In this document: piece by piece, positions 1-63,601 of the stretch | Numbering within the stretch: position 1 is the first letter of the stretch | Layout: every line of letters begins with the position of its first letter | Assembly (NCBI GenBank): GCA_016207605.1 | Contig: JACQPJ010000023.1 | Coordinates: forward strand, 1 to 63,601 | Origin: Elusimicrobiota bacterium | GTDB lineage: Bacteria > Elusimicrobiota > Elusimicrobia > UBA1565 > UBA9628 | Reading direction: 5' to 3' | Length of the DNA stretch: 63,601 bases | Made by a program: the position numbers and the translations under genes | Notes under the pieces: model-generated | Told to the model about the DNA's origin: nothing | The model's input: only the letters and a program-made list of their open reading frames with translations | Database searches by the model: none

Positions 1-72
1 CCCTTGAGCGACATGACGCTCGACAAGATCGGGGTGCAGTGGGCAAGAGAGAGCAGGCTCAACGTCAACTGA
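1..72 (+). CDS. probable 3' end of a CDS entering the window (…PLSDMTLDKIGVQWARESRLNVN*)
   Basis: Open frame 1 from base 1 to TGA at 70-72; too short to identify. Confidence 0.3.
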   Translation, partial: PLSDMTLDKIGVQWARESRLNVN

Positions 73-144
73 TGACGACAACGCAAACACGGCCAACGGA
101 ACGGCTTATCCTTCGGTCACATTTTTAGATGAGTTGACACGGTC

Positions 145-645
145 TCAGAGCAGCCAGAAGAAGCCCACCCCGACCATCGCCAGGGTCACGCCGGTCTTGG
201 CGATGAGTGCCAGGATTCGGGCGGCGAAGGCGCGATAGCCCAGGCGCATGGCCTCGCGACGGCCCTCGCCGCGCGCGAGCTCCAGGCCGAACGCCCCCAG
301 GAAGGTGCCGAGCAGTCCCCCCGGGACGGCGCCCACGATCGGGAGCAGCGCGCCTCCCAGCAGCGCGCCCGCGAGCCCGCCGAGGACGGCGCCCCACAGG
401 CCGGCCGTGGAGACGCCGAGGCGCTTGGCGCCCAGCACGCCGCAGAACCACTCCGCCAGCTCGGCGAGGAGGCAGAGGGACAGCAGGACGACCGCGGCGC
501 CCAGCGTGACGGCCGCCTTCGGGCTGACGGCCGCCGCGAGCAGGAGCCCGGCCAGGAGCAGCCAGTTGCCCGGCAGCCCCAGGGCGAGCAGGAAAAGGCC
601 GGCCCCCGCGGCGGCGGCGAACAGGATCCAGCTCAAGATCAGCAT
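145..645 (-). CDS. DUF456 family membrane protein
   Basis: 166 aa, hydrophobic and Gly-rich; GLPGNWL and GAKRLGVS..GLWGA..GG…G.FLGAF..E pattern typical of DUF456. Confidence 0.8.
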   Translation of the reverse strand: MLILSWILFAAAAGAGLFLLALGLPGNWLLLAGLLLAAAVSPKAAVTLGAAVVLLSLCLLAELAEWFCGVLGAKRLGVSTAGLWGAVLGGLAGALLGGALLPIVGAVPGGLLGTFLGAFGLELARGEGRREAMRLGYRAFAARILALIAKTGVTLAMVGVGFFWLL

Positions 646-1290
646 CTAGGCGAAGCGGGCCTGCGCGATGCGGGCGAGGCTTTCTTCCTTGTGCCGGCGC
701 TCGTCCAGGCCGACGCGGCGCAGGAGGTCGGCGACGCTGCGGAAGTCGCCGTAGTCGGCCTTGAAATCGCTCTCGAAGAGCTCGCTCTCCAGGGCGGGAT
801 TCTCGCGCACGAACTCCATGTACTCGTGCTCGGCGTGGTCCTCGAAGTCCGCGTTGAGCGCGTAGCTCCAGGCGGGCTTGAGGGCGTAGAGCAGCCAGCT
901 CACGTGGTAGTAGAAGAAGGCCATGAGCTGGGGCAGGAGCCGGTGCAGGAGGAAGTGCTCGCGCAGGCCTTTGCGCTGGACCATCTCCTCCAGGATCAGC
1001 AGGTGCCATTGCTCGTTGTCCTGCTGGGCGCGGGACTCCCGGACGAACTCGAAGACCCGGCGCGCGAAGCCGGGGGCGCGGTAGGTGTGGGTCATGGCGA
1101 CGTAGGCCACCTGCTCCCAGGCCTGGTAGGGGACGCGGGCGATGACCTCCAGCACCTTGAACTTCGACAGTGTGCGGGCACGGCCGTAGGTCAGGTCCAT
1201 CCAGATGAACAGCAGACGGGCTAGGGGGCCGTAGCGCCGTCTTGGTGCGTCGAGCGTCGCGGCTTGTTCGGCGGCGAGGTCCTCACTCAT
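646..1290 (-). CDS. alternative oxidase / PTOX-like di-iron carboxylate protein
   Basis: LEVIARVPY, NEQWHL, FEDHAEHEY and DERRH match the four iron-ligand motifs of the AOX/PTOX family; start taken at ATG 1290, 8 nt after a TAGACT -10. Confidence 0.8.
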   Translation of the reverse strand: MSEDLAAEQAATLDAPRRRYGPLARLLFIWMDLTYGRARTLSKFKVLEVIARVPYQAWEQVAYVAMTHTYRAPGFARRVFEFVRESRAQQDNEQWHLLILEEMVQRKGLREHFLLHRLLPQLMAFFYYHVSWLLYALKPAWSYALNADFEDHAEHEYMEFVRENPALESELFESDFKADYGDFRSVADLLRRVGLDERRHKEESLARIAQARFA

Positions 1291-1293
1291 TCG

Positions 1294-1308
1294 GGCATAG
1301 TCTACCAC
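1294..1308. repeat. left copy of 15-bp near-direct repeat GGCATAGTCTAC(C/T)AC
   Basis: 14/15 identical to 5253-5267; contains a minus-strand TAGACT -10 box. Confidence 0.6.
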
Positions 1309-1320
1309 GACGCCCGGCTG

Positions 1321-1350
1321 TTGACGCCGATTTCGTTTACGATGTAGTAT
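1321..1350 (+). promoter_or_regulatory. sigma70-type promoter of the small peptide gene
   Basis: TTGACG (1321-1326), 18-nt spacer, TAGTAT (1345-1350); GGAGG RBS before ATG 1385. Confidence 0.55.
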
Positions 1351-1384
1351 GCCGGTGTCGGCGAGCCGTTTAGCGGGAGGAAAC

Positions 1385-1585
1385 ATGAATCAGCAGGCCA
1401 TCAAGCAGCTTCTCGACCGCTGGATGAACGATCCGAAATTTCGCTCGGAGGTCCGTCAGGACCCCGCCGGAGCGGTCAAGAAGACCGGCATTCAATTGGG
1501 CGCGGAGGAGCAAGCGGCCTTCCAGAAGGTCGACTGGTCTCTCTCGGACGAGCAGTTGAAGGCGCGCATCAGCAAGTTGCCGTAA
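1385..1585 (+). CDS. NHLP-clan (Os1348/Franean1_4349-like) small protein, candidate RiPP precursor, 66 aa
   Basis: MNQQAIKQLLDRWMNDPKFRSEVRQDPAGAV…LSDEQLKARISK: D-P-x-F-R…D-P leader pattern and LSDEQL/RISK end; strong RBS. Confidence 0.7.
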   Translation: MNQQAIKQLLDRWMNDPKFRSEVRQDPAGAVKKTGIQLGAEEQAAFQKVDWSLSDEQLKARISKLP

Positions 1586-1597
1586 TCTGCGGGGCGC

Positions 1598-3292
1598 TCA
1601 GCGTTTCAACTCCTTGAGAAGAGAGTGCCCGTCGAAGTTCAGGATCGGGATGATGTTGAGGAGGAAAAGGAGGTAGGACCCTCCGGCGAAGAGCGATAGC
1701 CCGTTCTGGACGGCTGGATTTTGGGAGGCATGAGCCAGGAGGGCCGCCATGCCTCCCAGGATCAGGTGGACGTAGGGCCCCGCCCAATGCACGGCCATCC
1801 TCTGCCCGCGGGGCGCGAGCCACATGTCCGAGGTGTCGACAAAGAGGATCGGAGTGATCCAGTTCCAGCCGATCCCGACCCCGAGAATCTTCCGGCCGAA
1901 AGACTTTGTCGCCAGGGCGTGGCCGGCTTCGTGCAGAAGCCCCGAGACCACGAAACAGGCGACGCCGGCGATGAGAACGCCGGGCGAGAGAGCGCTCGCT
2001 CCCAGGCGCGGCGCGGCGCGGACGTCCCGCAGGAAGAACCCGAGCCCCGCGAGACTGACGGCGGCCAGCGCGATCTGGCCGCTCCTCGTAAAAAGAGGCG
2101 ATACGGCGCGGTAAAGGCGAGCGCTCAATCCATCGGTGTTTCTCAACATGACGCGCCATTCCAGGCAGAATCGGAGGAATCCCACCGCTCTTTGGCCCCA
2201 CGAGGGAAGGAACAACCACGTCGCCCGCGACGTCCGGCTCTCGGCAAATCCCGCGGCGACCAGCCCGGAGACCGTCTCCGCGATCGCCTGCGGCGCAAAA
2301 AGACGGAACGTCTCAAAATACAGAAGAGCCAAGTCCTGCAGATTTTTACGTCCGTCGAGGTTGTCCCAAATCAGCCGTCCGTGGGGAGTGAGCCGAAAGT
2401 AGGTTCCGCGGGCGGGATCGCTCAGGATCGTGATCGAGACGCCTTCCTCCGTCGTCATGGCGTGCTCTTGAATGCCGGGAACCCGTCTCGGCGCGTCGCG
2501 CAGACCTAAGAGTTCGAAGATTTGGCGGTTCAGCGTTTGGTCTTCCTGGATGAGCTCAAGAAAATCCTCCCGCCGGATTTCCAGGAGCTCGGCGGCCTCC
2601 AGGGCTTTGACGGAGGCGTTGCGGGGAGACTCGGTGAGAAGGGCCGACTCGCCGAACAACGAGCCGGGCCCCAGGATCGCGACGACCTTTTTAAGCCCTT
2701 GCTCCTGACGGCTGACCTCCACCTGGCCCGTGCGCACCAGAAAACAGGAGCGTCCGTTCTCCCCCTCGCGGACGACCTCGCCGCCTCGCTTCAGGGAGAG
2801 GCGGTGGATCCTCCGCGCCAACAGGCGCAGGCGTTCGGTTTTCAGCGCGCCGAACGGACTGGCCAATTTCAGGAAATCGGTCAGGAGGAGCTGTTCCGCG
2901 GCCTGGACGAAATGCCTTTCCGCCTCGGGGTGCTTGGCGAGAATCGCCTGAAACGCCGCGGCGTCAAGCGTTGCGGCCGACAGATCGCAGAGGGCGACGA
3001 CGGTGGCCGTGCGCTTCTTGTCCGGGCTGAGGAGGGCCAGCTCCCCGAAGAGCGCGCCCGCCGCGAGCCGGGCGACCGCCGTCGGGCCGGAGGCCGTCTC
3101 GATCCTGACTTCCGCCTGTCCAGCCGTAATGAGGAACAGCCGGTCGCCGCGCTCCCCCTCCCGGATCACCGCGCTCCCCGGAGGAAAACTCTCCTCCTTA
3201 AGCCGGGAGCCGACTTCATCCAGGAGGGCGGCCGGGAGAGATGAGAACGCCGGATGCGCGGCTAAGAGGCCGCTGGGGGAAAAATTAACCAA
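1598..3292 (-). CDS. fusion protein: two cNMP-binding domains + PqqD-like RiPP recognition element + M50 (site-2) metalloprotease
   Basis: FGELAL…RTATV and FGESAL…RNASV phosphate-binding cassettes; YFRLTPHGRLIWDNLDG..L.DL winged-helix RRE; HEAGH and NIIPILNFDG in a hydrophobic C-terminal part. Confidence 0.8.
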   Translation of the reverse strand: MVNFSPSGLLAAHPAFSSLPAALLDEVGSRLKEESFPPGSAVIREGERGDRLFLITAGQAEVRIETASGPTAVARLAAGALFGELALLSPDKKRTATVVALCDLSAATLDAAAFQAILAKHPEAERHFVQAAEQLLLTDFLKLASPFGALKTERLRLLARRIHRLSLKRGGEVVREGENGRSCFLVRTGQVEVSRQEQGLKKVVAILGPGSLFGESALLTESPRNASVKALEAAELLEIRREDFLELIQEDQTLNRQIFELLGLRDAPRRVPGIQEHAMTTEEGVSITILSDPARGTYFRLTPHGRLIWDNLDGRKNLQDLALLYFETFRLFAPQAIAETVSGLVAAGFAESRTSRATWLFLPSWGQRAVGFLRFCLEWRVMLRNTDGLSARLYRAVSPLFTRSGQIALAAVSLAGLGFFLRDVRAAPRLGASALSPGVLIAGVACFVVSGLLHEAGHALATKSFGRKILGVGIGWNWITPILFVDTSDMWLAPRGQRMAVHWAGPYVHLILGGMAALLAHASQNPAVQNGLSLFAGGSYLLFLLNIIPILNFDGHSLLKELKR

Positions 3293-3301
3293 TGAACTCT
3301 C

Positions 3302-4285
3302 CTAGAGCCCCTGTGCCGCTCCAAAAAGCGAGGCCTTGTCGATGTAGGCGCCGAGCCTCTCTCGATAGGGCTTCCGAGGCGCCGCCAGATTCAAGCTTTT
3401 TCTAGCCCGCTCGCAGTAGAGCTCGATGAGGAAGGCCGTGAAACGGCCGACTCCCTTGGAGGAAAGGACCGCCCGCGTCTTTTCTTGTTTCGAGAGGCTG
3501 GACTCAGCCTCTTTGAGGAGCGTCAACAGCCTCCCTTGCTCCGTTGGCGAGCTTTGCCCCAGCGCCAAGGCGATCGGGAGGGTGCGCGTGCCGTTTCTCA
3601 AATCCCGGCTTGCGGGAGCCCGGAAGAGGTCATGGAAGTCGGTGGCCAACTGGGCCGCGGTCCCCAGGCCGCGTCCCATGTCCTCATACGCGTTGATCCG
3701 GTCCGGCTTGGCTCCGGCCAACAAGGCCGCCAGCGAGGCGAGCGTGGCGACTCCGCTGCTCTTGCCCCGCACGGACTCCTCGACGTCCTGCGGCCGGACA
3801 GCCGGCTTGCCCGTCATCCTGAATTCCATCTGCTGTCCGGCGGCGAGCTCTAAAAGCCCGTTGGCGAATCGTCTTTGGATTTTGCGGCGGATGTCCGCGG
3901 ACGTGTTGAGCTCCGCGAGCAAGATCTGGGGGAGGGCCGATACAAAGAGGGAGGAAGCCAGCTGGAGCTCCCAGACGCTGTACCCCGGCCAACGGTCTCC
4001 GGCGTCCCCATCGGCGACGTCGTCGCTGATGTCCAGGCCCAGGTACAGGAACTGCCCCAAGGCCGTCAGGGGGAGAGCCTCCTCTTCGCGGCCGGTGATT
4101 CCTCCGTGCACGAGGAGAGGGATCTCCGCGTACGGAGAGCTTTCCCCGGCCGGGAAATGGCCCAGCAGAGAATGGAGCAGGCGGCGCTGGGGACCAGCGG
4201 GACTGTGCGCCTCGATGAAGGACCAGGGCGCGCTACGGGCGTCTTGACGCGGCCGCGGGCTCAAGCACGGCGTGTCTCTTGTCAT
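3302..4285 (-). CDS. polyprenyl synthetase-fold protein (ComQ-like prenyltransferase or isoprenyl diphosphate synthase)
   Basis: DDVADGD first Asp-rich motif, GQQME, GKS, degenerate second motif QLATDFHD, DLRNGTRTLP. Confidence 0.75.
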   Translation of the reverse strand: MTRDTPCLSPRPRQDARSAPWSFIEAHSPAGPQRRLLHSLLGHFPAGESSPYAEIPLLVHGGITGREEEALPLTALGQFLYLGLDISDDVADGDAGDRWPGYSVWELQLASSLFVSALPQILLAELNTSADIRRKIQRRFANGLLELAAGQQMEFRMTGKPAVRPQDVEESVRGKSSGVATLASLAALLAGAKPDRINAYEDMGRGLGTAAQLATDFHDLFRAPASRDLRNGTRTLPIALALGQSSPTEQGRLLTLLKEAESSLSKQEKTRAVLSSKGVGRFTAFLIELYCERARKSLNLAAPRKPYRERLGAYIDKASLFGAAQGL

Positions 4286-5249
4286 GTTCCTCCTTGAGGG
4301 CCAGCGCCTCCACGGCCAGCGCCGTCGTCAGTTCCCGGGAGCCGTAATGAAGAAAATAGAAGCTGTGGAAGGGATGCGCCTCCCATCCACCATCCGCGGC
4401 CTGCAGCTCCCGCAGCCCGGCCAGGGCGCGATCGGCGGCGCCCTTGGGAAGCGGAAGCGATCCCTTAAAGGCCGCGGATAGGGCCATGGCTTTTTCCAGA
4501 GGGGTGACCTTGGCGGGGTCCGTGGCCGTGAGCAGCGAGGTTAGGACCTCCCGGCACGCCTTGCCGAGTTCGCCTTCCGTCCAAGGCGGGTGATCAGAAG
4601 CCAATTTCCCCAGAGCGTACAGGAAGACGGCGGGAGAGACATAATAGTTGGACGGCTGGTGAAAGCGCCGGCGGAGGATCTGGTCCTCAAGATAGCGCGT
4701 TACCTCCGGCAGGACCCTGCCGTGCCGCTGGAACAGGCAGGCCGCGTTGGCGTTCACCACCGGGTCCACGTCCTGCCGGTCGATGAACGGCGCGACGTCC
4801 GGATGCCAGTCCAGGCCGGTTCCGTGGATCCAGGTGCCGAACAAGCCCTTTTCATTTCGACAGCCCGCCAGAGCGCGCAGGCAGGCGGCGTAGGGAAAAT
4901 CGACGTCCCAATCCTTGAAGACGCCGACGATGCAGGCGCTGCAGTCCACGTCCGGCGGGACTGCATCTTCGGGGGGCCGATTCCGCATCGCTCGCCCCCA
5001 GAAGGTCCAGAAGCCGCTTGAGTCGCGCTGAGCTTTCAGCCACTCGATCGCCCGGCGAGCCGCCGCCCGCACCGCGGGGTCCTCCTTCACCGGCCGCAGC
5101 GCGTGCAGGATGACGGCCGTCGTGAAGACGTTGGACTGCGCCTGCGCGTTGATGAACGAGCGCTCGTTGGAGCTGAGCGTCGGAAATTCGCCGGAGGGGA
5201 GCTGACGGCGCAGAAGAAAACGAACGCCCCGCATCGCTTCTTCGCGCAT
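4233..5249 (-). CDS. single-domain class II terpene cyclase / prenyltransferase-squalene oxidase repeat protein
   Basis: QW-like repeats (LRRQLPSGEF, LKAQRDSSGFW, LRELQAADGGW), PPDVDCSA acid motif, DVDPVVNANA, YGSRELTTALAVEAL; only 338 aa (one barrel). Confidence 0.72.
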   Translation of the reverse strand: MREEAMRGVRFLLRRQLPSGEFPTLSSNERSFINAQAQSNVFTTAVILHALRPVKEDPAVRAAARRAIEWLKAQRDSSGFWTFWGRAMRNRPPEDAVPPDVDCSACIVGVFKDWDVDFPYAACLRALAGCRNEKGLFGTWIHGTGLDWHPDVAPFIDRQDVDPVVNANAACLFQRHGRVLPEVTRYLEDQILRRRFHQPSNYYVSPAVFLYALGKLASDHPPWTEGELGKACREVLTSLLTATDPAKVTPLEKAMALSAAFKGSLPLPKGAADRALAGLRELQAADGGWEAHPFHSFYFLHYGSRELTTALAVEALALKEEHDKRHAVLEPAAASRRP

Positions 5250-5252
5250 GGC

Positions 5253-5267
5253 GGCATAGTCTACTAC
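5253..5267. repeat. right copy of 15-bp near-direct repeat GGCATAGTCTAC(C/T)AC
   Basis: 14/15 identical to 1294-1308; same offset from the downstream minus-strand ATG. Confidence 0.6.
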
Positions 5268-5295
5268 ACTGCCGCGGGCCGGGGCGCCGGGGGTT

Positions 5296-5973
5296 TCAGC
5301 TCCCCTGGGGGCTCCCCTCGGCGCGGTGCCGGATGTCCCGGCCGAGCACCATGAAGATCACGTCCTCGGCGACATTGGTGGCGTGGTCGGCGATGCGCTC
5401 CAGGTTCCGGGCGATGAGAATGAGGCCGAGCGCCCGCTGGATCGTCGAGGCGTCGGACTGCATGATCTGCATCAGCTCATGGAAGGCCTCGCTCTTGAGC
5501 CGGTCCTCGGCGTCGTCCCGGGCGATGACCGAGCGGGCCAGCTCGACGTCCTTGCGTACGAAGGCGACGAGGCTGTCCTTGAGCATGGCCTTGGCCAGGT
5601 CCGCCATCCGCGGCAGGTCGAGAAGCTTTCTTTCCAGCGGGGGCTGCCCGAGCAGGACGGCCGCGTTCTCCGCGATGTTGACGGCCTGGTCGCCGATGCG
5701 CTCCAGGTCCGAGTTGATCTTGCTGGCGGCCAGGATGAGGCGCAGGTCGGCCGCGGTCGGCTGATGCAGGGCGATCAGCTTGAGGCAGCGGTCGTCGACC
5801 TCGATGTGCAGGCGGTTGACCGTCTCCTCGTTCTCGTGGACCGTCCTCAGCGGCGCCTCTTTTCGGTCCCGCAGGCCCTCGACGGCCGCGCGGATCATCT
5901 CCTCGGCCAGGCCGCCCATGACTAGGAGCCTCTCTTTGAGCTCGTCTTCCGCGGTTTCTAAATGCCTTCGCAT
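5296..5973 (-). CDS. phoU: phosphate signalling protein PhoU
   Basis: QPTAADLR, DLERIGDQAVNIA, NLERIADHATNVAE; last gene of the pst operon; start ATG 5973. Confidence 0.95.
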   Translation of the reverse strand: MRRHLETAEDELKERLLVMGGLAEEMIRAAVEGLRDRKEAPLRTVHENEETVNRLHIEVDDRCLKLIALHQPTAADLRLILAASKINSDLERIGDQAVNIAENAAVLLGQPPLERKLLDLPRMADLAKAMLKDSLVAFVRKDVELARSVIARDDAEDRLKSEAFHELMQIMQSDASTIQRALGLILIARNLERIADHATNVAEDVIFMVLGRDIRHRAEGSPQGS

Positions 5974-5981
5974 CAAGCCCC

Positions 5982-6785
5982 CTAGCCGAAACGGCCGGTG
6001 ATGTAGTCCTGCGTCCGCTGGTCCCGAGGATTGGTGAAGAGGCCTTCCGTGGCGCCGAATTCGACCAGGTCCCCCAGGAGCATGAACCCCGCCCGGCTGG
6101 AGACGCGGGCGGCCTGCTGCATGTTGTGGGTCACGATGACGATGGTATAGTTTTTCTTCAGCTCGAACAAAAGCTCCTCGATGCGGGCGGTGGCGATAGG
6201 GTCGAGAGTCGAGCAGGGCTCGTCCATGAGCAGGACGTCCGGCTCGACGGCCAGGAGCCGCGAGAGGCACAGGCGCTGCTGCTGCTCCGGCGGAAGGCTC
6301 AAGGCGGGAACGCGCAGCCTGTCCTTGAGGTCGTCCCACAGCCCGGTCGCGCGCAGGTTGCGCTCCACCGCCTCTTCCAGCTCCGCGTTTGACGCCATGC
6401 CGTGGATGGCGGGCCCGTAGGCGACGTTCTGGAAGACCGAGATCGGAAAGGGGTTGGGCCTCTGAAACACCATTCCCACCCGCTTGCGCAGCGCGATCAG
6501 ATCCGCGTCCGGCCGGTAGATGTCCCGGCCGTCGACGAGGACGCTCCCCTCGATGCGGACCCCGCGGACCAAGTCGTTCATGCGGTTGAAGACCCTCAGG
6601 AGGGTCGACTTGCCGCAGCCGGAGGGGCCGATGAGCGCGGTGATCTCCCGACGGGGGACGGCGACGTCCACGTCCTTGAGCGCGCGGAAGCTTCCGTAGA
6701 ACAAGGACAGCGACCGAGCCTCGATGGCGGGCGTCTGGACGCGGACGTCCGCGGCCGGGGGGTCAGCCGAAGCGGCCTGAGACAT
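5982..6785 (-). CDS. pstB: phosphate ABC transporter ATPase PstB (signature motif degenerate)
   Basis: [39 protein letters not shown]; signature reads LPPEQ instead of LSGGQ. Confidence 0.93.
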
Positions 6786-7551
6786 AGTCGGCGGTCCTCC
6801 GGTTCTGGGGGTTGGTGAAGATCAGGCCCGTCTCGCCCATCTCGACGAGGTCTCCCATCAGCAGGAAGGCGGTCCGGTCGGAACAGCGGGAGGCCTGCTT
6901 GACGTTGTTGGTCACGAGCACGACGGATATCCGGCTCTTGAGCCCCTGGAGGGCTTCCTCGATCTTGGCGGTGGAGATCGGGTCCAGGCCCGAGCAGGGC
7001 TCGTCGAGCAGCAGCAGCTCCGGGCCGGCCATGAGGCTCCGGGCCAGGCAAAGCCTCTGCTGCTGGCCTCCCGACAGCTTCAGCGCGGAGTCGTCGAGCC
7101 GGTCCTTGACCTCGTCCCAGAGGTAGGCGGCCTTCAAGCTCCGCTCGATGCGCTCGGAGGGCGGGCCCGCGGCCGCGGCGCCGAGGATGCGCAGCCCCAA
7201 AGTCAGGTTGTCCCGGATGGACATCGGCAGCGGATTGGGCACGGCGAAGACCATGCCGATTCTCCGGCGCAGGGAAGGGACGTCGACGCCTTCCCCATAG
7301 ACGTCCAGGCCGTCGAGCCGGAGGCGGCCCTCGACCGCCAGCTCGGGCTCGAGATCGATGAGCCGGTTGAGGCAGCGCAGGAAGGTCGTCTTGCCGCTGC
7401 CGGCGGGTCCGATGAGGGCCAGGATCTCTCCGCCGCGCACGGTCAGGGAGACGCCGTTGAGGATCGCGTTCTTCCCCTTCCTGACCCGAAGCCGTTCGAC
7501 GACCAGCTTGTCCGCCGGGCTCGGCACAGACGCGTCATAGGAAATGCCCAT
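6763..7551 (-). CDS. pstB: second PstB-type ATPase (Q-loop and H-switch degenerate)
   Basis: [32 protein letters not shown]; MVFA in place of MVFQ and VTNN in place of VTHN; start ATG 7551. Confidence 0.9.
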
Positions 7552-7556
7552 AGCGT

Positions 7557-8468
7557 CTAGCGGCCCTCCGCCAGGCGCCGGCGGATGCGGGCGCGCAGGA
7601 CGACGGCCGAGAAATTCAGCAGGAAGGTCAGCGTGAGCAGCACGAATACCGTCGCGTAGAGGATGGGCTTGGTCGCGTCCACGTCGGGCGACTGGGTCGC
7701 CATCACGTAGACGTGATAGCCCAGCTCCATGAACTGGTGATTGAGGCGCCTGGGCAGCTCGGGGAGGTAGTAGGCCGCCCCCGTGAACAGGATGGGCGCG
7801 ACTTCCCCCGCCCCCCGGCTGACGGCCAGGATGGTGCCCGTCAGGATGCCTCCGGTGGCCTGGGGGAGGAGCACGTACCGGACCATCTGCCAACGGGTGG
7901 CTCCCAGGGCGTAGGCCGCCTCGCGATGGCCGCGCGGCACCACGCGCAGGGCCTCCTCCGTGGCGACCACGACCGTCGGCAAAGTCAGCAGGGCCATGGT
8001 CAGCGCCGCCCACAGGATGGCGGGCTGTCCGAAATGGAGCTGTCCGCCGTAAAAGAGGCGGTCCACGCTGCGCCCCGCGAACTCGATGAAGAACCCCAGG
8101 CCGAACAGGCCGAAGACGATGGCGGGGACCCCGGCCAGGTTTTGGATGGCCAGGCGCACCGCGTGCACCAATTTCGAGCCCGCGGGCGCGTATTCCTGCA
8201 GGTAGACCGCGGTGCAGACCCCCAGGGGCACGACCGCGATGGTCATCAGCAGGACCAGGAAGACGGTCCCGAAGATCGCCGGGAAGATGCCGCCCTCCGT
8301 CATGCCGGCCCTGGGGGCCGTCGTGAGGAACTCCCAGGAGAGATGGTGGACGCCGTGGTAGGCGATATGGCCGAGGATGAGCGCGACGAGGAGGATCACC
8401 GTCGCGCAGGCCAGGCCGGTCAGGCCCATGAACAGGAACGTGATCCGGTTGATCCAGCGCCGGCTCAT
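7557..8468 (-). CDS. pstA: phosphate ABC transporter permease PstA
   Basis: GGIFPAIFGT, LAGVPAIVFGLFG, EAAYALGAT, RGAGEVAPILFTG; start ATG 8468. Confidence 0.93.
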   Translation of the reverse strand: MSRRWINRITFLFMGLTGLACATVILLVALILGHIAYHGVHHLSWEFLTTAPRAGMTEGGIFPAIFGTVFLVLLMTIAVVPLGVCTAVYLQEYAPAGSKLVHAVRLAIQNLAGVPAIVFGLFGLGFFIEFAGRSVDRLFYGGQLHFGQPAILWAALTMALLTLPTVVVATEEALRVVPRGHREAAYALGATRWQMVRYVLLPQATGGILTGTILAVSRGAGEVAPILFTGAAYYLPELPRRLNHQFMELGYHVYVMATQSPDVDATKPILYATVFVLLTLTFLLNFSAVVLRARIRRRLAEGR

Positions 8469-9406
8469 CAGAGACGGCTCCCTGAAAGCCGCTGCTTGAG
8501 GCGCTCCACGAACGCCTGGCCGAGCAGGTTGGTGGCGAAGGTGAACAGGAACAGCAAGGTGCCGATGAAGAAGAGGACGTGGTAGTGCGGGCTGCCGTGG
8601 ACGACTTCTCCCAGCTCGGCGGCGATGGTCGCCGAGAGGGTGCGCAGAGGGTCGGTCGGCGACAGGGAGAGGACGGCGGCGTTGCCCGAGGCCATCAGGA
8701 CGATCATGGTCTCCCCGATGGCGCGCCCGAACCCGAGCACGCACGCCGCGAAGATCCCCGGGAAGGCCGCGGGCAGGACCACGCGCCAGGCGGTCTGCCA
8801 GGGCGTGGCGCCCAGCGCGATGGAGCCTTCCCGGTAGCTTTGGGGCACCGCGGTCAGGGCGTCCTCGGCGACGGTGAAGACGATGGGGATGACGGCCAGG
8901 CCCAGCGCGATGCCGGCGTTGATCGCATTCAGGCGGTAATCGAGCCCCAGGAGGTCCTGGATGTAGGTCGCCATCACCATCAGCGCGAAAAAGCCCAGGA
9001 CCACGGACGGGATGCCGGCCAGGAGCTCGATGGAGGGCTTGATGATCTCGCGCAGCCACGAGGGGGCGAATTCGGAGCTGAAGACGGCCGCCCCCAGGGC
9101 CAGCGGCAGGGCGAAGAGCAGCGCCACCACGGTCGCCTTGATCGTCCCGGTCAGCAGAGGGAGCAGGGAGTATTTCGGGATCGCCGAGATCGGCTGCCAG
9201 GCGAACTCCTTGGGTTCGCTTGGCTCCGGGCTTTGCGGCAGGAAAAGCCGGGACAGGCCGGCCTCCTGCCGGACCTCCTGGGACAGGAGGACCGGCAGGG
9301 CTTCCTTGCCGATGAAGACGAAGATGAGGACCAGGCCGACGATGGCCAGCGAGGCGCTGACGCGTATGACGGCCTCGATCGCCGACTCGGCGGCGCGCCG
9401 GCTCAT
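8468..9406 (-). CDS. pstC: phosphate ABC transporter permease PstC
   Basis: ELLAGIPSVVLGFF, EGSIALGAT, GRAIGETMIVLMASGN. Confidence 0.94.
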   Translation of the reverse strand: MSRRAAESAIEAVIRVSASLAIVGLVLIFVFIGKEALPVLLSQEVRQEAGLSRLFLPQSPEPSEPKEFAWQPISAIPKYSLLPLLTGTIKATVVALLFALPLALGAAVFSSEFAPSWLREIIKPSIELLAGIPSVVLGFFALMVMATYIQDLLGLDYRLNAINAGIALGLAVIPIVFTVAEDALTAVPQSYREGSIALGATPWQTAWRVVLPAAFPGIFAACVLGFGRAIGETMIVLMASGNAAVLSLSPTDPLRTLSATIAAELGEVVHGSPHYHVLFFIGTLLFLFTFATNLLGQAFVERLKQRLSGSRL

Positions 9407-10227
9407 CGGATCGGGAAGTACCCGACTTGGCCGACGAGCTCCTGCCCCTCGGGGCCGGTGACCCAGCCGATGAAGCTCTTGATGTCTCCCGAGGGCTTGC
9501 TGCGGACGTAGAAATACAGGTCGCGGCTGATGGGATACTTGCCGGATTTCACGTGCTCCAGCGTCGGCTCGTAGGCCGCGTCCCCGTCGGTTTTCTTGAT
9601 CGGACAGAATTTGATGCCCTTGGCGTACGCCGCGCCGCCGTAGCCGATGCCGCGCTTGTCCTTGACGACGGCGTTGACGACCGCCGCCGTCCCCGGCAGG
9701 CTTTGGGCCATGGGACTGAAGTCCCGGCCTTGGAGGACGTTGTCCTTGAAGTAGACGTAGGTCCCCGAGTTGTTTTCCCGGGAGTACAGGATGATCTTGG
9801 CGTCCTCTCCCCCCACGTCCTTCCAGTTCGCGATCTTGCCGCGGTAGATCTGCTCCACCTGCCGCAGGGTCAGCTCCTTGACGGGGTTGGAGTCGTTGAG
9901 ATAGACGGCCAGGCCGTCGCGCGCCACCGGGATCTCGACGCCCAAGGTGTTAAAGCGGTCGCGGAGGCTGAGCTTTTCCTTCCGGCTCATCGGCCTCGAC
10001 GCCGCGCAGATGTCGGTCGAGCCGTTGATCAAGGCGGCAATCCCGGTTCCGGAGCCGCCGCCCGTCACCTGGATCGAGACGCCGGGATTCTTGGCCCTGT
10101 AGGCTTCGGCCCATTTTTGATTCAGGATGACCAAGGTGTCGGACCCCTTGATCGTGATGGTCGCGGCCGCGTTGAGCGGCACGGCTAGGGCCAACAGGCC
10201 GGCGGTGATGGACCTCATCGGCCTCAT
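9403..10227 (-). CDS. pstS: phosphate-binding periplasmic protein PstS
   Basis: Signal peptide, IKGSDT, GGGSGTGIAALING, SRENNSGTY, YPISRDLY. Confidence 0.94.
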   Translation of the reverse strand: MRPMRSITAGLLALAVPLNAAATITIKGSDTLVILNQKWAEAYRAKNPGVSIQVTGGGSGTGIAALINGSTDICAASRPMSRKEKLSLRDRFNTLGVEIPVARDGLAVYLNDSNPVKELTLRQVEQIYRGKIANWKDVGGEDAKIILYSRENNSGTYVYFKDNVLQGRDFSPMAQSLPGTAAVVNAVVKDKRGIGYGGAAYAKGIKFCPIKKTDGDAAYEPTLEHVKSGKYPISRDLYFYVRSKPSGDIKSFIGWVTGPEGQELVGQVGYFPIR

Positions 10228-10262
10228 GATTTCATGCCTCCGTTGTGGTTGTCGTGCGGATT

Positions 10263-11414
10263 CTAGAACTTGTATTGGACCTGGAGCGTGGTCGTGTTGT
10301 CCCGGACTTCTCCCGGATCTTCCGTGACCGGATTTTCCCAGGCCAGCGTGATCCGGACGTTGTCATCCCAGAAATAATGCGCGGCCAGCGTCGTCGTCCG
10401 GATGACGTCTCCCCCGGCGTCGCGATCGGCGTCGAAGACGTCGTAGCGCGCGGCGGCCTGGAAGGAGCCGCCCAGGTTCTGGACTTCGGCGAGGAACCAG
10501 CCCTCGTTGCGGGTCTGCCGCGCGGCCGGGTTCTGGACCCCTTGGCCGAGCATGTACTCGCCCCCGAACGACCCGCCGCCGAGAACGGGGAGTTCATAGT
10601 ACAGGAAAGCGTCCGCCCCGGCGTGCTTCTTGAGGACGGTCCCGGCGCTGCCGTCGGCCCGCGTCGCGAACCTCCGGTCGTACTCCTGGGAAATCCCCAG
10701 GTCCAGCCAGCCGAGGCTGTAGGCGACGCGGCCCATCCAGAGCTTGAACTTGTCGTTGTCGAACGTCTGCGGCGGCTTGATCCCGTTTCCGTTGAACAGA
10801 CCGAGCTTCACGTTGAGCCCCTCGACGGGGAGGTCGGGGACCTCGACGCGCGCTCCCTTGTCGCGCTCTCCGTCGAACACGGTCTTGCCGAACACCCGGG
10901 CGCGCTCTGGGAACTCCCGGGCGCTGGAGGTGCGCTCGATCTCGCGGCCGAAAAACCAGTTCTGCTGGCCCATGATCAGGTTGATCCCCCTGCCGGACCA
11001 GGGCTCGGTCAGCTTGACGTAGGCCTCCTTGAGCGTGACGCCGTCCTTGGTGGACATGTCGGGATACAGGACGAACTGGCTCGTAGGGTTGGCCGCGTAC
11101 GTGAACTTGATCCGCCCACGCCGGATCGAGAAGCTGTCCTGCTTGTCGGCCGCGGCCGGCGGGACGACGGCGTCGGCGGGGCGGTCGGCATGGCTCTCGT
11201 AGCGGGCCTGGAGGTAGCCGGTCACCTTGAGCCGCTTGAGACCGAGGACGTCGGCGCTGGAGCCCTGCTGGCTTTCGCTCATCGCCTCGACCTGGCTCTT
11301 GAGCTCGCCGAGGCTTTGCCGGACTTCCTGCAGGGTCGCCGGCTCTTGTCCCCAAGCGGTCGAAACGGGAAGCAGCGCGGCGAGAGCGGCAAGCCGCCCT
11401 TGGCGTCCTTTCAT
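10263..11414 (-). CDS. phosphate-selective porin (OprO/OprP-like)
   Basis: Signal peptide, short coiled coil, GYLQARY, FSIRRGRIK, C-terminal QVQYKF; first gene of the pst operon; start ATG 11414. Confidence 0.8.
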   Translation of the reverse strand: MKGRQGRLAALAALLPVSTAWGQEPATLQEVRQSLGELKSQVEAMSESQQGSSADVLGLKRLKVTGYLQARYESHADRPADAVVPPAAADKQDSFSIRRGRIKFTYAANPTSQFVLYPDMSTKDGVTLKEAYVKLTEPWSGRGINLIMGQQNWFFGREIERTSSAREFPERARVFGKTVFDGERDKGARVEVPDLPVEGLNVKLGLFNGNGIKPPQTFDNDKFKLWMGRVAYSLGWLDLGISQEYDRRFATRADGSAGTVLKKHAGADAFLYYELPVLGGGSFGGEYMLGQGVQNPAARQTRNEGWFLAEVQNLGGSFQAAARYDVFDADRDAGGDVIRTTTLAAHYFWDDNVRITLAWENPVTEDPGEVRDNTTTLQVQYKF

Positions 11415-11492
11415 CGGTTCGTCCCCTTTGATTCTTTTCTCACGTTGGGGAGATGTTAGCTTCGCGCCCCGGCGCCGCTCCATAGCGGCGGG

Positions 11493-11521
11493 GTAACTTG
11501 CAGTTGACGGGGGAATGACAG
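11493..11521 (-). promoter_or_regulatory. Pho box (three units at 11-bp period)
   Basis: Minus strand CTGTCAT-tccc-CCGTCAA-ctgc-AAGTTAC upstream of porin-pst; matches the PhoB consensus CTGTCAT repeated every 11 bp. Confidence 0.75.
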
Positions 11522-11538
11522 CCCCGGACCCGAGGGCG

Positions 11539-12486
11539 CTACCGGGCGCGCCGCGCGAGCGCCGTCTCGGCGATCCATTGCTGGGTGCCGCAGGAGCAGT
11601 AGTACGCGCCCAGGCGCAGACGGCGTTCCAGCGCGAAGCGCATCAGCTCCAGCGCGGTTTCCTCGCTGGAGGCGACGGCCGACCAGGAGAGCGCGCCGCC
11701 AGGCGCCTCGTCCTTGGCTCGGCAGCCCTGGCGTTGGAGCGCGTCCAGGTTCTGCGCCGAGGCGAAGAGCTCGTGGAGGATGAGATGACGGGCGCCCAGC
11801 GCCTCCAGCGTCTCCATCAGGCGCATGACGCGCTCGCGGTCGCGGGGGATGGCGGGAATCTCGACTTCGACGTCCGCGAACACCTCCAGGCCCAGGCGCA
11901 CCGGCCCTGGGTCGTAGCCGTTGGCGGCCAGGTTGACGCGCAGGGCGTCCACGCCGGCGTCCTTGAGGCGGCGCAGGAGCTCGGGAGTGAACAGGTCGCC
12001 GTTGGAGTAGAGGTCGATGCGCAGGCCCGGGCCCAGGCGCTCGCGCAGGAGCCGCGCCAGGCGCAGGGTCTTCTCGGCGTCGAGCAGGGGCTCGCCGCCG
12101 CTCAGGCCCACGCTGGCCACGTCGAGCTCTTGGAGAATCCGGGGGGCCTCCGCCTCGCTCGCGACGGCGCGGCCGTGCACGCTCATCCCGTCGCCGCGCG
12201 GCTTGGGGTTGAAGCAGAAGAAGCATTCCCGGCTGCAGCGGGTCGTCACGCAGAGATTGCTTCCGCGGCCCTCCAGGCAGGGGCGGCAGCCCGCCGGCAG
12301 CTCCCCCGTGTAGAACGTGGAGCGTTCGGGCCAGCCCTTGGCGCCCAGGCGCAGGACCTCCGCCCGGAGGGCGTCGCGCCGGCGCCGGGCCGCCTCGGCA
12401 TCGGCATCGCCGGCGAGCCGGTCCCGGCGGGCCAGACCGAGCGCATAGCGCTCGAAGGTCTCGGAACGGGGGCGCGCCTCGGACAT
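11539..12486 (-). CDS. radical SAM protein, function unknown
   Basis: CSRECFFC (CxxxCxxC), SGGEPLL, YSNG, extra GCRPC and YYCSC cysteines. Confidence 0.85.
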   Translation of the reverse strand: MSEARPRSETFERYALGLARRDRLAGDADAEAARRRRDALRAEVLRLGAKGWPERSTFYTGELPAGCRPCLEGRGSNLCVTTRCSRECFFCFNPKPRGDGMSVHGRAVASEAEAPRILQELDVASVGLSGGEPLLDAEKTLRLARLLRERLGPGLRIDLYSNGDLFTPELLRRLKDAGVDALRVNLAANGYDPGPVRLGLEVFADVEVEIPAIPRDRERVMRLMETLEALGARHLILHELFASAQNLDALQRQGCRAKDEAPGGALSWSAVASSEETALELMRFALERRLRLGAYYCSCGTQQWIAETALARRAR

Positions 12487-12566
12487 GGCGCGGACCGCCG
12501 GAGCAACGAAACGGCCTATATCAGACGCAATGCCAGTCGCTTAAGGATTCTGGATTAGAAGGAGGT

Positions 12567-12590
12567 AATTTTGACGCTACTGTCAAAATT
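12567..12590. promoter_or_regulatory. perfect 9-bp inverted repeat operator AATTTTGAC-N6-GTCAAAATT over a TTGACG -35
   Basis: Directly upstream of the HTH gene at 12608; extra GTCAAA half-site at 12593-12598. Confidence 0.65.
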
Positions 12591-12607
12591 TAGTCAAATA
12601 TACGCTA

Positions 12608-12811
12608 ATGATGCCCAGACTCGTTGACGCCAAGGAGGTATTGACCACTCCCCAGGTATGCGACCTACTCAACATTACCCGCCAAACTCTTTACGCCTGG
12701 CTCCAGCAGGGAAAGGTCAAGCCCTGGATGAGGGGCGGAGGTTCGTGGCTATTCATTCGTGCTGAAATTCTCAAGGCGAAGGATTTTCGATACCAGAGGA
12801 TTATGCCATGA
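12608..12811 (+). CDS. excisionase-like (HTH_17) DNA-binding protein, probable R-M controller
   Basis: LTTPQVCDLLNITRQTLYAWLQQGKV…GGSWLF. Confidence 0.8.
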   Translation: MMPRLVDAKEVLTTPQVCDLLNITRQTLYAWLQQGKVKPWMRGGGSWLFIRAEILKAKDFRYQRIMP

Positions 12812-12936
12812 AACAGCTTAGGAAGGCTGGAGGGACTAAGGTAAGGACTGGGCAATCTCTTCGGACGAACGCAGAAGGCGCCATCTGGGGCACAGGTGAT
12901 ATCTCTGGAGCTACAATGCTCCTCGATGCGGAGGGA

Positions 12937-13848
12937 ATGAAGGTTCCGCATCCGATCCCCTATCAAGGCAGCAAGCGAAATCTGGCCATTCAGATTCTCG
13001 CCTACTTCCCTGACCACATTGACAATCTTATTGAACCGTTTGCCGGCTCAGGTGCCATCACTCTAGCCGCGGCCGTACGCGGTTTGGCTGAAGGCTACCA
13101 CTTGAATGACCTGAACGCACCGCTCATAGAATTGTGGCGGATGATCATAGAGGAGCCGCAAAAGCTAGCGAAGCAGTACGAAAGGATTTGGCGAGACCAG
13201 CACGATGACCGCCGAGAATACTATTCCAGAATTCGCAACGAGTTCAATCAGACGCGCAGACCCCATCACTTCCTCTATCTCCTGGCTCGATGCGTAAAGG
13301 CTTCTGTGCGGTATAACTCGAAAGGCGAATTCAATCAGAGCCCCGACAAGAGGAGGATGGGCGCCTTGCCTACGACAATGTGCGATCATATCCTCGGGGC
13401 ATCCCATCTCCTAAACGGCAAGACGAAATGCACTTCGGAGGACTATAAGTCTCTTGTGAAACGCGCCCAGCCCGAAGATTTCATTTACATGGACCCACCC
13501 TACCAGGGAGTGTGCGGAGATCGTGACCCTCGATACCTCAAGGGAGTGCTCTTCGATGAATTCGTCGAAGCGTTGTGCGATCTTAATGCACGGGACATCA
13601 GCTACATCGTGAGTTACGATGGGAGAACGGGTGATAAGGTTCACGGGCGAACACTACCACCCAGCTTACAGCTCCGTCATATCGAATTGGCAGCGGGGCG
13701 CTCCTCGCAAGAGACGCTATTAGGACGATCAGCCGTGACCTACGAATCTCTCTATCTATCTCCGGCGCTGGAAAAAAGACTCCAGACCTGCCGCAGGAAT
13801 ACCAAGCCGACAGATGGGCAGTTGGTTTTACTTGAGGCAGGAAATTGA
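12937..13848 (+). CDS. Dam-like (D12 class) N6-adenine DNA methyltransferase
   Basis: PYQGSKR, EPFAGSGA, YMDPPY; ATG 12937 has a GGAGGG RBS (ORF extends to 12808). Confidence 0.9.
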   Translation: MKVPHPIPYQGSKRNLAIQILAYFPDHIDNLIEPFAGSGAITLAAAVRGLAEGYHLNDLNAPLIELWRMIIEEPQKLAKQYERIWRDQHDDRREYYSRIRNEFNQTRRPHHFLYLLARCVKASVRYNSKGEFNQSPDKRRMGALPTTMCDHILGASHLLNGKTKCTSEDYKSLVKRAQPEDFIYMDPPYQGVCGDRDPRYLKGVLFDEFVEALCDLNARDISYIVSYDGRTGDKVHGRTLPPSLQLRHIELAAGRSSQETLLGRSAVTYESLYLSPALEKRLQTCRRNTKPTDGQLVLLEAGN

Positions 13849-14576
13849 AACCCCCGAAGCTGCCCGCGAAATTCACTCGGCTCTGCAACAGCGTCACGGC
13901 TAAACGCCCTAAGACGGTGATCGACCACATCCTGAAACATGGCTTTATCACCACGCAGGACCTAAAGGACAAATACGGCTACAACCATCCGCCGCGGGCG
14001 GTTCGCGACGTGAAGGAGCATGGCATTCCGATTGTGATGTTTCGGGTTATCGGCAGCGATGGGCGGAAGATCGCCGCGTATAAATTTGGAGACCCAGAGA
14101 AGTTGCGCATGGGAACTCAGCTTGGACGCACCGTTTTATCGAAGGAGCTGAAGCAATCACTCGTTGAGCGCTATGGTGCGAACTGCGCCATTTATTGCGT
14201 TCCATTTCCAGAACGCGAGCTGCAGATCGACCACAGAGTTCCCTTCGAGGTCGCCGGCGACGATCCCAAAGCGACTGCAAAAATCGAGGACTACATGCTG
14301 CTTTGCGGGTCGGCTAATCGCGCCAAATCTTGGTCCTGCGAGCACTGCGTCAATTGGCTTGAACTTAAGAAGCCCGAGGTTTGTCGAACGTGCTATTGGG
14401 CCTACCCAGAAAGCTATATCCACGTCGCCATGCGACCAGTGCGGCGCGCAGATATCTTTTGGAGCGAGGGCGAGGTGGCAGACTACGACCTTCTCAAACA
14501 GAAGACAGAGCAGCTTCAAAAAAATATTCCGGGCTACGTCAAGGAAATTGTCAAGGAGCACCTAAAGGGCGGATAG
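13845..14576 (+). CDS. HNH-type restriction endonuclease, SphI-like
   Basis: YNHPPRAVRD, CAIYC, LQIDHRVPF, LCGSANRAKSWSCEHC, CRTCYWA; overlaps the MTase stop; resembles R.SphI as I recall it. Confidence 0.8.
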   Translation: MKPPKLPAKFTRLCNSVTAKRPKTVIDHILKHGFITTQDLKDKYGYNHPPRAVRDVKEHGIPIVMFRVIGSDGRKIAAYKFGDPEKLRMGTQLGRTVLSKELKQSLVERYGANCAIYCVPFPERELQIDHRVPFEVAGDDPKATAKIEDYMLLCGSANRAKSWSCEHCVNWLELKKPEVCRTCYWAYPESYIHVAMRPVRRADIFWSEGEVADYDLLKQKTEQLQKNIPGYVKEIVKEHLKGG

Positions 14577-14755
14577 CGCCCGCAACTAGGGCCCTGCGCC
14601 AAAATTTTATCCGGTCTTCTTCGTGTCTTGGTGTCTTTGTGGTTCATTCGTTCGCCCACAACGGGTCTTTAGGATCATGCCGCCTTCCTTGTGTATAATC
14701 GGGCGCGCTGTTGACACGCGGGCATTTTAGAGGCCAGGCGCCGGGGGTGGCTGGC

Positions 14756-15094
14756 ATGATCTCCTTCCTTTTCAACGTCGTCTTGTCTGCCGTGGTGATC
14801 GGCGTGGTGGTTTGGCTGGCGGGGCGCTCTCCCTCCGCCGCGGGTTTTGCGGCCGTCATGCCGCTGTCCGCCATGCTGATCCTGCCGTTGAGCCGCGCCA
14901 AGCTGGGCGGCGCGGGCACGGCCTTGTTGGCCAAAAGCATGCTCCTAGGAATTCCGACCGTCGCCGTGTTCATTCTCCCCTTCATAGCGGCTGGCAGGCT
15001 GAGGATCGGATTCTGGCAGGCCTATGCCCTGGGGTGCGCCCTGATGCTGCCTGCTTTCGCTCTCCATCGTTATTTGTTCAAGCTCTGGCTGTGA
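14756..15094 (+). CDS. small membrane protein (DUF3147-like)
   Basis: Four hydrophobic segments, RSPSAAGFAAVMPL; TATAAT at 14694-14699 upstream. Confidence 0.55.
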   Translation: MISFLFNVVLSAVVIGVVVWLAGRSPSAAGFAAVMPLSAMLILPLSRAKLGGAGTALLAKSMLLGIPTVAVFILPFIAAGRLRIGFWQAYALGCALMLPAFALHRYLFKLWL

Positions 15095-15126
15095 CGAAAA
15101 AGACCGCAGGGAGGCATGGAAATAAC

Positions 15127-15552
15127 ATGACCCGCAGGATTTGCCGCGCCGTTCTTCTCGCGTTGCTGGAGCTGCCGATCGTTTCTTTCGCCGCGGGGGC
15201 GGCGCCCACGAAAGAGGCTTCTTTTTCCGGGCGCTTCTACGGGATGGAAGGCCGGCTGATGCACACGTGGGACTTCAACGAGGACGGCACCTTCTATCAT
15301 GCGACGATCGCCTCGGGGGCCGGCACCAGCGTGCGCAGCGGCGAGAGAGGACGCTTCGCGGTCGAGGACGGCGTCTTGACCCTGCGCGTGCAGAAGACCG
15401 CCTCCGGCTTCGTCACGCCGGGCGTCGGGGGGCGCACGACCCAGGTCGGCGGCGGCGCGCAGGACAAGGAGGAGACGCGCCGCCTGCGCCTGAAACGGTC
15501 GGCCCAGGGCGTCGTCCTGGACGGCGTCGCGCTGAAAGTCAAGAGCTGGTAG
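15127..15552 (+). CDS. secreted hypothetical beta-rich protein
   Basis: Signal-peptide-like N-terminus, WDFNEDGTF…G.F.VEDGVLTL; GGAGG upstream. Confidence 0.6.
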   Translation: MTRRICRAVLLALLELPIVSFAAGAAPTKEASFSGRFYGMEGRLMHTWDFNEDGTFYHATIASGAGTSVRSGERGRFAVEDGVLTLRVQKTASGFVTPGVGGRTTQVGGGAQDKEETRRLRLKRSAQGVVLDGVALKVKSW

Positions 15553-15576
15553 CCGTCGGTCCTTGATTTTCGCCGC

Positions 15577-16821
15577 TCAGCGCAGTTTGGCCGCGTTGGG
15601 CAGGCCCGCGCCTTCCTCTTCCGGGCCGAGGCAGGCGCGCCGGGGCGCGGTCCGGCACACGGGGGCGGCGGAATCCTTCAGGGTCCGGGCCACGGCCGCG
15701 GGCCCGCGCGCGCCGCGCTCGACGGCGAGCGCGGCCAGTCCCGCCACGTGCGGCGCGGCCATCGAGGTGCCGGAGAACACGCCGTAGCGGCCCCCCGGCA
15801 CGGTGGAGAGGATCTCCACGCCCGGCGCGATGAGGTCCACCTCCCGGCCGCGGCTGGAGAACGGCGCGATCCAGTCCCGGGAGGCGGCCGACACGGCCAG
15901 GACGCCGGGGTAGGCCGCGGGATAGTCCACGCTCCCCGCCTCCGGCCCCTCGTTGCCCGCGGCGCAGACCACGGCCGCGCCCGCCGCGAGCGCCCCCTTC
16001 ACCGCCCTCTCCAGAGCCGGGCTGTTCTCCGGAGAGCCGAGGGACAGGTTGATGACGTCCGCGCCGGCCCGCGCCGCCCAGTCCAGGCCCGCGATGATCC
16101 AGGACACCTGCCCGCCGCCCTGGGCGTTGAGGACCTTGACCGGAAGGAGCGTCGCCTCCGGCGCCACGCCCAAGACTCCCCCGCCCAGGCCTCGCCCCGC
16201 GATGGTCCCCGCCACGTGGGTGCCGTGCCGGTTGTCGTCTCGGGGGGCGGCGCCCGGCGCCAGGACGTTGTAGCCCGCGCGGGGGTCGCAGCGCAGGTCG
16301 GGATGCCCGCAGTCCACGCCCGTGTCGATCACCGCCACGCGCACGCCCGCCCCCCGGCCCGCCGGCCAGGCCGCCGGCGCTCCCACCGCCCGCACTCCCC
16401 AGGGCACGCGCGGGTCCTCCGGCGGCCGCGCCGGCCGCCGCGCCTTGAGCGCCGCCAGGTCCCTCTCGATGCGGCGCTCGAAGGAAATGGAGCGCGGCCC
16501 CTGCCGCAGCCACGTCGCGTAGCGGTCCTCCTCGACCGCGACCACGGCCGGATGGCGGCTGACGGGGAGGGCGCCGGAGGCGCGGACCTCGTCGGCCGAC
16601 TCCAGCACCGCCAGCCCCAGCCGGGGATAGTCCCGGACCACGGCCAGACCCATCTCCCGGGCGGCGTCCTCGATCTGCGCGCGCGTCGTCCCCTCGCGAA
16701 CCGTCATCAGGAACGACCTGCGCTTGGGCCCCTGCAGGGCCCGCGCCCGCGGCGCTCCCGCCAAAAGACAAACGGCCGCGGCCAGCGCCGCGGCCGTCCT
16801 CAAGGCTCCTTTCGTCGTCAT
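15577..16821 (-). CDS. S8 subtilisin-family serine protease
   Basis: Signal peptide, VAVIDTG, HGTHVAGTI, AAGN, SGTSMAAPHVAG. Confidence 0.95.
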   Translation of the reverse strand: MTTKGALRTAAALAAAVCLLAGAPRARALQGPKRRSFLMTVREGTTRAQIEDAAREMGLAVVRDYPRLGLAVLESADEVRASGALPVSRHPAVVAVEEDRYATWLRQGPRSISFERRIERDLAALKARRPARPPEDPRVPWGVRAVGAPAAWPAGRGAGVRVAVIDTGVDCGHPDLRCDPRAGYNVLAPGAAPRDDNRHGTHVAGTIAGRGLGGGVLGVAPEATLLPVKVLNAQGGGQVSWIIAGLDWAARAGADVINLSLGSPENSPALERAVKGALAAGAAVVCAAGNEGPEAGSVDYPAAYPGVLAVSAASRDWIAPFSSRGREVDLIAPGVEILSTVPGGRYGVFSGTSMAAPHVAGLAALAVERGARGPAAVARTLKDSAAPVCRTAPRRACLGPEEEGAGLPNAAKLR

Positions 16822-16957
16822 GGGGCCGCCTCTCCGCGTTCCGTCTCGGGGCGGCGCCGGCCGGGTGGGTCCTTTAGGGGACCTCCCGCCCGGGCGACCC
16901 CGAACCCGGCCCGATGACGCAACCTCCCCGGCCGATCCCGGGGAGCAAAAGGCCCGC

Positions 16958-19069
16958 TCAGTCTGCGCCGCGCGCCAGATGCGGAGAAGGGCCCAAAGTC
17001 CTATCCGCGCTTGGGACTAAAGTCCTATTTTTGGCGAGGCGCAGGACGATGCGCCTGTAGGCCGATAGGGCGAGGGCGTCCAATTCCTTGGCCGGGTCCT
17101 GGAGGACCGCTTCGATCTCCGCCAGCGCCGCAGCCGCGATGTCCTCGACGCCGTAGGCGTCGACCGCGAGGATGTTTTCGAGTTGGGAGCGGACATCCTC
17201 GTACAGCCCCCTGGAACGATCGGGGCGGCTGAGCCGCGCCAGAGCCGCCAGGAGCCGGGCGCGCACGTCGGCGGCCGGCCACGGCCTCGCGAGGCCGTCC
17301 TCCCGGGCGCGCCGGACGGCCGCGCGCAGCTCAGGGTCCGCCCTCAGCGCCGCGGCGAATTCCTCGCGGGCCTCCAGGCCGAGCGCGCCTTGGAGGAACT
17401 CCCTCAGCGCCGCGCGTCGAGGAGGCGCCGCGTCCGCGGGCCCGATGAGCGGGACATCGCCGTAAGAATCGTCGCGCGCGGACATGCCCTGCCTGTCGTT
17501 TCGTTCGCGCAATTTTTCCAGCTCTTGGGGGATGAACCATCTCTGGTTGTTGTAGCCCATGACGGCCGCCCCGACCATGAAGGCCGCGGCCGCCAGCGCG
17601 GCGATGGATCGTCCATAGGTTTCCCAGGAGATGGCGACAGGCGACAGGAGGACCGCCGCCGCGGCCATGGCCGCCAGCGCGGCCAGGAGGCCGACCGCCG
17701 CGGATAGGAACAGCCCTTTGGGGGAGAGCGAACCTTCTTCCCGCGCGATGCTTTGGGAAAGCCGGCGCAGTTCGAACTCGGAGCGGCGCACGCTCGGGCC
17801 GGGGTAGTACTCGCCGTAGTCGAAGATTTGGAACGTCTCGTCTCGTCCGCCCAGCGCGCGATAAGCGCCTCGGAGCCCTTGGAGCAGGGCCGTCTCGGAG
17901 TCCCATTGAGGCGTGGGGCTGTGCGTCCGCGTGTATCCTGCGAGGAAGCGCGCGGGCAGGACGTAGTACCGGCCGTTTTGCTCTGCGACCTCCAGGTTGA
18001 CCGGCTTGCCGTCCACGATGCTCGCGGAGAGTCCGACGACGGTCCCATCTCTGTCTTTCTTGAGGAAGGCGGAGAAGTTCGGGCGGTGGCTCGGGGGCGG
18101 CGCCGTGCGTCCGGCAAGAGGCTGGGTCTGGTCGTAAAAGGCCTGCAACAGGGCGAGGAGAACTTCCTCCGCGTCCGCGGCATCATGCAGCCTGATCTCG
18201 AAGGCGTCTTGGTAGCGGTGCCTGCCGTCCCGAGGGAAGGGAGTCTCCGCCTTTTTCGTGCGGATCACGTCGAAGTGCGTCGTCCCGGACTTGGCGGCCG
18301 GCCGCAGGCGCCGCGCGTCCCGGACGTCCGGGACGGCGCGCGCGCCGGTTTCACCCCGCGCGTCCGCCGGGAACAGCTCCTCGGCGGATCGGCCGGAGCG
18401 GACGAAGGCGAAAAAGCGCCGCGCCGTTTCCGCGCCGGCCCTGTCGGCGACGGCCTCGGCGACCTCCTCCTTGGCGCGCGCGATCTCCTCGAACAACTCG
18501 CCCGCGTCCTGGGCCGGCAGGAGCCCCGGATAGAGCCGCGCGACGCGCGCGATTTCCTCTCCCAGCCCGTTCAATTGCTCCGCGTCGGCCTGCATCGCGC
18601 TGGGACTGTTCGTGCGATCCAATGAGCGGACGGCTTTTCGGGCCAGGACTTGCGCGGCCCGGCGGATGCCGTTCTTCCAGGCGGCGACTTCCCCCCGCAC
18701 ATCACGGACGGCTTGTTTGACCAGCGCTTTGCGCCGCTCCTGGGCCGCCTCGTTCTGCGCGCGCGCCGCCCTCTTCAAGGGCAAGCCGAACCACGCGCCG
18801 TGCTCCAGGGCCAGGTGGAACGCGACGGCGTCCCGCACGTCCGGCGGCACGAACCAGCGGAACTCGGGGAAATGCTCCCCCAGCCCGACGCCGTTGACCA
18901 GGCCCAGGGCGTCCTGAGGAAGGCCGACGCCGTAGTACGGGAGATGGGAGCGCTCATAGATCACGGAGAACTCTGGGAGCTCGGCCTTGACCGCGGGGTC
19001 GGCGGAGGCTCGCGCCGCCGCCGCGACGGCCAACGCCAGGCCGAGCGCGCGCCGCCGCGGAATCGGCAT
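16958..19069 (-). CDS. large hypothetical protein with signal peptide and two late TM helices
   Basis: 703 aa; RRRALGLALAVAAAARASA leader; hydrophobic pair after residue ~460; GGAG RBS. Confidence 0.7.
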   Translation of the reverse strand: MPIPRRRALGLALAVAAAARASADPAVKAELPEFSVIYERSHLPYYGVGLPQDALGLVNGVGLGEHFPEFRWFVPPDVRDAVAFHLALEHGAWFGLPLKRAARAQNEAAQERRKALVKQAVRDVRGEVAAWKNGIRRAAQVLARKAVRSLDRTNSPSAMQADAEQLNGLGEEIARVARLYPGLLPAQDAGELFEEIARAKEEVAEAVADRAGAETARRFFAFVRSGRSAEELFPADARGETGARAVPDVRDARRLRPAAKSGTTHFDVIRTKKAETPFPRDGRHRYQDAFEIRLHDAADAEEVLLALLQAFYDQTQPLAGRTAPPPSHRPNFSAFLKKDRDGTVVGLSASIVDGKPVNLEVAEQNGRYYVLPARFLAGYTRTHSPTPQWDSETALLQGLRGAYRALGGRDETFQIFDYGEYYPGPSVRRSEFELRRLSQSIAREEGSLSPKGLFLSAAVGLLAALAAMAAAAVLLSPVAISWETYGRSIAALAAAAFMVGAAVMGYNNQRWFIPQELEKLRERNDRQGMSARDDSYGDVPLIGPADAAPPRRAALREFLQGALGLEAREEFAAALRADPELRAAVRRAREDGLARPWPAADVRARLLAALARLSRPDRSRGLYEDVRSQLENILAVDAYGVEDIAAAALAEIEAVLQDPAKELDALALSAYRRIVLRLAKNRTLVPSADRTLGPSPHLARGAD
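16988..17027. promoter_or_regulatory. paired 16-bp motif (AGGGCCCAAAGTCCTA / TGGGACTAAAGTCCTA), 24-bp period
   Basis: Same motif pairs at 23148-23210, 26084-26123 and 33845-33884; lies upstream of the subtilisin gene. Confidence 0.65.
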
Positions 19070-19070
19070 A

Positions 19071-21107
19071 CTATCTCCCCAGCCGGCCGGCCATGACTTT
19101 CGCGGGCCTGCCCGAGGTCCCGCGGCCGCCGCGCGCCGCCGACGCGGGGCCGGAGACGACGCCGCGCCGGGCTTTCTCGCCGTTTTCCCACTTGCGGTAG
19201 CTCGGGCCCAGGCGGAACTCCAGGGCTCGGTCGATGGCGCGCGTCTGCTCGTCGTAGGAGCCTTTGGCGACGTAGTTCCACACGACGACCCATTTCATGT
19301 CGCTCGCGAAGAAGAAAAAGAGGCGGTGGCCGTACGGGCGCAGCTCCCAGACCATCCCATGGCGGAGGTCCTTGGCCGTGCCCTCCAGCGTGTTGTTCTT
19401 GATCGTGGCGCCGTGGCGCGCCAGCGCGCGCAGCCCCTCGATCGTCTCGCGATAAGCCGCCGCGTCCTCGGTCGAGAGCTTTTTGAGGACGCCATCCACC
19501 TCGGCGGAGAGGTACACGTCCCACTGGGCGTCGTCCGGCTGGCCTTGCCATCGCTCCAGCAAGGGCCGGGGAGGCGACGGCGGGACGGGCGGCGGCGCCG
19601 GCGGCCGGGCGAGGGCGCGGCGGATCTTGTAGCGCTTCTCGCCCGCCTCGCCGCGTTCCTCCGTGATCGCGCCGGCGGCCTGCAGGGCGATGAACGCCTC
19701 CAGCCGCTGGTTGGGATCGAGGTCGGGATGGTCGAGGTCGAGCGCCTCCTCCCCGGTGAAGTCGGCGTTTCCAAACGCATTGCGCAAGAGGCCCGCGTAG
19801 GCGTTCATGTCCCGCGGGTCCGCCCAGGACCGCGAGCCGATGAAGTAGCGGTCGCCGTCGCCCTTGCGCTCGATGAGCTTGAGGGCGAGCAGGTCCTTGA
19901 TGATGCGCATGCACGTGCGCCTGTTCAGCTGGAGGGTCTGACCCTCCACGATCATGTGCGCCAGGCTGTCTTCCCTGTATTTGCCTCCCGTCAGCCACAG
20001 AGCGAACGCCTGGATTTTGTCGCGCACGTAGAGCTTAAGCGGCGGCACCAGATGCCACTTGGTCGCCGTTTTTCTCCGCGCCGCGCGCGCGATGCCGTCG
20101 CCCTGGAGGGACTCCAAGGCCTGCACGACGTTCGCCTCGTCGAGTCCGACCTTTGACTGTATTTCAGCGGCCGTGAGAAGCCGGACAGCGTCGAGCGCGC
20201 CGCGGACGGCTTCCCGCGCCTCCTCCCGGTCTTGCAGGGCGCCGGGCGGCGCCGCTTCGGCGGCGGGGACGCCGCCGCGGCTTGGCGGAGCCGGGAGAGC
20301 GGCCGGTTGGGGCGGAGCTTGATAGGAGGCTTTGCCGTTCCTGGGATCGTACTTGATCAACCTGTGCTCGGCCATGTCCCTCATGAGCGCCCTCGGATAT
20401 TGCACGCCGTAAGCCTTGGCGAGCGGGAGGACGTCGCTTAAGTGCAGTTTCGTTCTCTTGTCTGCGCGCAAGCGGGTGATGAGGGCGGCGCGAAATCCCA
20501 CCGGGTCCGGGTCGGGGCTGACGCCGATCATCGGGGCGGCAAGAGACGCCGCCGCGGGAAGCTCAACGTCGTCGGCGGTTTTGTGCGGCGGCGCTTCGCC
20601 GAAGACGCTACGGGCATTCCGCACGAGGTCCTTCAATTCTTGGGGCCGGATCTGTTCATCTGCGGTCACGGATTTTGAGATGGGAACGACGGCGTGCCGA
20701 CTGAGCGGCAGGGCGTTCGGCATCCTCAAGGGCCTGCGGGAGGAGCGGTCTCCCGACCGCGCGAACGCGCGGTCCCGCGGCGTCCCCCCCGCGGCCGCGC
20801 GCGCCGCGTAAGCGGCTGGGGCGGTCGTCCTCGGGGGCGCGGCGGCGGACCGCGGGAGCGGCGGCACGCTGATCGTCGTGAACGCGTCCCGCGCCGAGGC
20901 AGGCCAGGCGCCGAGAGTCAAATCCGGAGGGGCGGCCTCTTGAATGGGGAGGAAGTCGAAAAGCGGAGCCCGCGCGGCGCTTTCGGGGATGGCTTTAACG
21001 GCGCTGTTGCCCTGCGCCGCCGCGGAGGCGGGCAGGAGCGCGACAAGGGCCGCGAGCAGCAGGCGCGCGGCGCGGACGGCCGGGATCGGCGTCGGCGGGG
21101 CGGTCAC
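19071..21107 (-). CDS. signal-peptide protein with winged-helix-like repeats and a C-terminal RelE/HigB (Gp49-like) domain
   Basis: GTG start overlaps the upstream TGA; RAARLLLAALVALLPASAAAQ leader; C-terminal KDLRHGMVWELRPYGHRLFFFF…VVVWNYVAKG…AIDRA. Confidence 0.65.
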   Translation of the reverse strand: MTAPPTPIPAVRAARLLLAALVALLPASAAAQGNSAVKAIPESAARAPLFDFLPIQEAAPPDLTLGAWPASARDAFTTISVPPLPRSAAAPPRTTAPAAYAARAAAGGTPRDRAFARSGDRSSRRPLRMPNALPLSRHAVVPISKSVTADEQIRPQELKDLVRNARSVFGEAPPHKTADDVELPAAASLAAPMIGVSPDPDPVGFRAALITRLRADKRTKLHLSDVLPLAKAYGVQYPRALMRDMAEHRLIKYDPRNGKASYQAPPQPAALPAPPSRGGVPAAEAAPPGALQDREEAREAVRGALDAVRLLTAAEIQSKVGLDEANVVQALESLQGDGIARAARRKTATKWHLVPPLKLYVRDKIQAFALWLTGGKYREDSLAHMIVEGQTLQLNRRTCMRIIKDLLALKLIERKGDGDRYFIGSRSWADPRDMNAYAGLLRNAFGNADFTGEEALDLDHPDLDPNQRLEAFIALQAAGAITEERGEAGEKRYKIRRALARPPAPPPVPPSPPRPLLERWQGQPDDAQWDVYLSAEVDGVLKKLSTEDAAAYRETIEGLRALARHGATIKNNTLEGTAKDLRHGMVWELRPYGHRLFFFFASDMKWVVVWNYVAKGSYDEQTRAIDRALEFRLGPSYRKWENGEKARRGVVSGPASAARGGRGTSGRPAKVMAGRLGR

Positions 21108-23086
21108 GGGGAGCTGTCGGACCTCGCCGGGTCGGCGGTCTCCAAGAATTCTTCCAGCACGCCGAGAGCGGCGAAGACGTCGGGACGCGGGACGTCGTCC
21201 CACCCGCTGATCCGCGCGCGGTACGCGCGGACGGCCTGGAGGGCCGCGTCTTGGAAGCGGGGCCGCCGCTCGGCGTTGATCCAGCCGCGATCCAGGGAGT
21301 AGGCGGGCCGCTCGGCGTAGTCCGCCCTCGCGAATTGCGCGCGCTCCCTCGGCGTGCCCAACTGCTCGACGTTGAAGCGCTCCTGTTTGCGCACCTGGTC
21401 GGCGAAGGCGATCAGGAGGTTCCTGTAAATCCCATCGAATTCCCAGGCTTGCGCGGGTGCCGCGGCCGCGCGGGCCTTCGAGAAGCGGAGGACCGACCCC
21501 GCCAGCGGCTGGATCAGCGTCCCGCCGTCGTCCGCGCTCGAGGAGGCGTTCGCGTCAATCAGGCGCGTGGCCTCGCGGATTTGTTGACCCAGGGCACGCG
21601 GCTGGTCCGGAGGCTTGGAATAAAGATAGGAACCGCCGTTCTCATCGAGCCGCGCCAGGCGGCCCGCGGCGATCAGGCGCGCGACGTCGCTCGAATTCGG
21701 GCTGTCGTCCAGGCTCGCGTCCTTGAGGCGAGCCCGTTCGTGGACCGTGCCGGCGGCCCCCAAGGCGTCGGCGCGGGATTTAAGCTCCGCCGGCAGCGCC
21801 GTTCCAGGCTCCAACGTCCGCTCGCGCTCATTGAGTATCGCTTGATAGTCAAGGAAACGCTTGAGCACGTCCAGGCCGCGATGGGAGCTGCCGTCGCGTC
21901 GGGCCCCGTCCATCGCGGTCAGGAGCAAGCCCGCGTCGGCTAAAGGCAGGGCTTGGCGCGGCCTGCCGTCGTTGTAGAGGAAGCCGGCTTGAACGTCGGC
22001 CAAATGCCTGAGCTGCGCGGCCGCGTCGGCCGCGGCCTGGCCGCGCAGTCTGCTGCGCTCGCGGCGGTGAGCTTGCGCCGCCAGGCGGTGGCCCAGCTTG
22101 AGGGAGGCGCGGCCGCGCAGGAAGGCGAGCGCGTCCGTCACCGGGACCTCCGCCGCCTCGCCGCGCTGCCTGGCCGCGGCCAGCGCCTCGTCGAAGACGG
22201 CCGCGGCGTCCATCAGCTCCCTCAGATCGCCGCGATTGAACCGGCGCACCGCCTCGGCGACTTTCGGATCCTGACGCGCGGCGTCAACGGCCTGCATATC
22301 CTGGCCGGGACCGAGGACCGCGAGCTCGCCCCGCTCCCGAGCCTTTTCCATGATCCTTTTGGTTTCCGGCCCGCTCCAGCCTAGTCGGCGGTGTGCTCTC
22401 AGGACGATCTCGCTCGTGATGACATCCCCGCCGAAAATGTGCTCCTGCTGCGCGAGGCTGTCTATCAAGGTCTCGAAGCTCGGATCCTCCGACAGTCGGG
22501 GTTCCGGCAGTCTGTCCTTGCGGGCTGTCCGCGCGGCAGGTTTGACCAGACCCGGGGCCTGCGGGCGGCCGGTCGCGCCGCTGCCCTCGCTCACGGTCTG
22601 CGCCGTTTGGCCGCCTGTGGGGCCGCCGGCAAAAGGCTCCCCGGCCTCCGCGCTGAGGCGGTCCGCGTCGCCGCGGGAGTCGGCCGCGGCCCTCGTCAGG
22701 GCCCCGGCTTGCCGCGCCATGCGGCGCGTCGTCTCGATCACGGCGGAGATTTCTCCCGGCGCGGCTCGCTGCCGCCGCCCCCGCCGCATCGAGGCTCCGA
22801 CCGCGGCGATCGCGGGCGTGAGGGCGGCCGGGGCCGGCAGGAACGTCGCGGCCGACATCACGGTTCCGGCGGTCAGCATCCAGTCGGCGGAGAAGGCTTC
22901 CGCCGCGCTCCCGACGTCGTAAAACGGCATGACGATGGGAAGGAGACTTTCCGCCGCCGAGGCGGGCTCGCTCGGTCTTAGGGCGTCGGAGAAGGCCCGG
23001 GCCTCGGGCCCGGAAAAAAGCGATAGGGACGCCGCCAGGACGAGGCGCGCGGCGCCGAGGGGCGGGATGGGGCGGCGGCAAGGCAT
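21104..23086 (-). CDS. large hypothetical protein with signal peptide
   Basis: ATG 23086 with GGAGG RBS and TATAAT at 23125-23120; AARLVLAASLSLFSGPEARA leader. Confidence 0.7.
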   Translation of the reverse strand: MPCRRPIPPLGAARLVLAASLSLFSGPEARAFSDALRPSEPASAAESLLPIVMPFYDVGSAAEAFSADWMLTAGTVMSAATFLPAPAALTPAIAAVGASMRRGRRQRAAPGEISAVIETTRRMARQAGALTRAAADSRGDADRLSAEAGEPFAGGPTGGQTAQTVSEGSGATGRPQAPGLVKPAARTARKDRLPEPRLSEDPSFETLIDSLAQQEHIFGGDVITSEIVLRAHRRLGWSGPETKRIMEKARERGELAVLGPGQDMQAVDAARQDPKVAEAVRRFNRGDLRELMDAAAVFDEALAAARQRGEAAEVPVTDALAFLRGRASLKLGHRLAAQAHRRERSRLRGQAAADAAAQLRHLADVQAGFLYNDGRPRQALPLADAGLLLTAMDGARRDGSSHRGLDVLKRFLDYQAILNERERTLEPGTALPAELKSRADALGAAGTVHERARLKDASLDDSPNSSDVARLIAAGRLARLDENGGSYLYSKPPDQPRALGQQIREATRLIDANASSSADDGGTLIQPLAGSVLRFSKARAAAAPAQAWEFDGIYRNLLIAFADQVRKQERFNVEQLGTPRERAQFARADYAERPAYSLDRGWINAERRPRFQDAALQAVRAYRARISGWDDVPRPDVFAALGVLEEFLETADPARSDSSP

Positions 23087-23147
23087 CAGGTTCCTCCAAA
23101 GGGTCCGGGCATTCCTTAGATTATAGGATGGAGTCGGCCCTGCTTCC

Positions 23148-23210
23148 TGGGTCTTTGGGCCCATGGCGCGGGGCTGTTTGGACCTACCGCGAAGTGGGCC
23201 GAAAGTCCTA
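23148..23210. promoter_or_regulatory. 16-bp motif cluster (23148-23163, weak copy 23171-23186, 23195-23210)
   Basis: TGGGTCTTTGGGCCCA … TGGGCCGAAAGTCCTA; nearest copy is 22 nt from the minus-strand TATAAT. Confidence 0.7.
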
Positions 23211-23224
23211 TATTAGCGCCCGTC

Positions 23225-24235
23225 ATGGCGATGTCTCCGGCGCTCGAGCTCGACTCCGCGTCGCGCGTGACCGCGGTCTACATCGGCCGGGTGGGCGACG
23301 TGATCACGGCGACGCCCTTCCTGCGCGCCCTGCGCCGGCGCCTGCCCAAGGCGCGGATTCGGCTGGTGGTGGGCTGGCGCAGCCGGGAGGTCCTGCCGCT
23401 CATCCCCTTCATCGACGCGTCGCTGATCCTGGGCAAGCCCTGGCGCCTGGACGCGCACCTGGCCCTGGCGGCGCGCCTGCTCTCCTCGCGCGAGGACCTG
23501 CTCGTGGACCTCAACTCCGTGTTCTCCAAGACCTCGACCTTGCTCGCGCGCGCGACGCCGGCTCGGGCCAAGCTGGCCTTCGAGAAGGGCAAGGGCCCCG
23601 CGGTGTTCACCCACGCGCTGGCCGCCCCGGCGGTCGAGGAGCACATGGCCGAGCGCTACGGGCGCCTGGCCGCAGCGCTCGGCGCGCCCTATGTCCCCGA
23701 GCTGGAGTTGAGCCTGCCGTCGGCCGACGCGGCGCAAGCCGAGCGCCTGCTGGAGCCCTTCGCGCTCGAAAGCGGCCGTTTTAAGATCGCGATCCATGCC
23801 GGGAACTTCGACCGCTTCTCCTTTCGCTGGCAGGAGGAGAAGTTCGCGGCGCTGGCCGATCGGCTCGCCGCGGATCCCGGGTTCCAGGTCTTTTTCTTGG
23901 CCGGCCCCGGCGAGAAAGAGAAGACCCGCGCGGTCGCGGCCGCGATGAAGCGGCCGGCGCCCGTGCTGCCGACCGCCCGTTTGGGCGTGACGGGCGGGAT
24001 GCTCCGGCGCATGGATCTCTTCGTCTGCAACGTCACCGGGACCACGCATCTGGCCGCCGCCTTGGGCGTGCCGACCTTCGCCTTCTACGCCGGCTACACG
24101 CAGACCGTCTGGCGTCCGCGCGGCGAGCGGCATGGCGGCACGCTTTGTCCGGAGTGGCAGACCTGCCGCGACACGACCGTGGACGAGGCCTGCGCCGCGC
24201 TCAAGGCGCACGTCGCCCGGCTGCGGGATATCTAA
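23225..24235 (+). CDS. glycosyltransferase family 9 (heptosyltransferase-like)
   Basis: GRVGDVITATPFLRALR, FVCNVTGTTHLAAALGVPT. Confidence 0.88.
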   Translation: MAMSPALELDSASRVTAVYIGRVGDVITATPFLRALRRRLPKARIRLVVGWRSREVLPLIPFIDASLILGKPWRLDAHLALAARLLSSREDLLVDLNSVFSKTSTLLARATPARAKLAFEKGKGPAVFTHALAAPAVEEHMAERYGRLAAALGAPYVPELELSLPSADAAQAERLLEPFALESGRFKIAIHAGNFDRFSFRWQEEKFAALADRLAADPGFQVFFLAGPGEKEKTRAVAAAMKRPAPVLPTARLGVTGGMLRRMDLFVCNVTGTTHLAAALGVPTFAFYAGYTQTVWRPRGERHGGTLCPEWQTCRDTTVDEACAALKAHVARLRDI

Positions 24236-25268
24236 GCAGGCCGTCGAGCGCGGACCAAGCCTCGTCGACGGCCGCCAGGCGGTTGGGGGTGTCGACGATC
24301 CGGTGGCCGGGCAGATGACCGTAGCCGAAGCGCCAGGGCTCGGTGTGGCTGAAGAGCTCGACGGTGGGCGTTCCGACCGCGACGGCCAAGTGCATGGGGC
24401 CGGCGTCGGCCGTGAGCACGGCGCGCGCGTTGGCGAGGGCGGCGGCGAAGCCGCGCAGGGCAAGCGCGGGCGCGACGACGACGCCCGCGGGGAGCGTCCG
24501 GCCGGCCAGGAGCCCGCGCTCGGCGGGGCCGCCGAAGAGCGCGGCCTTTCGGCCGGAGCGCGCGAGACGTCCGGCCAGCTCCAGGAACCAGCTTGCGTCC
24601 AGGCGCTTTTGGTCGCGGCCGCCCAAAAACAGCGCGACCGACTCGGCGTCGAGCCCCCAGCGTTTCCAGAGGCGCCCCCCCTCCTCGCGCTCGCCGGGTC
24701 CCCAATGCCACTCCGCGCGCAGGTCCGCGTCGGGGAGCAGGGCCGCGCCGGGCGCGGCGCGGCGCACGAGGCGCGCGAGGTTGGCGGTCTCGTGGGCGCG
24801 TTCGGCCGGGACGGGGACGAGGTCGTCGAGGAACTTCGCCGCGTCGCCGCGGTCGAAGCCGATCCGGCGGCCCGCTCCGGAGAGCGCGGTGCAGACGGCG
24901 CCCGACAGGGAGAAGGCGTGCTGGGGCGAAAAATCGATGGCCAGGTCGTAGCCTCGCCGCCATAGGCCCGGCAGGGCGGCCGCGGTCAGGAGCTCGTCGG
25001 CGCAGGGGTTGAACTTGAGCGCCTCGCCGTAGCGGCCGGAGAGCAGGACCTCCACGCGGGCCCCCGGGAACGCCGTCTTGAGCAGCCGCAGGGAGGGCGT
25101 CAGCAGGAGCAGGTTGCCCAGGCGCGCGTCCCGGCGCACGGCCAGGACGCGGCGCACGCGGGCCGGGTCGAGGGGCCCCTCGGGCCGCCGCGGCCGCGGC
25201 AGGAGCCGCACGAGCGAGGCGCGCAGAAGCGCCTTGCCGCCCCGCTCCAGCCCCTTGGCGAACTCCAT
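24201..25268 (-). CDS. glycosyltransferase family 9 (heptosyltransferase-like)
   Basis: RLGNLLLLTPSLRLLK, TADAGPMHLAVAVGTPT. Confidence 0.88.
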   Translation of the reverse strand: MEFAKGLERGGKALLRASLVRLLPRPRRPEGPLDPARVRRVLAVRRDARLGNLLLLTPSLRLLKTAFPGARVEVLLSGRYGEALKFNPCADELLTAAALPGLWRRGYDLAIDFSPQHAFSLSGAVCTALSGAGRRIGFDRGDAAKFLDDLVPVPAERAHETANLARLVRRAAPGAALLPDADLRAEWHWGPGEREEGGRLWKRWGLDAESVALFLGGRDQKRLDASWFLELAGRLARSGRKAALFGGPAERGLLAGRTLPAGVVVAPALALRGFAAALANARAVLTADAGPMHLAVAVGTPTVELFSHTEPWRFGYGHLPGHRIVDTPNRLAAVDEAWSALDGLLRYPAAGRRAP

Positions 25269-25301
25269 TGGCGCGATTCTACCAGTTTGTATAATTGGGC
25301 C

Positions 25302-26075
25302 GTGAGGCTCGTCTCCCTGCGCACCGAGGCCGCGGTCACGACCATCACGCTGGAGCGCCCCGAGGCCCTCAACGCCCTCTCCGAGCCCCTGGCCCGCGGC
25401 TTCGCCGCGGCCGTCGCCCGGGCGCGGCGGGAGGCGTCCAAGGTCGTCGTCGTCCAGGGCGCGGGCCGCGCCTTCTGCGCGGGCGGCGACCTGGCCTTCA
25501 TCGCGGCCAACCGCCGGCGGGCGGCCGCGGACCTGGCGCCCCGGATGCGGCGCTTCTACGGCAGCTTCCTGTCCGTGCGCGAACTGCCCCAGGTCACCAT
25601 CGCCAAGGTCCAGGGCGCGGCCGTGGGCGCGGGGCTGTGCCTGGCCCTGGCCTGCGACCTGCGCGCGGTCGCGCCGGAGGCGCGGCTGGGCTTCAACTTC
25701 GTGCGCCTGGGCTTGAACCCGGGCATGGCCGCCTGGCCCCTGGCCCGCGCCGTCCTGGGCGAGGCGCGGGCGCGCGAGCTCCTGTTCACGGGCCGGTTTT
25801 TCTCGGGGCGCGACCTGCTGGCCTGGGGCGGGGCGAGCGCCTCCGGCCCCGCGGGCCCGCGGCTGGACGCGGCCTGCGCGCGGCTGGCCCGTTCGGCCGC
25901 CGCGGGCTCGGGCGCGGCCCTGCGCGCGCTGAAGGCCGAGACGCGCCTGCGCGAGGATCTGGCTCCTTTCCTGGACTTCGAGTCGCGCGGCCAGGCGCGC
26001 GCCTTCCTCTCCCCCGACCTCGCCGAGGGCCTGGCGGCCGCGCGCGAACGCAGGGCCCCGCGCTTCGACGCCTGA
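25302..26075 (+). CDS. enoyl-CoA hydratase/isomerase family protein
   Basis: ITLERPEALNAL, AFCAGGDL, GAAVGAG..LALACDLR; GTG start 6 nt after TATAAT. Confidence 0.9.
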   Translation: MRLVSLRTEAAVTTITLERPEALNALSEPLARGFAAAVARARREASKVVVVQGAGRAFCAGGDLAFIAANRRRAAADLAPRMRRFYGSFLSVRELPQVTIAKVQGAAVGAGLCLALACDLRAVAPEARLGFNFVRLGLNPGMAAWPLARAVLGEARARELLFTGRFFSGRDLLAWGGASASGPAGPRLDAACARLARSAAAGSGAALRALKAETRLREDLAPFLDFESRGQARAFLSPDLAEGLAAARERRAPRFDA

Positions 26076-26083
26076 CCCGGAGC

Positions 26084-26123
26084 TGGGTCCAAAGTCCTAG
26101 GCCCTCCTGGGCCTTTGGGCCCT
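26084..26123. promoter_or_regulatory. paired 16-bp motif (TGGGTCCAAAGTCCTA / TGGGCCTTTGGGCCCT), 24-bp period
   Basis: 22 nt upstream of the TATTCT hexamer (26146) of an extended -10 (TGnTATTCT). Confidence 0.7.
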
Positions 26124-26158
26124 TACGAAGGCTTGGGCGGACTGTTATTCTATTATCC

Positions 26159-27739
26159 ATGCGTAAAAGGATGGCGGAGCCGATCGGCGGAGCGCTCTGG
26201 GCGGGCTTCCTCCTGCTCTGGTCGCCGGGCGCTTCCTTCGCGGACGGGCCGGTCGCCCTCGTGTCCGAGGCGCGCACGGACTCTCAACAGACGACGCCTC
26301 AGCCGGCGGAGCAGGTCGAGTTTCCCGCCGCCAATTGTCCCAAAAAGAACACGAAAGAAGAGATGACCTCAGCCGTCGCCGACATCATCAAGGCCCCGAG
26401 GACCCCGGAGCACGGCGCCTTCAGCAAAGAGACGAATTACCTGAGCCCGCAAGGCTTCTTGGCTTTTTGCCTCGCCCAGGTCCAAAAGAATACCGATCCC
26501 GCCTCGGCGAAGAAAAATCTCTTTGCGATCATCAACGAGGCCCGGATCGAAGTGGGCCCGCACAAATATCAATCGAATCCCTATTCCTACATGAGCATGT
26601 CCGCCGCGCTGCGCAAGCAGCCGGGCCTCGACAAGTTCTGGGGAGAGGCCCTGCGCTGGGAAAGCAACAGGGACTATCTCGCATGGCAAAAGACGGGCCG
26701 CGTTCCCCCCAGACCCGGCCGGCCCGAGCCGATCGAGGGCTCGATCGAGGCGGCATGGCGCCGGCAGCACCCGGTCCTGGCGCGGGCCGCCAAGGCGCCG
26801 GAACCCAAAGCCGCCGCCGCGCCGTCGCGCGCGCCCGCGCGGCTCTCGTCCCGGGGCGGCGGTTACGCGCGCTCCCGATACGACGGCAGTGACGGCGGCA
26901 CGGCGGGACAAGGCGGCCAGGGAGGCGCGGCGGCGGAACCCGCTCCGCAGGTCTTCGCCTACGACGGGGGCAAGGGAGTTTTTTGGCGGACTCCGAAGGG
27001 GTGGACTGAAAAAAACCAGGGCGGCACGGCCCATTTTACCGCGAGCGGTGAGAGCTCGAAATACTACGAACTGCGCGATGAGAAAAGAAAACTTTCCGTC
27101 TGGCTTCCCAAGAAAGGAGGCGAATCCCTCTTTCGCCGCGACGGCGAGGCGAGTCCCCGCCCTCTTGGCTATAACGTCAAGCCCCGCGCTCCGCTGACGT
27201 ATTCCTTTGACAACCCCAGTTCTAAGGGGGTTTATAAAGAGAATGGGCCGGGAAGCTGGTCCGAGCAAGGAACCAACAAGACGAAGGGGGCAGGCTATAA
27301 GCTTGCCCTTAAGGAAGTCGGACGCGACAAGAGGGAGCTCCGGCTGGTCGATGCCGATGCCAATCTCTACAAGCTTCCTTTGGGGGGAGGGAAAGCCTAT
27401 TATAGGCCAAGGACAAAATGGGAGCCGCATAGGGTTATCGTCCCGCCGGCCGGCAAGAAGTCGCCCCTAAAACTGCGGCAAGTCGGCAGCGGAGTTTATG
27501 AGCCGAAAGCGCGCGGAGAAGCGAAATGGTGGAGGTGGACTTCAGCGGATGGGAAAGAATACGAAGACTACGCCGAAATTGAACGCAAGAATGGGACGAT
27601 CACGCTGCTGCTCGGGCCGACGGGCGATACATTCCGAGTTCCTTTGAAAGGCGGACAAAGCTATTTGCTTGGCGGGGGATTTTTGCAGGAGGACGGCAAA
27701 GTCTTTCCAAAGCGCGTCAAAGGCAGGTCCGGGCGGTAG
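26159..27739 (+). CDS. secreted hypothetical protein with three C-terminal beta-rich repeats
   Basis: Signal peptide GGALWAGFLLLWSPGASFA; Ala/Gly linker; three units of G(V)(F/Y)…W…(L/V)P..GG(E/K/Q)(S/A). Confidence 0.7.
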   Translation: MRKRMAEPIGGALWAGFLLLWSPGASFADGPVALVSEARTDSQQTTPQPAEQVEFPAANCPKKNTKEEMTSAVADIIKAPRTPEHGAFSKETNYLSPQGFLAFCLAQVQKNTDPASAKKNLFAIINEARIEVGPHKYQSNPYSYMSMSAALRKQPGLDKFWGEALRWESNRDYLAWQKTGRVPPRPGRPEPIEGSIEAAWRRQHPVLARAAKAPEPKAAAAPSRAPARLSSRGGGYARSRYDGSDGGTAGQGGQGGAAAEPAPQVFAYDGGKGVFWRTPKGWTEKNQGGTAHFTASGESSKYYELRDEKRKLSVWLPKKGGESLFRRDGEASPRPLGYNVKPRAPLTYSFDNPSSKGVYKENGPGSWSEQGTNKTKGAGYKLALKEVGRDKRELRLVDADANLYKLPLGGGKAYYRPRTKWEPHRVIVPPAGKKSPLKLRQVGSGVYEPKARGEAKWWRWTSADGKEYEDYAEIERKNGTITLLLGPTGDTFRVPLKGGQSYLLGGGFLQEDGKVFPKRVKGRSGR

Positions 27740-27872
27740 AAAGCGCCGTCTTCAGCGACGGGCGAAGACGCCGGCGCAGCGGCGGTACTTGTCGAGGGGC
27801 TCCCGGCGCGGGATCAGCCGGGACGGCGCGTCGAACTTCCGGCCCAAGAGGCGATAAGATATCATACCGGCA

Positions 27873-28220
27873 ATGGGAATTCGATTGTTGAAAAACTCCG
27901 TGGATTTGATCGAAGTCGCGTCATGGGCGAAGGATGAATTCGGCGACATGATCAAGGCCGCGGTGGACGTTGAGCGCGGGGTGCTGGCGATCGGGGGCGG
28001 CCTGCACTCGGATGAAGAAGCGATGCTCCTGGAGGACGGCTCCCGGCAGGAGCACGTCTGGGGCATCAACTTCTATCCGGAGAAGGCGGCGGAGGAGAGA
28101 GTGGAATTCGACTCCATGATCAACGTCCGGCCCGCGCAGGGCAACCGCTCGCGCGGGGTGGAGAAGCCGGAGATTCGGGCCCGCATTCTCCAGGTCGTGC
28201 GGGAGCGCATCCGGTCTTGA
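27873..28220 (+). CDS. DUF5674 family protein
   Basis: IKAAVDVERG..A.GG.LHSD.E..LLEDGS.QE.VWG.N…FDSMINVRP.QGNRSR. Confidence 0.85.
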   Translation: MGIRLLKNSVDLIEVASWAKDEFGDMIKAAVDVERGVLAIGGGLHSDEEAMLLEDGSRQEHVWGINFYPEKAAEERVEFDSMINVRPAQGNRSRGVEKPEIRARILQVVRERIRS

Positions 28221-28549
28221 GCATGGTCTTCCATCCTGATTTGGCCGCGGGCGGCTGGGCCCGGCTGTCCTTGATGGAGCAGCTGGGAAACGTGGGCAGC
28301 GAGGTGAGCCGGGCGGCGCGGTGGAAGGACAAGGACCCCAAGTTGTACGAGGGCGCGGTGCTTCGCGGTCTGGAGCTGATGGATTTCACTATCCGGGATG
28401 CGCGCTGGAAGGGACGCTTGAAGGAGCTGACGCGCGCGCGGGAGATGATGTGCGACGCCTGGCTCGGAGGGCGCGAGTACGGGACGACGTGGGAGGGCTT
28501 GGACCGCTACTTTTTTCATTTTGCCGTGGCCGCGAGACTGAGCAGATAA
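28217..28549 (+). CDS. helical hypothetical protein coupled to DUF5674
   Basis: W..LSLMEQLGNVGSEVSRA…KELTRARE; start overlaps the DUF5674 stop. Confidence 0.75.
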   Translation: MSMVFHPDLAAGGWARLSLMEQLGNVGSEVSRAARWKDKDPKLYEGAVLRGLELMDFTIRDARWKGRLKELTRAREMMCDAWLGGREYGTTWEGLDRYFFHFAVAARLSR

Positions 28550-28571
28550 GCCGAGCCCGAAGGGTCGAGAC

Positions 28572-29570
28572 CTAGCCGGCGAGCGCGAGGAGCCGGTAGG
28601 CGAGCGCCGCGGTGAGCGCGGCGCAGGGAATGGTCAGCACCCAGGCCCAGACGATGCGTCCCGCCACCCCCCAGCGCACCGCCGAGAGCCGCCGGGTCGA
28701 GCCGACCCCCACGATCGCGCCCGTGATCGTGTGCGTGGTGGAGACGGGGATGCCGGCCAGCGAGCAGATCATGATGGAGAGGCCCGCGCCGGCCTCGGCG
28801 CAGAAGCCTCCCACGGGTTTGAGCTTGGTCACCTTGTTGCCCATGGTGTGGACGATCTTCCAGCCGCCCATCAGCGTGCCCAGGGAGATGGCCAGGTGGC
28901 AGGAGAGCACGACCCAGTAGGGCACGTAGAACTTGTCGCCGAGCAGTCCGTTGGAGAAGAGCAGGACGGCGATGAGGCCCATGGTCTTTTGCGCGTCGTT
29001 GGCGCCGTGCGAGAGGCTGTAGAGGGCGGCCGAGAGCATCTGTCCGACGCGGAACGTCCGATCCACCTGGCTCGGGGAGCGGCGGCGGAACAGCCAGAAC
29101 ACGGCGATCATCAGGGAGAAGCCGAAGAGCAGGCCGATCAGGGGCGAGAGGAAGATGAAGGCGACCGTGATCTTGAGCTTGTGGTACTGGAGGCAGGCCG
29201 TTCCCGCCTTGGCCAGCCCCGCGCCGATCATCCCGCCGATCAGGGCGTGCGAGGAGGAGACCGGGATGCCGAACACGATCGTGATCCAGTCCCAAAGGCC
29301 GGCCCCGACCAGGGCGGCCGCGACCACGGCGGTGTCCACCACGCGCGGATCCACCAGGCCCTTGCCGATGGTGTCGGCGACGTGCACGCCGAAGCCGAAG
29401 GCGGCGACGAAATTGAAGAAGGCGGCCCAGACCACGGCCTGGCGCGGGGAGAGAACGCGCGTCGACACCACGGTCGCGATGGAGTTGGCGGCGTCGTGCA
29501 TGCCGTTGAGGAAGTCGAACACGTAGGCCAGCGCGACGACGGCCAGGACGGAGGCGGGGACGTGGCCCAC
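28572..29570 (-). CDS. pit: inorganic phosphate transporter, PiT family
   Basis: NGMHDAANSIAT, GIPVSSSHA, HGANDAQK, PVSTTH. Confidence 0.93.
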   Translation of the reverse strand: MGHVPASVLAVVALAYVFDFLNGMHDAANSIATVVSTRVLSPRQAVVWAAFFNFVAAFGFGVHVADTIGKGLVDPRVVDTAVVAAALVGAGLWDWITIVFGIPVSSSHALIGGMIGAGLAKAGTACLQYHKLKITVAFIFLSPLIGLLFGFSLMIAVFWLFRRRSPSQVDRTFRVGQMLSAALYSLSHGANDAQKTMGLIAVLLFSNGLLGDKFYVPYWVVLSCHLAISLGTLMGGWKIVHTMGNKVTKLKPVGGFCAEAGAGLSIMICSLAGIPVSTTHTITGAIVGVGSTRRLSAVRWGVAGRIVWAWVLTIPCAALTAALAYRLLALAG

Positions 29571-29574
29571 GGCG

Positions 29575-30201
29575 TCAGGCCTGCTTGACCAGGATCGTCT
29601 CCAGGGTGTGCGCGACGTCCTCGCACTTGTCGATGGCCTGCTCCACGGTTTCGTAGATCTCCTTCCACTTGATGACCTCGAGCGGGTCAGGCCGGCCTTG
29701 GAAGAGCTTGCCGAGCGCGGCGCCGTGGGCGTGGTCGCCGGCGTTCTCCAGCCGGTTGACCTCGATGCAATAGTCCATGACGCGCCGCGACCGCTCCGGA
29801 TGCCTGAGCTCGGCGACGGCCTTGCGCACGTTCTCGGTCGCCTGCCAGAGGATGTCGCAGAGCTGGATCAGCTCGTCGCTGGAGCGCTCGATGCGGAAGA
29901 GGAGCATGCGCTGGCCCACGGACTCGATCAGGTCCACGACGGAGTCGAGCTCGCTGGCCAGCTCCCGGATGTCCTCGCGGTCGAAGGGGGTGATGAAGGT
30001 GCGGTTGAGCCGGTCGTAGATCTCGTGGCAGGTGATGTCGGCCTCTTGCTCGATCTCGCGCAGGCGTTCGAAGGAGGCCGGCTCCAGGCTCCATTGGAGG
30101 GCCATCTCCTTGAAGGTCTTGGCCGCCTTCACGTTGTGGGCGGCCTGGGCGTCGAACAGTTCGAAGAATTTTTCTTCCGTGGGGATGAGTCTTAGAGCCA
30201 T
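29575..30201 (-). CDS. DUF47 (PhoU-like) PiT accessory protein
   Basis: EEKFFELF, TFITPFDREDI, EVIKWKEIYE..E.AID.CEDVA; start ATG 30201. Confidence 0.9.
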   Translation of the reverse strand: MALRLIPTEEKFFELFDAQAAHNVKAAKTFKEMALQWSLEPASFERLREIEQEADITCHEIYDRLNRTFITPFDREDIRELASELDSVVDLIESVGQRMLLFRIERSSDELIQLCDILWQATENVRKAVAELRHPERSRRVMDYCIEVNRLENAGDHAHGAALGKLFQGRPDPLEVIKWKEIYETVEQAIDKCEDVAHTLETILVKQA

Positions 30202-30333
30202 GGTCCCTCCTGCGGGCCGAGTCCGGCCCGCGGCGCACAGAAGATAGCGCTTCGGGGGTCCCCGGACAAGCCCCGCGCGCGCCGCCCAGCGCCGGCGTTG
30301 ACGCGGCGCGCGGCGAAATGGTCCCATGTCGCC

Positions 30334-31017
30334 GTGGCTCGGGAGAAAATCCTGGTCGTCGAGGACGACGCCAACATCGTCAAGCTTCTGCGCTACAACC
30401 TGGAAAAGGAGGGCTGGCGCGTCGTGGCCGCGGCCGACGGAGAGGCGGGGCTGGCCGCCCTGCGCCGGGAGCGCCCCGACCTCGTCGTCCTGGACGCCAT
30501 GCTTCCCAAGCTCGACGGCTTCGAGCTGCTCAAGCTCGCCCGCCGGGAGTTTCGCGCGCCCGTGCTCATGCTGACCGCGCGCAAGGAGGAGGTGGACCGC
30601 GTGCTCGGCCTGGAGCTGGGCGCCGACGACTACGTGACCAAGCCCTTCAGCGTGCGCGAGTTCTGCGCCCGCGTGAAGGCTCTTCTGCGCCGCGCCGCCG
30701 CGCCCGAGGCCGCCTCGGGCGGGGTCCTGCGCGCGGGCGGCGTCGAGCTCGACTACGAGCGCTACGAGGCGCGCGTGCGCGGCAAGGCCGTCGCGCTGAC
30801 GTCCAAGGAGTTCGAGTTCCTCAAGGTCCTCCTGCAGGCCGGGGGGCGGGTCCTCTCCCGGGACCGCCTGCTGGAGAAGGTCTGGGGCTACGACCGCGCC
30901 CTCGACCTGGACACGCGCACCGTGGATCAGCACGTCGCGCGCCTGCGCGACAAGCTCGGCCCGGAGAGCGGCTTGGTGGCGACCGTCAAGAACGTCGGCT
31001 ACCGGCTCAAGGCGTGA
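30334..31017 (+). CDS. phoB: OmpR/PhoB-family response regulator
   Basis: ILVVEDD, LVVLDAMLP, GADDYVTKPF, RTVDQHVARLR; context of pit and phoR. Confidence 0.85.
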   Translation: MAREKILVVEDDANIVKLLRYNLEKEGWRVVAAADGEAGLAALRRERPDLVVLDAMLPKLDGFELLKLARREFRAPVLMLTARKEEVDRVLGLELGADDYVTKPFSVREFCARVKALLRRAAAPEAASGGVLRAGGVELDYERYEARVRGKAVALTSKEFEFLKVLLQAGGRVLSRDRLLEKVWGYDRALDLDTRTVDQHVARLRDKLGPESGLVATVKNVGYRLKA

Positions 31018-32063
31018 GCCGGGACGGCGCCGGGCCCGCTCTCGCGGCGGCCGTTCTCGATCAGATGGCCGAGGCCGTGGTCGCGGTGGACGCGGAGGGC
31101 CGCGTGCTCGTCGCCAACCCCGCGCTGTTCCGCCTGCTCGGCGTCGATCCCGACTCCGCGCGCGGCCGGCGCTACCCCGAGATCCTGCGCCACGCCGGCG
31201 CCGTCGAGCTGCTGGGCGCGGTGCTGGCCGGGGGCCGGCCGCTGGCGCGGGAGGTGAGGCTCTTCGCCCCCGAGGAGCTGATCTTCGACGCGCATGCCGC
31301 TCCCCTCGCCGAGAAGGGGCGGCCGGCGGGCGCGGTCCTGGTCCTGCACGACATCACGCGCATGCGCCGCTTGGAGCAGATGCGCCGCGACTTCGTCGCC
31401 AACGTGAGCCACGAGCTGCGCACGCCGCTGGCCTCCATCAAGGGCTTCACCGAGACCCTGCTGGCGGGCGCGGTGAAGGACCGCGAGAACCGCGTCGGCT
31501 TCCTGCGCACCATCGAGGAGCAGGCCGACCGCCTCACCCAGCTCGTCGACGACCTCCTCGACCTCTCGGCCATCGAGTCCGGGCACCGCCCGCCCCGCCT
31601 GGCGCCGACGGACCTGGAGGCGGCCCTGGAGGAGGCCGCGGCGGCCTTCGCCCGCGCCGCGGCCGAGCGCGGCGTGCGCCTCGAGCGGCGCCCGTCGGAG
31701 GGCCTGCCCCCGGCGCTTGCGGACCGCGACCAGCTGCGGCAAGTGCTGGCCAACCTCCTCGACAACGCCATCAAGTACACCGAGCCCGGCGGGCGCGTCG
31801 AGCTGTCGGCCGAGCGCTGGGAGAGCGGGCTGCGCGTGTCCGTCCAGGACACCGGCGTGGGCATCCCGGAGGCCGGCCTGCCCCGGGTCTTCGAGCGCTT
31901 CTATCGCGCCGACAAGGCGCGCTCGCGGGAGGCCGGCGGTACCGGCCTGGGGCTGGCCATCGTCAAGCACCTGGTCGAGGCGCAGGGCGGAGCCGTCTCG
32001 GTCGAGAGCCGGCGCCCGGGCGGCTCGACGTTCCGCTTCACTTTGCCCGCGGCCGCGGCTTAA
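31014..32063 (+). CDS. phoR: PhoR-like histidine kinase (PAS-HisKA-HATPase, no membrane anchor)
   Basis: RRDFVANVSHELRTPL, NLLDNAIKY, DTGVGI, FERFYRADKARSR..GGTGLGLAIVKH; GTG start overlaps the regulator stop. Confidence 0.85.
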   Translation: MSRDGAGPALAAAVLDQMAEAVVAVDAEGRVLVANPALFRLLGVDPDSARGRRYPEILRHAGAVELLGAVLAGGRPLAREVRLFAPEELIFDAHAAPLAEKGRPAGAVLVLHDITRMRRLEQMRRDFVANVSHELRTPLASIKGFTETLLAGAVKDRENRVGFLRTIEEQADRLTQLVDDLLDLSAIESGHRPPRLAPTDLEAALEEAAAAFARAAAERGVRLERRPSEGLPPALADRDQLRQVLANLLDNAIKYTEPGGRVELSAERWESGLRVSVQDTGVGIPEAGLPRVFERFYRADKARSREAGGTGLGLAIVKHLVEAQGGAVSVESRRPGGSTFRFTLPAAAA

Positions 32064-32983
32064 GCCCCGCCCAGTTCGGGGGCGGCGTCCTGGTCCGGGG
32101 CGGCCGGCTTGACCCGCTCGATCTGGACGCGGCCCTGGGCGTCCACCTTGACGCCGTGATGGCGCTTGAGCTCGCCCAGAACTTCCTCGGGGGTGAAGCC
32201 CTGGGAGCCGGCGCGGTTCTTGATGTCGTTGAGCAGGGTCTTGAGCCGGGAGGGCACGTCCTTGATCCGCTGGAGCCGCGCGGCGTAGGTCCAGGCCACC
32301 TCGGCGAGGGTCTTGCCTCCGGCCTTGCGTGGCTCGTCGGAGGGCGGAGGAGGAGTCTCCGCCGCGGGCGCCGGCTCGGCCCGGGAGGGCCGGGCCCGTC
32401 CTCGTCCGCCGCCTCGCCGCGCGCCGGAGCGTCCGCCGCGCCGCGCGCCTCGGCGGGAGCGGGCCGCGGGAGCCTCGACGGCCTCCTCGAGCGCCTCCCG
32501 CGCCATCTGCTCGGCGTCGGGATGCGAGGTCCAGATCACGGCCACGCGTCCCAGGCGCTGGAGCTCCGCGGCCATGGCCGAGAGGGTGGCGTCGTTGGTG
32601 ACCATCAGGAAGGGGATGTGGTGCGGGAGCGTGGCGTGGAGCATGCCCGCGTGCAGGGACATCACGAAATCCGCGGCGTTGGCCCCGCCGCGCGGCGAGA
32701 CCACGGTCGCGCAGTGCGGCAGGGCGCCGAGCTTGCGCTCCAGCGTGCGCGGCATCTTGGCCCCCGGGCGCAGGAACACGCGCACCAGCGTGTGCCGCGT
32801 GACGGTCGCGGTCGGCGGAACGTGCGGGTCGTTGTCGCCGTCGATCAGCAGGACGGAGTCCACGGGGGCCGGCGGCGGGACGGAGGAGTCGGGGTTGCCG
32901 GCCGTCGCGGCGGCGATGTCCGCGGCGGAGAGCTCGGGGGCGGCGGGCGCCTCGCCCGCGGCTTCGGTTTCGTTGTCGTTCAT
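32060..32983 (-). CDS. NYN/PIN-like domain protein with Arg/Gly-rich linker
   Basis: LLIDGDN, NAADFVMS, VTNDATL acidic motifs; helical C-terminal domain. Confidence 0.6.
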   Translation of the reverse strand: MNDNETEAAGEAPAAPELSAADIAAATAGNPDSSVPPPAPVDSVLLIDGDNDPHVPPTATVTRHTLVRVFLRPGAKMPRTLERKLGALPHCATVVSPRGGANAADFVMSLHAGMLHATLPHHIPFLMVTNDATLSAMAAELQRLGRVAVIWTSHPDAEQMAREALEEAVEAPAARSRRGARRGGRSGARRGGGRGRARPSRAEPAPAAETPPPPSDEPRKAGGKTLAEVAWTYAARLQRIKDVPSRLKTLLNDIKNRAGSQGFTPEEVLGELKRHHGVKVDAQGRVQIERVKPAAPDQDAAPELGGA

Positions 32984-33002
32984 GATTGTCCCAGTATAGC
33001 AG

Positions 33003-33800
33003 TTAGCTCGGGGAGGCGCGGTCCTTGAGCGTCCCCAATAGCGCCGCGATGGGGTCGTAGAGGAAGCCGGGCAGCGCGGGCCACAGGAACCGGGCCGGGT
33101 AGGACAGCGGCCAGGGAAAATGGACGACGCGCCGGCGCGCGTCCAGGCCGCGCAGGACCGCGGCCGCCCCGTCCTCGGTCTCCATCAGGAAGGGCATCGC
33201 GCGGGGATCGCGCCGGTTCGTGATCTCGCTTTTGACGAAGCCCGGGCAGACCGCGCACACCGCCACGCCGGTCCCGCGCAGGTCCACGCGCGCCGACTCC
33301 AGGAGCGTCAGCAGGGCCGCCTTGCTCGCGCAGTAGGGCCCGGTCCGCGGCAGGCCGCGCAAGGCGGCCAGGCTGGAGATGCCCGCGATCAGGCCGGAGC
33401 CCCGCGCGGCCATCCCGGGGATGACGGCCTCCAGCCAGCGCGCCGCTCCCAGGACGTTGACGTCGAAGGTCCGGCGCACGGCCTCGGCGGAGAACGCGCG
33501 CGCGTTCATCGGCGCGCTGATCCCCGCGTTGAGCACCGCCCAGTCCAGCCCGCCCCAGGCGGCGGCGATCGCGGCGTAGTGAGCCCGGACCTCGCCGTCG
33601 TCCGTCACGGAGCCGGGCAGGGCCAGGGCCTCTCCCCCCGCCTCGCGCACCAGCTTGGCGGTTTCTTCCAGGCGCTCGGCCCGCCGTCCGGTCACGGCCA
33701 CGCGCCACCCCCGCCGCCCCATCAGGACGGCCAGGGCGCGCCCCAGCCCGGACGTCGCGCCCGTCACCACGGCGCGGATTGGCCCCGGCGCGTCGCTCAC
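33003..33800 (-). CDS. short-chain dehydrogenase/reductase
   Basis: TGATSGLG, LNAG, SSLA, YCASK, PGFVKS. Confidence 0.92.
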   Translation of the reverse strand: MSDAPGPIRAVVTGATSGLGRALAVLMGRRGWRVAVTGRRAERLEETAKLVREAGGEALALPGSVTDDGEVRAHYAAIAAAWGGLDWAVLNAGISAPMNARAFSAEAVRRTFDVNVLGAARWLEAVIPGMAARGSGLIAGISSLAALRGLPRTGPYCASKAALLTLLESARVDLRGTGVAVCAVCPGFVKSEITNRRDPRAMPFLMETEDGAAAVLRGLDARRRVVHFPWPLSYPARFLWPALPGFLYDPIAALLGTLKDRASPS

Positions 33801-33844
33801 GCCGCGATTCTAATGAACTCGGCCCCGCCTCGTCCACGTCGTCC

Positions 33845-33884
33845 CGGGCCTTTCGTCCTAGGACGTCCTAGGCCTAAAGACCCA
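33845..33884. promoter_or_regulatory. paired 16-bp motif (CGGGCCTTTCGTCCTA / TAGGCCTAAAGACCCA), 24-bp period
   Basis: 22 nt upstream of TATAAT (33907-33912). Confidence 0.7.
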
Positions 33885-33927
33885 GGCGGCGCCCCCGCCC
33901 CCGGCGTATAATCGCTACAATAGGAAC

Positions 33928-36198
33928 ATGAGGAACACGCGCGCGGTCGCTGTCGCCGTCGCTTTCGTCCTGACGCTCGGCGCGGGGCGTCTTTTTGCGT
34001 CGCTCGTCGAGGGGCGGGTGACCGAAGGGCAGCCTGGCGGCCCGGGCGCCATCCCCGGGCTGCCGGCGCCGCAGAATGATCCCACGGAGCAACCCGACCT
34101 GACGGACCAGCGGACTTTGCAGGTCGACACGCTGCGGTCTATTCCCTCGCTTGTCGTTCCCGGAGACTCGACGCGGCGCGCGCAAGACAGCCCGGCCGGC
34201 GCCGCCGGGTTAAAGGAGCGCCCTGCCGCTGGCGGCGCGGCGGCGCGCCCGCCGCGGGCCGCGCGCTTCGAAAAGACGGTGACCCGCAGCGCCCAAGAAC
34301 AGAGAAAATTGGGCGGCATTCCGGGGCGCAAGCCGGCGCTCGCGCCGAAGGCGCCGGCGGAGGCCGTCGCGGAGTCCGCCGGGATCGACCTCTCCGCGGC
34401 GCAGGCCGCCTCCCAGGGGCCGCAGAGCCGGACCGCGACCGGGCTCGCGCGCCTTTACGACGCGGATGAGGTCCGGGGCGCTTTCGGCGCGCTCGGCGTC
34501 CTGGGCGGCGAGCAGAGCGTCGGCGATCGAATCGCGCAGTTGACCTCCATTGCCAATTCCAACCGCGTTCCCGCCGAGCGCGCGCCCAAGCTGTATCAGG
34601 CGGCGATCAAGCTGGCCGAAGACAGCCTGCCCGCGCCGGTCGCGGCGCAATACGTCGCCGTCGTGCGCCGCTACGCCGAGCTCAAGGCGGCGGCCGCTCT
34701 GCCCGCTTTCGTGGAGCGGACGTACCAGGCCGCGGCCTCGGCCGGCTCCGATCCGCACGCGGGCCGGCGGGTCGAGGGCCAGTGGAAGGCCGCCGACCAA
34801 TGGGGCGCCCTGCTCGGGCATCCCTGGATCGCCAACCGCTCCATTTTAGAGGCCGACGTCCGCCGCGTGCTCTCCGTCGCCTCGGCCCCCGGCGCCGCGG
34901 CCCCGTCCGTTCCCCACGTTCACGTCAATCCACGTCCCAACGTCGACGGCTCTTGGTCCTTGGAGGGCTTCGCGGGCGGGGGCGTGGAGCGCGTCCAGCC
35001 TGGGGCCGTCGCGAGCTTGGGGTCCGTCCCGGAGCTTGCCTCCGCCCCGGATGCGTCCGCCGCGGCGGCGCGTGAAAAATTCACGCCCGCCCCGAACGCC
35101 GAGAATCTCGCCCGCGCGGCTTTCAGGGACCCCGCGGCCGTTGCGCTTTACGCGGCGCGGGCCGCCCGCGAGGCGCTGAGGCGTCCGGTTTCCTATCCAT
35201 TGGACCAGGACGGGGGACGCCGAGCCCTGGAGAAGGACGCGCGCTTTGGGACTTTGGCCGCCTTGGCGGCGTCCGAGGCGGGAGCCGGGTTCGCCGCGGC
35301 CAGGCGCGTCGGCGGCGTCCGCAAGTCTTTCGACGCGCTGGCGCGCGCGGCCGAGGCCGTTCAGGGGCTCACGGGACAAGACGACGCGGGCAGGAGGGTC
35401 GCGTCCCTGCGGGCGGCCTTCGAGGCGCGGGTCAAAGCCGAGGTCTTGGGGTCGGAGGACGGGCTTGCGCCCGGCATGGCGTCCGCGCTCCTGGAGGAAG
35501 GCCAGGCCGCGTATTGGGCAGGGCGTTTGCGCGGAGAAGCCGAGCGCGAGCTTTACGAGCGCGTGCGGCGTTCGCAGACCGGGCCGGGCTTGATCGTGAT
35601 CGGCGACGCCGACGGCGCCGGGGCGGCGGCCGCCCGGCGCATGATCGCGGGCGGGGCCAAGGCCCTCGCGGCCGTCGCGTCGGGCGGACGGCTTTGGGCC
35701 TTCGCTTCCGGCGTGGACCTCGCCGCGAATTTCGCGCCGACCCGGGACGGCGGCTTCCTCGAGCTGTCGTTTGCGCGCGGCGGCGAGGAGCTGGCCCGGC
35801 GCCTGGACGCGCTGGGTCTGCCCGCGACCCGCGCCGGCGAGGGCGTGCGCGCCTCGCTGGGCGGGCAGGACCTGCCTCGCGGCGCCGAGGAACTGGCCGA
35901 TTTGGCCGCCGGGGCCCTGGCCGCCGCGTCCTCCGCCGGAGTCGGGCCGGAGGCGGGCCTCGCGGCGCGCCAGGCCGGCGACTTGATCGCGGAACTGCGC
36001 CGGCATCCGGAGGGCTCTCCTCTGGCGAGGGATTTCGACGGTCATCCCGCCGCCCTTTTGGCGCCGCCCGTCGCGTCCGTGGGCGGCTATGAGCTGGTCC
36101 GCTTCCGCGCGGCGCGGGTCGCCCGCCGGCCTCCCGCGGACTGGGCCGCCCTGCGCGATCCGGACACGGGCCTGCTCGCCGCCGTCGTCGCGAGATGA
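33928..36198 (+). CDS. large Ala-rich secreted hypothetical protein
   Basis: 756 aa; MRNTRAVAVAVAFVLTLGAGRLFA leader. Confidence 0.7.
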   Translation: MRNTRAVAVAVAFVLTLGAGRLFASLVEGRVTEGQPGGPGAIPGLPAPQNDPTEQPDLTDQRTLQVDTLRSIPSLVVPGDSTRRAQDSPAGAAGLKERPAAGGAAARPPRAARFEKTVTRSAQEQRKLGGIPGRKPALAPKAPAEAVAESAGIDLSAAQAASQGPQSRTATGLARLYDADEVRGAFGALGVLGGEQSVGDRIAQLTSIANSNRVPAERAPKLYQAAIKLAEDSLPAPVAAQYVAVVRRYAELKAAAALPAFVERTYQAAASAGSDPHAGRRVEGQWKAADQWGALLGHPWIANRSILEADVRRVLSVASAPGAAAPSVPHVHVNPRPNVDGSWSLEGFAGGGVERVQPGAVASLGSVPELASAPDASAAAAREKFTPAPNAENLARAAFRDPAAVALYAARAAREALRRPVSYPLDQDGGRRALEKDARFGTLAALAASEAGAGFAAARRVGGVRKSFDALARAAEAVQGLTGQDDAGRRVASLRAAFEARVKAEVLGSEDGLAPGMASALLEEGQAAYWAGRLRGEAERELYERVRRSQTGPGLIVIGDADGAGAAAARRMIAGGAKALAAVASGGRLWAFASGVDLAANFAPTRDGGFLELSFARGGEELARRLDALGLPATRAGEGVRASLGGQDLPRGAEELADLAAGALAAASSAGVGPEAGLAARQAGDLIAELRRHPEGSPLARDFDGHPAALLAPPVASVGGYELVRFRAARVARRPPADWAALRDPDTGLLAAVVAR

Positions 36199-38012
36199 GC
36201 GCGGCGTTCGCCGCCCTCTTCGTCGTCCTTGCCGCGCCCGGCCGCGCGGCTCTTGATTCGCGCCTGGCGGCCGCGCCCGAGCCGGAGCCCGGGGTTTTTC
36301 GCGGCCTGGCGCTGAGCCTGGGGCCGGGCCGGCCGACGTGCGGGCGCGCGACCTTCGACCGGGTCCAGGCGGCGGGCGGCGGCCTGGTCTTCGTCGTGGA
36401 CGCCGCGGGCCCGGGCGACGAGGAGGCCGTCCGGCTTTCGCAGGCCGTGGTGGCGCGGCGCGGCGGCTTGAGCGGCTTTGCCGCGGCGGCGGCCAGGCGC
36501 CACGGCGTGCCGGCGGTGGCGCTGGGACGCGGGGTCTGGGACCCCGCGGGGCCGTCGCTGTCGCTGTCGGAGTCCGTGCCGGGGAAGGCGTTCCTCGTGG
36601 AGGGCGTCGCGGTCCGGGTCGCGTCGGGCGAGCGCGAGCGCGTCCTGCGCGAAGGCGGCGCGGTCTGCGTGGACCCCGCAGCCGGGACCGTGAGCCTGCC
36701 TCCGGCGGAGCAGGCCGAGGCGGCGGTCGCCGCGGCTCAGGCGGCCCTGGCCTACGACGGTCTGCGCGATGCCGGCGCGCTGGAGCGCTGGCTGGAGGCC
36801 GAGCCGGGCGCGGCGGCGGCGCTGGCCGCGGAGCTGGCGCCGCGCGCGCTCGAGGGCGGCGTCGCCCCGGCTGACCTGGCGCGCCTCATGAGGGCGGCGC
36901 GGGCGTCGGCCGGGCCGCGCCAGGCGGGCGTGGACGCGGCGGCGCGGCGGGCCTGGGCCCGGGCGGCGCGGCGCGCGGCCGCCGCCCTCGCCTCCTGCCC
37001 CGCCGACGCCGCAGCCGCTCCGACGGCCGCCGCCCTGGAGCGCGTGTCCGCGGCGGCCCGCGGGATCGCGGCCCGGGCGGCGGCGGCCGGACGGGCGCTG
37101 GGGGCGGGCGACGAGGGCGTGGCGGCGGCGGCGCGCGCCTGCCTGACGGCCGCGCGGCGCCGGCGGCGCTCGGTTCCGGCGTCGGTCTTGACGCTGGAGG
37201 AGGCCGCGGCCGCGGCGGGGGCCGACCGCGTCTTGGCGGCGGAGCTCCCGGACGGCGCGTGGAGCGACTTCGTCGCCCAGAACGGGCTGTCCTCGCATTT
37301 TGCCCGGCTCCTGCCCGACGCCTCCTTGGACCTGCGGCGCAAGTCGGAGCGTCTGCGCGCCCGCATCCTGGAAGGGCGTCTTCCTCCCGACTCCCCGGCC
37401 GGCCGCGCCGCCTTGGCGGCCGCGGCGGGCGGCTCCTGCCTGGTGATCGGCGAGGACGTCACGCTCCAGGCCCCGGCGGGCGAGGTCCTGCGCGCGGTGG
37501 TCGAGGTTTGGGCCGCCTCCTGGGAGCCGGGGCCGCTGGGCGCGCGCCTGCGCGCGGGCCGCGGGGCCGACATCGCGGGCCGCGTCCGCGTGGAGCGCCT
37601 GCGGCCGGCGGAGGTCTCGGGACTGGCCTTCTCGCGCGACCCGGGCTCGGGGCTGCGCGGGCGGGTGGTCGTGGAAGCCGCGCCCGGCGGAGTGGACGGC
37701 CTGCTCTCCGGCTCCGCGCCGGCCGACCGCTGGGCCCTCGACGCCCGCGACGGCCGCGCGCGGGAGGCCGTCGTCGCGGGCGCCAGGCCCGCCTTGTCGC
37801 CGGAGCGCCTGGCCCGCGTCGCGCGCCTGGCGCGCGGGCTGGACGCCTGGAGCGGCGGCGGCGTGGAGCTGGCCTTCTCCTTCGATGGGCCGCGGCTGCG
37901 CGTCCACCACGTCCGGCCTCTGGAGCCGCCGCGCCTGCCGGCTCCGGCCGCCGACCCGTTCAGTCCGCGGCCGGAAGCGGAGGCTCTGTCCGTGCGTCCC
38001 GTGCGTCCCTAA
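36195..38012 (+). CDS. degenerate PEP-utilising / PEP-pyruvate-binding domain protein with signal peptide
   Basis: GGLSGFAAAAARRHGVPAV (His lost), VCVDPAAGTV, SGLAFSRDP…VVEAAPG…LLSG…D, VELAF. Confidence 0.65.
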   Translation: MSAAFAALFVVLAAPGRAALDSRLAAAPEPEPGVFRGLALSLGPGRPTCGRATFDRVQAAGGGLVFVVDAAGPGDEEAVRLSQAVVARRGGLSGFAAAAARRHGVPAVALGRGVWDPAGPSLSLSESVPGKAFLVEGVAVRVASGERERVLREGGAVCVDPAAGTVSLPPAEQAEAAVAAAQAALAYDGLRDAGALERWLEAEPGAAAALAAELAPRALEGGVAPADLARLMRAARASAGPRQAGVDAAARRAWARAARRAAAALASCPADAAAAPTAAALERVSAAARGIAARAAAAGRALGAGDEGVAAAARACLTAARRRRRSVPASVLTLEEAAAAAGADRVLAAELPDGAWSDFVAQNGLSSHFARLLPDASLDLRRKSERLRARILEGRLPPDSPAGRAALAAAAGGSCLVIGEDVTLQAPAGEVLRAVVEVWAASWEPGPLGARLRAGRGADIAGRVRVERLRPAEVSGLAFSRDPGSGLRGRVVVEAAPGGVDGLLSGSAPADRWALDARDGRAREAVVAGARPALSPERLARVARLARGLDAWSGGGVELAFSFDGPRLRVHHVRPLEPPRLPAPAADPFSPRPEAEALSVRPVRP

Positions 38013-39435
38013 AGCGCAGCAGCGCTTTCAGCTCGGCCAGCTCCTCCGAGTCGAAAAAGCCAAAGAGGCGCAGGCCCAGCGGGTAGGCGGCAAGCAGCGC
38101 CGTCCGGGCGCCCAGGCCCAGCCGCGCGCCCGCGATCCAGAGGGCCGCGGTCCAGGCGCCCAGGAGGAGCAGGCGTCTTCCTTCATAGGGCACGGGCCGG
38201 CGGCCCAGGGCCCACACCGCCGCGGCCATGCCCGCGTAGGCCAGGAGCGTGGCCCAGGCCGCGCCCATGATCCCCCAGCGCGGGATGAGCAGGAAGTTGG
38301 CGCCGACGTTGAGGGCGGCCCCGGCCCAGGTCGCCAGTCCCACCGACGCGGTGCGCCTCTCGATGAGCAAGGGCGCCAGCATCACGAAGTAGAACCCGTT
38401 GAAGAGGTAGCCCAGGGTCACGACGGGCACGACGCGCAGGCCGTCCCAGTAGGCGGGATGGAAGAGGGGGCGCCCCGCGAAGATCGGGGCCGTGACCGCG
38501 GGCTCGACGAAATGCGCGATCGCCAGGAACGTCCAGGCCGCGATCGCGGCGAAGTAGGTGAGCACCCGCGCGATCAGGCGGTCCACGTCGGGCCGCGACG
38601 CGCGCTCGAGCACGAAGGGCTTCCAGGCCTGGTCGAACATCCCCACGACGAGCATCATCAGCACGCCCAGCTTGTAGCAGTTGCCGTAGAGGCCCGCGGC
38701 CGGCAGGCCCGCCAGGCGCGCGAGGAGGGGGCGGTCGGCCACCTGGACGATCATGGAGCCCAGCCCGGCCAGCGCCAGGGGCAGGCCGAAGAGCAGCAGC
38801 TCGCGCACGCGCCGGAGGTCGGGACGCGAGACGCGCGCCGCGGTCAGCGGGGCCAGCAGGGCCAGGCCGGCGGCCGAGGCGGCCAGATTGGCCAGGAACA
38901 CGCCGCGCACGCCCAGCCCCAGGCCGCGCACGAAAATCCAGGCGAGGACCAGGTTCAAGGTCAGGCCCGCGAGCTTGACGCCCGCGTAGGCCGGCGCGCG
39001 GTGGGCGCCCCGCAGTTCCGCGTAGGGCACGAGCGCCAGCGCGTCGAGCGCGAGGATTCCGGCCGCGCAGCGCACCACGTCGGCGAACTCGGAAGGGATG
39101 CCGATGAGGCGCGCCGCGGAGCCGGCGCAGGCGTAGAGGCCGGTCGAGACGGCGAGCGCGGCCGCGCCCACGCAGGCCAAGGCCCCGCCGAAGGCGGCGC
39201 CGTCGGGCCCGCCGTCGCGCCGCCCCAGGCGCAGGTAGGCGACGTCGAGCCCCAGGCCGTAGAGCACGGCGAGGAAGGCGACGTAGGCGTAGACCGTCTG
39301 CACGACGCCGCTCTGCGCGCGGTCGAGCAGGTGGGTGAAGAGCGGGACGAGCAGGAAGCTGAGCAGCCGCCCGAGGACCGTGGAGAGCCCGTAGACCGCG
39401 CTTTCTCGCGCCAAGCCACGCAGCTCGCGGAACAT
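37960..39435 (-). CDS. polysaccharide/oligosaccharide flippase (Wzx/MATE-like)
   Basis: ESAVYGLSTVLGRLLSFLLVPLFT, ADR.LL, G.Y…YKLG, LIPRWGIMGAAWAT; many TM helices. Confidence 0.85.
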   Translation of the reverse strand: MFRELRGLARESAVYGLSTVLGRLLSFLLVPLFTHLLDRAQSGVVQTVYAYVAFLAVLYGLGLDVAYLRLGRRDGGPDGAAFGGALACVGAAALAVSTGLYACAGSAARLIGIPSEFADVVRCAAGILALDALALVPYAELRGAHRAPAYAGVKLAGLTLNLVLAWIFVRGLGLGVRGVFLANLAASAAGLALLAPLTAARVSRPDLRRVRELLLFGLPLALAGLGSMIVQVADRPLLARLAGLPAAGLYGNCYKLGVLMMLVVGMFDQAWKPFVLERASRPDVDRLIARVLTYFAAIAAWTFLAIAHFVEPAVTAPIFAGRPLFHPAYWDGLRVVPVVTLGYLFNGFYFVMLAPLLIERRTASVGLATWAGAALNVGANFLLIPRWGIMGAAWATLLAYAGMAAAVWALGRRPVPYEGRRLLLLGAWTAALWIAGARLGLGARTALLAAYPLGLRLFGFFDSEELAELKALLRFRDARDARTEPPLPAAD

Positions 39436-39514
39436 ATCGGGCCATGGTATCATCGCGCCCCCGGCCTTGACAACGGCCCGCCGCCGGGGCATCCTTCCAG
39501 CAGGCAGGAACAGG

Positions 39515-40465
39515 ATGCGTTTTCACGACGATCGCCGCCCCCCTCCCCCGGAGCTGCTCGGTTTGGCCCGGCGCTGGCGCACGGAGCGCCAACTCGGACG
39601 CCTGGCGCGCCTGCCGGCAGCGGCGGCCGGCACGGCGCGCTTCGCGGTGCTGGGCGACGTGGAGCCCTCGCGCTTTTGGATCTGGCGCAGGCTCTTCAAC
39701 CGCGAGGGCGTCTTTCCCCGGCAGATGGCCGCCATACGCGCCGCGCCCGCGGCTTTCGTGGTCCAGCTCGGCGACATGGTCGAGAAAGGCCGGCCAGAGC
39801 GCTACGCGCGCTTCCTGCGCCAGCTTCGGCGCGCGGACTTGGGCCGCCCCTACCTGACGGTGATCGGCAACCACGACCGCTCCCGCCCCAACGGCTCCTC
39901 CCACTCGACCCTCTACCGCCGGCTCTTCGGCCGCGCCAACTACGCCTTCGACCACGCCGGGACCCGCTTCGTGGTCCTGGACTCCAGCGCCCGGCGGCTG
40001 ACCGCGGCCCAGCGGCGCTGGCTGCGCCTGGTCCTGGACGCGCCCGGCCGCAAGGTCGTCTTCACCCACATGCCGCCCGCGCACCTGGGCCTGTGGGGCG
40101 GAGTCGGCCCGGCGCACGCGATCGGAGGGTTCACCGGCGGCGCGCGCGAGTTCTCCGAGATCGTCTCCGCGGCGCGCGTCAGCCGCGTCTACATGGGGCA
40201 TGTCCATGCCTTCGGCGTGCAGGACTATCGGGGCGTGCGCTACGTGCTCACGGGCGGCGGCGGCTCGGCGCTGTTCCCCTCCGGGGCCGCGGACCGCTTC
40301 CACCATTTTCTGGCCGTGGAGTGCGGGCCCGCGGGCGTGCGCGAGCGCGTCCACGCTCTGGACGGCCGCAGCTTCGAGATCCCCGCCGCGCCCGTGATCC
40401 TGCCCGCCCACGACGGCCCGCGCTCCTGGCGGCGCTTTCTGGGCTCGACCTGGGCCGGGGCCTAG
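39515..40465 (+). CDS. calcineurin-like metallophosphoesterase
   Basis: LGD, LGDMV, GNHD, FTHMP, GHVH. Confidence 0.88.
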   Translation: MRFHDDRRPPPPELLGLARRWRTERQLGRLARLPAAAAGTARFAVLGDVEPSRFWIWRRLFNREGVFPRQMAAIRAAPAAFVVQLGDMVEKGRPERYARFLRQLRRADLGRPYLTVIGNHDRSRPNGSSHSTLYRRLFGRANYAFDHAGTRFVVLDSSARRLTAAQRRWLRLVLDAPGRKVVFTHMPPAHLGLWGGVGPAHAIGGFTGGAREFSEIVSAARVSRVYMGHVHAFGVQDYRGVRYVLTGGGGSALFPSGAADRFHHFLAVECGPAGVRERVHALDGRSFEIPAAPVILPAHDGPRSWRRFLGSTWAGA

Positions 40466-40517
40466 ATGCTATGAGCCTTTCCTCAGCGCATCTGTGCCGC
40501 GTCCGAAGGATCGCGGC

Positions 40518-41570
40518 CTAATCCAAAGACAGGACGGGCCCGCGCCGGACCCAGCCCGCCGCCCGCCGCGCTTCCGGCGCCTCGGCGAGCAGCAGGTCGC
40601 TGTCGAGGTCCACGAATCGGAACAGCCCCGTGCCAAGCGCGACGTGCACGCTCGCGGCCAGTCCCCGCGCGGTCTCGGCCATGCAGCCGATCATCAGCGG
40701 CGCCCCTGCGGCGGCGGCCAGCGCGGCGATCTCCAGGCTTCGCGAGAGGCCGGACTTGGCGAGCTTGACGTTGATCGCGGTGGCTGCGCCCAATTCCAGC
40801 AGGCGCGCGGCCTGCTCCGGCGTCGCCGCGCTCTCGTCGGCCGCCACCAGGATGCCCGCGCGCCGCGCCACGAACGCCAGGGCCCGGAGGTCGTCCTTGG
40901 GGGTGGGCTGCTCCAGCAGGAGCACGTCGCCGCCCTGGCGCCGGACGGCGTCGAGCAGACGCAGGGCGCCCCGCGGGGAAAGGCCTTGGTTGCCGTCCAG
41001 GATGAGGCGGGCGCGCGGCGCGGCCCGGCGCACGGCGCGCACCCGCTCCAGATCGGCCGCCAACGCGCCCCCGACCTTGATCTTGAGCGCGTCGAAACCC
41101 CAGGCCGCGGCCTCGGCCGCCGCCTCCCGCGCGAGGCTGGGATCGTCCCAGGCCGAGATCGTCAGGTCGCTTTTCACGCGCTTCATCCGGCCGCCGAGCC
41201 ACGACGCCAGCGTCGTCCCGGCCTCCGCCGCGAGAGCCGAGAGGAGCGCGGACTCGAACGCCGCGGCCGCGGGCGGGAGCGCTCCCTCGCGGTCCCAGGC
41301 CTCGGCCGCGAGCGCGCGCCAGGCGCGCGCGTCGCGGCCGCGCGAGCGCGCGGCCAAGCGCCGCAGGGCCGCCGCCAGCGCCGGCGCGGAAAGGCGGCGC
41401 ATCGCCAGGGAGGTCGAAGCCTCGCCGTAGCCCTCGGCGCCGCCGTCCAGGCGCAGAGTGATCCCCACGTTCTTCGTGCGTTCCCGCCGGCCCAGCGCGG
41501 TCACGAACGAGCGTCGCAGCGGGGTCTCGATCGTCTCGACGCGCGCGCCGGAGATTCTGGTTCGGCTCAC
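40518..41570 (-). CDS. L-Ala-D/L-Glu dipeptide epimerase (enolase superfamily)
   Basis: KIKVG, DGNQG, EQP, ADES, NVKLAKSG, GCMAE, DLD. Confidence 0.88.
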   Translation of the reverse strand: MSRTRISGARVETIETPLRRSFVTALGRRERTKNVGITLRLDGGAEGYGEASTSLAMRRLSAPALAAALRRLAARSRGRDARAWRALAAEAWDREGALPPAAAAFESALLSALAAEAGTTLASWLGGRMKRVKSDLTISAWDDPSLAREAAAEAAAWGFDALKIKVGGALAADLERVRAVRRAAPRARLILDGNQGLSPRGALRLLDAVRRQGGDVLLLEQPTPKDDLRALAFVARRAGILVAADESAATPEQAARLLELGAATAINVKLAKSGLSRSLEIAALAAAAGAPLMIGCMAETARGLAASVHVALGTGLFRFVDLDSDLLLAEAPEARRAAGWVRRGPVLSLD

Positions 41571-41606
41571 TCCCTCACCTTACCAAATCCGATATAATCC
41601 GGCGCG

Positions 41607-42653
41607 ATGAGCTGGATACTGTCGGCCGTCCTCGCGTTCGCCGCGGTCCGGCACGCCGGCGCGCAGACGGCGGCGGACCGAGGCGTGAGCGGCGTGGACG
41701 TCTACCGCTCCTCGATCCTAACCGTCGAGGAGGCGCGCCGCCGCTTTGGAGAGGGTCTGGATCGCTATGTCGCCTTGCGCGGGCGCGGCCGGCCCGCCGC
41801 GGACGCGGCCGCGGAAGCCTTGCGCGTCGCGCTGGAGCGCCAGGCCGGCTCCCTGCTCGGCGTGGCGCGCGCGGAGTTGACGATCTCGGAGCACTACGCG
41901 TCCGCCGGACGTTCCTGGTACGCGCTCTTTGACGTGGTGGACCGGGCCGACGCCGCGGCCCGGCTGGATTTCGCCCCGGCCCCGCGGGAGCGCCGGCCCG
42001 ACCCCGACGGCCTGTTGGCGCGCTGGCGCCGGCACGCGGCGCAAGGCGAGGAGCTCTCGCGCCGCGGCGCGCGGGCCAGCGAACGGCCGGCCTGCCCCGG
42101 CTATTTTTGTCTCTGGGGCGGCACTCCGGAGGCGGCGGCCGATCACCGGGCCTTCGTCGCGGGCGCGGCGCGGCGCGCGGGCGCCCTGCGCCGGGCGCTG
42201 GCCGACGCCGACGGCGGGCGGCGCGCCGCCGCCCTGTTCGTGCTCAGCTATTCCAGCTCCGGCCCCGTCGTCGTCGCGCTCTGCCGCGACGCGCTCTCCG
42301 ATCCGGACGCGCGCGTGCGCGGCGCGGCCCTGCAGATCCTGGCCGACGTCGCCAACGTTCATCCCGAGCTCCCCCTCCCGCTCGGCCGCGTCCTGGCTCG
42401 CCTCGACGATCCGTCCGGGACGGTGCGCGCGCGGGCCATGGGCCTGCTCGTGCCCCTGGCTGACCGGGACGCCTACCGACGGCGCATGTTTTCCGCCGCG
42501 CCGCGCCTGGCCTTCCTTTTGCGCCTTCGGCAGCCGGAGGGCGGCGACCTCGCCTTCACCCTCCTGCGCGTCCTCTCCCGCCAGGGCTACGCCCGCTCCG
42601 ACTACGCGGTCTGGGACGCCTGGGCGGCGCGGGCCGCGTCCGACAATCCGTGA
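41607..42653 (+). CDS. secreted HEAT-repeat hypothetical protein
   Basis: Signal peptide; LSDPDARVRGAAL and LDDPSGTVRARA. Confidence 0.7.
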   Translation: MSWILSAVLAFAAVRHAGAQTAADRGVSGVDVYRSSILTVEEARRRFGEGLDRYVALRGRGRPAADAAAEALRVALERQAGSLLGVARAELTISEHYASAGRSWYALFDVVDRADAAARLDFAPAPRERRPDPDGLLARWRRHAAQGEELSRRGARASERPACPGYFCLWGGTPEAAADHRAFVAGAARRAGALRRALADADGGRRAAALFVLSYSSSGPVVVALCRDALSDPDARVRGAALQILADVANVHPELPLPLGRVLARLDDPSGTVRARAMGLLVPLADRDAYRRRMFSAAPRLAFLLRLRQPEGGDLAFTLLRVLSRQGYARSDYAVWDAWAARAASDNP

Positions 42654-42723
42654 TCATCGCTTGCGCGATGCTCGCGCTCGCGATTCCGCCTAATGCGCGT
42701 GCTTGAGGAAAGGAAAATCAAAA

Positions 42724-42795
42724 TGTCCCCAGGAGGAATCGAACCTCCATCACCGACTTAGAAGGTCGGCGCTCTATCCATTGAGCTATGGGGAC
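42724..42795 (-). tRNA. tRNA-Arg(TCT)
   Basis: GTCCCCA acceptor stem, TAGCTCAATGGATAGAGC D arm, CCGAC-CTTCTAA-GTCGG anticodon arm, GGTTCGATTCC T arm; CCA not encoded. Confidence 0.96.
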
Positions 42796-42879
42796 GCAAA
42801 AGCTTAAGGCCCTAACTGCGATCGCGCCTTCATCCCGTCCTATGCGTGTCAGCAACTCTCCAGAGGACCGAGGCTGATT

Positions 42880-43626
42880 TTAACTCATTCCGTAAAGCAG
42901 TTTAAGGCTTGCCCCCCAGAGGACGAAACTCAACAGCCGCCGCAGGGATAAATTGGACAGGCGGCTTGAGCCAATTCGGGACCCGAACCAGCCTCCGACA
43001 AAAGCTGAAATCACCAGCGGACTCCATAGATGCGCTGCCGCGGGAGCTTCCTGCCAGCGTGCGATCAGAGCCGCGATCGAATTGACGAGGATGAACAGGG
43101 AGCTGGTCGCCGCCGCCTGCTTGGCGTCCGCCCAGCCCAGCAAGAGGATCAGGGGGCTCAGAAAAACACCGCCGCCGATGCCGATCATTCCGGAAACCAG
43201 CCCGATCACCATCCCTGAGATCACGGCTGCGGGGACAACTACCCGCGGCGGACATTCGACTTTATCGGGAAGATCGATCCATAGTCTGAAGGCCGCCAGG
43301 GTCAGAGATGTTCCCAAGAGGATGGAGAAAGCGGCCGACGAAAGCCGGATGAGTCCTCCAACATATGCCATCGGAATCGAGCCGAGGATAAAAGGCCAAG
43401 TCAGCTTCCAATGGAAACGGCCCGCCCTATAAAAAGCGACGGCGGCCAAAGAGGACACCAAAACATTGAGAACCAGCGCGCTGGCCGCGGCGCTGTCTTT
43501 TGGAAAGGAAACGAGCGATAAAATCGCCAGATATCCCGACGCGCCTCCGTGCCCCACCGAGGAATAAAGAAGGGCCACCAAAAAGACGGCGGCGTGGACA
43601 AGAAGAGTCTCTAATTCACGAGTCAT
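42880..43626 (-). CDS. TSUP (TauE/SafE) family permease
   Basis: YSSVGHGGASGY, GMIGIGGGVFLSP, AAATSSLFILVNS. Confidence 0.88.
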   Translation of the reverse strand: MTRELETLLVHAAVFLVALLYSSVGHGGASGYLAILSLVSFPKDSAAASALVLNVLVSSLAAVAFYRAGRFHWKLTWPFILGSIPMAYVGGLIRLSSAAFSILLGTSLTLAAFRLWIDLPDKVECPPRVVVPAAVISGMVIGLVSGMIGIGGGVFLSPLILLLGWADAKQAAATSSLFILVNSIAALIARWQEAPAAAHLWSPLVISAFVGGWFGSRIGSSRLSNLSLRRLLSFVLWGASLKLLYGMS

Positions 43627-44078
43627 GCCGCGCGCGCCGCAACCGGACTCAACGGAGCGATGCCGTCGCCGGCCTTCACCATTCCGCCCTGGATGACGCG
43701 GGCAAAAATGCCCTCCTTGGGCATCACGCAGTCTCCAGCCAGAGCATAGATCGCGCAGCGGGCGTGGCACTCCTTGCCGATTTGGGTCACCTCGAACACC
43801 ACGTCGCTTCCGATACGGATTCGGCTGCCGATAGGCAAGGAGACCAGGTCGATCCCGCGCGTGGTGACATTCTCGGCGAAGCTGCCGACGTTGACCTGGA
43901 GACCTTTGGCCCGCATCTTCTCGATGCTCTCCCAAGCAAGCAGGCTCACCTGGCGATGCCAGTTTCCGGCGTGAGCATCGCCTTCTATGCCGAAGTTCTC
44001 AAGAAACATCGCCTGCTCCACGTTCTTTTTTCGGATGCCTTTCCTGGCGCTTACGCAGACTGCGAGAATTGTTCCCAT
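43623..44078 (-). CDS. MOSC domain protein
   Basis: GIEGDAHAG.WHRQVSLL, FAEN, QIGKECH, CVMPKEG. Confidence 0.9.
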   Translation of the reverse strand: MGTILAVCVSARKGIRKKNVEQAMFLENFGIEGDAHAGNWHRQVSLLAWESIEKMRAKGLQVNVGSFAENVTTRGIDLVSLPIGSRIRIGSDVVFEVTQIGKECHARCAIYALAGDCVMPKEGIFARVIQGGMVKAGDGIAPLSPVAARAA

Positions 44079-44080
44079 AG

Positions 44081-45064
44081 CTATCCCCCTAATGAGCACA
44101 TAAAGCTTTCCCGGACTCCGCCGCCCTCGGGCGCCATCTGGTGGCGCTCGGGTTTCATGGCCACCACCTGGCGCAGCAACGCGGCGATCTCCGCGTCGCC
44201 GGCTCCAGCTCTGAGGGATTCCCTTAGATTTAGGCCCGCTTCCGAGGCCAGACAAGGCAGAAGCCGCCCCTTCGCGGTCAAGCGCAAGCGGTTGCAGCGG
44301 CCGCAAAAGTTGCAGCTCAAAGCGGAAATAAAACCCACGGAGCCCAGTCCAGCCGGAGACTTGAAGTACACCGCGGGACCGAACCCGAGGGGCTGTTCCG
44401 CCGGGCTCAGAGGCTCGAGCGGTCCGCAGCGCGCTTGGATTTCACGCAGCGGCAGCCAGCGCCGGGCATTGAAGAAACCCGTCTCTCCGATGGGCATGAG
44501 CTCGATAAAACGGACATGAACCGGCAAACGATGGGTGAGCGAGACAAAATCGGGAATTTCATCGGAATTGATGCCGTTCATCACCACGACGTTGATCTTG
44601 ACGGGCGAGAACCCCGCGTCGAGGGCCGCCCGGATTCCGCGCATGACGACCTCAAGGCCGCGGCGACGGGCAATCGCCGGGAATCGTTCGGCCCGCAGCG
44701 TATCCAGGCTCACGTTGACCCGCGTCAATCCGGCGCGGCGCAAATCCTCCGCCAGCTTGGATAGAAGCACCCCGTTCGTTGAAAGGGAGATATCCGTCAG
44801 GCCCGGAGTGGCCGCGATGGCTCCGAGCAGATTGACGATTCCTGGACGGGCCAGCGGCTCTCCCCCCGTCACGCGGAGCTTGTTGATTCCAAGGCTTGCC
44901 GCGACCCCGACGAGACGCACGATTTCCTTGTCGCTTAAGAGTTCTTCCGAAGCGGACCCAGCGACGCCTTGAGCGGGAAGACAGTAGACACAGCGCAGAT
45001 TGCAGCGGTCCGTGACCGATAGGCGGAGATAATCAATCCTGCGGCCGAAGGGATCGGTCAACAT
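44081..45064 (-). CDS. moaA: GTP 3',8-cyclase
   Basis: YLRLSVTDRCNLRCVYC, FCGRCNRLRLT, C-terminal GG. Confidence 0.95.
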   Translation of the reverse strand: MLTDPFGRRIDYLRLSVTDRCNLRCVYCLPAQGVAGSASEELLSDKEIVRLVGVAASLGINKLRVTGGEPLARPGIVNLLGAIAATPGLTDISLSTNGVLLSKLAEDLRRAGLTRVNVSLDTLRAERFPAIARRRGLEVVMRGIRAALDAGFSPVKINVVVMNGINSDEIPDFVSLTHRLPVHVRFIELMPIGETGFFNARRWLPLREIQARCGPLEPLSPAEQPLGFGPAVYFKSPAGLGSVGFISALSCNFCGRCNRLRLTAKGRLLPCLASEAGLNLRESLRAGAGDAEIAALLRQVVAMKPERHQMAPEGGGVRESFMCSLGG

Positions 45065-45669
45065 GGCTTCTTCCGCCTCGCCCTTTCGTACTCTTGCCTT
45101 GTGTCGAGGTCCACAAAAGAGAGGCCCGCCGGATCCGCCGATTTGACCTCCGCTTCCAGATAGAAACGAGTGCGGACGATATCGAAAAGCTCCTGAATCT
45201 TGAGCCGCTGGTCTTTGATCAGACATTCGATGACCCCGCGGCATTTTTTGGAGTAGATTCCGCACAGCGGCTGCGGCTTTTCACGCCAGACGGGGATGAC
45301 GGCGTCATAGCCCCGGCCCGCATCCCAAAGGTTTTTCACCAGCTTCGGCCGCAGAAAAGGCATGTCGCAGGCGCAGACGAACACATGCTCGGTCGCGGCG
45401 TGGGACAAACCGGACCAGATCCCGCCCAGGGAGTGAGACTCCGTCGTCATGTCCTTGACGACCCGCACATTTGTCTTGTTCCAAAATGGAAATGATTCCG
45501 GATTTTTCACTACGACAAGGTTGGACGGGAACATGCCCGAGAGGATCTCGACCACGCCCTCCACCATGGTCTTGCCTTTCCATGACGCCAAGGCCTTGTT
45601 GGAACCAAAGCGGCGGCTTTCGCCGCCCGCCAGCACCACGCCCGTGACCCCTTTCATCATTTCAGCCAT
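45058..45669 (-). CDS. mobA: molybdenum cofactor guanylyltransferase
   Basis: LAGGESRRFGSNKA, ACDMPF, QPLCGIY. Confidence 0.92.
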   Translation of the reverse strand: MAEMMKGVTGVVLAGGESRRFGSNKALASWKGKTMVEGVVEILSGMFPSNLVVVKNPESFPFWNKTNVRVVKDMTTESHSLGGIWSGLSHAATEHVFVCACDMPFLRPKLVKNLWDAGRGYDAVIPVWREKPQPLCGIYSKKCRGVIECLIKDQRLKIQELFDIVRTRFYLEAEVKSADPAGLSFVDLDTRQEYERARRKKPC

Positions 45670-46871
45670 CTAAAAGCCAGCGTGTCCCCTTGCCGCACGC
45701 GGCTCATGCCTATCGGAGCGATCGCCAGCGCGTTGGCCTTGCAGGCCATCCCAAGCATCGCGGAGCCTTGCGGCCGGATGATTTGAAGTTTGTAACCGTT
45801 CTCCTCCCGCTCGGCTTGGCAAAACAGGTACTGCTGCCTGTCCTTGGGTTTCGGGTAATCGTTGGCCGCCCTGCCGCTCAAGTGATAGCTGGGATATCCC
45901 GGAGCATGGCCTTGCAGCTTCTCCAGCGCCGGACGAACGAATTCTTCGAGGCAGACCATCACCGAAACGGGGTTTCCCGGCAGGCCGAAGACCAGTTTGC
46001 CGCCGCACACGCCGAACAAGAGAGGTTTTCCCGGCTTGATGGCAGCCTTCCAAAAGACCAGCCGCAAATCCAGCTGCTCCAGAACGGTCTTGGTGTAGTC
46101 GAAGTCGCCCGCTGAAACTCCGCCGGTGACTAGGAGCACGTCCGCGCCCGCCAGGGATTCTTCCAGGGCTTGCCGCATCAAAGGCGGGTCATCCTTGACG
46201 ATGCCTTTGTCCAGAGGGCTGGCTCCCCATCGGGAGAGCGCGGCAGCCAGGGTGGGACCATTGGAATTGCGGATCTTGCCCGGAGCCAGCCTATCCGCGA
46301 CTTCCATCAGCTCGTCGCCGGTCGCCAGAATAGAGACCCGCGGTCTTTTAACGACGAATACATGATCAATTCCCTGGGCGGCCAGCAGGGCCACTTCATA
46401 GGGACGAATCTTGATTCCCCTAGTCAAGATTCGCGCCCCGGAACGGATATCCTCGCCATGACGGCGAATGTGATCTCCGGACTCCGGAGATCGCAGGATG
46501 CCCACCCGCCCATCCCCTTGGTCTTTTGTCACTTCCCTCATCACGACGGCGTCCGCGCCTTTCGGAAGCGGCGCTCCGGTCATGATTTTGATCGCCTCGC
46601 CCGGACGCACCTCCAGTCGGGCCGCGGCACCCGCCCGAATAGTTTCTTTGATTTTAAGAAGCGCCGGAGCGTGTCGCGAGGCGAGGGAGCAATCTTGGAA
46701 CCTCACCGCGAATCCGTCCATCGCTGAATTGTCGAAAGGGGGAAGATCATCCTTGGCGAATATATCCTCGGCAAGCACGCGCCCGACCGATGCGTTGAGA
46801 TCCGCGTCTTCACCGGCAAGGGCATGCGCGCTGTCCAGGATCAGGTCAAGAGCCTTTTGAGGCGGGATCAC
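45657..46871 (-). CDS. moeA: molybdopterin molybdotransferase
   Basis: PPFDNSAMDGFA, IMTGAP, TGDEL, TGGVSAGDFD, KPGKP, GLPGNPVS. Confidence 0.95.
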   Translation of the reverse strand: MIPPQKALDLILDSAHALAGEDADLNASVGRVLAEDIFAKDDLPPFDNSAMDGFAVRFQDCSLASRHAPALLKIKETIRAGAAARLEVRPGEAIKIMTGAPLPKGADAVVMREVTKDQGDGRVGILRSPESGDHIRRHGEDIRSGARILTRGIKIRPYEVALLAAQGIDHVFVVKRPRVSILATGDELMEVADRLAPGKIRNSNGPTLAAALSRWGASPLDKGIVKDDPPLMRQALEESLAGADVLLVTGGVSAGDFDYTKTVLEQLDLRLVFWKAAIKPGKPLLFGVCGGKLVFGLPGNPVSVMVCLEEFVRPALEKLQGHAPGYPSYHLSGRAANDYPKPKDRQQYLFCQAEREENGYKLQIIRPQGSAMLGMACKANALAIAPIGMSRVRQGDTLAFRWLK

Positions 46872-47310
46872 GATAAGCCTCCAATTTGGTCTCTCCCGAG
46901 ACCACGCTTGCGATCATGTTGAAGGCAAAAATGAGGACGCCAAGGAACTGAAGGCCGCCCGAAGCCGCCAAGGCCCACACCCAGCGTCCCCCTTGCCAGC
47001 GATTAAGGCCGAAGAACAAGGCCATCCCCGCGGTGGCTATATTGGCGATGACGAGGTGGCTCCACGCGAGCCGTTCCGAATAAAGCCGCCGTCCGAAAAA
47101 AGCCGGCACGACGCGGTACATCATTCCGTACATGGTCATGGAGACCCAACCCAGCAGCATCAGGTGAGCATGGGATGGTATGAGATAGTACTCGAGGCCG
47201 CGCCACTCGCCGCCCGTCCAGCTCAGCATCATCGCCAATCCCAGGACGGCGCTCGCAACTAAATAAATAACCGCGGCCAATAGGAAGTAGTTGGCGTATT
47301 TTCCCGTCAT
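46846..47310 (-). CDS. small 4-TM protein resembling part of heme-copper oxidase subunit I
   Basis: HAHLMLLGWVS..YG..Y..VP, second His in AWSHL. Confidence 0.65.
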   Translation of the reverse strand: MTGKYANYFLLAAVIYLVASAVLGLAMMLSWTGGEWRGLEYYLIPSHAHLMLLGWVSMTMYGMMYRVVPAFFGRRLYSERLAWSHLVIANIATAGMALFFGLNRWQGGRWVWALAASGGLQFLGVLIFAFNMIASVVSGETKLEAYRDPASKGS

Positions 47311-47816
47311 GGATTATCTCCAGTCGCCTCGGAATCTTCCATCAGCGCAAGGCAGTCTCGGGCGAAGGCCCCCGGATTCGCGTGATGCATAAGACAGGCG
47401 AAGCCGACCGTCTCCGTGCCGAAGGCCGGACACTCGAAACAGCCGGGGCCAAAATACCTGATAAAGACGGTTTTGACCCGCGGATGCATCTGGATGAGAG
47501 CGCCGACGTTGGCATCCAGCAGTTCCATTATCTCCTGCGGCTGCGACGCATTAGGCTGGGGCCGATCGGCCGCAATGGCTGGCCCTGGAGATTCCGATGG
47601 CGGCGAGGTCTGGAATGCAGCCTGGTTCAGGGCATCTAGGAACGATTCCAGGGGGACTCGGTGCAATTTGCATCCCCGCTCGATCGTGGTGAGCTGCCCA
47701 AAAGTTTTTCGAAGGAGAGGGTTGAACAGGGCACGGAAGCCGAATCGGGCAAAAACGGCTTGCGCCGACGGATAGCGCTCAAAGACTTCGGCGACCTTCC
47801 GCTCCTTGGCGATCAT
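47307..47816 (-). CDS. tandem DUF1858-like domain protein
   Basis: VAEVFERYP…VF…GF; second unit VGALIQMHP…GCFECPAFGTETV..AC..H. Confidence 0.7.
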   Translation of the reverse strand: MIAKERKVAEVFERYPSAQAVFARFGFRALFNPLLRKTFGQLTTIERGCKLHRVPLESFLDALNQAAFQTSPPSESPGPAIAADRPQPNASQPQEIMELLDANVGALIQMHPRVKTVFIRYFGPGCFECPAFGTETVGFACLMHHANPGAFARDCLALMEDSEATGDNP

Positions 47817-48337
47817 CTTGCCGCCTCGACCCGGTCTTTTTCATGCCCTTCTCCTTGAAGCATGGCCAGCGCGTGCGGCACGAGGTTGAGGACGGCCTTG
47901 AGCGAATCGGTCGCTCCGCGCGGGCTTCCGGGAAGATTGAGGATGAGAGATCTCCCGCGCGCGCCGGCGATTGCCCGCGACAACACGGCCCGCTCGTTCC
48001 TTTTAGACCCCTCAAGGCGCATCCGCTCCACGAGGCCCGGGAGTTCCTTGTCCAACGCTCCGCGCGTCGCCTCCGGCGTCACGTCCCGAGGACCGAGGCC
48101 CGTTCCGCCCGTGGTCAAAATGAGCGCAAGACCCTTGCCGTCAGACCAGTCCAAGAGCGTTTCCTTGATTTTCTCCCGCTCATCGGGCTCCACCGCGGAT
48201 TGCGCCACCCTCCAGCCTTGAGATTCAACCAGTCTTCGCAAGGCAGGGCCGCTTTCATCACGCCGCAGGCCCTTTGAGCAGCGGTCGCTGATCGTGAGTA
48301 TCCCCACTGTAATTTTCAAACCATTTCCTTTGGTCAT
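47813..48337 (-). CDS. mog: MogA/MoaB family molybdopterin adenylyltransferase
   Basis: [33 protein letters not shown]. Confidence 0.88.
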
Positions 48338-48813
48338 AGGTCTCTCCCGCGGATGAAATGCCCGGACCGGCCGCCCTCTTTTTCCACCAGATAGATCGGG
48401 CCGATCAGCATCTCTTTGTCCACGGCTTTTGCCATGTCGTAAATGGTCAAACAGGCCACGCTCACGGCGGTTAAGGCCTCCATTTCAACGCCGGTTCTGC
48501 CTTGGGTGCAAACTGTCGCTTGAACGCATAGGCGATCCGGCTTGGATTCGAATGTTAAATCAACGGAATCCAGGTTGAGGCTATGGCAAAGCGGGATCAG
48601 CTCATCGACCCGTTTGGCCGCCATGATGCCGGCGATCTTGGCGACCGCCATGACGTCGCCCTTGGGAACTTCCCGGTCCCTTATCTGCCGAAGAACTTCG
48701 GGACTCATCCGGACCTCGCCGTAGGCAATCGCCTTGCGCGCGCTCACGGGCTTTGACCCAACGTCCACCATGCGGGCATTTCCGTTGGAATCCAAGTGGG
48801 TCAATGTCTTCAT
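48334..48813 (-). CDS. moaC: cyclic pyranopterin monophosphate synthase
   Basis: [40 protein letters not shown]; start ATG 48813. Confidence 0.95.
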
Positions 48814-48866
48814 AAAATAAAATGCCAGTCCCTCAAGACGACGGGACTGGCGCGCTTGAATTTCAT
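48810..48866 (-). CDS. putative 18-aa leader peptide [18 protein letters not shown]
   Basis: ATG 5 nt after the riboswitch AGGAG; its TGA overlaps the moaC ATG (ATGA). Confidence 0.55.
48814..48851 (-). terminator. intrinsic terminator-like hairpin inside the leader ORF
   Basis: GCCAGTCCC-N10-GGGACTGGC followed by ATTTTATTTT. Confidence 0.6.
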
Positions 48867-48870
48867 TCAT

Positions 48871-49000
48871 TCTCCTTTCTAACCTCGAGAGGTCAGCTCC
48901 TTTCGGAGCTGGCCCTGTTCCCCCGGCTGCCTGGGATTGGCCCTGCGTCCATATCCTGAATTCCGATCAGGGGTTAGGAGCGCGGGCTCGGAGCCAACTC
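48871..49000 (-). ncRNA. molybdenum cofactor (Moco) riboswitch
   Basis: Minus strand CTCCGAGC…CCTAA…TATGG…GGCC…AGGG-CCAGCTCC-GAAA-GGAGCTG-ACCTCTCG…GAAAGGAG, immediately upstream of moaC. Confidence 0.85.
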
Positions 49001-49007
49001 TAGGAGT

Positions 49008-49214
49008 CTACGTTTTGCTTTCCTCCGGCAATTTTTTAGCCTCGGTTTTTGCCTCTTCCACATTGCGGGAAGCTTCCTTGAGTCCGTTCTTGAATGCATT
49101 GACGGACTGTCCGATCGCCCTCGCCACTTCCGGAACCCGTTTGGCTCCGAATAGAAGCAGCGCCACGAGCAGAATAACCAGCAGTTCCGAGAATCCTATG
49201 TCGAACATCGCCAT
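49008..49214 (-). CDS. tatA: twin-arginine translocase TatA
   Basis: FDIGFSELLVILLVALLLFGAKRVPEVARAIG..V..FK. Confidence 0.93.
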   Translation of the reverse strand: MAMFDIGFSELLVILLVALLLFGAKRVPEVARAIGQSVNAFKNGLKEASRNVEEAKTEAKKLPEESKT

Positions 49215-49253
49215 TCACCTCCCGATCCGTCTTGCGGCATAAGACAAGCCTCT

Positions 49254-49829
49254 TTACTCTTCATACAGTTCCTTGTAGCGGGCAGGATGACTCTTCCTGA
49301 AATCTTCCAATGATTTTCGCCGCGCGGCGGCCCACGCCTTTTGGTTGTTGAGCTTATGGTGATTGGAGTGATACACCAGGAACTCGTATATTTTTTTGCC
49401 TTCCGGATTTGAGATATCGCAGCCTGGCTTGGACATCATCCGCTTGACGTAGCGTTTCCAGATTCCAGCCTCGATCTGCCACACCTTTTTATCCCTGAAT
49501 AACTCCGGCCTGTCTTTCTTGAGAGCCGCGATGGCGGCATCCTGTGCGCCGGGACTGGCGCCCTCGGGTTCCACGAACTGCGAATTAAGCGGCCGCGCGG
49601 CCGTATGACATTTAGCGCACTTGACGCTCAGCAGGGCGTATCCGCTTTGAGTGTCCTTGGGGTATCCCGAAACGTCCAAGGCCGCAGATCCCGAATCGTT
49701 GGCATAAGGATTGGCGAGCGCCTTGGCCTTCTCGTCCTGTCCGCCCTTATCGGCTGCTCCGGCGCTTGCGCCCAGCATCGCGACGGTCGTTGCGACCATG
49801 ACTGCCGCAATCCGCTTGAATATCTCCAT
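49254..49829 (-). CDS. periplasmic monoheme c-type cytochrome
   Basis: Signal peptide, CAKCH, W.RYVKRMMSKPG; GGAGGA RBS. Confidence 0.8.
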   Translation of the reverse strand: MEIFKRIAAVMVATTVAMLGASAGAADKGGQDEKAKALANPYANDSGSAALDVSGYPKDTQSGYALLSVKCAKCHTAARPLNSQFVEPEGASPGAQDAAIAALKKDRPELFRDKKVWQIEAGIWKRYVKRMMSKPGCDISNPEGKKIYEFLVYHSNHHKLNNQKAWAAARRKSLEDFRKSHPARYKELYEE

Positions 49830-49840
49830 CAGTCCTCCCA

Positions 49841-50605
49841 TTACCCAGCTTGCAACGCTTCCGCCATTTTCGGACGGTCAAAAATCGCGTACGCCAAAAG
49901 GGTTGTTTCGTAGAGCCCCATCAATGCTATGGAAAGCAGGACTTGGCTGAAGGCGGTGGGGTCGGGAGTTATTACGGCTGAGAATATGGCGATGCCAAGA
50001 TAGACAGAACGCCTGGAATCCCGCAGTTGCGTCAAATTGAGCACTTCCAAGCGCACCAGGAACCCGAGGACCACCGGCATCTCAAAGGGTATCCCGAAAA
50101 CTAAGAGCATCGTCAGAACGAAAGTGTAGAAGCGGTCAAAAGTCAGCTGCATGACCCCGCCGGCGGCGACGCCCAATCCCAACAGGACGCGCAGGCTGGC
50201 GGGAATGATCAAGGCGTAAGCGAGACACATGCCCAGCAGGAAAAGAGCCGTCCCGGCAATGATGACCGATGCAATCGTCGTTTGTGATTCCCGGGCAAAC
50301 GCCGGAGCCAAGAAAGCGAACAGCTGATAGAGGAGATATGGGGACAGAATGGCCGACGTCAGCGCCAAACCGACTTTTAGAATGACCCAGGCCGGCTCGA
50401 ATGCGTCCAGGAAGACCAGCCGCGTTCCGGGCGGCAGAAGTCCCGTGGAAAGCCAGCGGAAGGCTCGTATGGAAAACGAATTTTCAAAGGAGGGAAGCAT
50501 CAAAACGATGCCCAGAACCAGGAAAAAGACGATCAAGGAACGCAGGAGTCGTGTCCTAAACTCGTCGAGATGATCTAAAAACGGCTTGGGTTCGTCTTGG
50601 ATCAT
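49841..50605 (-). CDS. tatC: twin-arginine translocase TatC
   Basis: FLDHLDEFRTRL, FLAPA, FEMP, AVITPDP; start ATG 50605. Confidence 0.9.
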   Translation of the reverse strand: MIQDEPKPFLDHLDEFRTRLLRSLIVFFLVLGIVLMLPSFENSFSIRAFRWLSTGLLPPGTRLVFLDAFEPAWVILKVGLALTSAILSPYLLYQLFAFLAPAFARESQTTIASVIIAGTALFLLGMCLAYALIIPASLRVLLGLGVAAGGVMQLTFDRFYTFVLTMLLVFGIPFEMPVVLGFLVRLEVLNLTQLRDSRRSVYLGIAIFSAVITPDPTAFSQVLLSIALMGLYETTLLAYAIFDRPKMAEALQAG

Positions 50606-50615
50606 GCGCCGTCCA

Positions 50616-51896
50616 TTAAAAGTCCAGCGTGGCCTGAAAGAAGGCCCAATCCCTCTCCTTATTTCCAACCGTGTTCTTAACGAATCGTCCGGCAAAAAAG
50701 CGGGAATACCCGAACCACAACCCGATCGTGTCGCGGAATTTCGCGCGGACATGCAGGTCGACTTCGTCGCCGATGTTGCGTCCCGAGCCGCCGGTCACGT
50801 CGCGGGCGATGACCGCGCCCGTCTTGTCGTACCAGGCATCGAAGCTGTGGTCCAAAAGAAACTTATGGTAGTCCGCCTGAACCTTCCATCCGGCCGCGGG
50901 AACGATGGAGGCTGTTCCTTTGAAGTCATGACCGTTCCTCCAATAGAAGATGTCCTGGTAGCCCTGATAAAGATGGCCGGTGGGAAAGAGCGGATCGAAG
51001 GTTTGGATTTTGTTGTCGTCGGGCTTGGAATCACCCGAGGCGTAATCGTACTCAACGCCAACGCGCGGTTTATACCGGGATTCGAAGGCATAGCCGCCCG
51101 TCGCCGCCATGGCCCAGGCGCGCGCCTGCTGGCCGGCCTTGCGCCCGAACTGCCAGGCCGCCTCGCCCGAGTAGTCCCAGGCCCCGGGAGTCCCCTTGAT
51201 GCGCGCGCCCAGCGTGCGATCGCTTAAATTGCCCTTGTTGCCCAGCTCGGCCGTCTGCGTCCCATCGCCGAAGTCCCGGCCCAGGACGTAAAGGTCCGCC
51301 TCGTGCTTGGGGACCGCCTTGCAGGAACCATAGAGACCCCAAAAGGTTTGATTGCGCCTCACATCGGCCGTCTGCTTGACGTTGGCGGCGAAAGCATCCA
51401 CGGCCGCCTTCTCAAAGCGATAGCGCAGGCGTCCGCCGTCAAAGGCTCTTCCTATGTTGCTCCAGTCCAGAGGTCCCACCAGCCTTTGGTCGCCGTACTG
51501 AAGCTCCATGCGGCCCGCCCGCAAATCGAGCGGTCGCGCGAAAAGGTTGAGAACCTCCAAATATCCCTGGTGCAGGTCCACATTGGCCGTGTTGGCGGCG
51601 GTATTGGCCTCGGAACCAAAGACGCGCGCGTCCTGCAACTGCAAATAGCCCTTGATATCGTGTCCGGCGTCGGCCTCGACTCCCAGGCGGACGCGCAAGA
51701 GCGTCTGGTCCTGGCCGTGTTTCCCGCCGGGCGTGGCGTAGCTCAGGACGTTGGTCGACTCCTGCCTCGCCCGGATTTGTCCGCCGAACTTGATGGGGAG
51801 GGAGCCCGTCTGGCTCCAGAGCGACGCTGGAAACAGCATCCCCGCAAGGAATGCCGGCGATGCCGATATCCTAGGCCCTTTTCTATTCACTACCAC
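50616..51896 (-). CDS. alginate-export-family outer-membrane beta-barrel (porin)
   Basis: GQIRARQE, QLQDAR.FG, DLHQGY, GRMELQYGDQRLVG..DWSN.GR.FDG, YASGD, C-terminal F. Confidence 0.85.
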   Translation of the reverse strand: MVVNRKGPRISASPAFLAGMLFPASLWSQTGSLPIKFGGQIRARQESTNVLSYATPGGKHGQDQTLLRVRLGVEADAGHDIKGYLQLQDARVFGSEANTAANTANVDLHQGYLEVLNLFARPLDLRAGRMELQYGDQRLVGPLDWSNIGRAFDGGRLRYRFEKAAVDAFAANVKQTADVRRNQTFWGLYGSCKAVPKHEADLYVLGRDFGDGTQTAELGNKGNLSDRTLGARIKGTPGAWDYSGEAAWQFGRKAGQQARAWAMAATGGYAFESRYKPRVGVEYDYASGDSKPDDNKIQTFDPLFPTGHLYQGYQDIFYWRNGHDFKGTASIVPAAGWKVQADYHKFLLDHSFDAWYDKTGAVIARDVTGGSGRNIGDEVDLHVRAKFRDTIGLWFGYSRFFAGRFVKNTVGNKERDWAFFQATLDF

Positions 51897-52975
51897 TCCT
51901 GCCCCTTCTCCTTCGGCATAAGACTGAAGAGGTAATCAATCAACGCGTGGACCTCCTCCTCATCCATGAGGGCCTTCCACGAGTTCATGTGCAGCCGCGG
52001 AGCGATGCCGTTCGGGTCTGCCGGCGCGGCGTTGCGGCCGTTGAGAATGACTTTCTTGATCTCGTCTTCGGTGAAGCCCTCCGCCACCCGGTTCAAGGCC
52101 GGGATCGGGTCCGTCTGCGAGCCCGGGTTGGGCACGCCGCCCTTGGCGTCGGCGCCGTGACAGGCCCCGCAGCCGTAGCGTTGGTAGACGATCTTGCCCG
52201 CGATGAGCGGGTTCTTGGGCTTGGCCGGGATGCCGTGATCGAGCAGAAGGTTGTTCCAGACTGAAAAGGACTTGGCCGGACCGCGCTCTTGGGATCCCCC
52301 CTCCCATACGGCCAGCGCGAAGGGAATCACGCTCCCTCCGGCGAACGCCGCGCCGCCGGGAGCTCGGAGCTTGCGGCGAAGGACCACGGTCCAGGTTCCG
52401 TCTTTCCAGTCGCCCGCCCCGTCGACGGCCTGCTCCCTGCGCCGACCGATCGTGCCCCAGCCTTCGGCCACGAGATCCTCGGGCCTGACGGAATACTTGA
52501 TCGTGTTGTGGATGGCGTCCGGGCGGTAGTAGTCCGAGTATGCCTTCGCGTAGTGCTCCGGCTTGGCCATGGCGGCGCTCCAGCGCCACACGTTGACCGG
52601 ATTGCCTTTCTCGCCCATCATCGGCGCGGGCATCGAGCCGGCCGCGAGCGGGAACTCCAAGGCGACGCCGTCCACGAACTGGCCGGACAGCTCCAGGTCC
52701 TCGCTCTTGCTCGGGTCCGCCCAGCGCAAGCGGAAGAAAATCTCGCTCGCCGTGCGCAGGCTTTGAACCTCGACGCTGGAAATGGCGCCTCCCCCCTGGG
52801 GAACGACGAGCTTCTGCGGCGCCACTGCGACCTTGACGGCGGCGGCCTTCTCCCAGGCCGAGGCGTAGGGGTCAAGTCCGAGTTTGTCGGTCTTATTCGA
52901 GACCAGGTTCTGCTGCGCCGCCAAGGCGGGAACCGCCGCCGCGATGAGAACGAAGAGATGACGCATGCGCTTCAC
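51890..52975 (-). CDS. gamma-type subunit: ethylbenzene dehydrogenase-like heme b domain fused to cytochrome c
   Basis: FRLRWAD, P.PMMG..G.PVNVWRW, WKDGTWTVVLRRKL, AVWEG..QERG..K; C-terminal CGACH. Confidence 0.82.
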   Translation of the reverse strand: MKRMRHLFVLIAAAVPALAAQQNLVSNKTDKLGLDPYASAWEKAAAVKVAVAPQKLVVPQGGGAISSVEVQSLRTASEIFFRLRWADPSKSEDLELSGQFVDGVALEFPLAAGSMPAPMMGEKGNPVNVWRWSAAMAKPEHYAKAYSDYYRPDAIHNTIKYSVRPEDLVAEGWGTIGRRREQAVDGAGDWKDGTWTVVLRRKLRAPGGAAFAGGSVIPFALAVWEGGSQERGPAKSFSVWNNLLLDHGIPAKPKNPLIAGKIVYQRYGCGACHGADAKGGVPNPGSQTDPIPALNRVAEGFTEDEIKKVILNGRNAAPADPNGIAPRLHMNSWKALMDEEEVHALIDYLFSLMPKEKGQEW

Positions 52976-53571
52976 GACGCACCTCCCAGGAGCGAGCGGC
53001 ACAATGCCGACAGCTGCAGATAGAATTCCGGCGCGCCGGCCGCGTGGAGCTTGCGCGCGATGACGCCGAAGGCCTTGAAGACGATCTCCTCGCGCAGTTT
53101 CGTCGACGCGTCAACGACGACGTCCCGCTGCCGGCTCCAACCGTTCAGCTCGGCATGAACGCGCTTGATTTCGAGATAGGCCAGGAACTCGAGGACCGCC
53201 GGCAATCCGTCGGCGCGCTCCTCGGACTCGACGCCGAAGGCTTTATAGAAACCCGCCAGATCGGCGATCTTCTTGGCTTGCCCGTAGGGATCATGAGTCG
53301 CGTGGAACGCCAACTCGAGCGGGCAGGCCGGCGCGGGGCCAAACAGACGGAAGTGCTGCGCTTCCAGTTCGGCGGGCGGCGTCGCGCTCAGGGCCTTCTC
53401 AAGCTTATTGAGGCCGCTCGCGGGCGCGGCGCGGGAGTCGCGTGCGGCGCGCAGCAGCGCGTCAAACCGCGGCCGCCACGCCGCGTCCGGATAGCCGAAA
53501 CCAGCCGAGACCAGACGTAAAGCGATGGCCCGGGGCGGGGCGGGTACTTTTTCCACGGCAGCGGTGGTCAT
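52972..53571 (-). CDS. TorD/DmsD/NarJ-type molybdoenzyme chaperone
   Basis: IADLAGFYKAFG…ERADGL…LEFLAYL. Confidence 0.85.
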   Translation of the reverse strand: MTTAAVEKVPAPPRAIALRLVSAGFGYPDAAWRPRFDALLRAARDSRAAPASGLNKLEKALSATPPAELEAQHFRLFGPAPACPLELAFHATHDPYGQAKKIADLAGFYKAFGVESEERADGLPAVLEFLAYLEIKRVHAELNGWSRQRDVVVDASTKLREEIVFKAFGVIARKLHAAGAPEFYLQLSALCRSLLGGAS

Positions 53572-53579
53572 GATCTCTC

Positions 53580-54716
<1,137 letters not shown>

Positions 54717-54729
54717 CGCATCCCCCCTG

Positions 54730-57700
54730 TCAGGCCTTGATCTCGACGAACTCGCCCTTCAAGTACGCTTCCATGGCTTGCTTGGTGTAGCCGGGCCGGT
54801 AGCCGTCCTTGGCGGGAGTCCAGAGCGCCACGCCCTCCGTGCCGCCGTTCTCGGCCTTGGAGATCTTGACGAACGACTCCTTCGGCGCGCCGACGGCGCA
54901 GTGGATGTCCGCGGCGAAGCCCTTGCCGATGACCTGGCCGAAGTACTCCTTGCGCGCCATCGAGTCCGTCAGACAGGTCGGGCGCAGCCAGGCGCGCGTG
55001 CCGGACTGGTGGCTGCCGCAGCGGAACATCGCTTGATAGCCGGTGCGCGGGTTGCGCGCGAGCTTGTCGGCGTTGTTCTCATGCCCCTCCACCGAGCCGT
55101 AGGTCGCCACGTACATGTGAAACCAAGACCGCGCCACGCCGCGCTGCAGGCCCCAGTAGTACCGGGCGCGCATCTTCGCGCGGTGCACCTTGTAATCCGC
55201 GGGCTTGTCCTGCCAGCCGCGGAAGGGACGATCCTCGGGATCGGCGTCGATCCAGACATAGTCGCCGTCATCGATGCCGAGCTCCTTGGCGTCGACGGGG
55301 TTGAGGTCCACGTAGCCCTCGCCGACCCAGGGCATGCGCTTGTCGCGACGATGCATGTCGCCAAACGGCCCGAACCAGGCCGAGATGATATCCACGTCCA
55401 CGGGCGTCGTGTGCGCGCCGTGCCGGAACTTGGGCGTGATGTAGGACAAGGTCATGCCGATCTTCTTGCCCGGATGCGCGGTCCTGGTCAGCTCCGCCGG
55501 CGTGACGGTCACGTTGCGGACCTGCCGGACTTCGACCGACAGATCGCCGCGCTTCAGGCCGTAGCCCTCGGGCGGCGTGGGCCGGATGAGATTGGGCGCC
55601 CCCGTGACGATCACGTTCGGCTCGTACGGCGTCGCGTCCACCGGCTCGCGGTGCACGGGCAGGTTCTCGCCGTGCTCGATGAATTCCGGCTCGTCTCGAT
55701 ACATCTCGATGCGCCCGGACTTCGTGTAGTGGGGCCGGCCCTCCACGCTCTGCTCCCACCCCATGATCTTGGGGTAGGTGCGCGTCATAATCAGCGCGGG
55801 AATGCCTTTCTTGGCGTCGGCGTGCAGCGTCTCGATGTCGTAGCCCTTGGTGGTGCTGGAGTTGTCGAGGATGCGCTGGAGGTATACCTCGACCCTGTCC
55901 TCGTGCACCCACTTCCAGTAGTCGATGAAGCCCTTGTCGCCCGTGATGCCGGCAAGCGCCTTGGCCACGCCGGCCAGAACCGCGATGTCGGGCTTGGAGT
56001 CGTGGAGGCGCTTGAGCGGCGTCTTGGGAAACATCTGGATGAACGGGTTGGTGACGGCCGCCGTCATGTCCGGCATCTTCGTCTCGGCCCAGGAATCCAC
56101 GGGGAAGACGATGTCGGAGTATTCGCAGGAGGCCGTCCACCACCACTCGCTCACGCAGATCGTCTCGATCTTGGGCAGGGTGTTCATCACGACGTCGTGA
56201 TGCCATTTGAGGTTGCCGAGGATGGAATTGCCGTTGGAGAACCACATGAACTTCGTGGGCGTGGGCATGTGCGTCTTGCCGGTGAAGTTCTTGTTGCCCA
56301 CGCGCAGCGGCCGGTCGCCGTAGTTGTAATAGTGCGCCGACTCGTAGCGGAAGTAGGGCTTGTAGACCGCGTGCGCGTGCTCGTCGGTCGCGATGTGGAA
56401 GGGATCCTCGGCGATGTAGTACGGCAAGCCGTTGAAGTAGGCGCCGCGGTAGTTGCCCGCGTAGGAGCCGATGTTGCCGCCGTGCGTGCCGATGTTCCTG
56501 GTCAGCGAAGCGAGCAGGAAGCCCGTCCTGTCTTTCTGGTCGTTATTGAAGAAGTGGTTCGGCCCCATGCCGTAAACGAGCAAGGTTTTGCCGCTGTTTT
56601 TGGCGATCTCGCGGGCCAGCCACGTCACGTTCTCGGGCGAGGTGTGGCAGATCGCGCCGGTCGCCTCGGGCGTGTAGTGTGAAGCCTGCTCCTTGATCAG
56701 ATCGAAAACCGGGCGGACCTCCACGCTCTTGCCGTCCAGGAGTTTGATCGTGAATCTGCCCTCGAGGGCGTAGTTTCCGGCCTTGGCCGCCGCGTCGCGC
56801 GTGACGATGACCGGCGCGTTGGCGCCCGCGTCCCAGGCGACGAAGTCGCCCCATTCCTCGCGCAGTTCCTGCGCGGAGATTTGATTGTCCTGCCGGTAAG
56901 CCGATGGAGGCTTCTCGCCTTTCTGCAGCATGACCGTATTCTTGAGCACCGCATTCTTGTAGCCGGGGATGTAATCGGCCGGCTTGAGATTCTTCAGAGT
57001 GTCCGATCGGACCAGGAGCGGCAGGTCCGTGTGCCCCTTGATGTACTCTTCATCGTAGAGCCTCTCCTTAATGATCACGTTGACCATGCCGAGCGCGAAG
57101 GCCGGGTCCGTTCCCGGCCGGGCGATGATGACCCTGTCGGCTTTGTTCGAGGTGGACTGATACTCCGGGGCGATCGTCACGATCTTCGTTCCATGCAGGC
57201 GCGCCTCGGTGAGCCAGTGGGCGTCCGGCATCTTTGTCGAGATCCAGTTCATGCCGATGCAGACGATGAGGTTCGCGTTTTCGGCGGTCGCCAGGTCGAA
57301 GTCGATGGTCTGCTGGCCGCAGGCCATCGTGTGGCCGGGCGGCAGGTCCGTGTGCCATGAATAGCTGTCCCAGATGCGGGCGCCGACGGCCTTGTCCGGT
57401 CCGACGCCGCGAATCTTGCGGTCGAGAAGGGCTATCGAATTCGAGAAGCGGTTCATGCCGAAGATGCGCGTGGCCCCCAGCAGAGGCATGCCGCCGCGAA
57501 ACTTCAGCGTCTGCACGCCCGCGCCCTTCATCGCCTCGAGCATGTCCTCGTCGTAGCCCTGTTGGCGCAGCTTTTCCTTGCCTTCGTCGCCGTTATAGAA
57601 GCGCGCGGTCCGGTCCATGGCCGTGGCCGCGTACTTGAACGCCTCGTCCCACGACACCTTGACGAAAGACTCCTTGCCGCGGTTGCGGTACCTCTCGGGC

Positions 57701-58173
57701 ATGCGCCCGTCGCCGTCGCGCGGGAATCCCGAGTCCGCCCATTCCTTCCAGCCCTTGCGAACCGAGGGATATTTGAGGCGGCGCGGACCGTACACCTTGC
57801 GGATCAGCGCCAGGCCTTTTTGGCACAGACGCGGATCCCAACGGTGCGAGGACTGATTGCCGTAAAGATCCTTGGCCTTTCCGTAGCCGTAGGACGGGCC
57901 GAAGAACATGGCCACGCCGTTCTTGGTGTGCGCCTTGAGCAGGCAGTTGTGCGTGTCGTTGGGCGCGCACAGGAAGCAGAACTCCCCATCGGTGGCGACG
58001 AGGTCGCGATAAAGTTTTTCCCAGCCGCGATCAGGATAGCGGTCAAGGGGATTGCCCGCGGTCTCGGTGGGCTTGAGCAGGGCGAACAGCGGCTCGGTCG
58101 CCAGCAGCATCAACGCGCCGGAGCCGGAATACTTCAGGAACTCCCTGCGGCTGATCTTTTTCTTCATGTCCAT
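54730..58173 (-). CDS. Tat-exported Mo-bis-PGD alpha subunit, NxrA / periplasmic NarG-like
   Basis: SRREFLK Tat motif, CAPNDTHNC…PRLCQKG Fe-S motif, YSWHTDLPPG Mo-ligand Asp region; 1147 aa. Confidence 0.9.
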   Translation of the reverse strand: MDMKKKISRREFLKYSGSGALMLLATEPLFALLKPTETAGNPLDRYPDRGWEKLYRDLVATDGEFCFLCAPNDTHNCLLKAHTKNGVAMFFGPSYGYGKAKDLYGNQSSHRWDPRLCQKGLALIRKVYGPRRLKYPSVRKGWKEWADSGFPRDGDGRMPERYRNRGKESFVKVSWDEAFKYAATAMDRTARFYNGDEGKEKLRQQGYDEDMLEAMKGAGVQTLKFRGGMPLLGATRIFGMNRFSNSIALLDRKIRGVGPDKAVGARIWDSYSWHTDLPPGHTMACGQQTIDFDLATAENANLIVCIGMNWISTKMPDAHWLTEARLHGTKIVTIAPEYQSTSNKADRVIIARPGTDPAFALGMVNVIIKERLYDEEYIKGHTDLPLLVRSDTLKNLKPADYIPGYKNAVLKNTVMLQKGEKPPSAYRQDNQISAQELREEWGDFVAWDAGANAPVIVTRDAAAKAGNYALEGRFTIKLLDGKSVEVRPVFDLIKEQASHYTPEATGAICHTSPENVTWLAREIAKNSGKTLLVYGMGPNHFFNNDQKDRTGFLLASLTRNIGTHGGNIGSYAGNYRGAYFNGLPYYIAEDPFHIATDEHAHAVYKPYFRYESAHYYNYGDRPLRVGNKNFTGKTHMPTPTKFMWFSNGNSILGNLKWHHDVVMNTLPKIETICVSEWWWTASCEYSDIVFPVDSWAETKMPDMTAAVTNPFIQMFPKTPLKRLHDSKPDIAVLAGVAKALAGITGDKGFIDYWKWVHEDRVEVYLQRILDNSSTTKGYDIETLHADAKKGIPALIMTRTYPKIMGWEQSVEGRPHYTKSGRIEMYRDEPEFIEHGENLPVHREPVDATPYEPNVIVTGAPNLIRPTPPEGYGLKRGDLSVEVRQVRNVTVTPAELTRTAHPGKKIGMTLSYITPKFRHGAHTTPVDVDIISAWFGPFGDMHRRDKRMPWVGEGYVDLNPVDAKELGIDDGDYVWIDADPEDRPFRGWQDKPADYKVHRAKMRARYYWGLQRGVARSWFHMYVATYGSVEGHENNADKLARNPRTGYQAMFRCGSHQSGTRAWLRPTCLTDSMARKEYFGQVIGKGFAADIHCAVGAPKESFVKISKAENGGTEGVALWTPAKDGYRPGYTKQAMEAYLKGEFVEIKA

Positions 58174-58175
58174 GA

Positions 58176-58640
58176 TTATCCTCCAGCGTTGCGAGCGGCA
58201 TCCGCCAGACTTGCCTTCTCCAAAGCTTCCCGCAGGACCTTTTCGGATCGCAGGACCGCTTCGTGGATGAGACAGGGGGTATTTCCAACGCAGCCGCGCA
58301 GCTCAAGCAGGCACTCTCGCCAAGCGGGGCGCGGCTCTTCCAAAGACCGCACGATTTCCGACAAGGAAATCTTCCGGGCAGGTCTTGCCAAGGCGTATCC
58401 GCCTCCAGGACCTCGTTGGGACACGAGCAATCCCCGGCGGCCCAACCTCTGAAAAATCTTAGATAAGTAGTTCTTCGGCAACTTCTGAGCCTTTGCCGCA
58501 TCCTCGACCAGACAGAATCCGTTTCCAGGTCGTTTGGCCAGGAAAAGCATGCCCTGGAGCGCATATCTGGCTGTTTGAGAGAGCCGGATAAGACGGAATT
58601 CCGCCTGTGTTTGTCCGTTTTTTGTAACCACTCCCTTCAT
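58176..58640 (-). CDS. Rrf2-family Fe-S transcriptional regulator
   Basis: YAL..M.FLA, YLSKIFQRL…GL..SQRGPGGGY.LARP, CLLELRGCVGNTPCLIH. Confidence 0.92.
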   Translation of the reverse strand: MKGVVTKNGQTQAEFRLIRLSQTARYALQGMLFLAKRPGNGFCLVEDAAKAQKLPKNYLSKIFQRLGRRGLLVSQRGPGGGYALARPARKISLSEIVRSLEEPRPAWRECLLELRGCVGNTPCLIHEAVLRSEKVLREALEKASLADAARNAGG

Positions 58641-58762
58641 CCCTCCAGGGAGCTATTCAAGCGTGAGACACCCTCATCGTTTCATGTCGTCGCAACGAAC
58701 CCGCCATTGCATTCGGCTCGGAGAATAAGAAGACTCGGAGGGCATGAAAGTTGCTGTTTGGC

Positions 58763-58794
58763 AAGCCAATCGGCATCTAATTGCCGATTGGCTT
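58763..58794. other. perfect 13-bp inverted repeat (hairpin) at the right edge of the respiratory island
   Basis: AAGCCAATCGGCA-tctaat-TGCCGATTGGCTT; no clear U-tract. Confidence 0.5.
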
Positions 58795-58844
58795 ATAGGC
58801 AAGATTTTTGACTCGTCAGGAATTGCTGGCGGGGCTTGGTGCCG

Positions 58845-59693
58845 TCACTGCAATAGCTTGAAAAAGAGCCAGGGGAGCGTCAGCGCCCCGTCGATGACGA
58901 CGAAATAATACCAGGTGGGAACGGCGGACGCCGCGTAGAACCGGACGAGAACCGCTCCCAAGACCCAGGAGCCTCCGGCGAGGGCTTTCTCCAGGGACCC
59001 GCCCAAGGACCAGAATGTCCATCCCAGCAGGACGCACAGCGCCTGCGCCGCGGCCGCGACCCGGACGGCCGGGAAGCGATTGGCGATCGTCCTGATCCCC
59101 GCGCGCCGGTCGCTCTCGCGGTCCTTGAGGTCGCAGGCGACGGTGTTCAGCGCGACGAGCGCCAGAAATCCCGCCGTCAAGCTCCATTCCCGGCGCCCGT
59201 TCGGCAGGCGGCCCAGCAGGAGAACGACGGTGCTGACGTAGACGAAGGGCACGTAGAGCGTTTTAAGGTATGGGACCGATTTCAAGCGCGTTCCCAGCAG
59301 GGGGACGTCCACGACGTAGGCCGCGCCCAGCAGGGCCCCCCAAAGGAGCCCCGCGAGCAGCCTCGGCTGGAAGCAGGCCAGCGCCGCCGCTCCCAGGAGA
59401 GCGGCGGCGAACATGCGCTCGAAGCGTTTGCGATGGCGGCGCGCGTAGCGCAGCACGTGCAGGTCGGCGGCGGCCGCGGCCTGGTCCTCGGGATGGACCA
59501 CGTAGCGGTCGAACGCATAGACCAGCCAGGTCACGACCAGCAAAGCGGTCATGGCGGGGCCGTCGAAGCGTCCCGTCAGCGCCTCCGATAGGTAGGCTCC
59601 GTCCAGAACGCTTTGCGCGGCGACCAGCAAATGCAGCTGGATGGCCAGCGTCCCCGCTCGCTTCAGGAAGGAATCCGCGCGCGGGGCGTTCAA
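58845..59693 (-). CDS. UbiA prenyltransferase-like membrane protein
   Basis: VYAFDRY, RLKSVPYLK, NTVACDLKDRESDRRAGIRTI; multi-TM. Confidence 0.72.
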   Translation of the reverse strand: MNAPRADSFLKRAGTLAIQLHLLVAAQSVLDGAYLSEALTGRFDGPAMTALLVVTWLVYAFDRYVVHPEDQAAAAADLHVLRYARRHRKRFERMFAAALLGAAALACFQPRLLAGLLWGALLGAAYVVDVPLLGTRLKSVPYLKTLYVPFVYVSTVVLLLGRLPNGRREWSLTAGFLALVALNTVACDLKDRESDRRAGIRTIANRFPAVRVAAAAQALCVLLGWTFWSLGGSLEKALAGGSWVLGAVLVRFYAASAVPTWYYFVVIDGALTLPWLFFKLLQ

Positions 59694-60742
59694 GGAACCG
59701 GGGCTGCGGCGGGCTCAGAGGCCGCGGAGACCGGGGCGGGCTCGGCCTCCGAGGTGGGAGCCGGCGTCGCGACGGGCGCCGCCGCCTCGGGCGCAGGCTC
59801 GGGGATGGCGGGCGGCGCGGGCCGGGCGCGCTCCTGGCCCCAGCGGAAGGTCACGCTGAGACGGTGTCCGGTGCCGAGCTCTCCCATGGGCACGAAGGCG
59901 TAGTCCGCCGAGAGGCTCCTGCCGATCCAGCCCACGCCCGCCGTGATCCCCAGGCCGGCGTCGCTGCGCGTGGTGAAGCCCAAGCGCAGGGCGAGAGCTT
60001 TCCATAGGGCGGTCTCGGCGCCCAGGCCGAGGCGCACCTTGTCGTAGACCGTCTTGGTGAGGTCGAGGGCGAGGGTGTTGCGCCGGTCGGCCCCGCCGAA
60101 GACGTAGGCGCCACCAAGGCGGAGGTCGAGCGGCAGGGACTCGTCGGCGCTCTGGAAGCGCACGGTCGGGCCGAGGTTGAGCATCGCCGCGCCCAACGTG
60201 AGGCCGGGGACGGACGGGACTTTGTAGAGAGCGCCCAAGTCCGCGGCGTAGCCGACGGCGGCGAGGTCGTCGATGTTCTCCCGGATGAACTTGGCGCCCG
60301 CGCCGACGCTGAGCGATTCGGAGAGGGCCAAGCCATAGCCGGCCTCCAGCGCCAGGTCGCTGAGGCCCGTCTCTCCCAGCGTCCCTCCGGGCTGGGAGAG
60401 GGTGGTCCGCGTTACGCCGCTGAAGTTGAGGTAGTTGAGGCTGGCCCCCCACCCCCGTCCCGAGGCGAAGCCGGCGTATTCCTGGTTGAGGCCCTCGACG
60501 TATTCGTTGTGCATGAACGTCGCCTCGGGCGCGCGGACCTCGGCCAGGCCGGCGGGGTTGTAGCGGAGGGCGTTGGCGTCGCAGGCCAGGGCGGTGTAGG
60601 CGCCGGCCAGGCCCACGGCGCGGGCGTTGGCGTCGAAGAGCAGGAAGTCGAAGGGGGTGGAGCCGGCGGACGTGTCCGCCCGCGCCGGCGCGGCGACCAC
60701 TGCGGCCAGCACGACGCTCAACAGCTTTCGCGAGGTTCTCAT
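59690..60742 (-). CDS. PorV/PorQ (UPF0164)-family outer-membrane protein
   Basis: Signal peptide, FL…NARAVGLAGAYTALA.DANA..YNPAGLA, DYAFVPMGELG..HR.S. Confidence 0.85.
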   Translation of the reverse strand: MRTSRKLLSVVLAAVVAAPARADTSAGSTPFDFLLFDANARAVGLAGAYTALACDANALRYNPAGLAEVRAPEATFMHNEYVEGLNQEYAGFASGRGWGASLNYLNFSGVTRTTLSQPGGTLGETGLSDLALEAGYGLALSESLSVGAGAKFIRENIDDLAAVGYAADLGALYKVPSVPGLTLGAAMLNLGPTVRFQSADESLPLDLRLGGAYVFGGADRRNTLALDLTKTVYDKVRLGLGAETALWKALALRLGFTTRSDAGLGITAGVGWIGRSLSADYAFVPMGELGTGHRLSVTFRWGQERARPAPPAIPEPAPEAAAPVATPAPTSEAEPAPVSAASEPAAAPVP

Positions 60743-63600
60743 CGGATGATCAGGAGCCTCTTGACCACGCTGCCCTGCCCCGGGGAGGCGATCACCGCGA
60801 GGTAGCCGCCCGTGGCCGCGTCGCGGCCGTCCTTGTTGCGGGCGTCCCACTGGATCTTGCCGGTCGCGTTGGAGGCGTCGAACTCAGCCACCAGGCGTCC
60901 GGAGAGGGTGTAGATCTTGATGGAGGCCGAGGCGGGCAAGGTGTCGAAGATGATGCCCGAGGAGGTGTCGCCGCTGACGAAGGGCCTGCCCTGGTCGGGA
61001 TTGCCGCCGTTGGGCCTGTAGGGGATGGGGTAGATCCTCACCCCGCTGAGATTGGACGCCGCCGCGACGCCTGTGAGCACGACGAAGGTGCTGAAATGAG
61101 GAGTGCTGCCGCTGACCGTCCGGCTGGAGGTGTTCACCGTGGAGGCGAAGTCCTTCGACCAGGCCGCCGCGAGGGTGTCGAGCGTATAGATCACGAGGTT
61201 GGCGGCGTTGGCGGTCGCGGCGGGGTAGGAAAAGCGCATCGGCGCCGTCAGGCCGCCCGAGAGAAGGCTCTGCGCGTTGGAGAGGTCGATCTGCACGGCC
61301 GAGCCCGCGGCGGCCAGGCCCGAGGGCGCCGCCGTCGCGATCGTCGGCCCGGCGACGATGGTCGCCGTCACCGTCGAGGCGCTCAGCGCCCCGGCGGGGA
61401 CCATGATCCGGATCACGGGGTCGTCCAAGTCCCAGCCCGCGGCCACGATCACGTTGGAGATCGCGTTGTAGAGGAGCTGCCGGCGGCGGACCTTCCCCGC
61501 CGTCAGCGTCTCGGTGACCGTGGGGTTGGCCGGGTCCACGGCGACCGTCACCGCGTCGGGCGCCGTGTCGGTGCTGCCGTCCACGTCCACGGCGACGGCG
61601 CGCAGGTCGTAGCTGCCCGCGGCCAGGCCGGTCACGTCCCAGTGGATGAAGAAGGGCGCCAGGGTCGCCGGGTTGGCGTGGGCCGGGGCGGCGGCCGCCG
61701 CGTCCGCCCAGGCCGTCGCGGAGGAGGGCTTGTACTGGAAGCGGATCTGCCGAACGTCGCCGATCGAGCCGGCGGTCAAGGCCGCCACGACGGAGACCGC
61801 GTTGCCGCTCACGCGGCTGCCGGAAGCCGGCGCCTCGACGGCCGCGCGCAGGGCCGAAAGCGCCGCCGTGGAGGCCGCCGCGGCGAAGACGCCGGCGGCC
61901 TCCTCCAGGCCGCAGCGGTGCCTGGCGCGCAGGGCGAAGGCATAGGCGGCGCTGGACGTCAGCACGCCGGTGGCAAAGGCGGTTTCCGTGGAGGTGAGGA
62001 CGGCCAGGGGCGTCGCGTAGTCGACCGCGCCCGTTCCGGCGTCGTAGTAGAGACGGTAGCCGGTGATGCCTTCCGTGGGCGAGGCGGTCCAGGTCAGGGC
62101 GATGCGGTTGCTTCCGATGGCGGAAGCCGCCAAGGCGGCGGGCGGCGCCGGCGTCGTATTGAGAGTCACGACCGGGAGGACGGCGTCGAAGGCGGTGGCA
62201 AGGCCGTCGCCGTTGTAGTTGCGCACGCGGTAGTAGTAGGTGGTGCAGCCGAGCAGGGACGAGTCGACGAAGTAGGTCGCCGCGGCGGTCATCGCGCTGG
62301 AGAACGCCGCGCCGTCCGTGGACTTCTGCACCTCGGCCGTCGTCGGCGCGGGGTTGGTGTTGAACGACCAGGAGATCGTGGCGCTGGTCGCCGCCACGAC
62401 GGCGACGGCGGTCTGCGCCGGCGGGGCGGCCAATGTGTAAGCCGTCGCGGCGGCCGACAGCGGCCCCGCGCCGGTGGCGTTGACTCCCCCCGCCGCGATG
62501 CCGTAGGCCGTGTTGGTGGCTAAAGCCAGGTGCAGGAAGGGCAGGGTGGAGGTGCTGGCGATGAGGGTGGCCGGGCTGGTGGCCTGGTAGACGCGGTAGC
62601 TGGCCGCGTTGGCCGCGGCGGTCCAGGTCCAGGAGATGGAGGAGACGCCCAGCGCGGTGCCGGCCGGGGTTCCCGGCTGGCCGGGGGCGGGCGGCAGCGT
62701 CGCGGTGCTGACGGCCGCGTCGAAGCCGGAGGGGACGGCGCCGGCGTTGAGGGCGCGGACCTTGAAGTAGTAGGTGGTGTCGGCGGAGAGCCCGGAGGCC
62801 TGGTACGCGCTGGTCGCGGTCACGACCCGAACCGCGGAGGCAAAGGAGGCCGCGACGTCGCGCCAGACCTCGTAGCCCGTCCCGGGCTCGGGATTGCCGT
62901 TGGGCTGCCAATCCAGGCTGACGGTGGTGGAGGCGACGGCCAGGACCACGGTCTGGGTCGGCGGGGCGGCAAGGGTGGCGGTGGAGCCAAGGGCGAGGAA
63001 GGCGCTGACGTTGCCGCCGCTGACGGAGCGGACCTGGAAGAAGTAGGTGGTGTTGGGGGTCAGCGCGGCGCCGGCCCCGCCGGTCCCGAAGAGGGCGGAC
63101 AGGTTCAGCGTGCTGGAGCTGGCGTTGACGGTCGTGAAGTTGTCCGTGGAGACCTGGGCCAGGTAGGTCGTGCCGGCCCCGTTGCCGCCGCTGGTCCACT
63201 GGACGGCGGCGCTGGCCAAGTCCACCGTGGTGAAGGTCGTTCCCGCCGCGCCCGGGGCCTGCAGGAGCGTCATGGTGGAGGGAAGGGCCGTGAAGGCCGT
63301 GGCCGCGCCGTCGTTGGCCAGGGCGCGGACCTGGAAGTAGTAGGTGGTGTCGGCCGAGAGGCCGGTGAAGGTCGCGGAGGTGTTGGCGGTCTGGCTGGAG
63401 GCGTTGACCGTCGTGAAGCTGTCGGTGGATATCCGGGCCTGGTAGAGGGTTCCGGCGGCGTTGCCGTTGGCGCCCCAATTCGCCGTGATGGATGAGGCGG
63501 CAACGCCGGAGGGAGCGGCGGCGACGGGGGTAGCGGCCGGGGTGGCGGTGGACAAGGCGGAGGTGAAGCCCGTCTCGACGCCGCCGGCATTGATCGCCTC
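60739..63600 (-). CDS. large fibronectin type III repeat surface protein with T9SS/FlgD-like C-terminal domain (5' end outside the window)
   Basis: Repeated GLSADTTYYF.VRA / LTPNTTYFFQVR; C-terminal IYPIPYRP…IKIYTLSGRLV…WDARNKDG…GGYL…KRLLIIR; frame open to the window end. Confidence 0.85.
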   Translation of the reverse strand, partial: EAINAGGVETGFTSALSTATPAATPVAAAPSGVAASSITANWGANGNAAGTLYQARISTDSFTTVNASSQTANTSATFTGLSADTTYYFQVRALANDGAATAFTALPSTMTLLQAPGAAGTTFTTVDLASAAVQWTSGGNGAGTTYLAQVSTDNFTTVNASSSTLNLSALFGTGGAGAALTPNTTYFFQVRSVSGGNVSAFLALGSTATLAAPPTQTVVLAVASTTVSLDWQPNGNPEPGTGYEVWRDVAASFASAVRVVTATSAYQASGLSADTTYYFKVRALNAGAVPSGFDAAVSTATLPPAPGQPGTPAGTALGVSSISWTWTAAANAASYRVYQATSPATLIASTSTLPFLHLALATNTAYGIAAGGVNATGAGPLSAAATAYTLAAPPAQTAVAVVAATSATISWSFNTNPAPTTAEVQKSTDGAAFSSAMTAAATYFVDSSLLGCTTYYYRVRNYNGDGLATAFDAVLPVVTLNTTPAPPAALAASAIGSNRIALTWTASPTEGITGYRLYYDAGTGAVDYATPLAVLTSTETAFATGVLTSSAAYAFALRARHRCGLEEAAGVFAAAASTAALSALRAAVEAPASGSRVSGNAVSVVAALTAGSIGDVRQIRFQYKPSSATAWADAAAAAPAHANPATLAPFFIHWDVTGLAAGSYDLRAVAVDVDGSTDTAPDAVTVAVDPANPTVTETLTAGKVRRRQLLYNAISNVIVAAGWDLDDPVIRIMVPAGALSASTVTATIVAGPTIATAAPSGLAAAGSAVQIDLSNAQSLLSGGLTAPMRFSYPAATANAANLVIYTLDTLAAAWSKDFASTVNTSSRTVSGSTPHFSTFVVLTGVAAASNLSGVRIYPIPYRPNGGNPDQGRPFVSGDTSSGIIFDTLPASASIKIYTLSGRLVAEFDASNATGKIQWDARNKDGRDAATGGYLAVIASPGQGSVVKRLLIIR

Positions 63601-63601
63601 A

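Follow-up and report, generated by a model that had tools for sequence, protein, structure and literature searches.

A bacterial peptide gene that lies next to genes for isoprenoid chemistry raises two questions: whether its product is a substrate of the neighboring enzymes, and which of these neighbors belong with it. We addressed both for a locus in a 63,601-nt window (the whole stretch of DNA analyzed) from an Elusimicrobiota bacterium. A first-pass annotation had placed four genes here, for a small peptide, a protease, an isoprenyl-synthase-fold enzyme, and a terpene cyclase, and had read them as a new four-part architecture. Each of the four genes is where that annotation placed it, but the unit that proved to be conserved has three parts.

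The four genes and their products

The peptide gene (1385–1585, plus strand) encodes a 66-aa precursor or scaffold, composed of an Os1348-type NHLP-clan domain (approximately residues 1–61) and a short tail (ISKLP or shorter). Its proposed NHLP-clan identity was confirmed by a match of 56.7 bits (cut-off 40) to NF038399, the model for the "Os1348 family NHLP clan protein." The gene also has promoter-like and ribosome-binding sequences where a promoter and ribosome-binding site of its own had been proposed: sigma-70-like hexamers (TTGACG-18-TAGTAT; 1321–1350, plus strand) with nine of 12 consensus matches, which are a consensus match only and occurred once versus 0.2 times expected from shuffles, and a GGAGG 6 nt upstream of the ATG.

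We aligned 21 cassette peptides and found a conserved domain of ∼61 residues followed by a hypervariable tail of 1–18 residues, comprising everything beyond R61-x-S. The only invariant positions were M1, F19, G35, D50, D55, L58, and R61, all within residues 1–61. There was no invariant Trp among the 21 sequences, and the suggestion that W13 or W51 accepts the prenyl group is not supported: at position 13, W alternates with Y, the latter in the alphaproteobacterial peptides, and at position 51 it alternates with F and L, which several peptides carry. Many tails, such as IP, M, VA, GA, and FG, lack Trp, Tyr, and Cys altogether. The layout is otherwise that of a generic RiPP precursor, with a conserved leader, a hypervariable core, and tandem genes (arrays of two to four) beside tailoring enzymes. 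A profile built from the 21 peptides matched the 85-aa PDB chain 6lk7 (E = 3.3e-8), which we take to be the crystal structure of Os1348. The available part of the Os1348 report describes this prototype as a folded, six-helix, dimeric protein with its last six residues disordered; antibiotic activity is reduced when the protein is lost (PMC7726476).

The presumed peptide prenyltransferase (3302–4285, minus strand; 327 aa) has the fold of a trans-isoprenyl-diphosphate synthase (IDS). It matched the Pfam family polyprenyl_synt (PF00348) above the cut-off, at 50 bits, whereas the canonical IDS of the genome reached 197 bits. The reported combination of an intact first and a degenerate second Asp-rich motif was upheld: The first (FARM) reads DDVAD (D88–D92; 4010–4024, minus strand), with D88 and D92 invariant in 61 family members, and the second (SARM) reads TDFHD (3629–3643, minus strand; family consensus S-D-C-x-D). 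Aligned with the genome's canonical IDS and with a second IDS, the enzyme lacked GGKRxRP, the RRG after the FARM, the first Asp of the SARM, and the K-rich loop. Basic IPP-site residues serve chain elongation in canonical synthases. With the FARM kept, the SARM degenerate, and the IPP-site motifs gone, the enzyme does not qualify as a chain-elongating synthase; because the FARM is retained and the IPP-condensation residues are lost, it is most likely a prenyltransferase of the precursor tail. The AlphaFold2 (AF2) model (pLDDT 93.6) resembled IDS structures (Foldseek TMq ∼0.8) and the Trp prenyltransferase Ord1 (TMq 0.73–0.74), and Foldseek did not separate it from true synthases. The IDS fold, the intact FARM, and the pseudo-SARM are those of IDS-like peptide prenyltransferases; ComQ is described with the same FARM and pseudo-SARM in the accessible text of PMC10853753. 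According to a review, the characterized members all act on Trp (PMC13290415), and a conserved Trp acceptor is missing from the 21 aligned peptides. At E ≤ 1e-30, the transferase family comprises about 120 clusters of sequences.

The third gene (1598–3292, minus strand) encodes a 564-aa presumed leader peptidase, in which Pfam and NCBIfam models identified two cNMP-binding domains, a candidate PqqD-like (RRE-type) segment, and an M50 intramembrane metalloprotease. The first cNMP-binding domain (NCBIfam and Pfam) spans approximately residues 16–136 (2885–3247, minus strand), and the second, by the best stretch of PF00027, residues 166–251 (2540–2797, minus strand); the cNMP_binding score for both was 147 bits. 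The PqqD-like segment (residues 289–329; 2306–2428, minus strand) scored 21.6 bits against PF05402, just under the 23.4 cut-off, which was exceeded by a paralog on contig C6 (26.2) and by the homolog in a related genome, G014 (25.9). The catalytic core (1616–1963, minus strand) was located by motif and by Pfam (PF02163 Peptidase_M50, 28.6 bits; cut-off 27.2) and has both signatures of M50 site-2-type proteases, HExxH (HEAGH at residue 454) and NxxPxxxxDG (NIIPILNFDG at 546). Across 14 homologs, the cNMP domains were found in 14, M50 in 13, and PqqD in 13 (at E ≤ 0.01), and H454, H458, N546, P549, D554, and G555 were invariant. The closest NCBIfam models were those of RiPP-maturation M50 proteases, namely, NF041824 (daptide HExxH protease; 103.6, cut-off 300) and NF058609 (YydH/LiaK; 47.4, cut-off 225), both far below threshold, as was TIGR03896, a cNMP-domain "bacteriocin-type transport-associated protein" (72.3, cut-off 161). 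The protease shares the HExxH-containing M50 core with the first two and, with the third, cNMP-binding domains tied to NHLP/Nif11-type peptide systems; none of the three describes two cNMP domains, PqqD, and M50 in one protein.

The fourth gene (4233–5249, minus strand) encodes a 338-aa protein with a weak match to SQHop_cyclase_C (22.2 bits, under the 26.1 cut-off). Its AF2 model (pLDDT 93, pTM 0.92) matched the class II domain of the drimenol synthase AsDMS (Foldseek E = 2e-14, TMq 0.72–0.73), and Foldseek and phmmer together pointed to the class II domains of drimenol and drimenyl-diphosphate synthases and to the 342–345-aa monodomain cyclases 8paj and 8pak (TM ∼0.7). The predicted fold can be assigned confidently to the class II alpha/alpha-barrel, in agreement with the original call of a single-domain class II cyclase. 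AsDMS (9m7d/9mhs), SsDMS (7xq4), 8paj, and 8pak likewise have an alpha/alpha-barrel of ∼340 residues with QW-type repeats, at 22%–23% identity to the cyclase, which stands without a HAD or any other partner domain. The putative catalytic-acid motif DVDC (DxDD-type; 4941–4952, minus strand) aligns with DLDT of drimenol synthase 9mhs. The fourth residue is thus non-Asp in both, and Cys here; distant family members have DxDDT. In 17 cyclase homologs, D100, D102, Q283, G287, and W289 were invariant, so that the central Asp of the acid motif is conserved. MstE, a cyclase named in a review, was absent from the structure and sequence matches.

The cyclase, transferase, and protease genes are tightly packed on the minus strand. 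The 3′ end of the cyclase gene overlaps the 5′ end of the transferase gene by 53 nt (4233–4285, minus strand), the AAGGAGG ribosome-binding site of the transferase lies inside the cyclase gene, and the gap between transferase and protease is 9 nt. Given this overlap and the embedded binding site, coexpression of cyclase and transferase is predicted to be almost certain.

Conservation of the three-part cassette

The linkage of peptide, transferase, and protease recurs within the genome and in many phyla, as their initial description as a unit would have it. We defined close transferase homologs by phmmer (E ≤ 1e-13) and counted a peptide gene if it was on the same strand and within 3.5 kb. Of 20 loci with a close homolog, 18 had an Os1348-type peptide gene, versus none of 13 loci with weaker matches. 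A full-length cNMP–PqqD–M50 gene was found at 12 of the 20. The peptide HMM, run on 80 unrelated metagenome loci to gauge the background, had no matches there. Cassette loci span at least seven higher taxa, with representatives in Elusimicrobia, Armatimonadota/Chthonomonadaceae, Deltaproteobacteria, Chloroflexota, Rhodoferax, Vulcanimicrobiaceae, Bryobacteraceae, and Alphaproteobacteria, the last with, among others, the isolates Tistlia consotensis and Thalassobaculum fulvum.

The genome itself has seven peptide genes (that of the window included), two transferase genes, both beside a peptide gene, and two protease genes. On contig C25, four tandem peptide genes lie directly behind a transferase paralog of 39% identity, and on contig C6 a peptide gene is followed by a cNMP–PqqD–M50 paralog of 45% identity. 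The transferase–peptide set of C25 sits directly behind an OEP–HlyD–FtsX–ABC(+GAF) exporter, so the reported absence of an ABC/C39 exporter is true of the locus in the window and does not extend to its paralogous set. Among 61 genomes (this one, G000, and 60 relatives), the peptide family (above cut-off) and the transferase occurred in the same two. Judged by gene linkage, the peptide, synthase-fold enzyme, and protease genes are a conserved three-part cassette.

Linkage of the cyclase to the cassette

The cyclase had been presented as a regular fourth part, and this did not hold. A cyclase homolog was found at none of 33 transferase loci and in none of 10 cassette-bearing genomes from other groups (positive control, two of two), and conversely, none of 80 cyclase-family loci had the peptide. 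Within the phylum sample (401 genomes), the only other cyclase was that of G014, where it is on a different contig from the cassette, flanked by an aminopeptidase gene and an adenosine deaminase gene. From these neighborhoods, the cyclase is an add-on, linked to the cassette only in this window. At three cyclase-family loci a canonical polyprenyl synthase adjoins the cyclase gene, which suggests free-terpenoid pathways there.

The main competitor of a common pathway is one in which the cassette is a real peptide-modifying pathway and the cyclase is independent, converting a substrate such as FPP or GGPP into a free cyclic terpenoid and sharing only a transcript after a recent rearrangement. 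We regard such independence as less likely than not. It accounts for the missing cyclase at all 33 other transferase loci and in all 10 other cassette genomes, for the unlinked gene in G014, and for the 80 cyclase loci without peptide, some with canonical synthases nearby. The best structural matches, drimenol and drimenyl-diphosphate synthases, use free FPP. Moreover, compared with its G014 homolog the cyclase has a C-terminal extension of ∼17 residues, which runs on into the transferase gene and resembles a young junction. Against independence stand the near-certain coexpression and the co-occurrence of cyclase and cassette in the same two of 61 related genomes. Between these two genomes, G000 and G014, the cyclases are 70%–72% identical, close to two ordinary orthologs (75%–81%), and the cassettes only 41%–50%; the shared cyclase may therefore reflect plain common descent. 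A further point against independence is the precedent for cyclase domains joined to peptide prenyltransferases in PMC13290415.

A candidate pathway for peptide prenylation

The cluster is probably a variant of the pathways that attach isoprenoid lipids to ribosomal peptides. From the genes, domains, motifs, folds, and conserved linkage observed, we infer prenyl transfer to the peptide along with its acceptor atom, the cleavage site, the gating, participation of the cyclase, and a biological role. The Os1348-type domain (∼61 residues) would serve as leader or scaffold for a very short, hypervariable C-terminal tail. The FARM would hold the Mg2+ and diphosphate of an allylic donor, as in this fold generally, and the enzyme would most likely lipidate the tail, by analogy with ComQ, PalQ, and the P domain of ChrPC acting on their own peptides. 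The M50 protease would bind the leader via its PqqD-like domain and then cleave it off, with the lipid probably guiding the tail to the active site within the membrane and the two cNMP-binding domains probably gating the cleavage. The prenyl chain would probably be cyclized, either after transfer, the order reported for ChrPC and NctPC, or ahead of transfer, while the chain is still on the diphosphate donor; in labdane pathways, the class II step precedes class I.

We consider it fairly likely that the peptide is the substrate of the transferase. To the reading as a whole, a peptide prenylation pathway resembling those of PalQ and ComQ, equipped with an RRE–M50 leader peptidase and extended here by a split cyclase, we would give about even chances, and participation of the cyclase in the same pathway is proposed tentatively, at somewhat below even chances. 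With no conserved Trp and many tails without Trp, Tyr, or Cys, the chemistry may differ from side-chain prenylation. In the boldest version, which seems unlikely to us, the cassette would represent a widespread, undescribed class of ribosomal products. An IDS-fold transferase would lipidate the ultra-short non-Trp tails, some only one or two residues long, that end a folded NHLP-clan scaffold; a cNMP-gated intramembrane protease would free a terpenoid-amino acid or terpenoid-dipeptide; and in this genome a separate class II cyclase would also cyclize the lipid to give a cyclic-terpene peptide conjugate. The release of a terpenoid-amino acid would compare with mycofactocin and PQQ, which are carved from scaffold peptides.

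M50 enzymes are the classic proteases of regulated proteolysis, and the Os1348-type protein could instead have a regulatory or scaffold role, as a small protein that the transferase anchors by a lipid and that is then cut by regulated intramembrane proteolysis under cyclic-nucleotide control, a signaling switch and not a biosynthetic pathway. Tandem arrays of two to four paralogs with hypervariable tails, together with a dedicated tripartite exporter, are typical of secreted RiPPs and make such a switch quite improbable, even though some tails are down to one residue and the accessory parts are mostly sensory (cNMP; GAF on the exporter ATPase). The prototype, in what is available of its report, bears on both sides: Its conserved part is a folded, dimeric domain, as a switch might have, and its mutant has lowered antibiotic activity (PMC7726476). 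That the synthase-fold enzyme and cyclase form an ordinary two-gene terpenoid pathway beside an unrelated peptide and protease is highly improbable, despite the above-threshold polyprenyl_synt match, a fold that Foldseek cannot tell from synthases, and the overlapping genes, since the enzyme is without the IPP-site motifs of the genome's true synthase and its homologs adjoin Os1348-type peptides (18/20) and never the cyclase.

The prenylation pathway that we favor has several relatives. ChrPC and NctPC are fused prenyltransferase–cyclase maturases, reportedly described by Hubrich et al. in Chem in 2024. As far as the available part of a review goes, they cyclize the prenyl group on a RiPP Trp and join an MstE-like monodomain class II cyclase to a prenyltransferase, which in ChrPC is IDS-like, both acting on a ribosomal peptide; by the same text, the comparison with ComQ and with fused enzymes, drawn at the outset, is apt (PMC13290415). 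They are single polypeptides with a Trp acceptor, whereas here there are two genes and the cyclase is not the usual companion. A fused maturase of this type is ruled out by two ORFs in different frames with a 53-nt overlap, and searches limited to longer proteins found no fused relatives of transferase or cyclase, which is weak evidence.

In PalP–PalX–PalQ of Paenibacillus alvei, the modified core is short and C-terminal, as proposed here; PalX has a conserved C-terminal Trp, unlike the cassette peptides, and the sections available name as partner gene a histidine kinase and no cyclase (PMC10853753), compared with a cNMP–RRE–M50 protease and a cyclase in the window. ComX–ComQ of Bacillus also has an IDS-fold enzyme with FARM and pseudo-SARM, and its prenylated ribosomal peptide matures to a short C-terminal piece freed by proteolysis; in the excerpts consulted, an internal Trp serves as acceptor, the leader is not of Os1348/NHLP type, and the protease is not encoded alongside (PMC10853753, PMC13290415). 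The OS3 cluster (Os1348–Os1351) of Pseudomonas sp. Os17 has the same precursor family, NF038399 being named after Os1348, with a folded leader or scaffold, a flexible C terminus, and an adjoining efflux system. Its tailoring genes, as listed in the accessible text, encode a GNAT acetyltransferase, an HExxH peptidase-like protein, and a SagB-type dehydrogenase, without the prenyltransferase, M50 protease, and cyclase of the window (PMC7726476).

The protease would be the first dedicated leader peptidase for the IDS-fold transferase family. To our knowledge, peptide prenylation by IDS-fold enzymes is limited to a few systems (ComQ, PalQ, ChrPC), all Trp-specific; the present family is tied to Os1348-type precursors with tails often devoid of Trp and may therefore reveal new acceptor chemistry. 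The cNMP domains of the protease and the GAF domain of the exporter suggest that second messengers control RiPP maturation, on which we know of no studies. Because the cassette occurs in the cultured isolates T. consotensis and T. fulvum, direct testing is possible. The split cyclase, if true, would illustrate a way for a peptide pathway to recruit terpene cyclization without fusion.

Four converging genes and their surroundings

We examined four genes that a first-pass annotation had assigned to a candidate terpene-peptide system in an Elusimicrobiota MAG (G000; 1.44 Mb, 75% complete, with the window as its contig C9), and confirmed all four as described by their ORFs, profile matches, and motifs. 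The peptide gene (1385-1585, +) encodes 66 residues and matches NF038399, "Os1348 family NHLP clan protein," at 56.7 bits (cut-off 40); GGAGG sits ahead of its ATG, and a promoter-like hexamer pair (1321-1350, +) lies 5' of it. Three minus-strand genes converge on this plus-strand gene: a cyclase gene (4233-5249; 338 aa) with a weak squalene-hopene-cyclase match, a synthase-fold gene (3302-4285; 327 aa; polyprenyl_synt, 50 bits) whose product we presume to be a peptide prenyltransferase (hereafter, transferase), and a protease gene (1598-3292; 564 aa). The protease combines two cNMP-binding domains, a PqqD-like (RRE) stretch that scored 21.6 bits in the profile search, slightly below the cut-off, and an M50 core carrying HEAGH and NIIPILNFDG. 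The cyclase and transferase genes overlap by 53 nt, with the AAGGAGG of the latter inside the former, and a gap of 9 nt separates the transferase gene from the protease gene.

GC3 is 0.79-0.80 in the three minus-strand cluster genes (1598-5249) versus 0.87-0.95 in most neighbors (pst/phoU operon, DUF456), a contrast that hints at acquisition from elsewhere. The pst-phoU phosphate-uptake operon (5296-10227, -), with a pair of pstB-like ATPase genes, is co-oriented with the cyclase gene and stops 46 nt upstream of it, and read-through transcription from the operon into the cluster is possible. Beyond the peptide gene lie genes for a DUF456 membrane protein (145-645, -) and an alternative-oxidase-like di-iron protein (646-1386, -; PF01786, 34.5 bits), the longest ORF of the latter sharing 2 nt with the peptide-gene start. 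The oxidase-like gene had no homologue in the 33 transferase loci searched and was therefore not counted among the parts of the system. The window stretch was present in four DNA runs from a single groundwater metagenome study, with no RNA run among them, and these are silent on expression.

The conserved unit of peptide, transferase, and protease

Scanning one genome per species, we obtained 33 transferase loci. An Os1348-type peptide gene was found on the same strand, at most 3.5 kb away, in 18 of the 20 loci with an enzyme match at E ≤ 1e-13, the two exceptions being a contig of 2.4 kb and a locus in Methanoregula whose match is on the opposite strand; a full-length protease homologue was found in 12 of the 20. 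The peptide gene was absent from all 13 weaker-matching loci, and the peptide HMM had no match in 80 unrelated loci used as a background control. Among the protease homologues, cNMP occurs in 14/14 and M50 and PqqD each in 13/14. Clustering of neighboring ORFs in 22 loci, with ORF calling that is crude at high GC, returned no conserved family besides these three. The recurrent linkage therefore identifies a three-part conserved unit composed of the peptide, the IDS-fold enzyme, and the cNMP-RRE-M50 protease. Carriers, as labeled in their records, include Elusimicrobia, Armatimonadota, Deltaproteobacteria, Chloroflexota, Rhodoferax, Vulcanimicrobiaceae, Bryobacteraceae, and Alphaproteobacteria, with two cultured strains, Tistlia consotensis and Thalassobaculum fulvum, among the cassette-bearing alphaproteobacterial loci.

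The genome itself has seven Os1348-type genes (four on contig C25, one on C6, one on C39, and one in the window). On C25 (65404-72083; L136:5405-12084), four tandem copies stand immediately behind a synthase-fold paralogue (39% identical), which is preceded on one strand by genes for an outer-membrane factor (OEP), HlyD, an FtsX permease, and an ABC ATPase-GAF fusion protein. On C6 (7517-9075; L137:2518-4076), a peptide gene precedes one for a cNMP-PqqD-M50 paralogue (45% identical). In G014, a same-genus relative, the enzyme and protease genes form a row with three peptide genes, and this row has no cyclase gene.

Several loci depart from this arrangement. The C6 protease paralogue is shorter, with one cNMP domain rather than two and without a nearby transferase, and the C39 peptide gene (11365-11562) is alone, flanked by two nucleotide-sugar dehydrogenase-like ORFs. 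In the archaeal Methanoregula MAG (L018:8990-10723, -), the IDS-fold gene adjoins an opposite-strand ORF whose N-terminus is Os1348-like and whose sequence then continues into a long low-complexity stretch rich in Gly and Asp.

The transferase model (pLDDT 93.6) aligned to isoprenyl diphosphate synthases with a TMq of ∼0.8 and to the Trp prenyltransferase Ord1 with 0.73-0.74. Fold alone does not tell synthase from prenyltransferase function; the sequence, by our reading, does, when set against G000's own canonical synthase and a second canonical synthase. The former (197 bits on PF00348) has GGKRLRP, DDLPAMDDDDLRRG, and FQIADDVLD. Of the two Asp-rich motifs, the window enzyme and its relatives retain the first alone (D88 and D92 are invariant in 61 sequences); S/T-D-x-x-D stands where the second would be. 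They also have no GGKRxRP region, no RRG following the FARM, and no Lys-rich loop. The residues missing from the window enzyme relative to canonical synthases serve IPP binding. ComQ is described as having a FARM and only a pseudo-SARM (PMC10853753). The family comprises 1540 representatives at E ≤ 1e-3 and 120 at E ≤ 1e-30; with lengths of 180-422 aa throughout, none of the best 150 of the 1540 is a fusion. A complex prediction from the transferase alignment (A1) and the alignment of 21 cassette peptides (A4) scored 0.72-0.73; one unrelated control partner reached 0.65, so the score was counted neither for nor against transferase-peptide binding.

Place of the cyclase

The identification of the window protein as a monodomain class II cyclase is credible; its AlphaFold model is confident (pLDDT 93, pTM 0.92; built on 17 homologues). 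Its top PDB matches are class II domains of bacterial drimenol/drimenyl-diphosphate synthases (Foldseek E 2e-14, TMq 0.72-0.73; phmmer E 1.8e-11), and two monodomain cyclases of 342-345 aa are also among the best. In the 17-homologue alignment, D100, D102, Q283, G287, and W289 are invariant; the acid motif is DVDC in the window cyclase, DxDDT in distant members, and DLDT at the aligned place of drimenol synthase. The family is scarce among clustered database proteins (17 at E ≤ 1e-5), and metagenomes yielded 175 relatives, of which 80 were kept.

The nearest relatives outside Elusimicrobia (L049:1407-3128, +; protein P0005), which are 45%-48% identical, are fusions of 572-573 aa with an N-terminal domain of ∼250 residues, for which precomputed annotation gives PF28380 in P0005. 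The domain from the 573-aa L049 fusion had no match in the Pfam set searched or in the PDB, and its ESM Atlas scores (≤0.78) were uninformative. If it is a prenyltransferase, these proteins would count as ChrPC-like fusions; ChrPC and NctPC are described as a prenyltransferase fused with an MstE-like cyclase, with a C10-C20 prenyl group cyclised on Trp (PMC13290415). Searches among longer proteins found no fused form of the cyclase or the transferase, which is weak evidence.

The suggestion that the cyclase is a regular member of the cassette was not borne out. A homologue was found in none of the 33 transferase loci and in none of 10 whole genomes of cassette carriers from other groups, using a profile that finds the G000 and G014 copies, and none of the 80 cyclase-family loci had a peptide gene. 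Three checked synthases neighboring cyclase-family genes were all canonical (166-254 bits). The cyclase is outside the conserved three-part unit.

Of 401 sampled genomes across the phylum, none but G000 and G014 encodes the cyclase, and in G014 it is on a different contig than the cassette, flanked by an aminopeptidase and an adenosine deaminase. The two cyclases are 70%-72% identical, near the values (75% and 81%) of the two ordinary orthologues compared, for which adenosine deaminase and RmuC served, whereas the G014 cassette is only 41%-50% identical to the window set and resembles the C25 set (enzyme 59%), so the shared presence of the cyclase may be due to common descent. PstC was dropped as a yardstick of relatedness (37%-38% identity to four genus members, probably paralogous). 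The C-terminus of the window cyclase is extended by ∼17 residues that run into the transferase gene, which, together with the GC3 difference, makes the junction look young. The operon overlap is the sole solid argument for the cyclase acting in the pathway, and we consider this link more uncertain than that of the three-part cassette.

Peptide tails and a proposed pathway

The only invariant positions in the 21 cassette peptides are M1, F19, G35, D50, D55, L58, and R61. Beyond R61-x-S the peptides diverge fully in content and length (1-18 residues), a shape that fits a leader or scaffold carrying a variable core. Tails are IP, LP, M, VA, GA, FFS, and FG in Elusimicrobia and Armatimonadota, C in one Chloroflexota copy, Cys-rich in Bryobacteraceae, and W-containing (11-12 residues) alongside W-free ones in Alphaproteobacteria. 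W13 and W51, the prenyl acceptors first put forward, were set aside for lack of conservation: residue 13 is W in some peptides and Y in others, residue 51 varies among W, F, and L, and the prototype likewise has another residue in place of W13, according to a profile alignment with the matching 85-aa PDB chain 6lk7, which we take to be the Os1348 crystal structure. Variable as they are, both residues are thus unsupported as acceptors. What stands of the original interpretation is the three-part association with its conserved linkage, without these acceptors and without the cyclase as a regular part. Because every characterised enzyme of the IDS-like peptide prenyltransferase type targets Trp, as a review has it (PMC13290415), the missing conserved Trp is the main difficulty for the model.

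Five alphaproteobacterial loci (L026, L027, L028, L030, and L031) have two precursor types, with W-S-D-P-I-G-x-P-W/F-D-like tails versus Gly-rich W-free tails. One of them (L027, Tistlia consotensis) has a pair of IDS-fold genes, as might be expected were each transferase dedicated to one substrate.

The prototype, Os1348 from Pseudomonas sp. Os17, is described as an 85-aa six-helix dimer with its last six residues disordered, whose loss reduces antibiotic activity; the tailoring genes reported for its cluster (GNAT, an HExxH peptidase-like protein, and a SagB-type dehydrogenase) are quite different from those of the cassette (PMC7726476). The classic case for comparison is ComX-ComQ, and PalP-PalX-PalQ combines an NHLP precursor with a prenyltransferase of the isoprenoid-synthase superfamily (PMC10853753). 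The cassette differs from these two and from ChrPC/NctPC in its Os1348-type leader, its dedicated cNMP-RRE-M50 protease, and its non-Trp tails, and from the ChrPC/NctPC fusions also in that the cyclase is a separate gene, in the window only. A non-exhaustive search found no published account of a peptide/IDS-like enzyme/cNMP-RRE-M50 cassette, of which a prior description is possible, and no published split transferase-plus-cyclase cluster, although non-fused clusters may be on record.

From the parts list and its conservation, which are observed, we infer all chemical steps of the following scheme. The transferase would load a prenyl group onto the peptide tail, and the attached lipid would draw the tail to the membrane. 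The M50 protease would dock the leader via its PqqD-like domain and then cut, under cyclic-nucleotide control, and the product may leave through the exporter that accompanies the C25 set. In G000, the cyclase would cyclise the prenyl chain, before or after transfer. Both precursors of a Bryobacteraceae cassette (L025:7267-7814) have tails rich in Cys, one terminating in ...GCVFACC and the other in ...GCCCSASC; such tails might be S-prenylated, which, if true, would amount to a CaaX-like situation in bacteria.

Follow-up and report, generated by a model that had tools for sequence, protein, structure and literature searches.

At class II CRP/FNR promoters, a dyad-symmetric site adjoins the -35 region at about -41.5 to -42.5, and these regulators do not typically bind side-by-side sites repeated every 24 bp. 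LuxR-type quorum-sensing activators set a GerE-type HTH on a palindrome, the lux box, near -42.5. LiaR and VraR control envelope-related genes, and their kinases are of the HisKA_3 type. In DevR/DosR of Mycobacterium tuberculosis, K179 and N183 are DNA-contact residues. A contact role for K182 is supported by the title of a reference cited in PMC3177182. According to that paper, each promoter of the DevR regulon has a tandem series of two to four boxes, G5 and C7 are essential in the half-sites, and the tgs1 promoter has boxes at -42.5 and -63.5 (PMC3177182).

The window analyzed here is a 63,601-nucleotide stretch of an Elusimicrobiota genome. It contains tandem copies of a 16-mer, TRGGNC-NWWN-GNCCYA, whose layout resembles that of the Dev box. 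Each is a palindrome whose half-sites, GG-N-C and G-N-CC, flank an A/T centre, and the G and C around a variable base, critical positions for DevR, are laid out identically in the Elusimicrobia box. In both systems the boxes stand in tandem, with the proximal one centred (here by prediction) at -42.5, and the likeness extends to a REC+GerE regulator, here a candidate, with a K-T-V-K-N recognition helix. The differences are equally clear. DevR boxes are described as 21 bp apart and in helical phase, whereas the Elusimicrobia period is 24 bp, out of phase. DevS/DosT are the sensors there, compared with a putative dCache kinase and REC-kinase relay here; the targets are dormancy genes there and secreted orphans here; and no autoregulatory site was found in Elusimicrobia. 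The regulators are only distantly related (phmmer E = 1e-32) and come from different phyla. Class II CRP/FNR promoters share the dyad site at -35, and one array here is associated with an FNR-like gene, but some genomes (group g27) keep arrays without a CRP-family protein. LuxR-type regulators differ in having no receiver domain, usually a single 20-bp box and another half-site sequence.

An earlier sequence-only reading of the window had called the regulon unrecognized. Our literature searches found no description of the motif in Elusimicrobia, and the regulon is apparently undescribed, while its box and promoter architecture match the DevR-regulon kind. The sequence-only reading had named a match to a known regulator as evidence against itself, and in part this applies, as the box and its setting are close to those of DevR/DosR, a member of the NarL family. 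We thus regard the regulon as new and its mechanism as probably known.

Tandem palindromes in the window and the genome

Four arrays of the motif lie in the window, each where the sequence-only reading had placed it. The features are as follows.

15577..16821, minus strand: Peptidase_S8 (subtilase) gene (PF00082, 2.5e-57); N-terminus resembles a signal peptide; putatively driven by array 1
16958..23086, minus strand: three consecutive large ORFs (21104-23086, 19071-21107 and 16958-19069) without a Pfam family
16988-17003 and 17012-17027, minus strand: array 1, 24-bp period (21.6 and 21.7 bits)
23120..23125, minus strand: -10 box TATAAT, 22 nt from array 2
23148-23163 and 23195-23210, minus strand: array 2, copies 47 bp apart (24.5 and 22.1 bits)
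26084-26099 and 26108-26123, plus strand: array 3 (23.8 and 20.7 bits)
26146..26151, plus strand: -10 box TATTCT, 22 nt from array 3
26159..27739, plus strand: 526-aa secreted orphan without a Pfam family; possible alternative start at 26171
33845-33860 and 33869-33884, plus strand: array 4 (17.4 and 25.6 bits)
33907..33912, plus strand: -10 box TATAAT, 22 nt from array 4
33928..36198, plus strand: 756-aa secreted orphan; downstream of array 4

The 22-nt offsets proved exact at all four arrays, although at array 1 the offset leads merely to a weak hexamer, CAGACT (16965-16960, minus strand). This array, the weakest of the four cases, sits within the final codons (3' end) of ORF 16958-19069, and the subtilase gene starts 166 nt downstream of it. 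Array 2 has a weak middle copy near 23171, and of its copies the one at 23148 is nearest the promoter on the minus strand. The first ORF downstream (21104-23086) encodes a signal peptide, and all three ORFs of the run probably form one operon under this array. At array 3, the ATG at 26159 comes 7 nt past the TATTCT box, and the transcript is possibly leaderless. No homologs of the 526-aa orphan were found at E<=1e-20 in 30 relatives. At array 4, a second hexamer, TACAAT (33916-33921), lies 6 nt ahead of the ATG of the 756-aa orphan. Homologs of this protein are present in 8 of 18 same-genus genomes at 34-39% identity, and a site of at least 17 bits is kept upstream at six of seven homolog loci.

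The paired motif is real and extends genome-wide far above chance. The 16-mer occurs in about 100 copies in the 1.44-Mb genome (G000), compared with 7 in the Markov control. A PWM scan returned 102 sites of at least 16 bits, compared with 7 in a third-order Markov copy; these counts come from a matrix built on strict motif matches and then iteratively refined on its own matches. In the count matrix, the variable base of the half-site is flanked by G (145/167) and C (141/167). Outside called genes, which leave 9% of the genome by the crude in-house scripts that made our gene calls and signal-peptide scores, fall 90 of the 170 matches of at least 13 bits. The 16-mers are dyad-symmetric and arranged in tandem, in 36 arrays of two to four copies with a 24-bp period. 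Spacing is exactly 24 bp in 19 of the 49 match pairs within 120 bp, 22-25 bp in 32 and 46-48 bp in 11. A partner of at least 13 bits was present at +/-22-25 bp for 57 of the 102 strong sites, and for none at the control offsets of +/-33-36 bp. The other 45 strong sites have no partner of that strength; these may have weaker ones.

Promoter geometry, targets and conservation

We searched offsets 8-40 on both sides of each array for the best -10-like hexamer, which lay exactly 22 nt from the proximal copy in 21 of the 36 arrays and 23 nt from it in four. Offset 22 arises at 2.9% of random positions (binomial p = 2.6e-23). The boxes at this offset are of the TAnnnT type, and the -35 regions of array promoters are weak. 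Random placement, which the sequence-only reading had named as a refutation, does not apply. From the -10 offset, the centre of the proximal copy is predicted at about -42.5, adjoining the -35 position; this numbering assumes a transcription start 7 nt past the hexamer, as leaderless starts suggest. In 17 of 32 array-ORF pairs the start codon lies 5-9 nt past the -10, which suggests that many array promoters would give leaderless mRNAs.

The window had been read as holding sites for a dimeric activator that sits immediately upstream of the -35 region. The dyad symmetry, tandem arrangement and rigid distance stand; activation we infer from position only. The array 2 copy at 23195-23210, with a heptosyltransferase gene starting only 14 nt away, is better placed for repression, and the sites could in principle be operators of a repressor or dual regulator. 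We think this unlikely, as the proximal copy takes a rigid position ahead of the -35, leaving the -10 and the start uncovered, and weak -35 regions with tandem upstream copies are typical of activator-dependent promoters such as those of DevR.

The predicted enrichment in signal peptides was borne out: our crude score was positive for 26 of 30 array-driven genes, compared with 322 of 1272 genes overall (25%; Fisher p = 5.6e-12). The proposal of a lineage-specific secretome also holds, with a Pfam family absent from 25 of 29 array-driven genes and present in four. Targets include secreted orphans, the subtilase, and SLT and TPR proteins, and no paralogy was found among 32 targets and operon mates in this genome. 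This gene set is best explained as a regulon in which some 30 or more Sec-exported proteins, fast-evolving and for the most part without a family, are joined by an FNR-like regulator.

The paired pattern recurs in 40 of 41 relatives, with a reversed-pattern control near zero, and in 189 of 401 Elusimicrobiota genomes, all in one class; the motif is conserved in genomes of 40% to 69% GC. In a gut-type genome (G090; 1.4 Mb, 98% complete), offset 22 occurs in 9 of 12 arrays, and 11 of the 12 downstream ORFs are signal-peptide-like as judged by eye. Genomes of families f6, f7 and f10 have the 16-mer at control level.

Two multi-copy elements located at contig ends have several arrays directly beside their termini, as would be expected if the arrays were a mobile or structural repeat (REP/MITE or insertion-sequence ends) with no regulatory role. 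We give this origin almost no credence, considering that array flanks are divergent, position is fixed relative to the -10 and start codons, and the motif is kept across the whole GC range. In relatives the site also persists at orthologous promoters, even where the coding sequences have diverged to 34-39% identity. The REP/MITE identity that the sequence-only reading had raised against itself is dismissed on the same grounds: the fixed 22-nt offset, the differing flanks and the retained orthologous sites. No Rfam families overlap the arrays, and the REP-like hairpin repeat of the genome is a different sequence with 55 copies.

A candidate regulator and its rivals

No regulator was found in the window, in agreement with the sequence-only reading. 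The best candidate, and most likely the activator, is a NarL/DevR-type response regulator at G000:C15:43656-44330 with REC and GerE domains (PF00072, PF00196). A paralog at C40:10215-10916 is 70% identical and has the same two domains. The closest solved structures are VraR (2.6e-38) and DevR (1e-32, phmmer). The recognition helix, K-T-[IV]-K-N-H, aligns with E-K-T-V-K-N-Y of DevR, unlike S-T-V-K-V of NarL and K-T-V-K-T of VraR; LiaR/VraR, compared here by protein and not by binding motif, differ further in that the kinase here is dCache-HisKA. In the alignment, the equivalents of DevR K179, K182 and N183 are present in the candidate, and its helix is unchanged in orthologs read from families f1, f4 and f5.

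Strong orthologs of this protein (E ~1e-88 to 1e-120, 68-87% identity) occur in f1, f2, f3, f4, f5, f8, f11 and f13, which are the families with the paired motif; orthologs were found in 78/78 genomes of f4 and 20/20 of f5, two of the latter weaker (5e-56 and 6e-68). Motif-free families have weaker homologs (best 1.8e-71 in f7, 6.6e-61 in f6 and 2.9e-46 in f10; 1/12 in f9; 4e-31 in f12). Between G000 and G090 the regulator is 67.6% identical and ranks with ribosomal proteins among proteins of up to 450 aa. Its operon encodes a dCache_1-HAMP histidine kinase (HisKA), a REC-HisKA-HATPase protein and the REC-GerE regulator, and is adjoined by a Tad-like secretin cluster; both are syntenic between the two genomes.

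Some observations fit better with a different DNA-binding protein at these activator sites, the GerE regulator being merely co-conserved; the binder could then be the product of a conserved ORF lacking a Pfam family, or a factor encoded in the unassembled part of G000. No site was found near the regulator operon in G000 or five other lineages, so there is no autoregulatory link. Homologs in f7 (52% identity) share the K-T-V-K-N-H helix although f7 genomes have the 16-mer only at control level, so the motif cannot be predicted from the helix alone. Four genomes of motif-bearing families, 79-89% complete, yielded no copy of the regulator (G027, G391, G031 and G455), and the three of them searched for the motif have exact pairs (7, 7 and 2 in G027, G391 and G031). 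Conversely, several genomes with a strong ortholog (G100, G192, G155 and G262) have zero exact pairs. On the other side stands a Pfam census of 241 G090 ORFs with a G000 homolog, in which the only DNA-binding regulators were HrcA, LexA, an ECF sigma factor and the REC-GerE regulator. This census covered proteins of 70-420 aa lying within single 20-kb pieces, in all but 16 kb of G090 and in the assembled three quarters of G000, and it left 10 conserved ORFs without a Pfam family. Hallmark targets of the other regulators lack a site: none was found upstream of lexA, recA, hrcA or groES (best score 6.9 bits). The box and architecture also closely fit a DevR-type GerE domain. On balance, a different binder is the less probable alternative.

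One specific rival is the FNR-like CRP-family regulator itself (C45:1367-2074), acting as a class II activator that would also regulate its own operon. It is the sole HTH_Crp_2 protein found in G000, has an FNR-like N-terminus (C-x2-C-x5-C) and is encoded by the second gene of an array-driven operon; a site of at least 13 bits is kept 1.3-2.45 kb upstream, before the preceding TPR gene, in 43 of 58 relatives. The class II position of FNR and CRP fits a site centred near -42. Yet just 4 of the 118 f4 genomes have the protein at E<=1e-35, compared with 80 of 118 that have the paired motif. In three g27 genomes that are 96-98% complete and carry 6-13 exact pairs, no cNMP_binding domain is present and all HTH_Crp_2 matches are sub-threshold. 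We therefore regard this binder as very unlikely: since gut-type genomes keep arrays without any CRP-family protein, the FNR-like gene is a member of the regulon, not its binder.

Our preferred account, held with moderate confidence as a whole, is that the arrays are tandem sites of a dimeric activator, most likely the REC-GerE regulator, that switches on a secretome. The proximal dimer would cover about -50 to -35 (centre ~ -42.5), adjoining the weak -35, with further dimers upstream of it at 24 bp and, in some arrays, at about 47 bp. Jointly, the dimers would recruit housekeeping RNA polymerase to promoters with a TAnnnT -10, and the paralog at C40 possibly acts alongside. We likewise infer the identity of the regulator and its signal: the co-operonic kinase and relay protein would feed the regulator, so that an extracellular ligand would switch on the secretome.

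A more ambitious version adds two layers to a class-wide secretome switch, and we consider it doubtful. The relay, within the Tad-like secretin locus, would co-ordinate the entire set of rapidly diversifying secreted orphans, which would be cargo or accessories of the Tad-like machine, and the regulator would be conserved as strongly as ribosomal proteins because dozens of promoters rely on it. In addition, two insertion-sequence families would home to the arrays, their ends lying either right at a 16-mer or 14-16 nt away. They may recognize the palindrome or the bound regulator, and such homing would make the switch also a hotspot for gene turnover.

Implications for Elusimicrobia

Elusimicrobiota are almost entirely uncultivated, and we found nothing in print on their transcriptional regulation. 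The motif is a sequence-readable marker of one co-regulated gene set in hundreds of genomes, grouping some 30 exported proteins without a family in each genome into a single functional programme, and the analysis names a testable regulator and sensor for this regulon. The suggested leaderless mRNAs would improve start-codon annotation in the lineage. The system combines, unusually, a cis-element and a regulator that have hardly changed with targets that evolve fast enough to be 34-39% identical or missing within a genus. With its near-constant switch and fast-changing targets, the system would be a useful model of how a conserved switch drives a changing surface and secreted repertoire.

Tandem palindromes and their promoters

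The sequence-only reading had described paired 16-bp pseudo-palindromes at four places in the window, and the sequence re-read there agrees. The unit is T-R-G-G-N-C-N-W-W-N-G-N-C-C-Y-A, with an A/T-rich centre, and can lie in either direction. The window carries four such arrays:

16988/17012: array 1
23148/23195: array 2, with a weak copy near 23171
26084/26108: array 3
33845/33869: array 4

The same reading had put the proximal copy 22 nt before a -10 hexamer in three cases and before a weaker CAGACT in the fourth. This offset is exact for TATAAT (23125-23120, minus strand), TATTCT (26146) and TATAAT (33907), but array 1 offers just a poor CAGACT at 16965.

We then considered the source assembly, G000 (1,436,067 bases, 60 contigs, 68.6% G+C, completeness estimate 75%), whose contig C9 is the window. 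It contains 36 matches to the strict pattern TRGGNCNNNNGNCCYA. A weight matrix refined from these matches found 102 sites of at least 16 bits and 142 of at least 14 bits; a third-order Markov copy of G000 gave 7 and 26. Ninety of the 170 matches of at least 13 bits fall in the ~9% of G000 outside our own crude gene calls. Among 49 match pairs no more than 120 bp apart, 19 are separated by exactly 24 bp, 32 by 22-25 bp and 11 by 46-48 bp. For 57 of the 102 strong sites a partner of at least 13 bits lies 22-25 bp to either side; at 33-36 bp there is none. Clustering yielded 36 arrays (31 doubles, four triples and one quadruple).

Around each of these arrays we searched both sides, at offsets 8-40, for the hexamer most like a -10 box. 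Its offset is exactly 22 in 21 of 36 arrays and 23 in another four, while offset 22 accounts for 2.9% at random positions (p = 2.6e-23). TAGGNC....GNCCCT is the usual orientation of the promoter-proximal copy, whose final T and the five bases after it stand where a -35 hexamer would be, 17 bp away from the -10. The hexamer there is weak in the GC-rich G000 and reads TTGTnn in the AT-richer G090, a gut-type genome of family f4. A start codon follows the -10 by 5-9 nt in 17 of 32 array-ORF pairs (four of the 32 were later removed as wrong ORF choices, none of them among the 17), and we read these promoters as giving leaderless mRNAs. Since transcription is assumed to begin at the leaderless starts, the proximal 16-mer would span about -50 to -35 (centre about -42.5) relative to the predicted transcription start, and the next would be centred at about -66.5. 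Behind array 4, a second -10-like hexamer, TACAAT (33916-33921), stands 3 nt past the TATAAT at offset 22 and 6 nt ahead of the ATG at 33928; from this pair of hexamers the promoter may have two starts, one of them leaderless.

Might the arrays instead be a REP or MITE family, as the sequence-only reading had allowed? Their flanks differ and their position is fixed relative to promoters, which rules this out, and no Rfam family overlaps them; two multi-copy elements do, however, end beside arrays. G000 has a real REP-like repeat, a GC-rich hairpin with the core GCCGAGCCC-N3-6-GGGTCGAGGC in 55 typically intergenic copies. It is unrelated to the arrays, and the window holds no copy of it.

Multi-copy elements of G000 (C-numbers are its contigs)
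C30:1-110, C52:about 11300-11420, C15:40470-40520: examples of the hairpin repeat
C36:1-146, C28:1-156, C45:63841-63890, C48 end, C26:about 2074-2123: IS66-family 3' ends, at contig ends
C45:62003-63433: full IS66-family transposase homolog (PF03050, PF13005)
C45:1-139, C47:1-139, C46:1-95, C37:43807-43945, C56:41557-41672, C34:10404-10518: second element, at contig ends

The first of the two neighbours is the multi-copy 3' end of a transposase gene assigned by Pfam to IS66, whose last bases in reverse complement are GTAA, the usual IS66 terminus. In front of three arrays, those at C36:147, C28:157 and C45:63906, it breaks off 14-16 nt upstream, and its insertion may be targeted near arrays. 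The second, represented by the C-terminus of an ORF only, ends ...GGGACAGCTC(TG) at or within a 16-mer at six contig ends. On C47, C37 and C34 it is followed by only the far half of a 16-mer, which looks like the result of an insertion within the palindrome.

Genes behind the arrays

The four genes downstream of the window's arrays had been taken to encode signal-peptide proteins, and this extends to the genome: 26 of 30 array-driven proteins pass our own, crude signal-peptide rule, versus 322 of all 1272 genes, an odds ratio of 19 (Fisher p = 5.6e-12). Allowing all alternative starts raises the background to 464 of 1272, and the enrichment is still p = 3e-8. Three of the four proteins that fail the rule resemble signal-peptide proteins by eye.

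Features of the window
15577-16821: Peptidase_S8 protein
23225-24235: heptosyltransferase (Glyco_transf_9), divergent
26159-27739: 526-aa protein
28572-32063: PHO4 phosphate transporter, PhoU_div protein and PAS histidine kinase, clustered
33928-36198: 756-aa protein
42724-42795, minus strand: tRNA gene
48856-49005, minus strand: molybdenum-cofactor riboswitch (RF01055, 54.9 bits)

No Pfam family was found in 25 of 29 target proteins scanned; the other four are the Peptidase_S8 protein, an SLT transglycosylase, a TPR protein and a FlgD_ig/CHU_C protein. We found no paralogy among the G000 targets and saw no obvious C-terminal sorting signal common to them. The 756-aa protein has homologs in 8 of 18 same-genus genomes, at just 34-39% identity, and in none of 12 genomes of two sister families; for the 526-aa protein, 30 relatives yielded no homolog at E<=1e-20. 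A site of at least 17 bits is retained upstream at six of seven homolog loci of the 756-aa protein. Judged by these homologs, the array targets evolve fast, and at the 756-aa loci the promoter element is more durable than the coding sequence. An ESM Atlas search with the 756-aa and a 660-aa protein gave no usable match. The AlphaFold2 model of the former, built with five genus homologs, is poor (mean pLDDT 58.5, pTM 0.32), with residues 1-195 disordered and the remainder mainly helical.

The heptosyltransferase gene is the sole housekeeping-type gene touching an array: the distal 16-mer of array 2 ends 14 nt ahead of its start (23195-23240), a position from which the effect could be repression and not activation. 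The phosphate transporter cluster, which lies between arrays 3 and 4, has no array in front.

Distribution of the motif and candidate regulators

The sequencing runs containing the window are labelled groundwater metagenome. For genome searches we used the paired pattern GGNCNWWNGNCC-N11-13-GGNCNWWNGNCC, with its reversal as control. It is present in 40 of 41 relatives, the control being near zero, and in 189 of 401 genomes sampled across the phylum, all 189 in one class. G000 has 20 exact pairs in 1.44 Mb, yet same-genus genomes of 2.4-4.1 Mb have 0-11; either its genome is much smaller than theirs or the completeness figure is generous.

Genomes with the paired motif, and with an ortholog of the REC-GerE protein of C15, by family (f-numbers)
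f1: motif 46/47; ortholog 74/76
f2: motif 2/2; ortholog 3/5
f3: motif 10/10; ortholog 16/16
f4: motif 80/118 (strict pattern, zero matches in 38); ortholog 78/78
f5: motif 39/47; ortholog 20/20, two weaker (5e-56, 6e-68)
f8: motif 3/4; ortholog 7/7
f11, f13, f14: motif 1/1 each
f6: motif 4/9
f9: motif 1/5; REC-GerE homolog 1/12, weaker
f7: motif 0/6
f10: motif 0/8
f12: motif 0/1
Other classes: motif none (f16 0/89, f19 0/11, f25 0/10, others)

We examined 12 arrays of G090 (98% complete, 1.4 Mb; the stretches read have ~45-49% G+C). All of them share the layout, nine with offset 22, and 11 have a downstream ORF that by eye resembles a signal-peptide protein.

The sequence-only reading had seen no regulator in the window. 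Elsewhere in G000, an FNR-like protein was initially attractive as the binder, being part of a kept operon that seemed autoregulated: C45:140-2074 comprises an array (C45:140-179), the gene of a secreted TPR protein and the FNR-like gene (C45:1367-2074). This is the sole HTH_Crp_2 protein of G000, with a cNMP-binding domain and an N-terminal C-x2-C-x5-C as in FNR. Of 58 relatives, 43 have a site of at least 13 bits ahead of the preceding gene, 1.3-2.45 kb upstream of the FNR-like one; among the other 15, the sequence available upstream is shorter than 1.5 kb in six. A further strong site, 705-833 nt past the regulator start and just beyond the stop codon, is present at about 23 of the 58 loci (L033-L090). 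Phyletic distribution led us to reject the protein as binder. At E<=1e-35 it occurs in just 4 of 118 f4 genomes, versus 80 with the paired motif, and three genomes of group g27 have 6-13 exact pairs, no cNMP_binding domain and sub-threshold HTH_Crp_2 matches only. We thus count the FNR-like protein as a member of the regulon rather than as its binder.

An incomplete Pfam census of 241 G090 ORFs (70-420 aa, each with a G000 homolog) found HrcA, LexA, an ECF sigma factor and a REC-GerE response regulator as the only DNA-binding regulators. LexA and HrcA are out because no site stands upstream of lexA, recA, hrcA or groES in G090. G000 has two GerE proteins, both REC-GerE, with 70% mutual identity:

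C15:43656-44330: candidate regulator
C40:10215-10916: second REC-GerE protein

Among proteins of solved structure, VraR and DevR match them best. The recognition helix, K-T-[IV]-K-N-H, is like that of DevR (E-K-T-V-K-N-Y) and unlike those of VraR (K-T-V-K-T) and NarL (S-T-V-K-V). C15-type orthologs (E ~1e-88 to 1e-120, 68-87% identity) occur in f1, f2, f3, f4, f5, f8, f11, f13, f37 and f38, and families counted as lacking the motif have weaker REC-GerE homologs only (best f7 1.8e-71, f6 6.6e-61, f10 2.9e-46; f12 4e-31). The G000 and G090 regulators share 67.6% identity, which places them with ribosomal proteins among proteins of up to 450 aa; just 487 of ~1,300 G000 proteins have a tblastn match in G090. 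In the orthologs read from f1, f4 and f5, the recognition-helix region is essentially unchanged and the operon order is the same: a dCache_1-HAMP-HisKA-HATPase kinase, a REC-HisKA-HATPase protein and REC-GerE last. This operon adjoins a syntenic Tad-like cluster (TadE, RcpC/CpaB, secretin, T2SSF) in both genomes (G000:C15:19377-47841, G090:C4:144-17952), and in G000 an array-driven gene for a 1156-aa FlgD_ig/CHU_C protein (C15:19469-22939) lies immediately beside the cluster's first gene.

Other observations do not fit so readily. No site of at least 13 bits precedes the operon in G000, G090, G106, G280, G302 or G210, and among the arrays listed for five f4 genomes none adjoins a GerE gene. 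The f7 homologs (52% identity, outside the kinase operon) retain the same recognition helix, and in f7, f6 and f10 genomes the 16-mer is at control level (0-4 matches versus 0-6). In motif-bearing families, no ortholog was detected in four genomes that are 79-89% complete (G027, G391, G031, G455), and the three searched for the motif, G027, G391 and G031, have 7, 7 and 2 exact pairs, respectively; G100, G192, G155 and G262 have a strong ortholog but zero exact pairs under the strict pattern. Because of the missing autoregulatory site, the f7 helix without motif, these mismatches and the incomplete census, we give only slightly better than even chances to the full statement, that the arrays are dimeric-activator sites of a secreted-protein regulon whose activator is the REC-GerE response regulator. 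The narrower claim, that they are tandem sites of a dimeric factor in activator position controlling such a regulon, is very probably right.

Resemblance to the DevR regulon

Excerpts of one account of M. tuberculosis DevR (PMC3177182) describe two to four tandem Dev boxes at every regulon promoter, a C-terminal-domain dimer contacting G4G5G6A7C8T9 in each palindrome half, G5 and C7 of each half-site as essential, and tgs1 boxes centred at -42.5 and -63.5. A title cited there reports that DevR K182G or box C8G abolishes binding. Set beside these statements, the Elusimicrobia box shares the G-G-N-C ... G-N-C-C skeleton, at equal distances from the dyad; the G and C on either side of the variable base are the best-conserved count-matrix positions of the 16-mer. 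The arrays are tandem too, and the inferred proximal position is also equal. Unlike the 21-bp period of DevR, however, that of the Elusimicrobia arrays is 24 bp and out of phase; the sensor module is another one, and the gene set is entirely another.

A NarL/DevR-type two-component regulon is thus the most likely mechanism, by analogy, and this type of mechanism is already known. We found no description of the motif or regulon in Elusimicrobia in a partial library of main texts, and the regulon is apparently without published description. The motif itself is real, statistically strong and class-wide in an uncultivated phylum, and the content of its predicted targets is unusual: a fast-evolving, secreted orphan set with mRNAs predicted to be leaderless.

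Follow-up and report, generated by a model that had tools for sequence, protein, structure and literature searches.

The Moco RNA motif (RF01055; PMC2408646) is the described system closest to the locus analyzed here, with which it shares the P1–P5 aptamer, a Shine–Dalgarno sequence (SD) in P1, and a location upstream of moa genes. Moco RNAs followed by intrinsic terminators were already noted in that work; the sections covered here give no mechanism for these terminator-type examples and leave direct Moco binding untested even for the E. coli RNA. In contrast to those RNAs, the SD of our locus opens an upstream open reading frame (uORF) and not a gene, and the terminator lies inside this uORF, with no predicted antiterminator.

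Several other systems resemble parts of this arrangement. The B12 riboswitch of M. tuberculosis ppe2, which differs from our locus in its aptamer class, is a translational OFF switch acting on a uORF (uPPE2) that precedes an SD-less gene; PPE2 needs translation of the uORF via an AUGA overlap, and reinitiation was established by experiment (PMC11260477). The M. tuberculosis pe20 Mbox with its uORF rv1805A likewise joins a translational riboswitch on a uORF to premature termination, but termination is Rho-dependent there and the peptide is conserved, whereas here the terminator is of the intrinsic type and the peptide is not conserved (PMC12810186). In the E. coli pyrBI attenuator, as described in PMC4824070, a terminator in a leader ORF is blocked by the translating ribosome, as we propose for our locus; pyrBI, however, senses UTP by polymerase pausing; our locus showed no suitable pause, and its aptamer would act on initiation. 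Finally, the "direct translation attenuation" of Barrick and Breaker 2007 (PMC2258182), with the ribosome binding site in the aptamer core, corresponds to the front half of the locus. The same paper assigns a terminator within 10 nt of a start codon to a "dual" class and, in the part covered, none of its five categories routes a direct-translation aptamer via a uORF onto a terminator.

Our literature search, which covered mostly open literature, including part of PMC2408646, returned no riboswitch with an SD-gated uORF containing an intrinsic terminator. The relay by a uORF and an AUGA overlap is already known; within the sources covered, the predicted intrinsic terminator inside such a uORF is the new element. 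The locus can plausibly be read as a ribosome-gated terminator built from known parts, conserved in one sister and derived.

Anatomy of the Locus

The window (the whole 63,601-nt stretch of Elusimicrobiota DNA analyzed) carries the switch, the leader ORF, and the regulated genes on the minus strand (Table 1), and the nine genes first counted downstream of the switch do follow it on that strand. The original prediction, made from the sequence alone, placed the SD of a Moco riboswitch 5 nt before an 18-codon ORF and not next to moaC. The covariance model agreed, aligning over its full length (1–135) with E 2e-10 and a score above the gathering cut-off of 36 bits, and the coordinates support the spacing, the leader ATG (48866) lying 5 nt downstream of the SD. 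The aptamer has the features of the Moco RNAs in PMC2408646, namely the P1–P5 junction, the GAAA tetraloop of P4, the P2 receptor, and P3; according to a hypothesis of that paper, the presence of P3 would suggest the Moco rather than the Tuco subtype.

Table 1. Features of the switch and of its operon in the window.
Feature	Coordinates	Strand	Evidence or content
Moco RNA aptamer (RF01055)	48856..49005	−	cmscan, 54.9 bits; P3-containing, GAAA tetraloop in P4, receptor-like motif in P2
Shine–Dalgarno GAAAGGAG, 3′ strand of P1	48872..48879	−	Rfam alignment; anti-SD hybrid −9.0 kcal/mol
Leader ORF, 18 codons	48810..48866	−	Start at the position of the moaC start in relatives; TGA overlaps moaC ATG
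9-bp hairpin, predicted intrinsic terminator stem	48824..48851	−	Fold; pairs kept in G301
U-rich tract A-U4-A-U4	48814..48823	−	Sequence and G301 alignment; directly before moaC ATG
moaC, SD-less, first regulated gene	48334..48813	−	TIGR00581/NF006870 match from residue 1
Eight further overlapping genes	42880..48337	−	mog/moaB-type adenylyltransferase, DUF1858, COX1-like membrane protein, moeA, mobA, moaA, MOSC, TauE/SafE exporter
tatA	49008..49214	−	TIGR01411 above cut-off; stop 14 nt before P1 5′ strand
Upstream same-strand genes	49254..58640	−	Rrf2 regulator, NXR-like DMSO-reductase type II alpha/beta/chaperone/gamma, porin, tatC, small CxxCH protein

In the Rfam alignment, the GGAG of the SD pairs with CUCC in P1. 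The leader TGA (48812–48810) and the moaC ATG (48813–48811) form an ATGA overlap. The moaC start itself is found 58 nt past the aptamer SD, outside the 3–10 nt at which a main gene would be translated directly; as in the ppe2 type, a uORF starts under the riboswitch SD, and an SD-less gene is joined to it by an AUGA overlap. The best anti-SD hybrid of moaC reached −4.4 kcal/mol versus −9.0 kcal/mol for the leader, both obtained with a generic anti-SD, as the assembly yielded no 16S 3′ tail. Without an SD at normal spacing, moaC has a weaker GAGGG 12–14 nt upstream, within the 3′ arm of the hairpin. The claim that moaC has no SD of its own is supported by these energies, but it fails as a proof of coupling: of 51 genes that start no more than 60 nt from a Moco terminator, 15 are without an SD and 13 of these have no coupled leader. 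Similarly, about 16% of shuffled leaders land in the ATGA frame with the frame open, so by itself the overlap is weak evidence.

The unpaired probability of the SD GGAG ranged from 0.05 to 0.68, shifting with the folding window chosen, and its opening cost of 4.5 kcal/mol falls within the 3.4–6.9 kcal/mol of relatives with a direct SD, so the locus is not set apart by this measure. In the MFE fold, the SD is paired with a second anti-SD-like stretch (49007–49001, minus strand) that immediately follows the tatA stop. Ribosomes finishing tatA would occupy this stretch, and tatA translation could in this way be coupled to SD access.

The sequencing runs listed for this region are four DNA runs from one study, and contigs from two runs cover it. 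A contig of run X1, which may be the source sample of the window, spans 48616–49400 with five differences, all beyond 49300, and confirms the sequence. Two contigs of run X2, at a depth below 4, show a 44-base skip in 48785–48830 and a single U-tract change at 48822; these differences at the hairpin are probably assembly or read errors.

A Terminator-Like Hairpin Conserved in a Sister Locus

The leader had been described as crossing a 9-bp hairpin and a U-rich tract before ending in the ATGA overlap, and both sequence and fold bear this out. The stem starts 15 nt past the A of the leader AUG and has nine perfect pairs (seven G-C and two A-U), with two more possible beyond a bulge. Its fold energy of −20.1 kcal/mol corresponds to a z score of −4.3, equaled by none of 200 shuffles, and the hairpin is not due to chance. 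It is the top terminator-like element among the 11 listed candidates, at nine sites, on the minus strand of 42600–58900. A standard terminator scan missed it, most likely because of its 10-nt loop, the maximum of the scan being 8 nt. The z score, the U-tract, and the conserved pairs together predict an intrinsic terminator after the aptamer.

The same layout, with an 18-codon leader and the same overlap with moaC, was found in G301, a genome of the same family but another genus, whose MoaC is 85% identical to that of the window. Its upstream operon differs and resembles alternative complex III. The two leaders are separated by 12 substitutions, all in positions 8–43; the SD, the spacer, and the first 8 leader bases are unchanged, and length, frame, and overlap are kept. 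Five substitutions fall in the stem, where five of nine pairs are constant, three are changed on one side, one on both sides, and none is broken. A hairpin of equal stability was retained in 2.2% of 5000 trials with 12 random substitutions of the same spectrum, and the comparison indicates selection on the hairpin. Both the start and the open frame were kept in 40% of such trials, so selection on the leader ORF is not supported statistically.

The leader peptide differs in G301 at 7 of 18 residues. A functional leader peptide was considered and rejected, as 9 of the 12 substitutions are non-synonymous. The leader has no regulatory codon run of the kind found in trp/leu-type attenuators, nor is an antiterminator predicted.

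Outside the window, the combination of leader and hairpin was detected in G301 only, both around moaC in 401 genomes of the phylum and by DNA search in 401. G301 was also the sole other genome with this combination when RF01055 was searched in 101 genomes of the order. A metagenome pattern scan yielded 29 loci with no further case of the layout, and a viral pattern scan gave 0 matches.

Origin of the Segment

In the closest other aptamers (L175, L207, L193, L168/L208, and L182/L209), the SD leads straight into moaC with spacers of 3–5 nt; in L207, the same 5-nt spacer as in the window is followed by the moaC start. In a midpoint-rooted moaC tree with 25 rows, G301 is the partner of the window (97/94), and the pair falls within these direct-SD lineages at moderate support (86/77 and 82/84). 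With direct-SD loci as its nearest other relatives, the 53-nt segment is derived, and the simplest history would be one insertion of ~53 nt that shifted moaC into another frame and left the old start ahead of a new hairpin. Seven bases of the hairpin 5′ arm (window 48850–48843) are identical to the first moaC codons of the direct-SD sister L175, hinting at an origin of the hairpin by inverted duplication of the former moaC start region.

Survey of Moco RNAs

Moco RNAs were gathered from Rfam genome searches and pattern scans, one set of 256 matches contributing 30 loci. To place the aptamers, we used an HMM derived from 95 Rfam-hit aptamers, which kept 254 of 257 hits and added a further 78; four more were without an SD anchor. 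De-duplication at 90% led to 303 Moco RNAs, with a predicted terminator within 100 nt in 148.

In most of these 148, among them L199 and L196 of the window's own family, a helix links the arm or loop of the terminator with the P5/SD strand. By the strength of this antiterminator helix, given as relative energies that omit the initiation term, the window ranks 142 and G301 143 of the 148, and the aptamer-to-platform pairing gain of the window (0.0) is the lowest of all. Folds in which the terminator was forbidden revealed no alternative helix shared by the window and G301. In predicted secondary structure, the alternative helix from aptamer to terminator arm or loop that marks a terminator/antiterminator switch was thus not seen; because the ungapped-helix measure overlooks bulged antiterminators, and the weak class includes such cases, the absence of an antiterminator is a prediction. 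Helix strength and pairing gain replaced a duplex-versus-shuffle measure that was noisy and preserved the composition carrying the signal. The whole-transcript energy gap did not differ between weak and strong cases (p 0.36), nor did it separate the locus from strong classical terminators such as L022.

In the 155 terminator-less Moco RNAs, the ATG lies at a spacer of 4–9 in 62 cases versus 10–21 in 27, and the leader start, at 5 nt, is thus placed as in real genes. Within the terminator set, an ATG at 4–9 was found in 12 of 54 weak- and 9 of 94 strong-antiterminator cases (p 0.03); leaving out the window and G301 gives 10 of 52 versus 9 of 94 (p 0.08), with rank tests at p 0.09–0.11, all under thresholds set post hoc and with related loci that are not independent. 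Leader ORFs are at most a minority solution and not the general mechanism of Moco terminators. The original prediction had asked for the same layout to be sought in other Moco RNAs: a leader stop meets the next start in 2 of the 51 genes close to a terminator, those of the window and G301.

In addition, L006 and L003 have tupA-like frames opening at an ATG 5 and 10 nt past the Moco SD, with a hairpin and U-tract in the first 20 codons. These hairpins could be intragenic terminators or could simply result from codons of a signal peptide.

Proposed Mechanism and Alternatives

We propose, with a probability of about 0.5, that the switch gates the entry of ribosomes into the leader ORF and that translation of the leader relays the signal by read-through and reinitiation. 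With Moco present, P1 would hide the SD, the leader would be left untranslated, and the hairpin would form; transcription would end near 48815, so that the nine cofactor genes are cut off and the upstream enzyme/Tat message has a clean 3′ end. The footprint of an initiating ribosome has its edge about 15 nt past the AUG. When Moco is scarce, a ribosome loading at 48866 would extend as far as the base of the stem, 15 nt beyond the AUG. It would block the hairpin or melt it and, at the AUGA overlap, start again on moaC. We infer each of these steps, that is, ligand binding, termination, leader translation, read-through, and reinitiation; the leader peptide as such is probably irrelevant.

The argument for this reading is that polymerase must somehow get past a strong conserved hairpin that precedes nine genes, and the sole moving part nearby is the SD with its well-spaced AUG, which favors gating by the ribosome. 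Leader translation as the relay is favored by the anatomy, by the improbability of a start at 48870, by the selected hairpin, and by the failure to find an RNA antiterminator. Counting the mechanism above together with a relay by translation only, it is quite likely that translation of the leader matters. Of the original proposal that a translational switch had been converted into an attenuator, the anatomy has held up, and the mechanism, which the conserved hairpin and the lack of a predicted RNA antiterminator favor, we continue to treat as a model. Its accompanying view, that Moco RNAs typically act by SD sequestration and that a terminator here marks a conversion, was overstated, as terminators after Moco RNAs had already been described in PMC2408646.

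Only one site resembling the consensus pause G-10/Y-1/G+1 lies downstream of the SD; it coincides with the AUG, where a pause would come too soon for the ribosome to catch up. Timing is the main difficulty for ribosome gating, since in E. coli a terminator 30 bp past the AUG became only ~10% less efficient with translation, and natural attenuators depend on pauses (PMC4824070). Rho is present in the genome. Six clean terminator hairpins, picked by eye from 87 candidates near stop codons, start 13–26 nt past the stop; taking stop-to-terminator distance as a proxy for coupling (PMC7858274), this spacing leans toward coupled transcription and translation, on few clean terminators and crude gene calls. 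The parts covered of the literature on runaway transcription, including PMC7858274, do not name Elusimicrobiota.

The alternative that survives best, although we consider it somewhat unlikely, is a relay by translation only, resembling that of ppe2, in which the leader is translated, moaC is reached by reinitiation, and the hairpin acts as a fixed but leaky terminator or marks a processing end. The hairpin would then set the ratio of cofactor to enzyme message and hide the weak SD of moaC so that moaC depends on the leader. The E. coli data on terminators close to a start codon (PMC4824070), the interrupted U-tract, the lack of a well-placed pause downstream of the SD, and the location of the sole SD-like stretch for moaC in the 3′ arm are all consistent with this. 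On the other hand, a hairpin of −19 to −20 kcal/mol followed by 8 U in 10 nt would be expected to waste most transcription of the nine genes if unrelieved. Moreover, the stem lies 15 nt from the AUG, half the distance used in the E. coli test and approximately at the edge of the initiating ribosome.

The locus could also be an ordinary terminator-type Moco switch whose antiterminator escaped detection, being bulged, tertiary, or co-transcriptional, or whose switching depends on a protein factor; the leader ATG would be vestigial and moaC translated independently of an SD. Terminator-type Moco RNAs are known (PMC2408646) and make up 148 of the 303 in our survey, SD-less downstream genes are common, the position of the leader ATG is inherited, and conservation of the ORF is not significant, most of its substitutions (9/12) being non-synonymous. 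We nevertheless judge this improbable: the best candidate helix has 7 bp, includes G-U pairs, and is different in G301, and the four changes in the 5′ arm of G301 are matched inside the hairpin, with no shared alternative helix to account for them. Ribosomes would also be expected to load at a strong SD with a well-spaced AUG once P1 is open.

An extended moaC of 178 residues starting at the in-frame ATG 48870, which would place the hairpin inside moaC and dispense with the leader, was rejected in line with the original choice of the leader start, for despite a frame that is open in the window, the spacer would be 1 nt, the frame runs into a stop in G301 after four codons, this ATG and moaC are in different frames in L207, and the MoaC profile begins at 48813.

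Returning to the ribosome-gated terminator, the locus may, more tentatively than the mechanism itself, exemplify a third Moco expression platform, in which the ribosome serves as the antiterminator and the SD gates the start of an ORF covering an intrinsic terminator. Here it would have arisen when a terminator was inserted after the former start of moaC, and other lineages would have acquired it independently. Equally tentative candidates are L215/L242 (Dehalococcoidia-class) and the look-alike L167, all three with a start (ATG or GTG) at +5, as well as L237/L343 and L355, in all of which the leader stops at the foot of the terminator, and L006, with a terminator in the first codons of its tupA-like gene. 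If true, this would provide a one-step route from a translational to a transcriptional riboswitch, with no complementary strand to evolve, and would account for switching in some terminator-type riboswitches that have no antiterminator. It would also let a mid-operon switch silence nine genes and leave the upstream enzyme message untouched. The element is a 200-nt cassette with natural controls in its direct-SD sisters and its cousins with RNA antiterminators, Moco-dependent E. coli reporters are available for testing it, and it would probe how near an AUG a ribosome can suppress intrinsic termination.

Operon Context

Since the tatA stop is 14 nt from P1, the switch lies within a polycistronic unit. 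Gaps among the upstream same-strand genes are ≤39 nt, and a promoter scan found no sigma-70 promoter on the minus strand of 42600–59000. The downstream genes (moaC, mog-type, moeA, mobA, and moaA) are those expected behind RF01055. The mid-operon position claimed at the outset is real, but it is ancestral: tatA directly precedes the aptamer in the hairpin-less relatives L175 and L207 also, and lies 101 nt away in L168, so this position is older than the terminator.

The tatA gene is repeatedly linked to Moco regulation in this phylum. In L016 and L022, a Moco RNA with a terminator-like hairpin is found before tatA-moaC and not between them. The tatA-moaC gaps of L011, L012, and L017 contain shortened Moco-like sequences, below the Rfam threshold, that keep P5 and the SD and are possibly degenerate or minimal Moco variants.

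The Moco cluster (42880–48813, minus strand) includes MOSC and TauE genes but lacks both moaD and moaE, and MoaE (PF02391) was not found in the genome, whose assembly is 75% complete; a different route of sulfur insertion is possible. The tRNA-Arg(TCT) at 42724–42795 (minus strand) lies 84 nt past tauE on the same strand, where it could be co-transcribed with the regulated genes, and a tRNA-Arg(TCT) also flanks the G301 cluster. One AGG codon is present in each leader, at different positions in the window and G301.

The GC content of the locus is 55–67% versus 70–81% in the flanks. The alpha subunit (54730–58173, minus strand) matches subunit A of nitrite oxidoreductase over its full length (PDB 7b04, E 7e-274), and the NXR-like set, with beta, chaperone, a gamma–cytochrome c fusion, porin, and Tat genes, is found in the low-GC stretch beside the tRNA-Arg. 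NxrA or nitrate reductase has been reported from groundwater Elusimicrobia (10.1101/765248). Finally, the unannotated CxxCH protein of 195 residues (49254–49841) has paralogues on contigs C51 and C20 of its own genome, with 51% and 34% identity, respectively.
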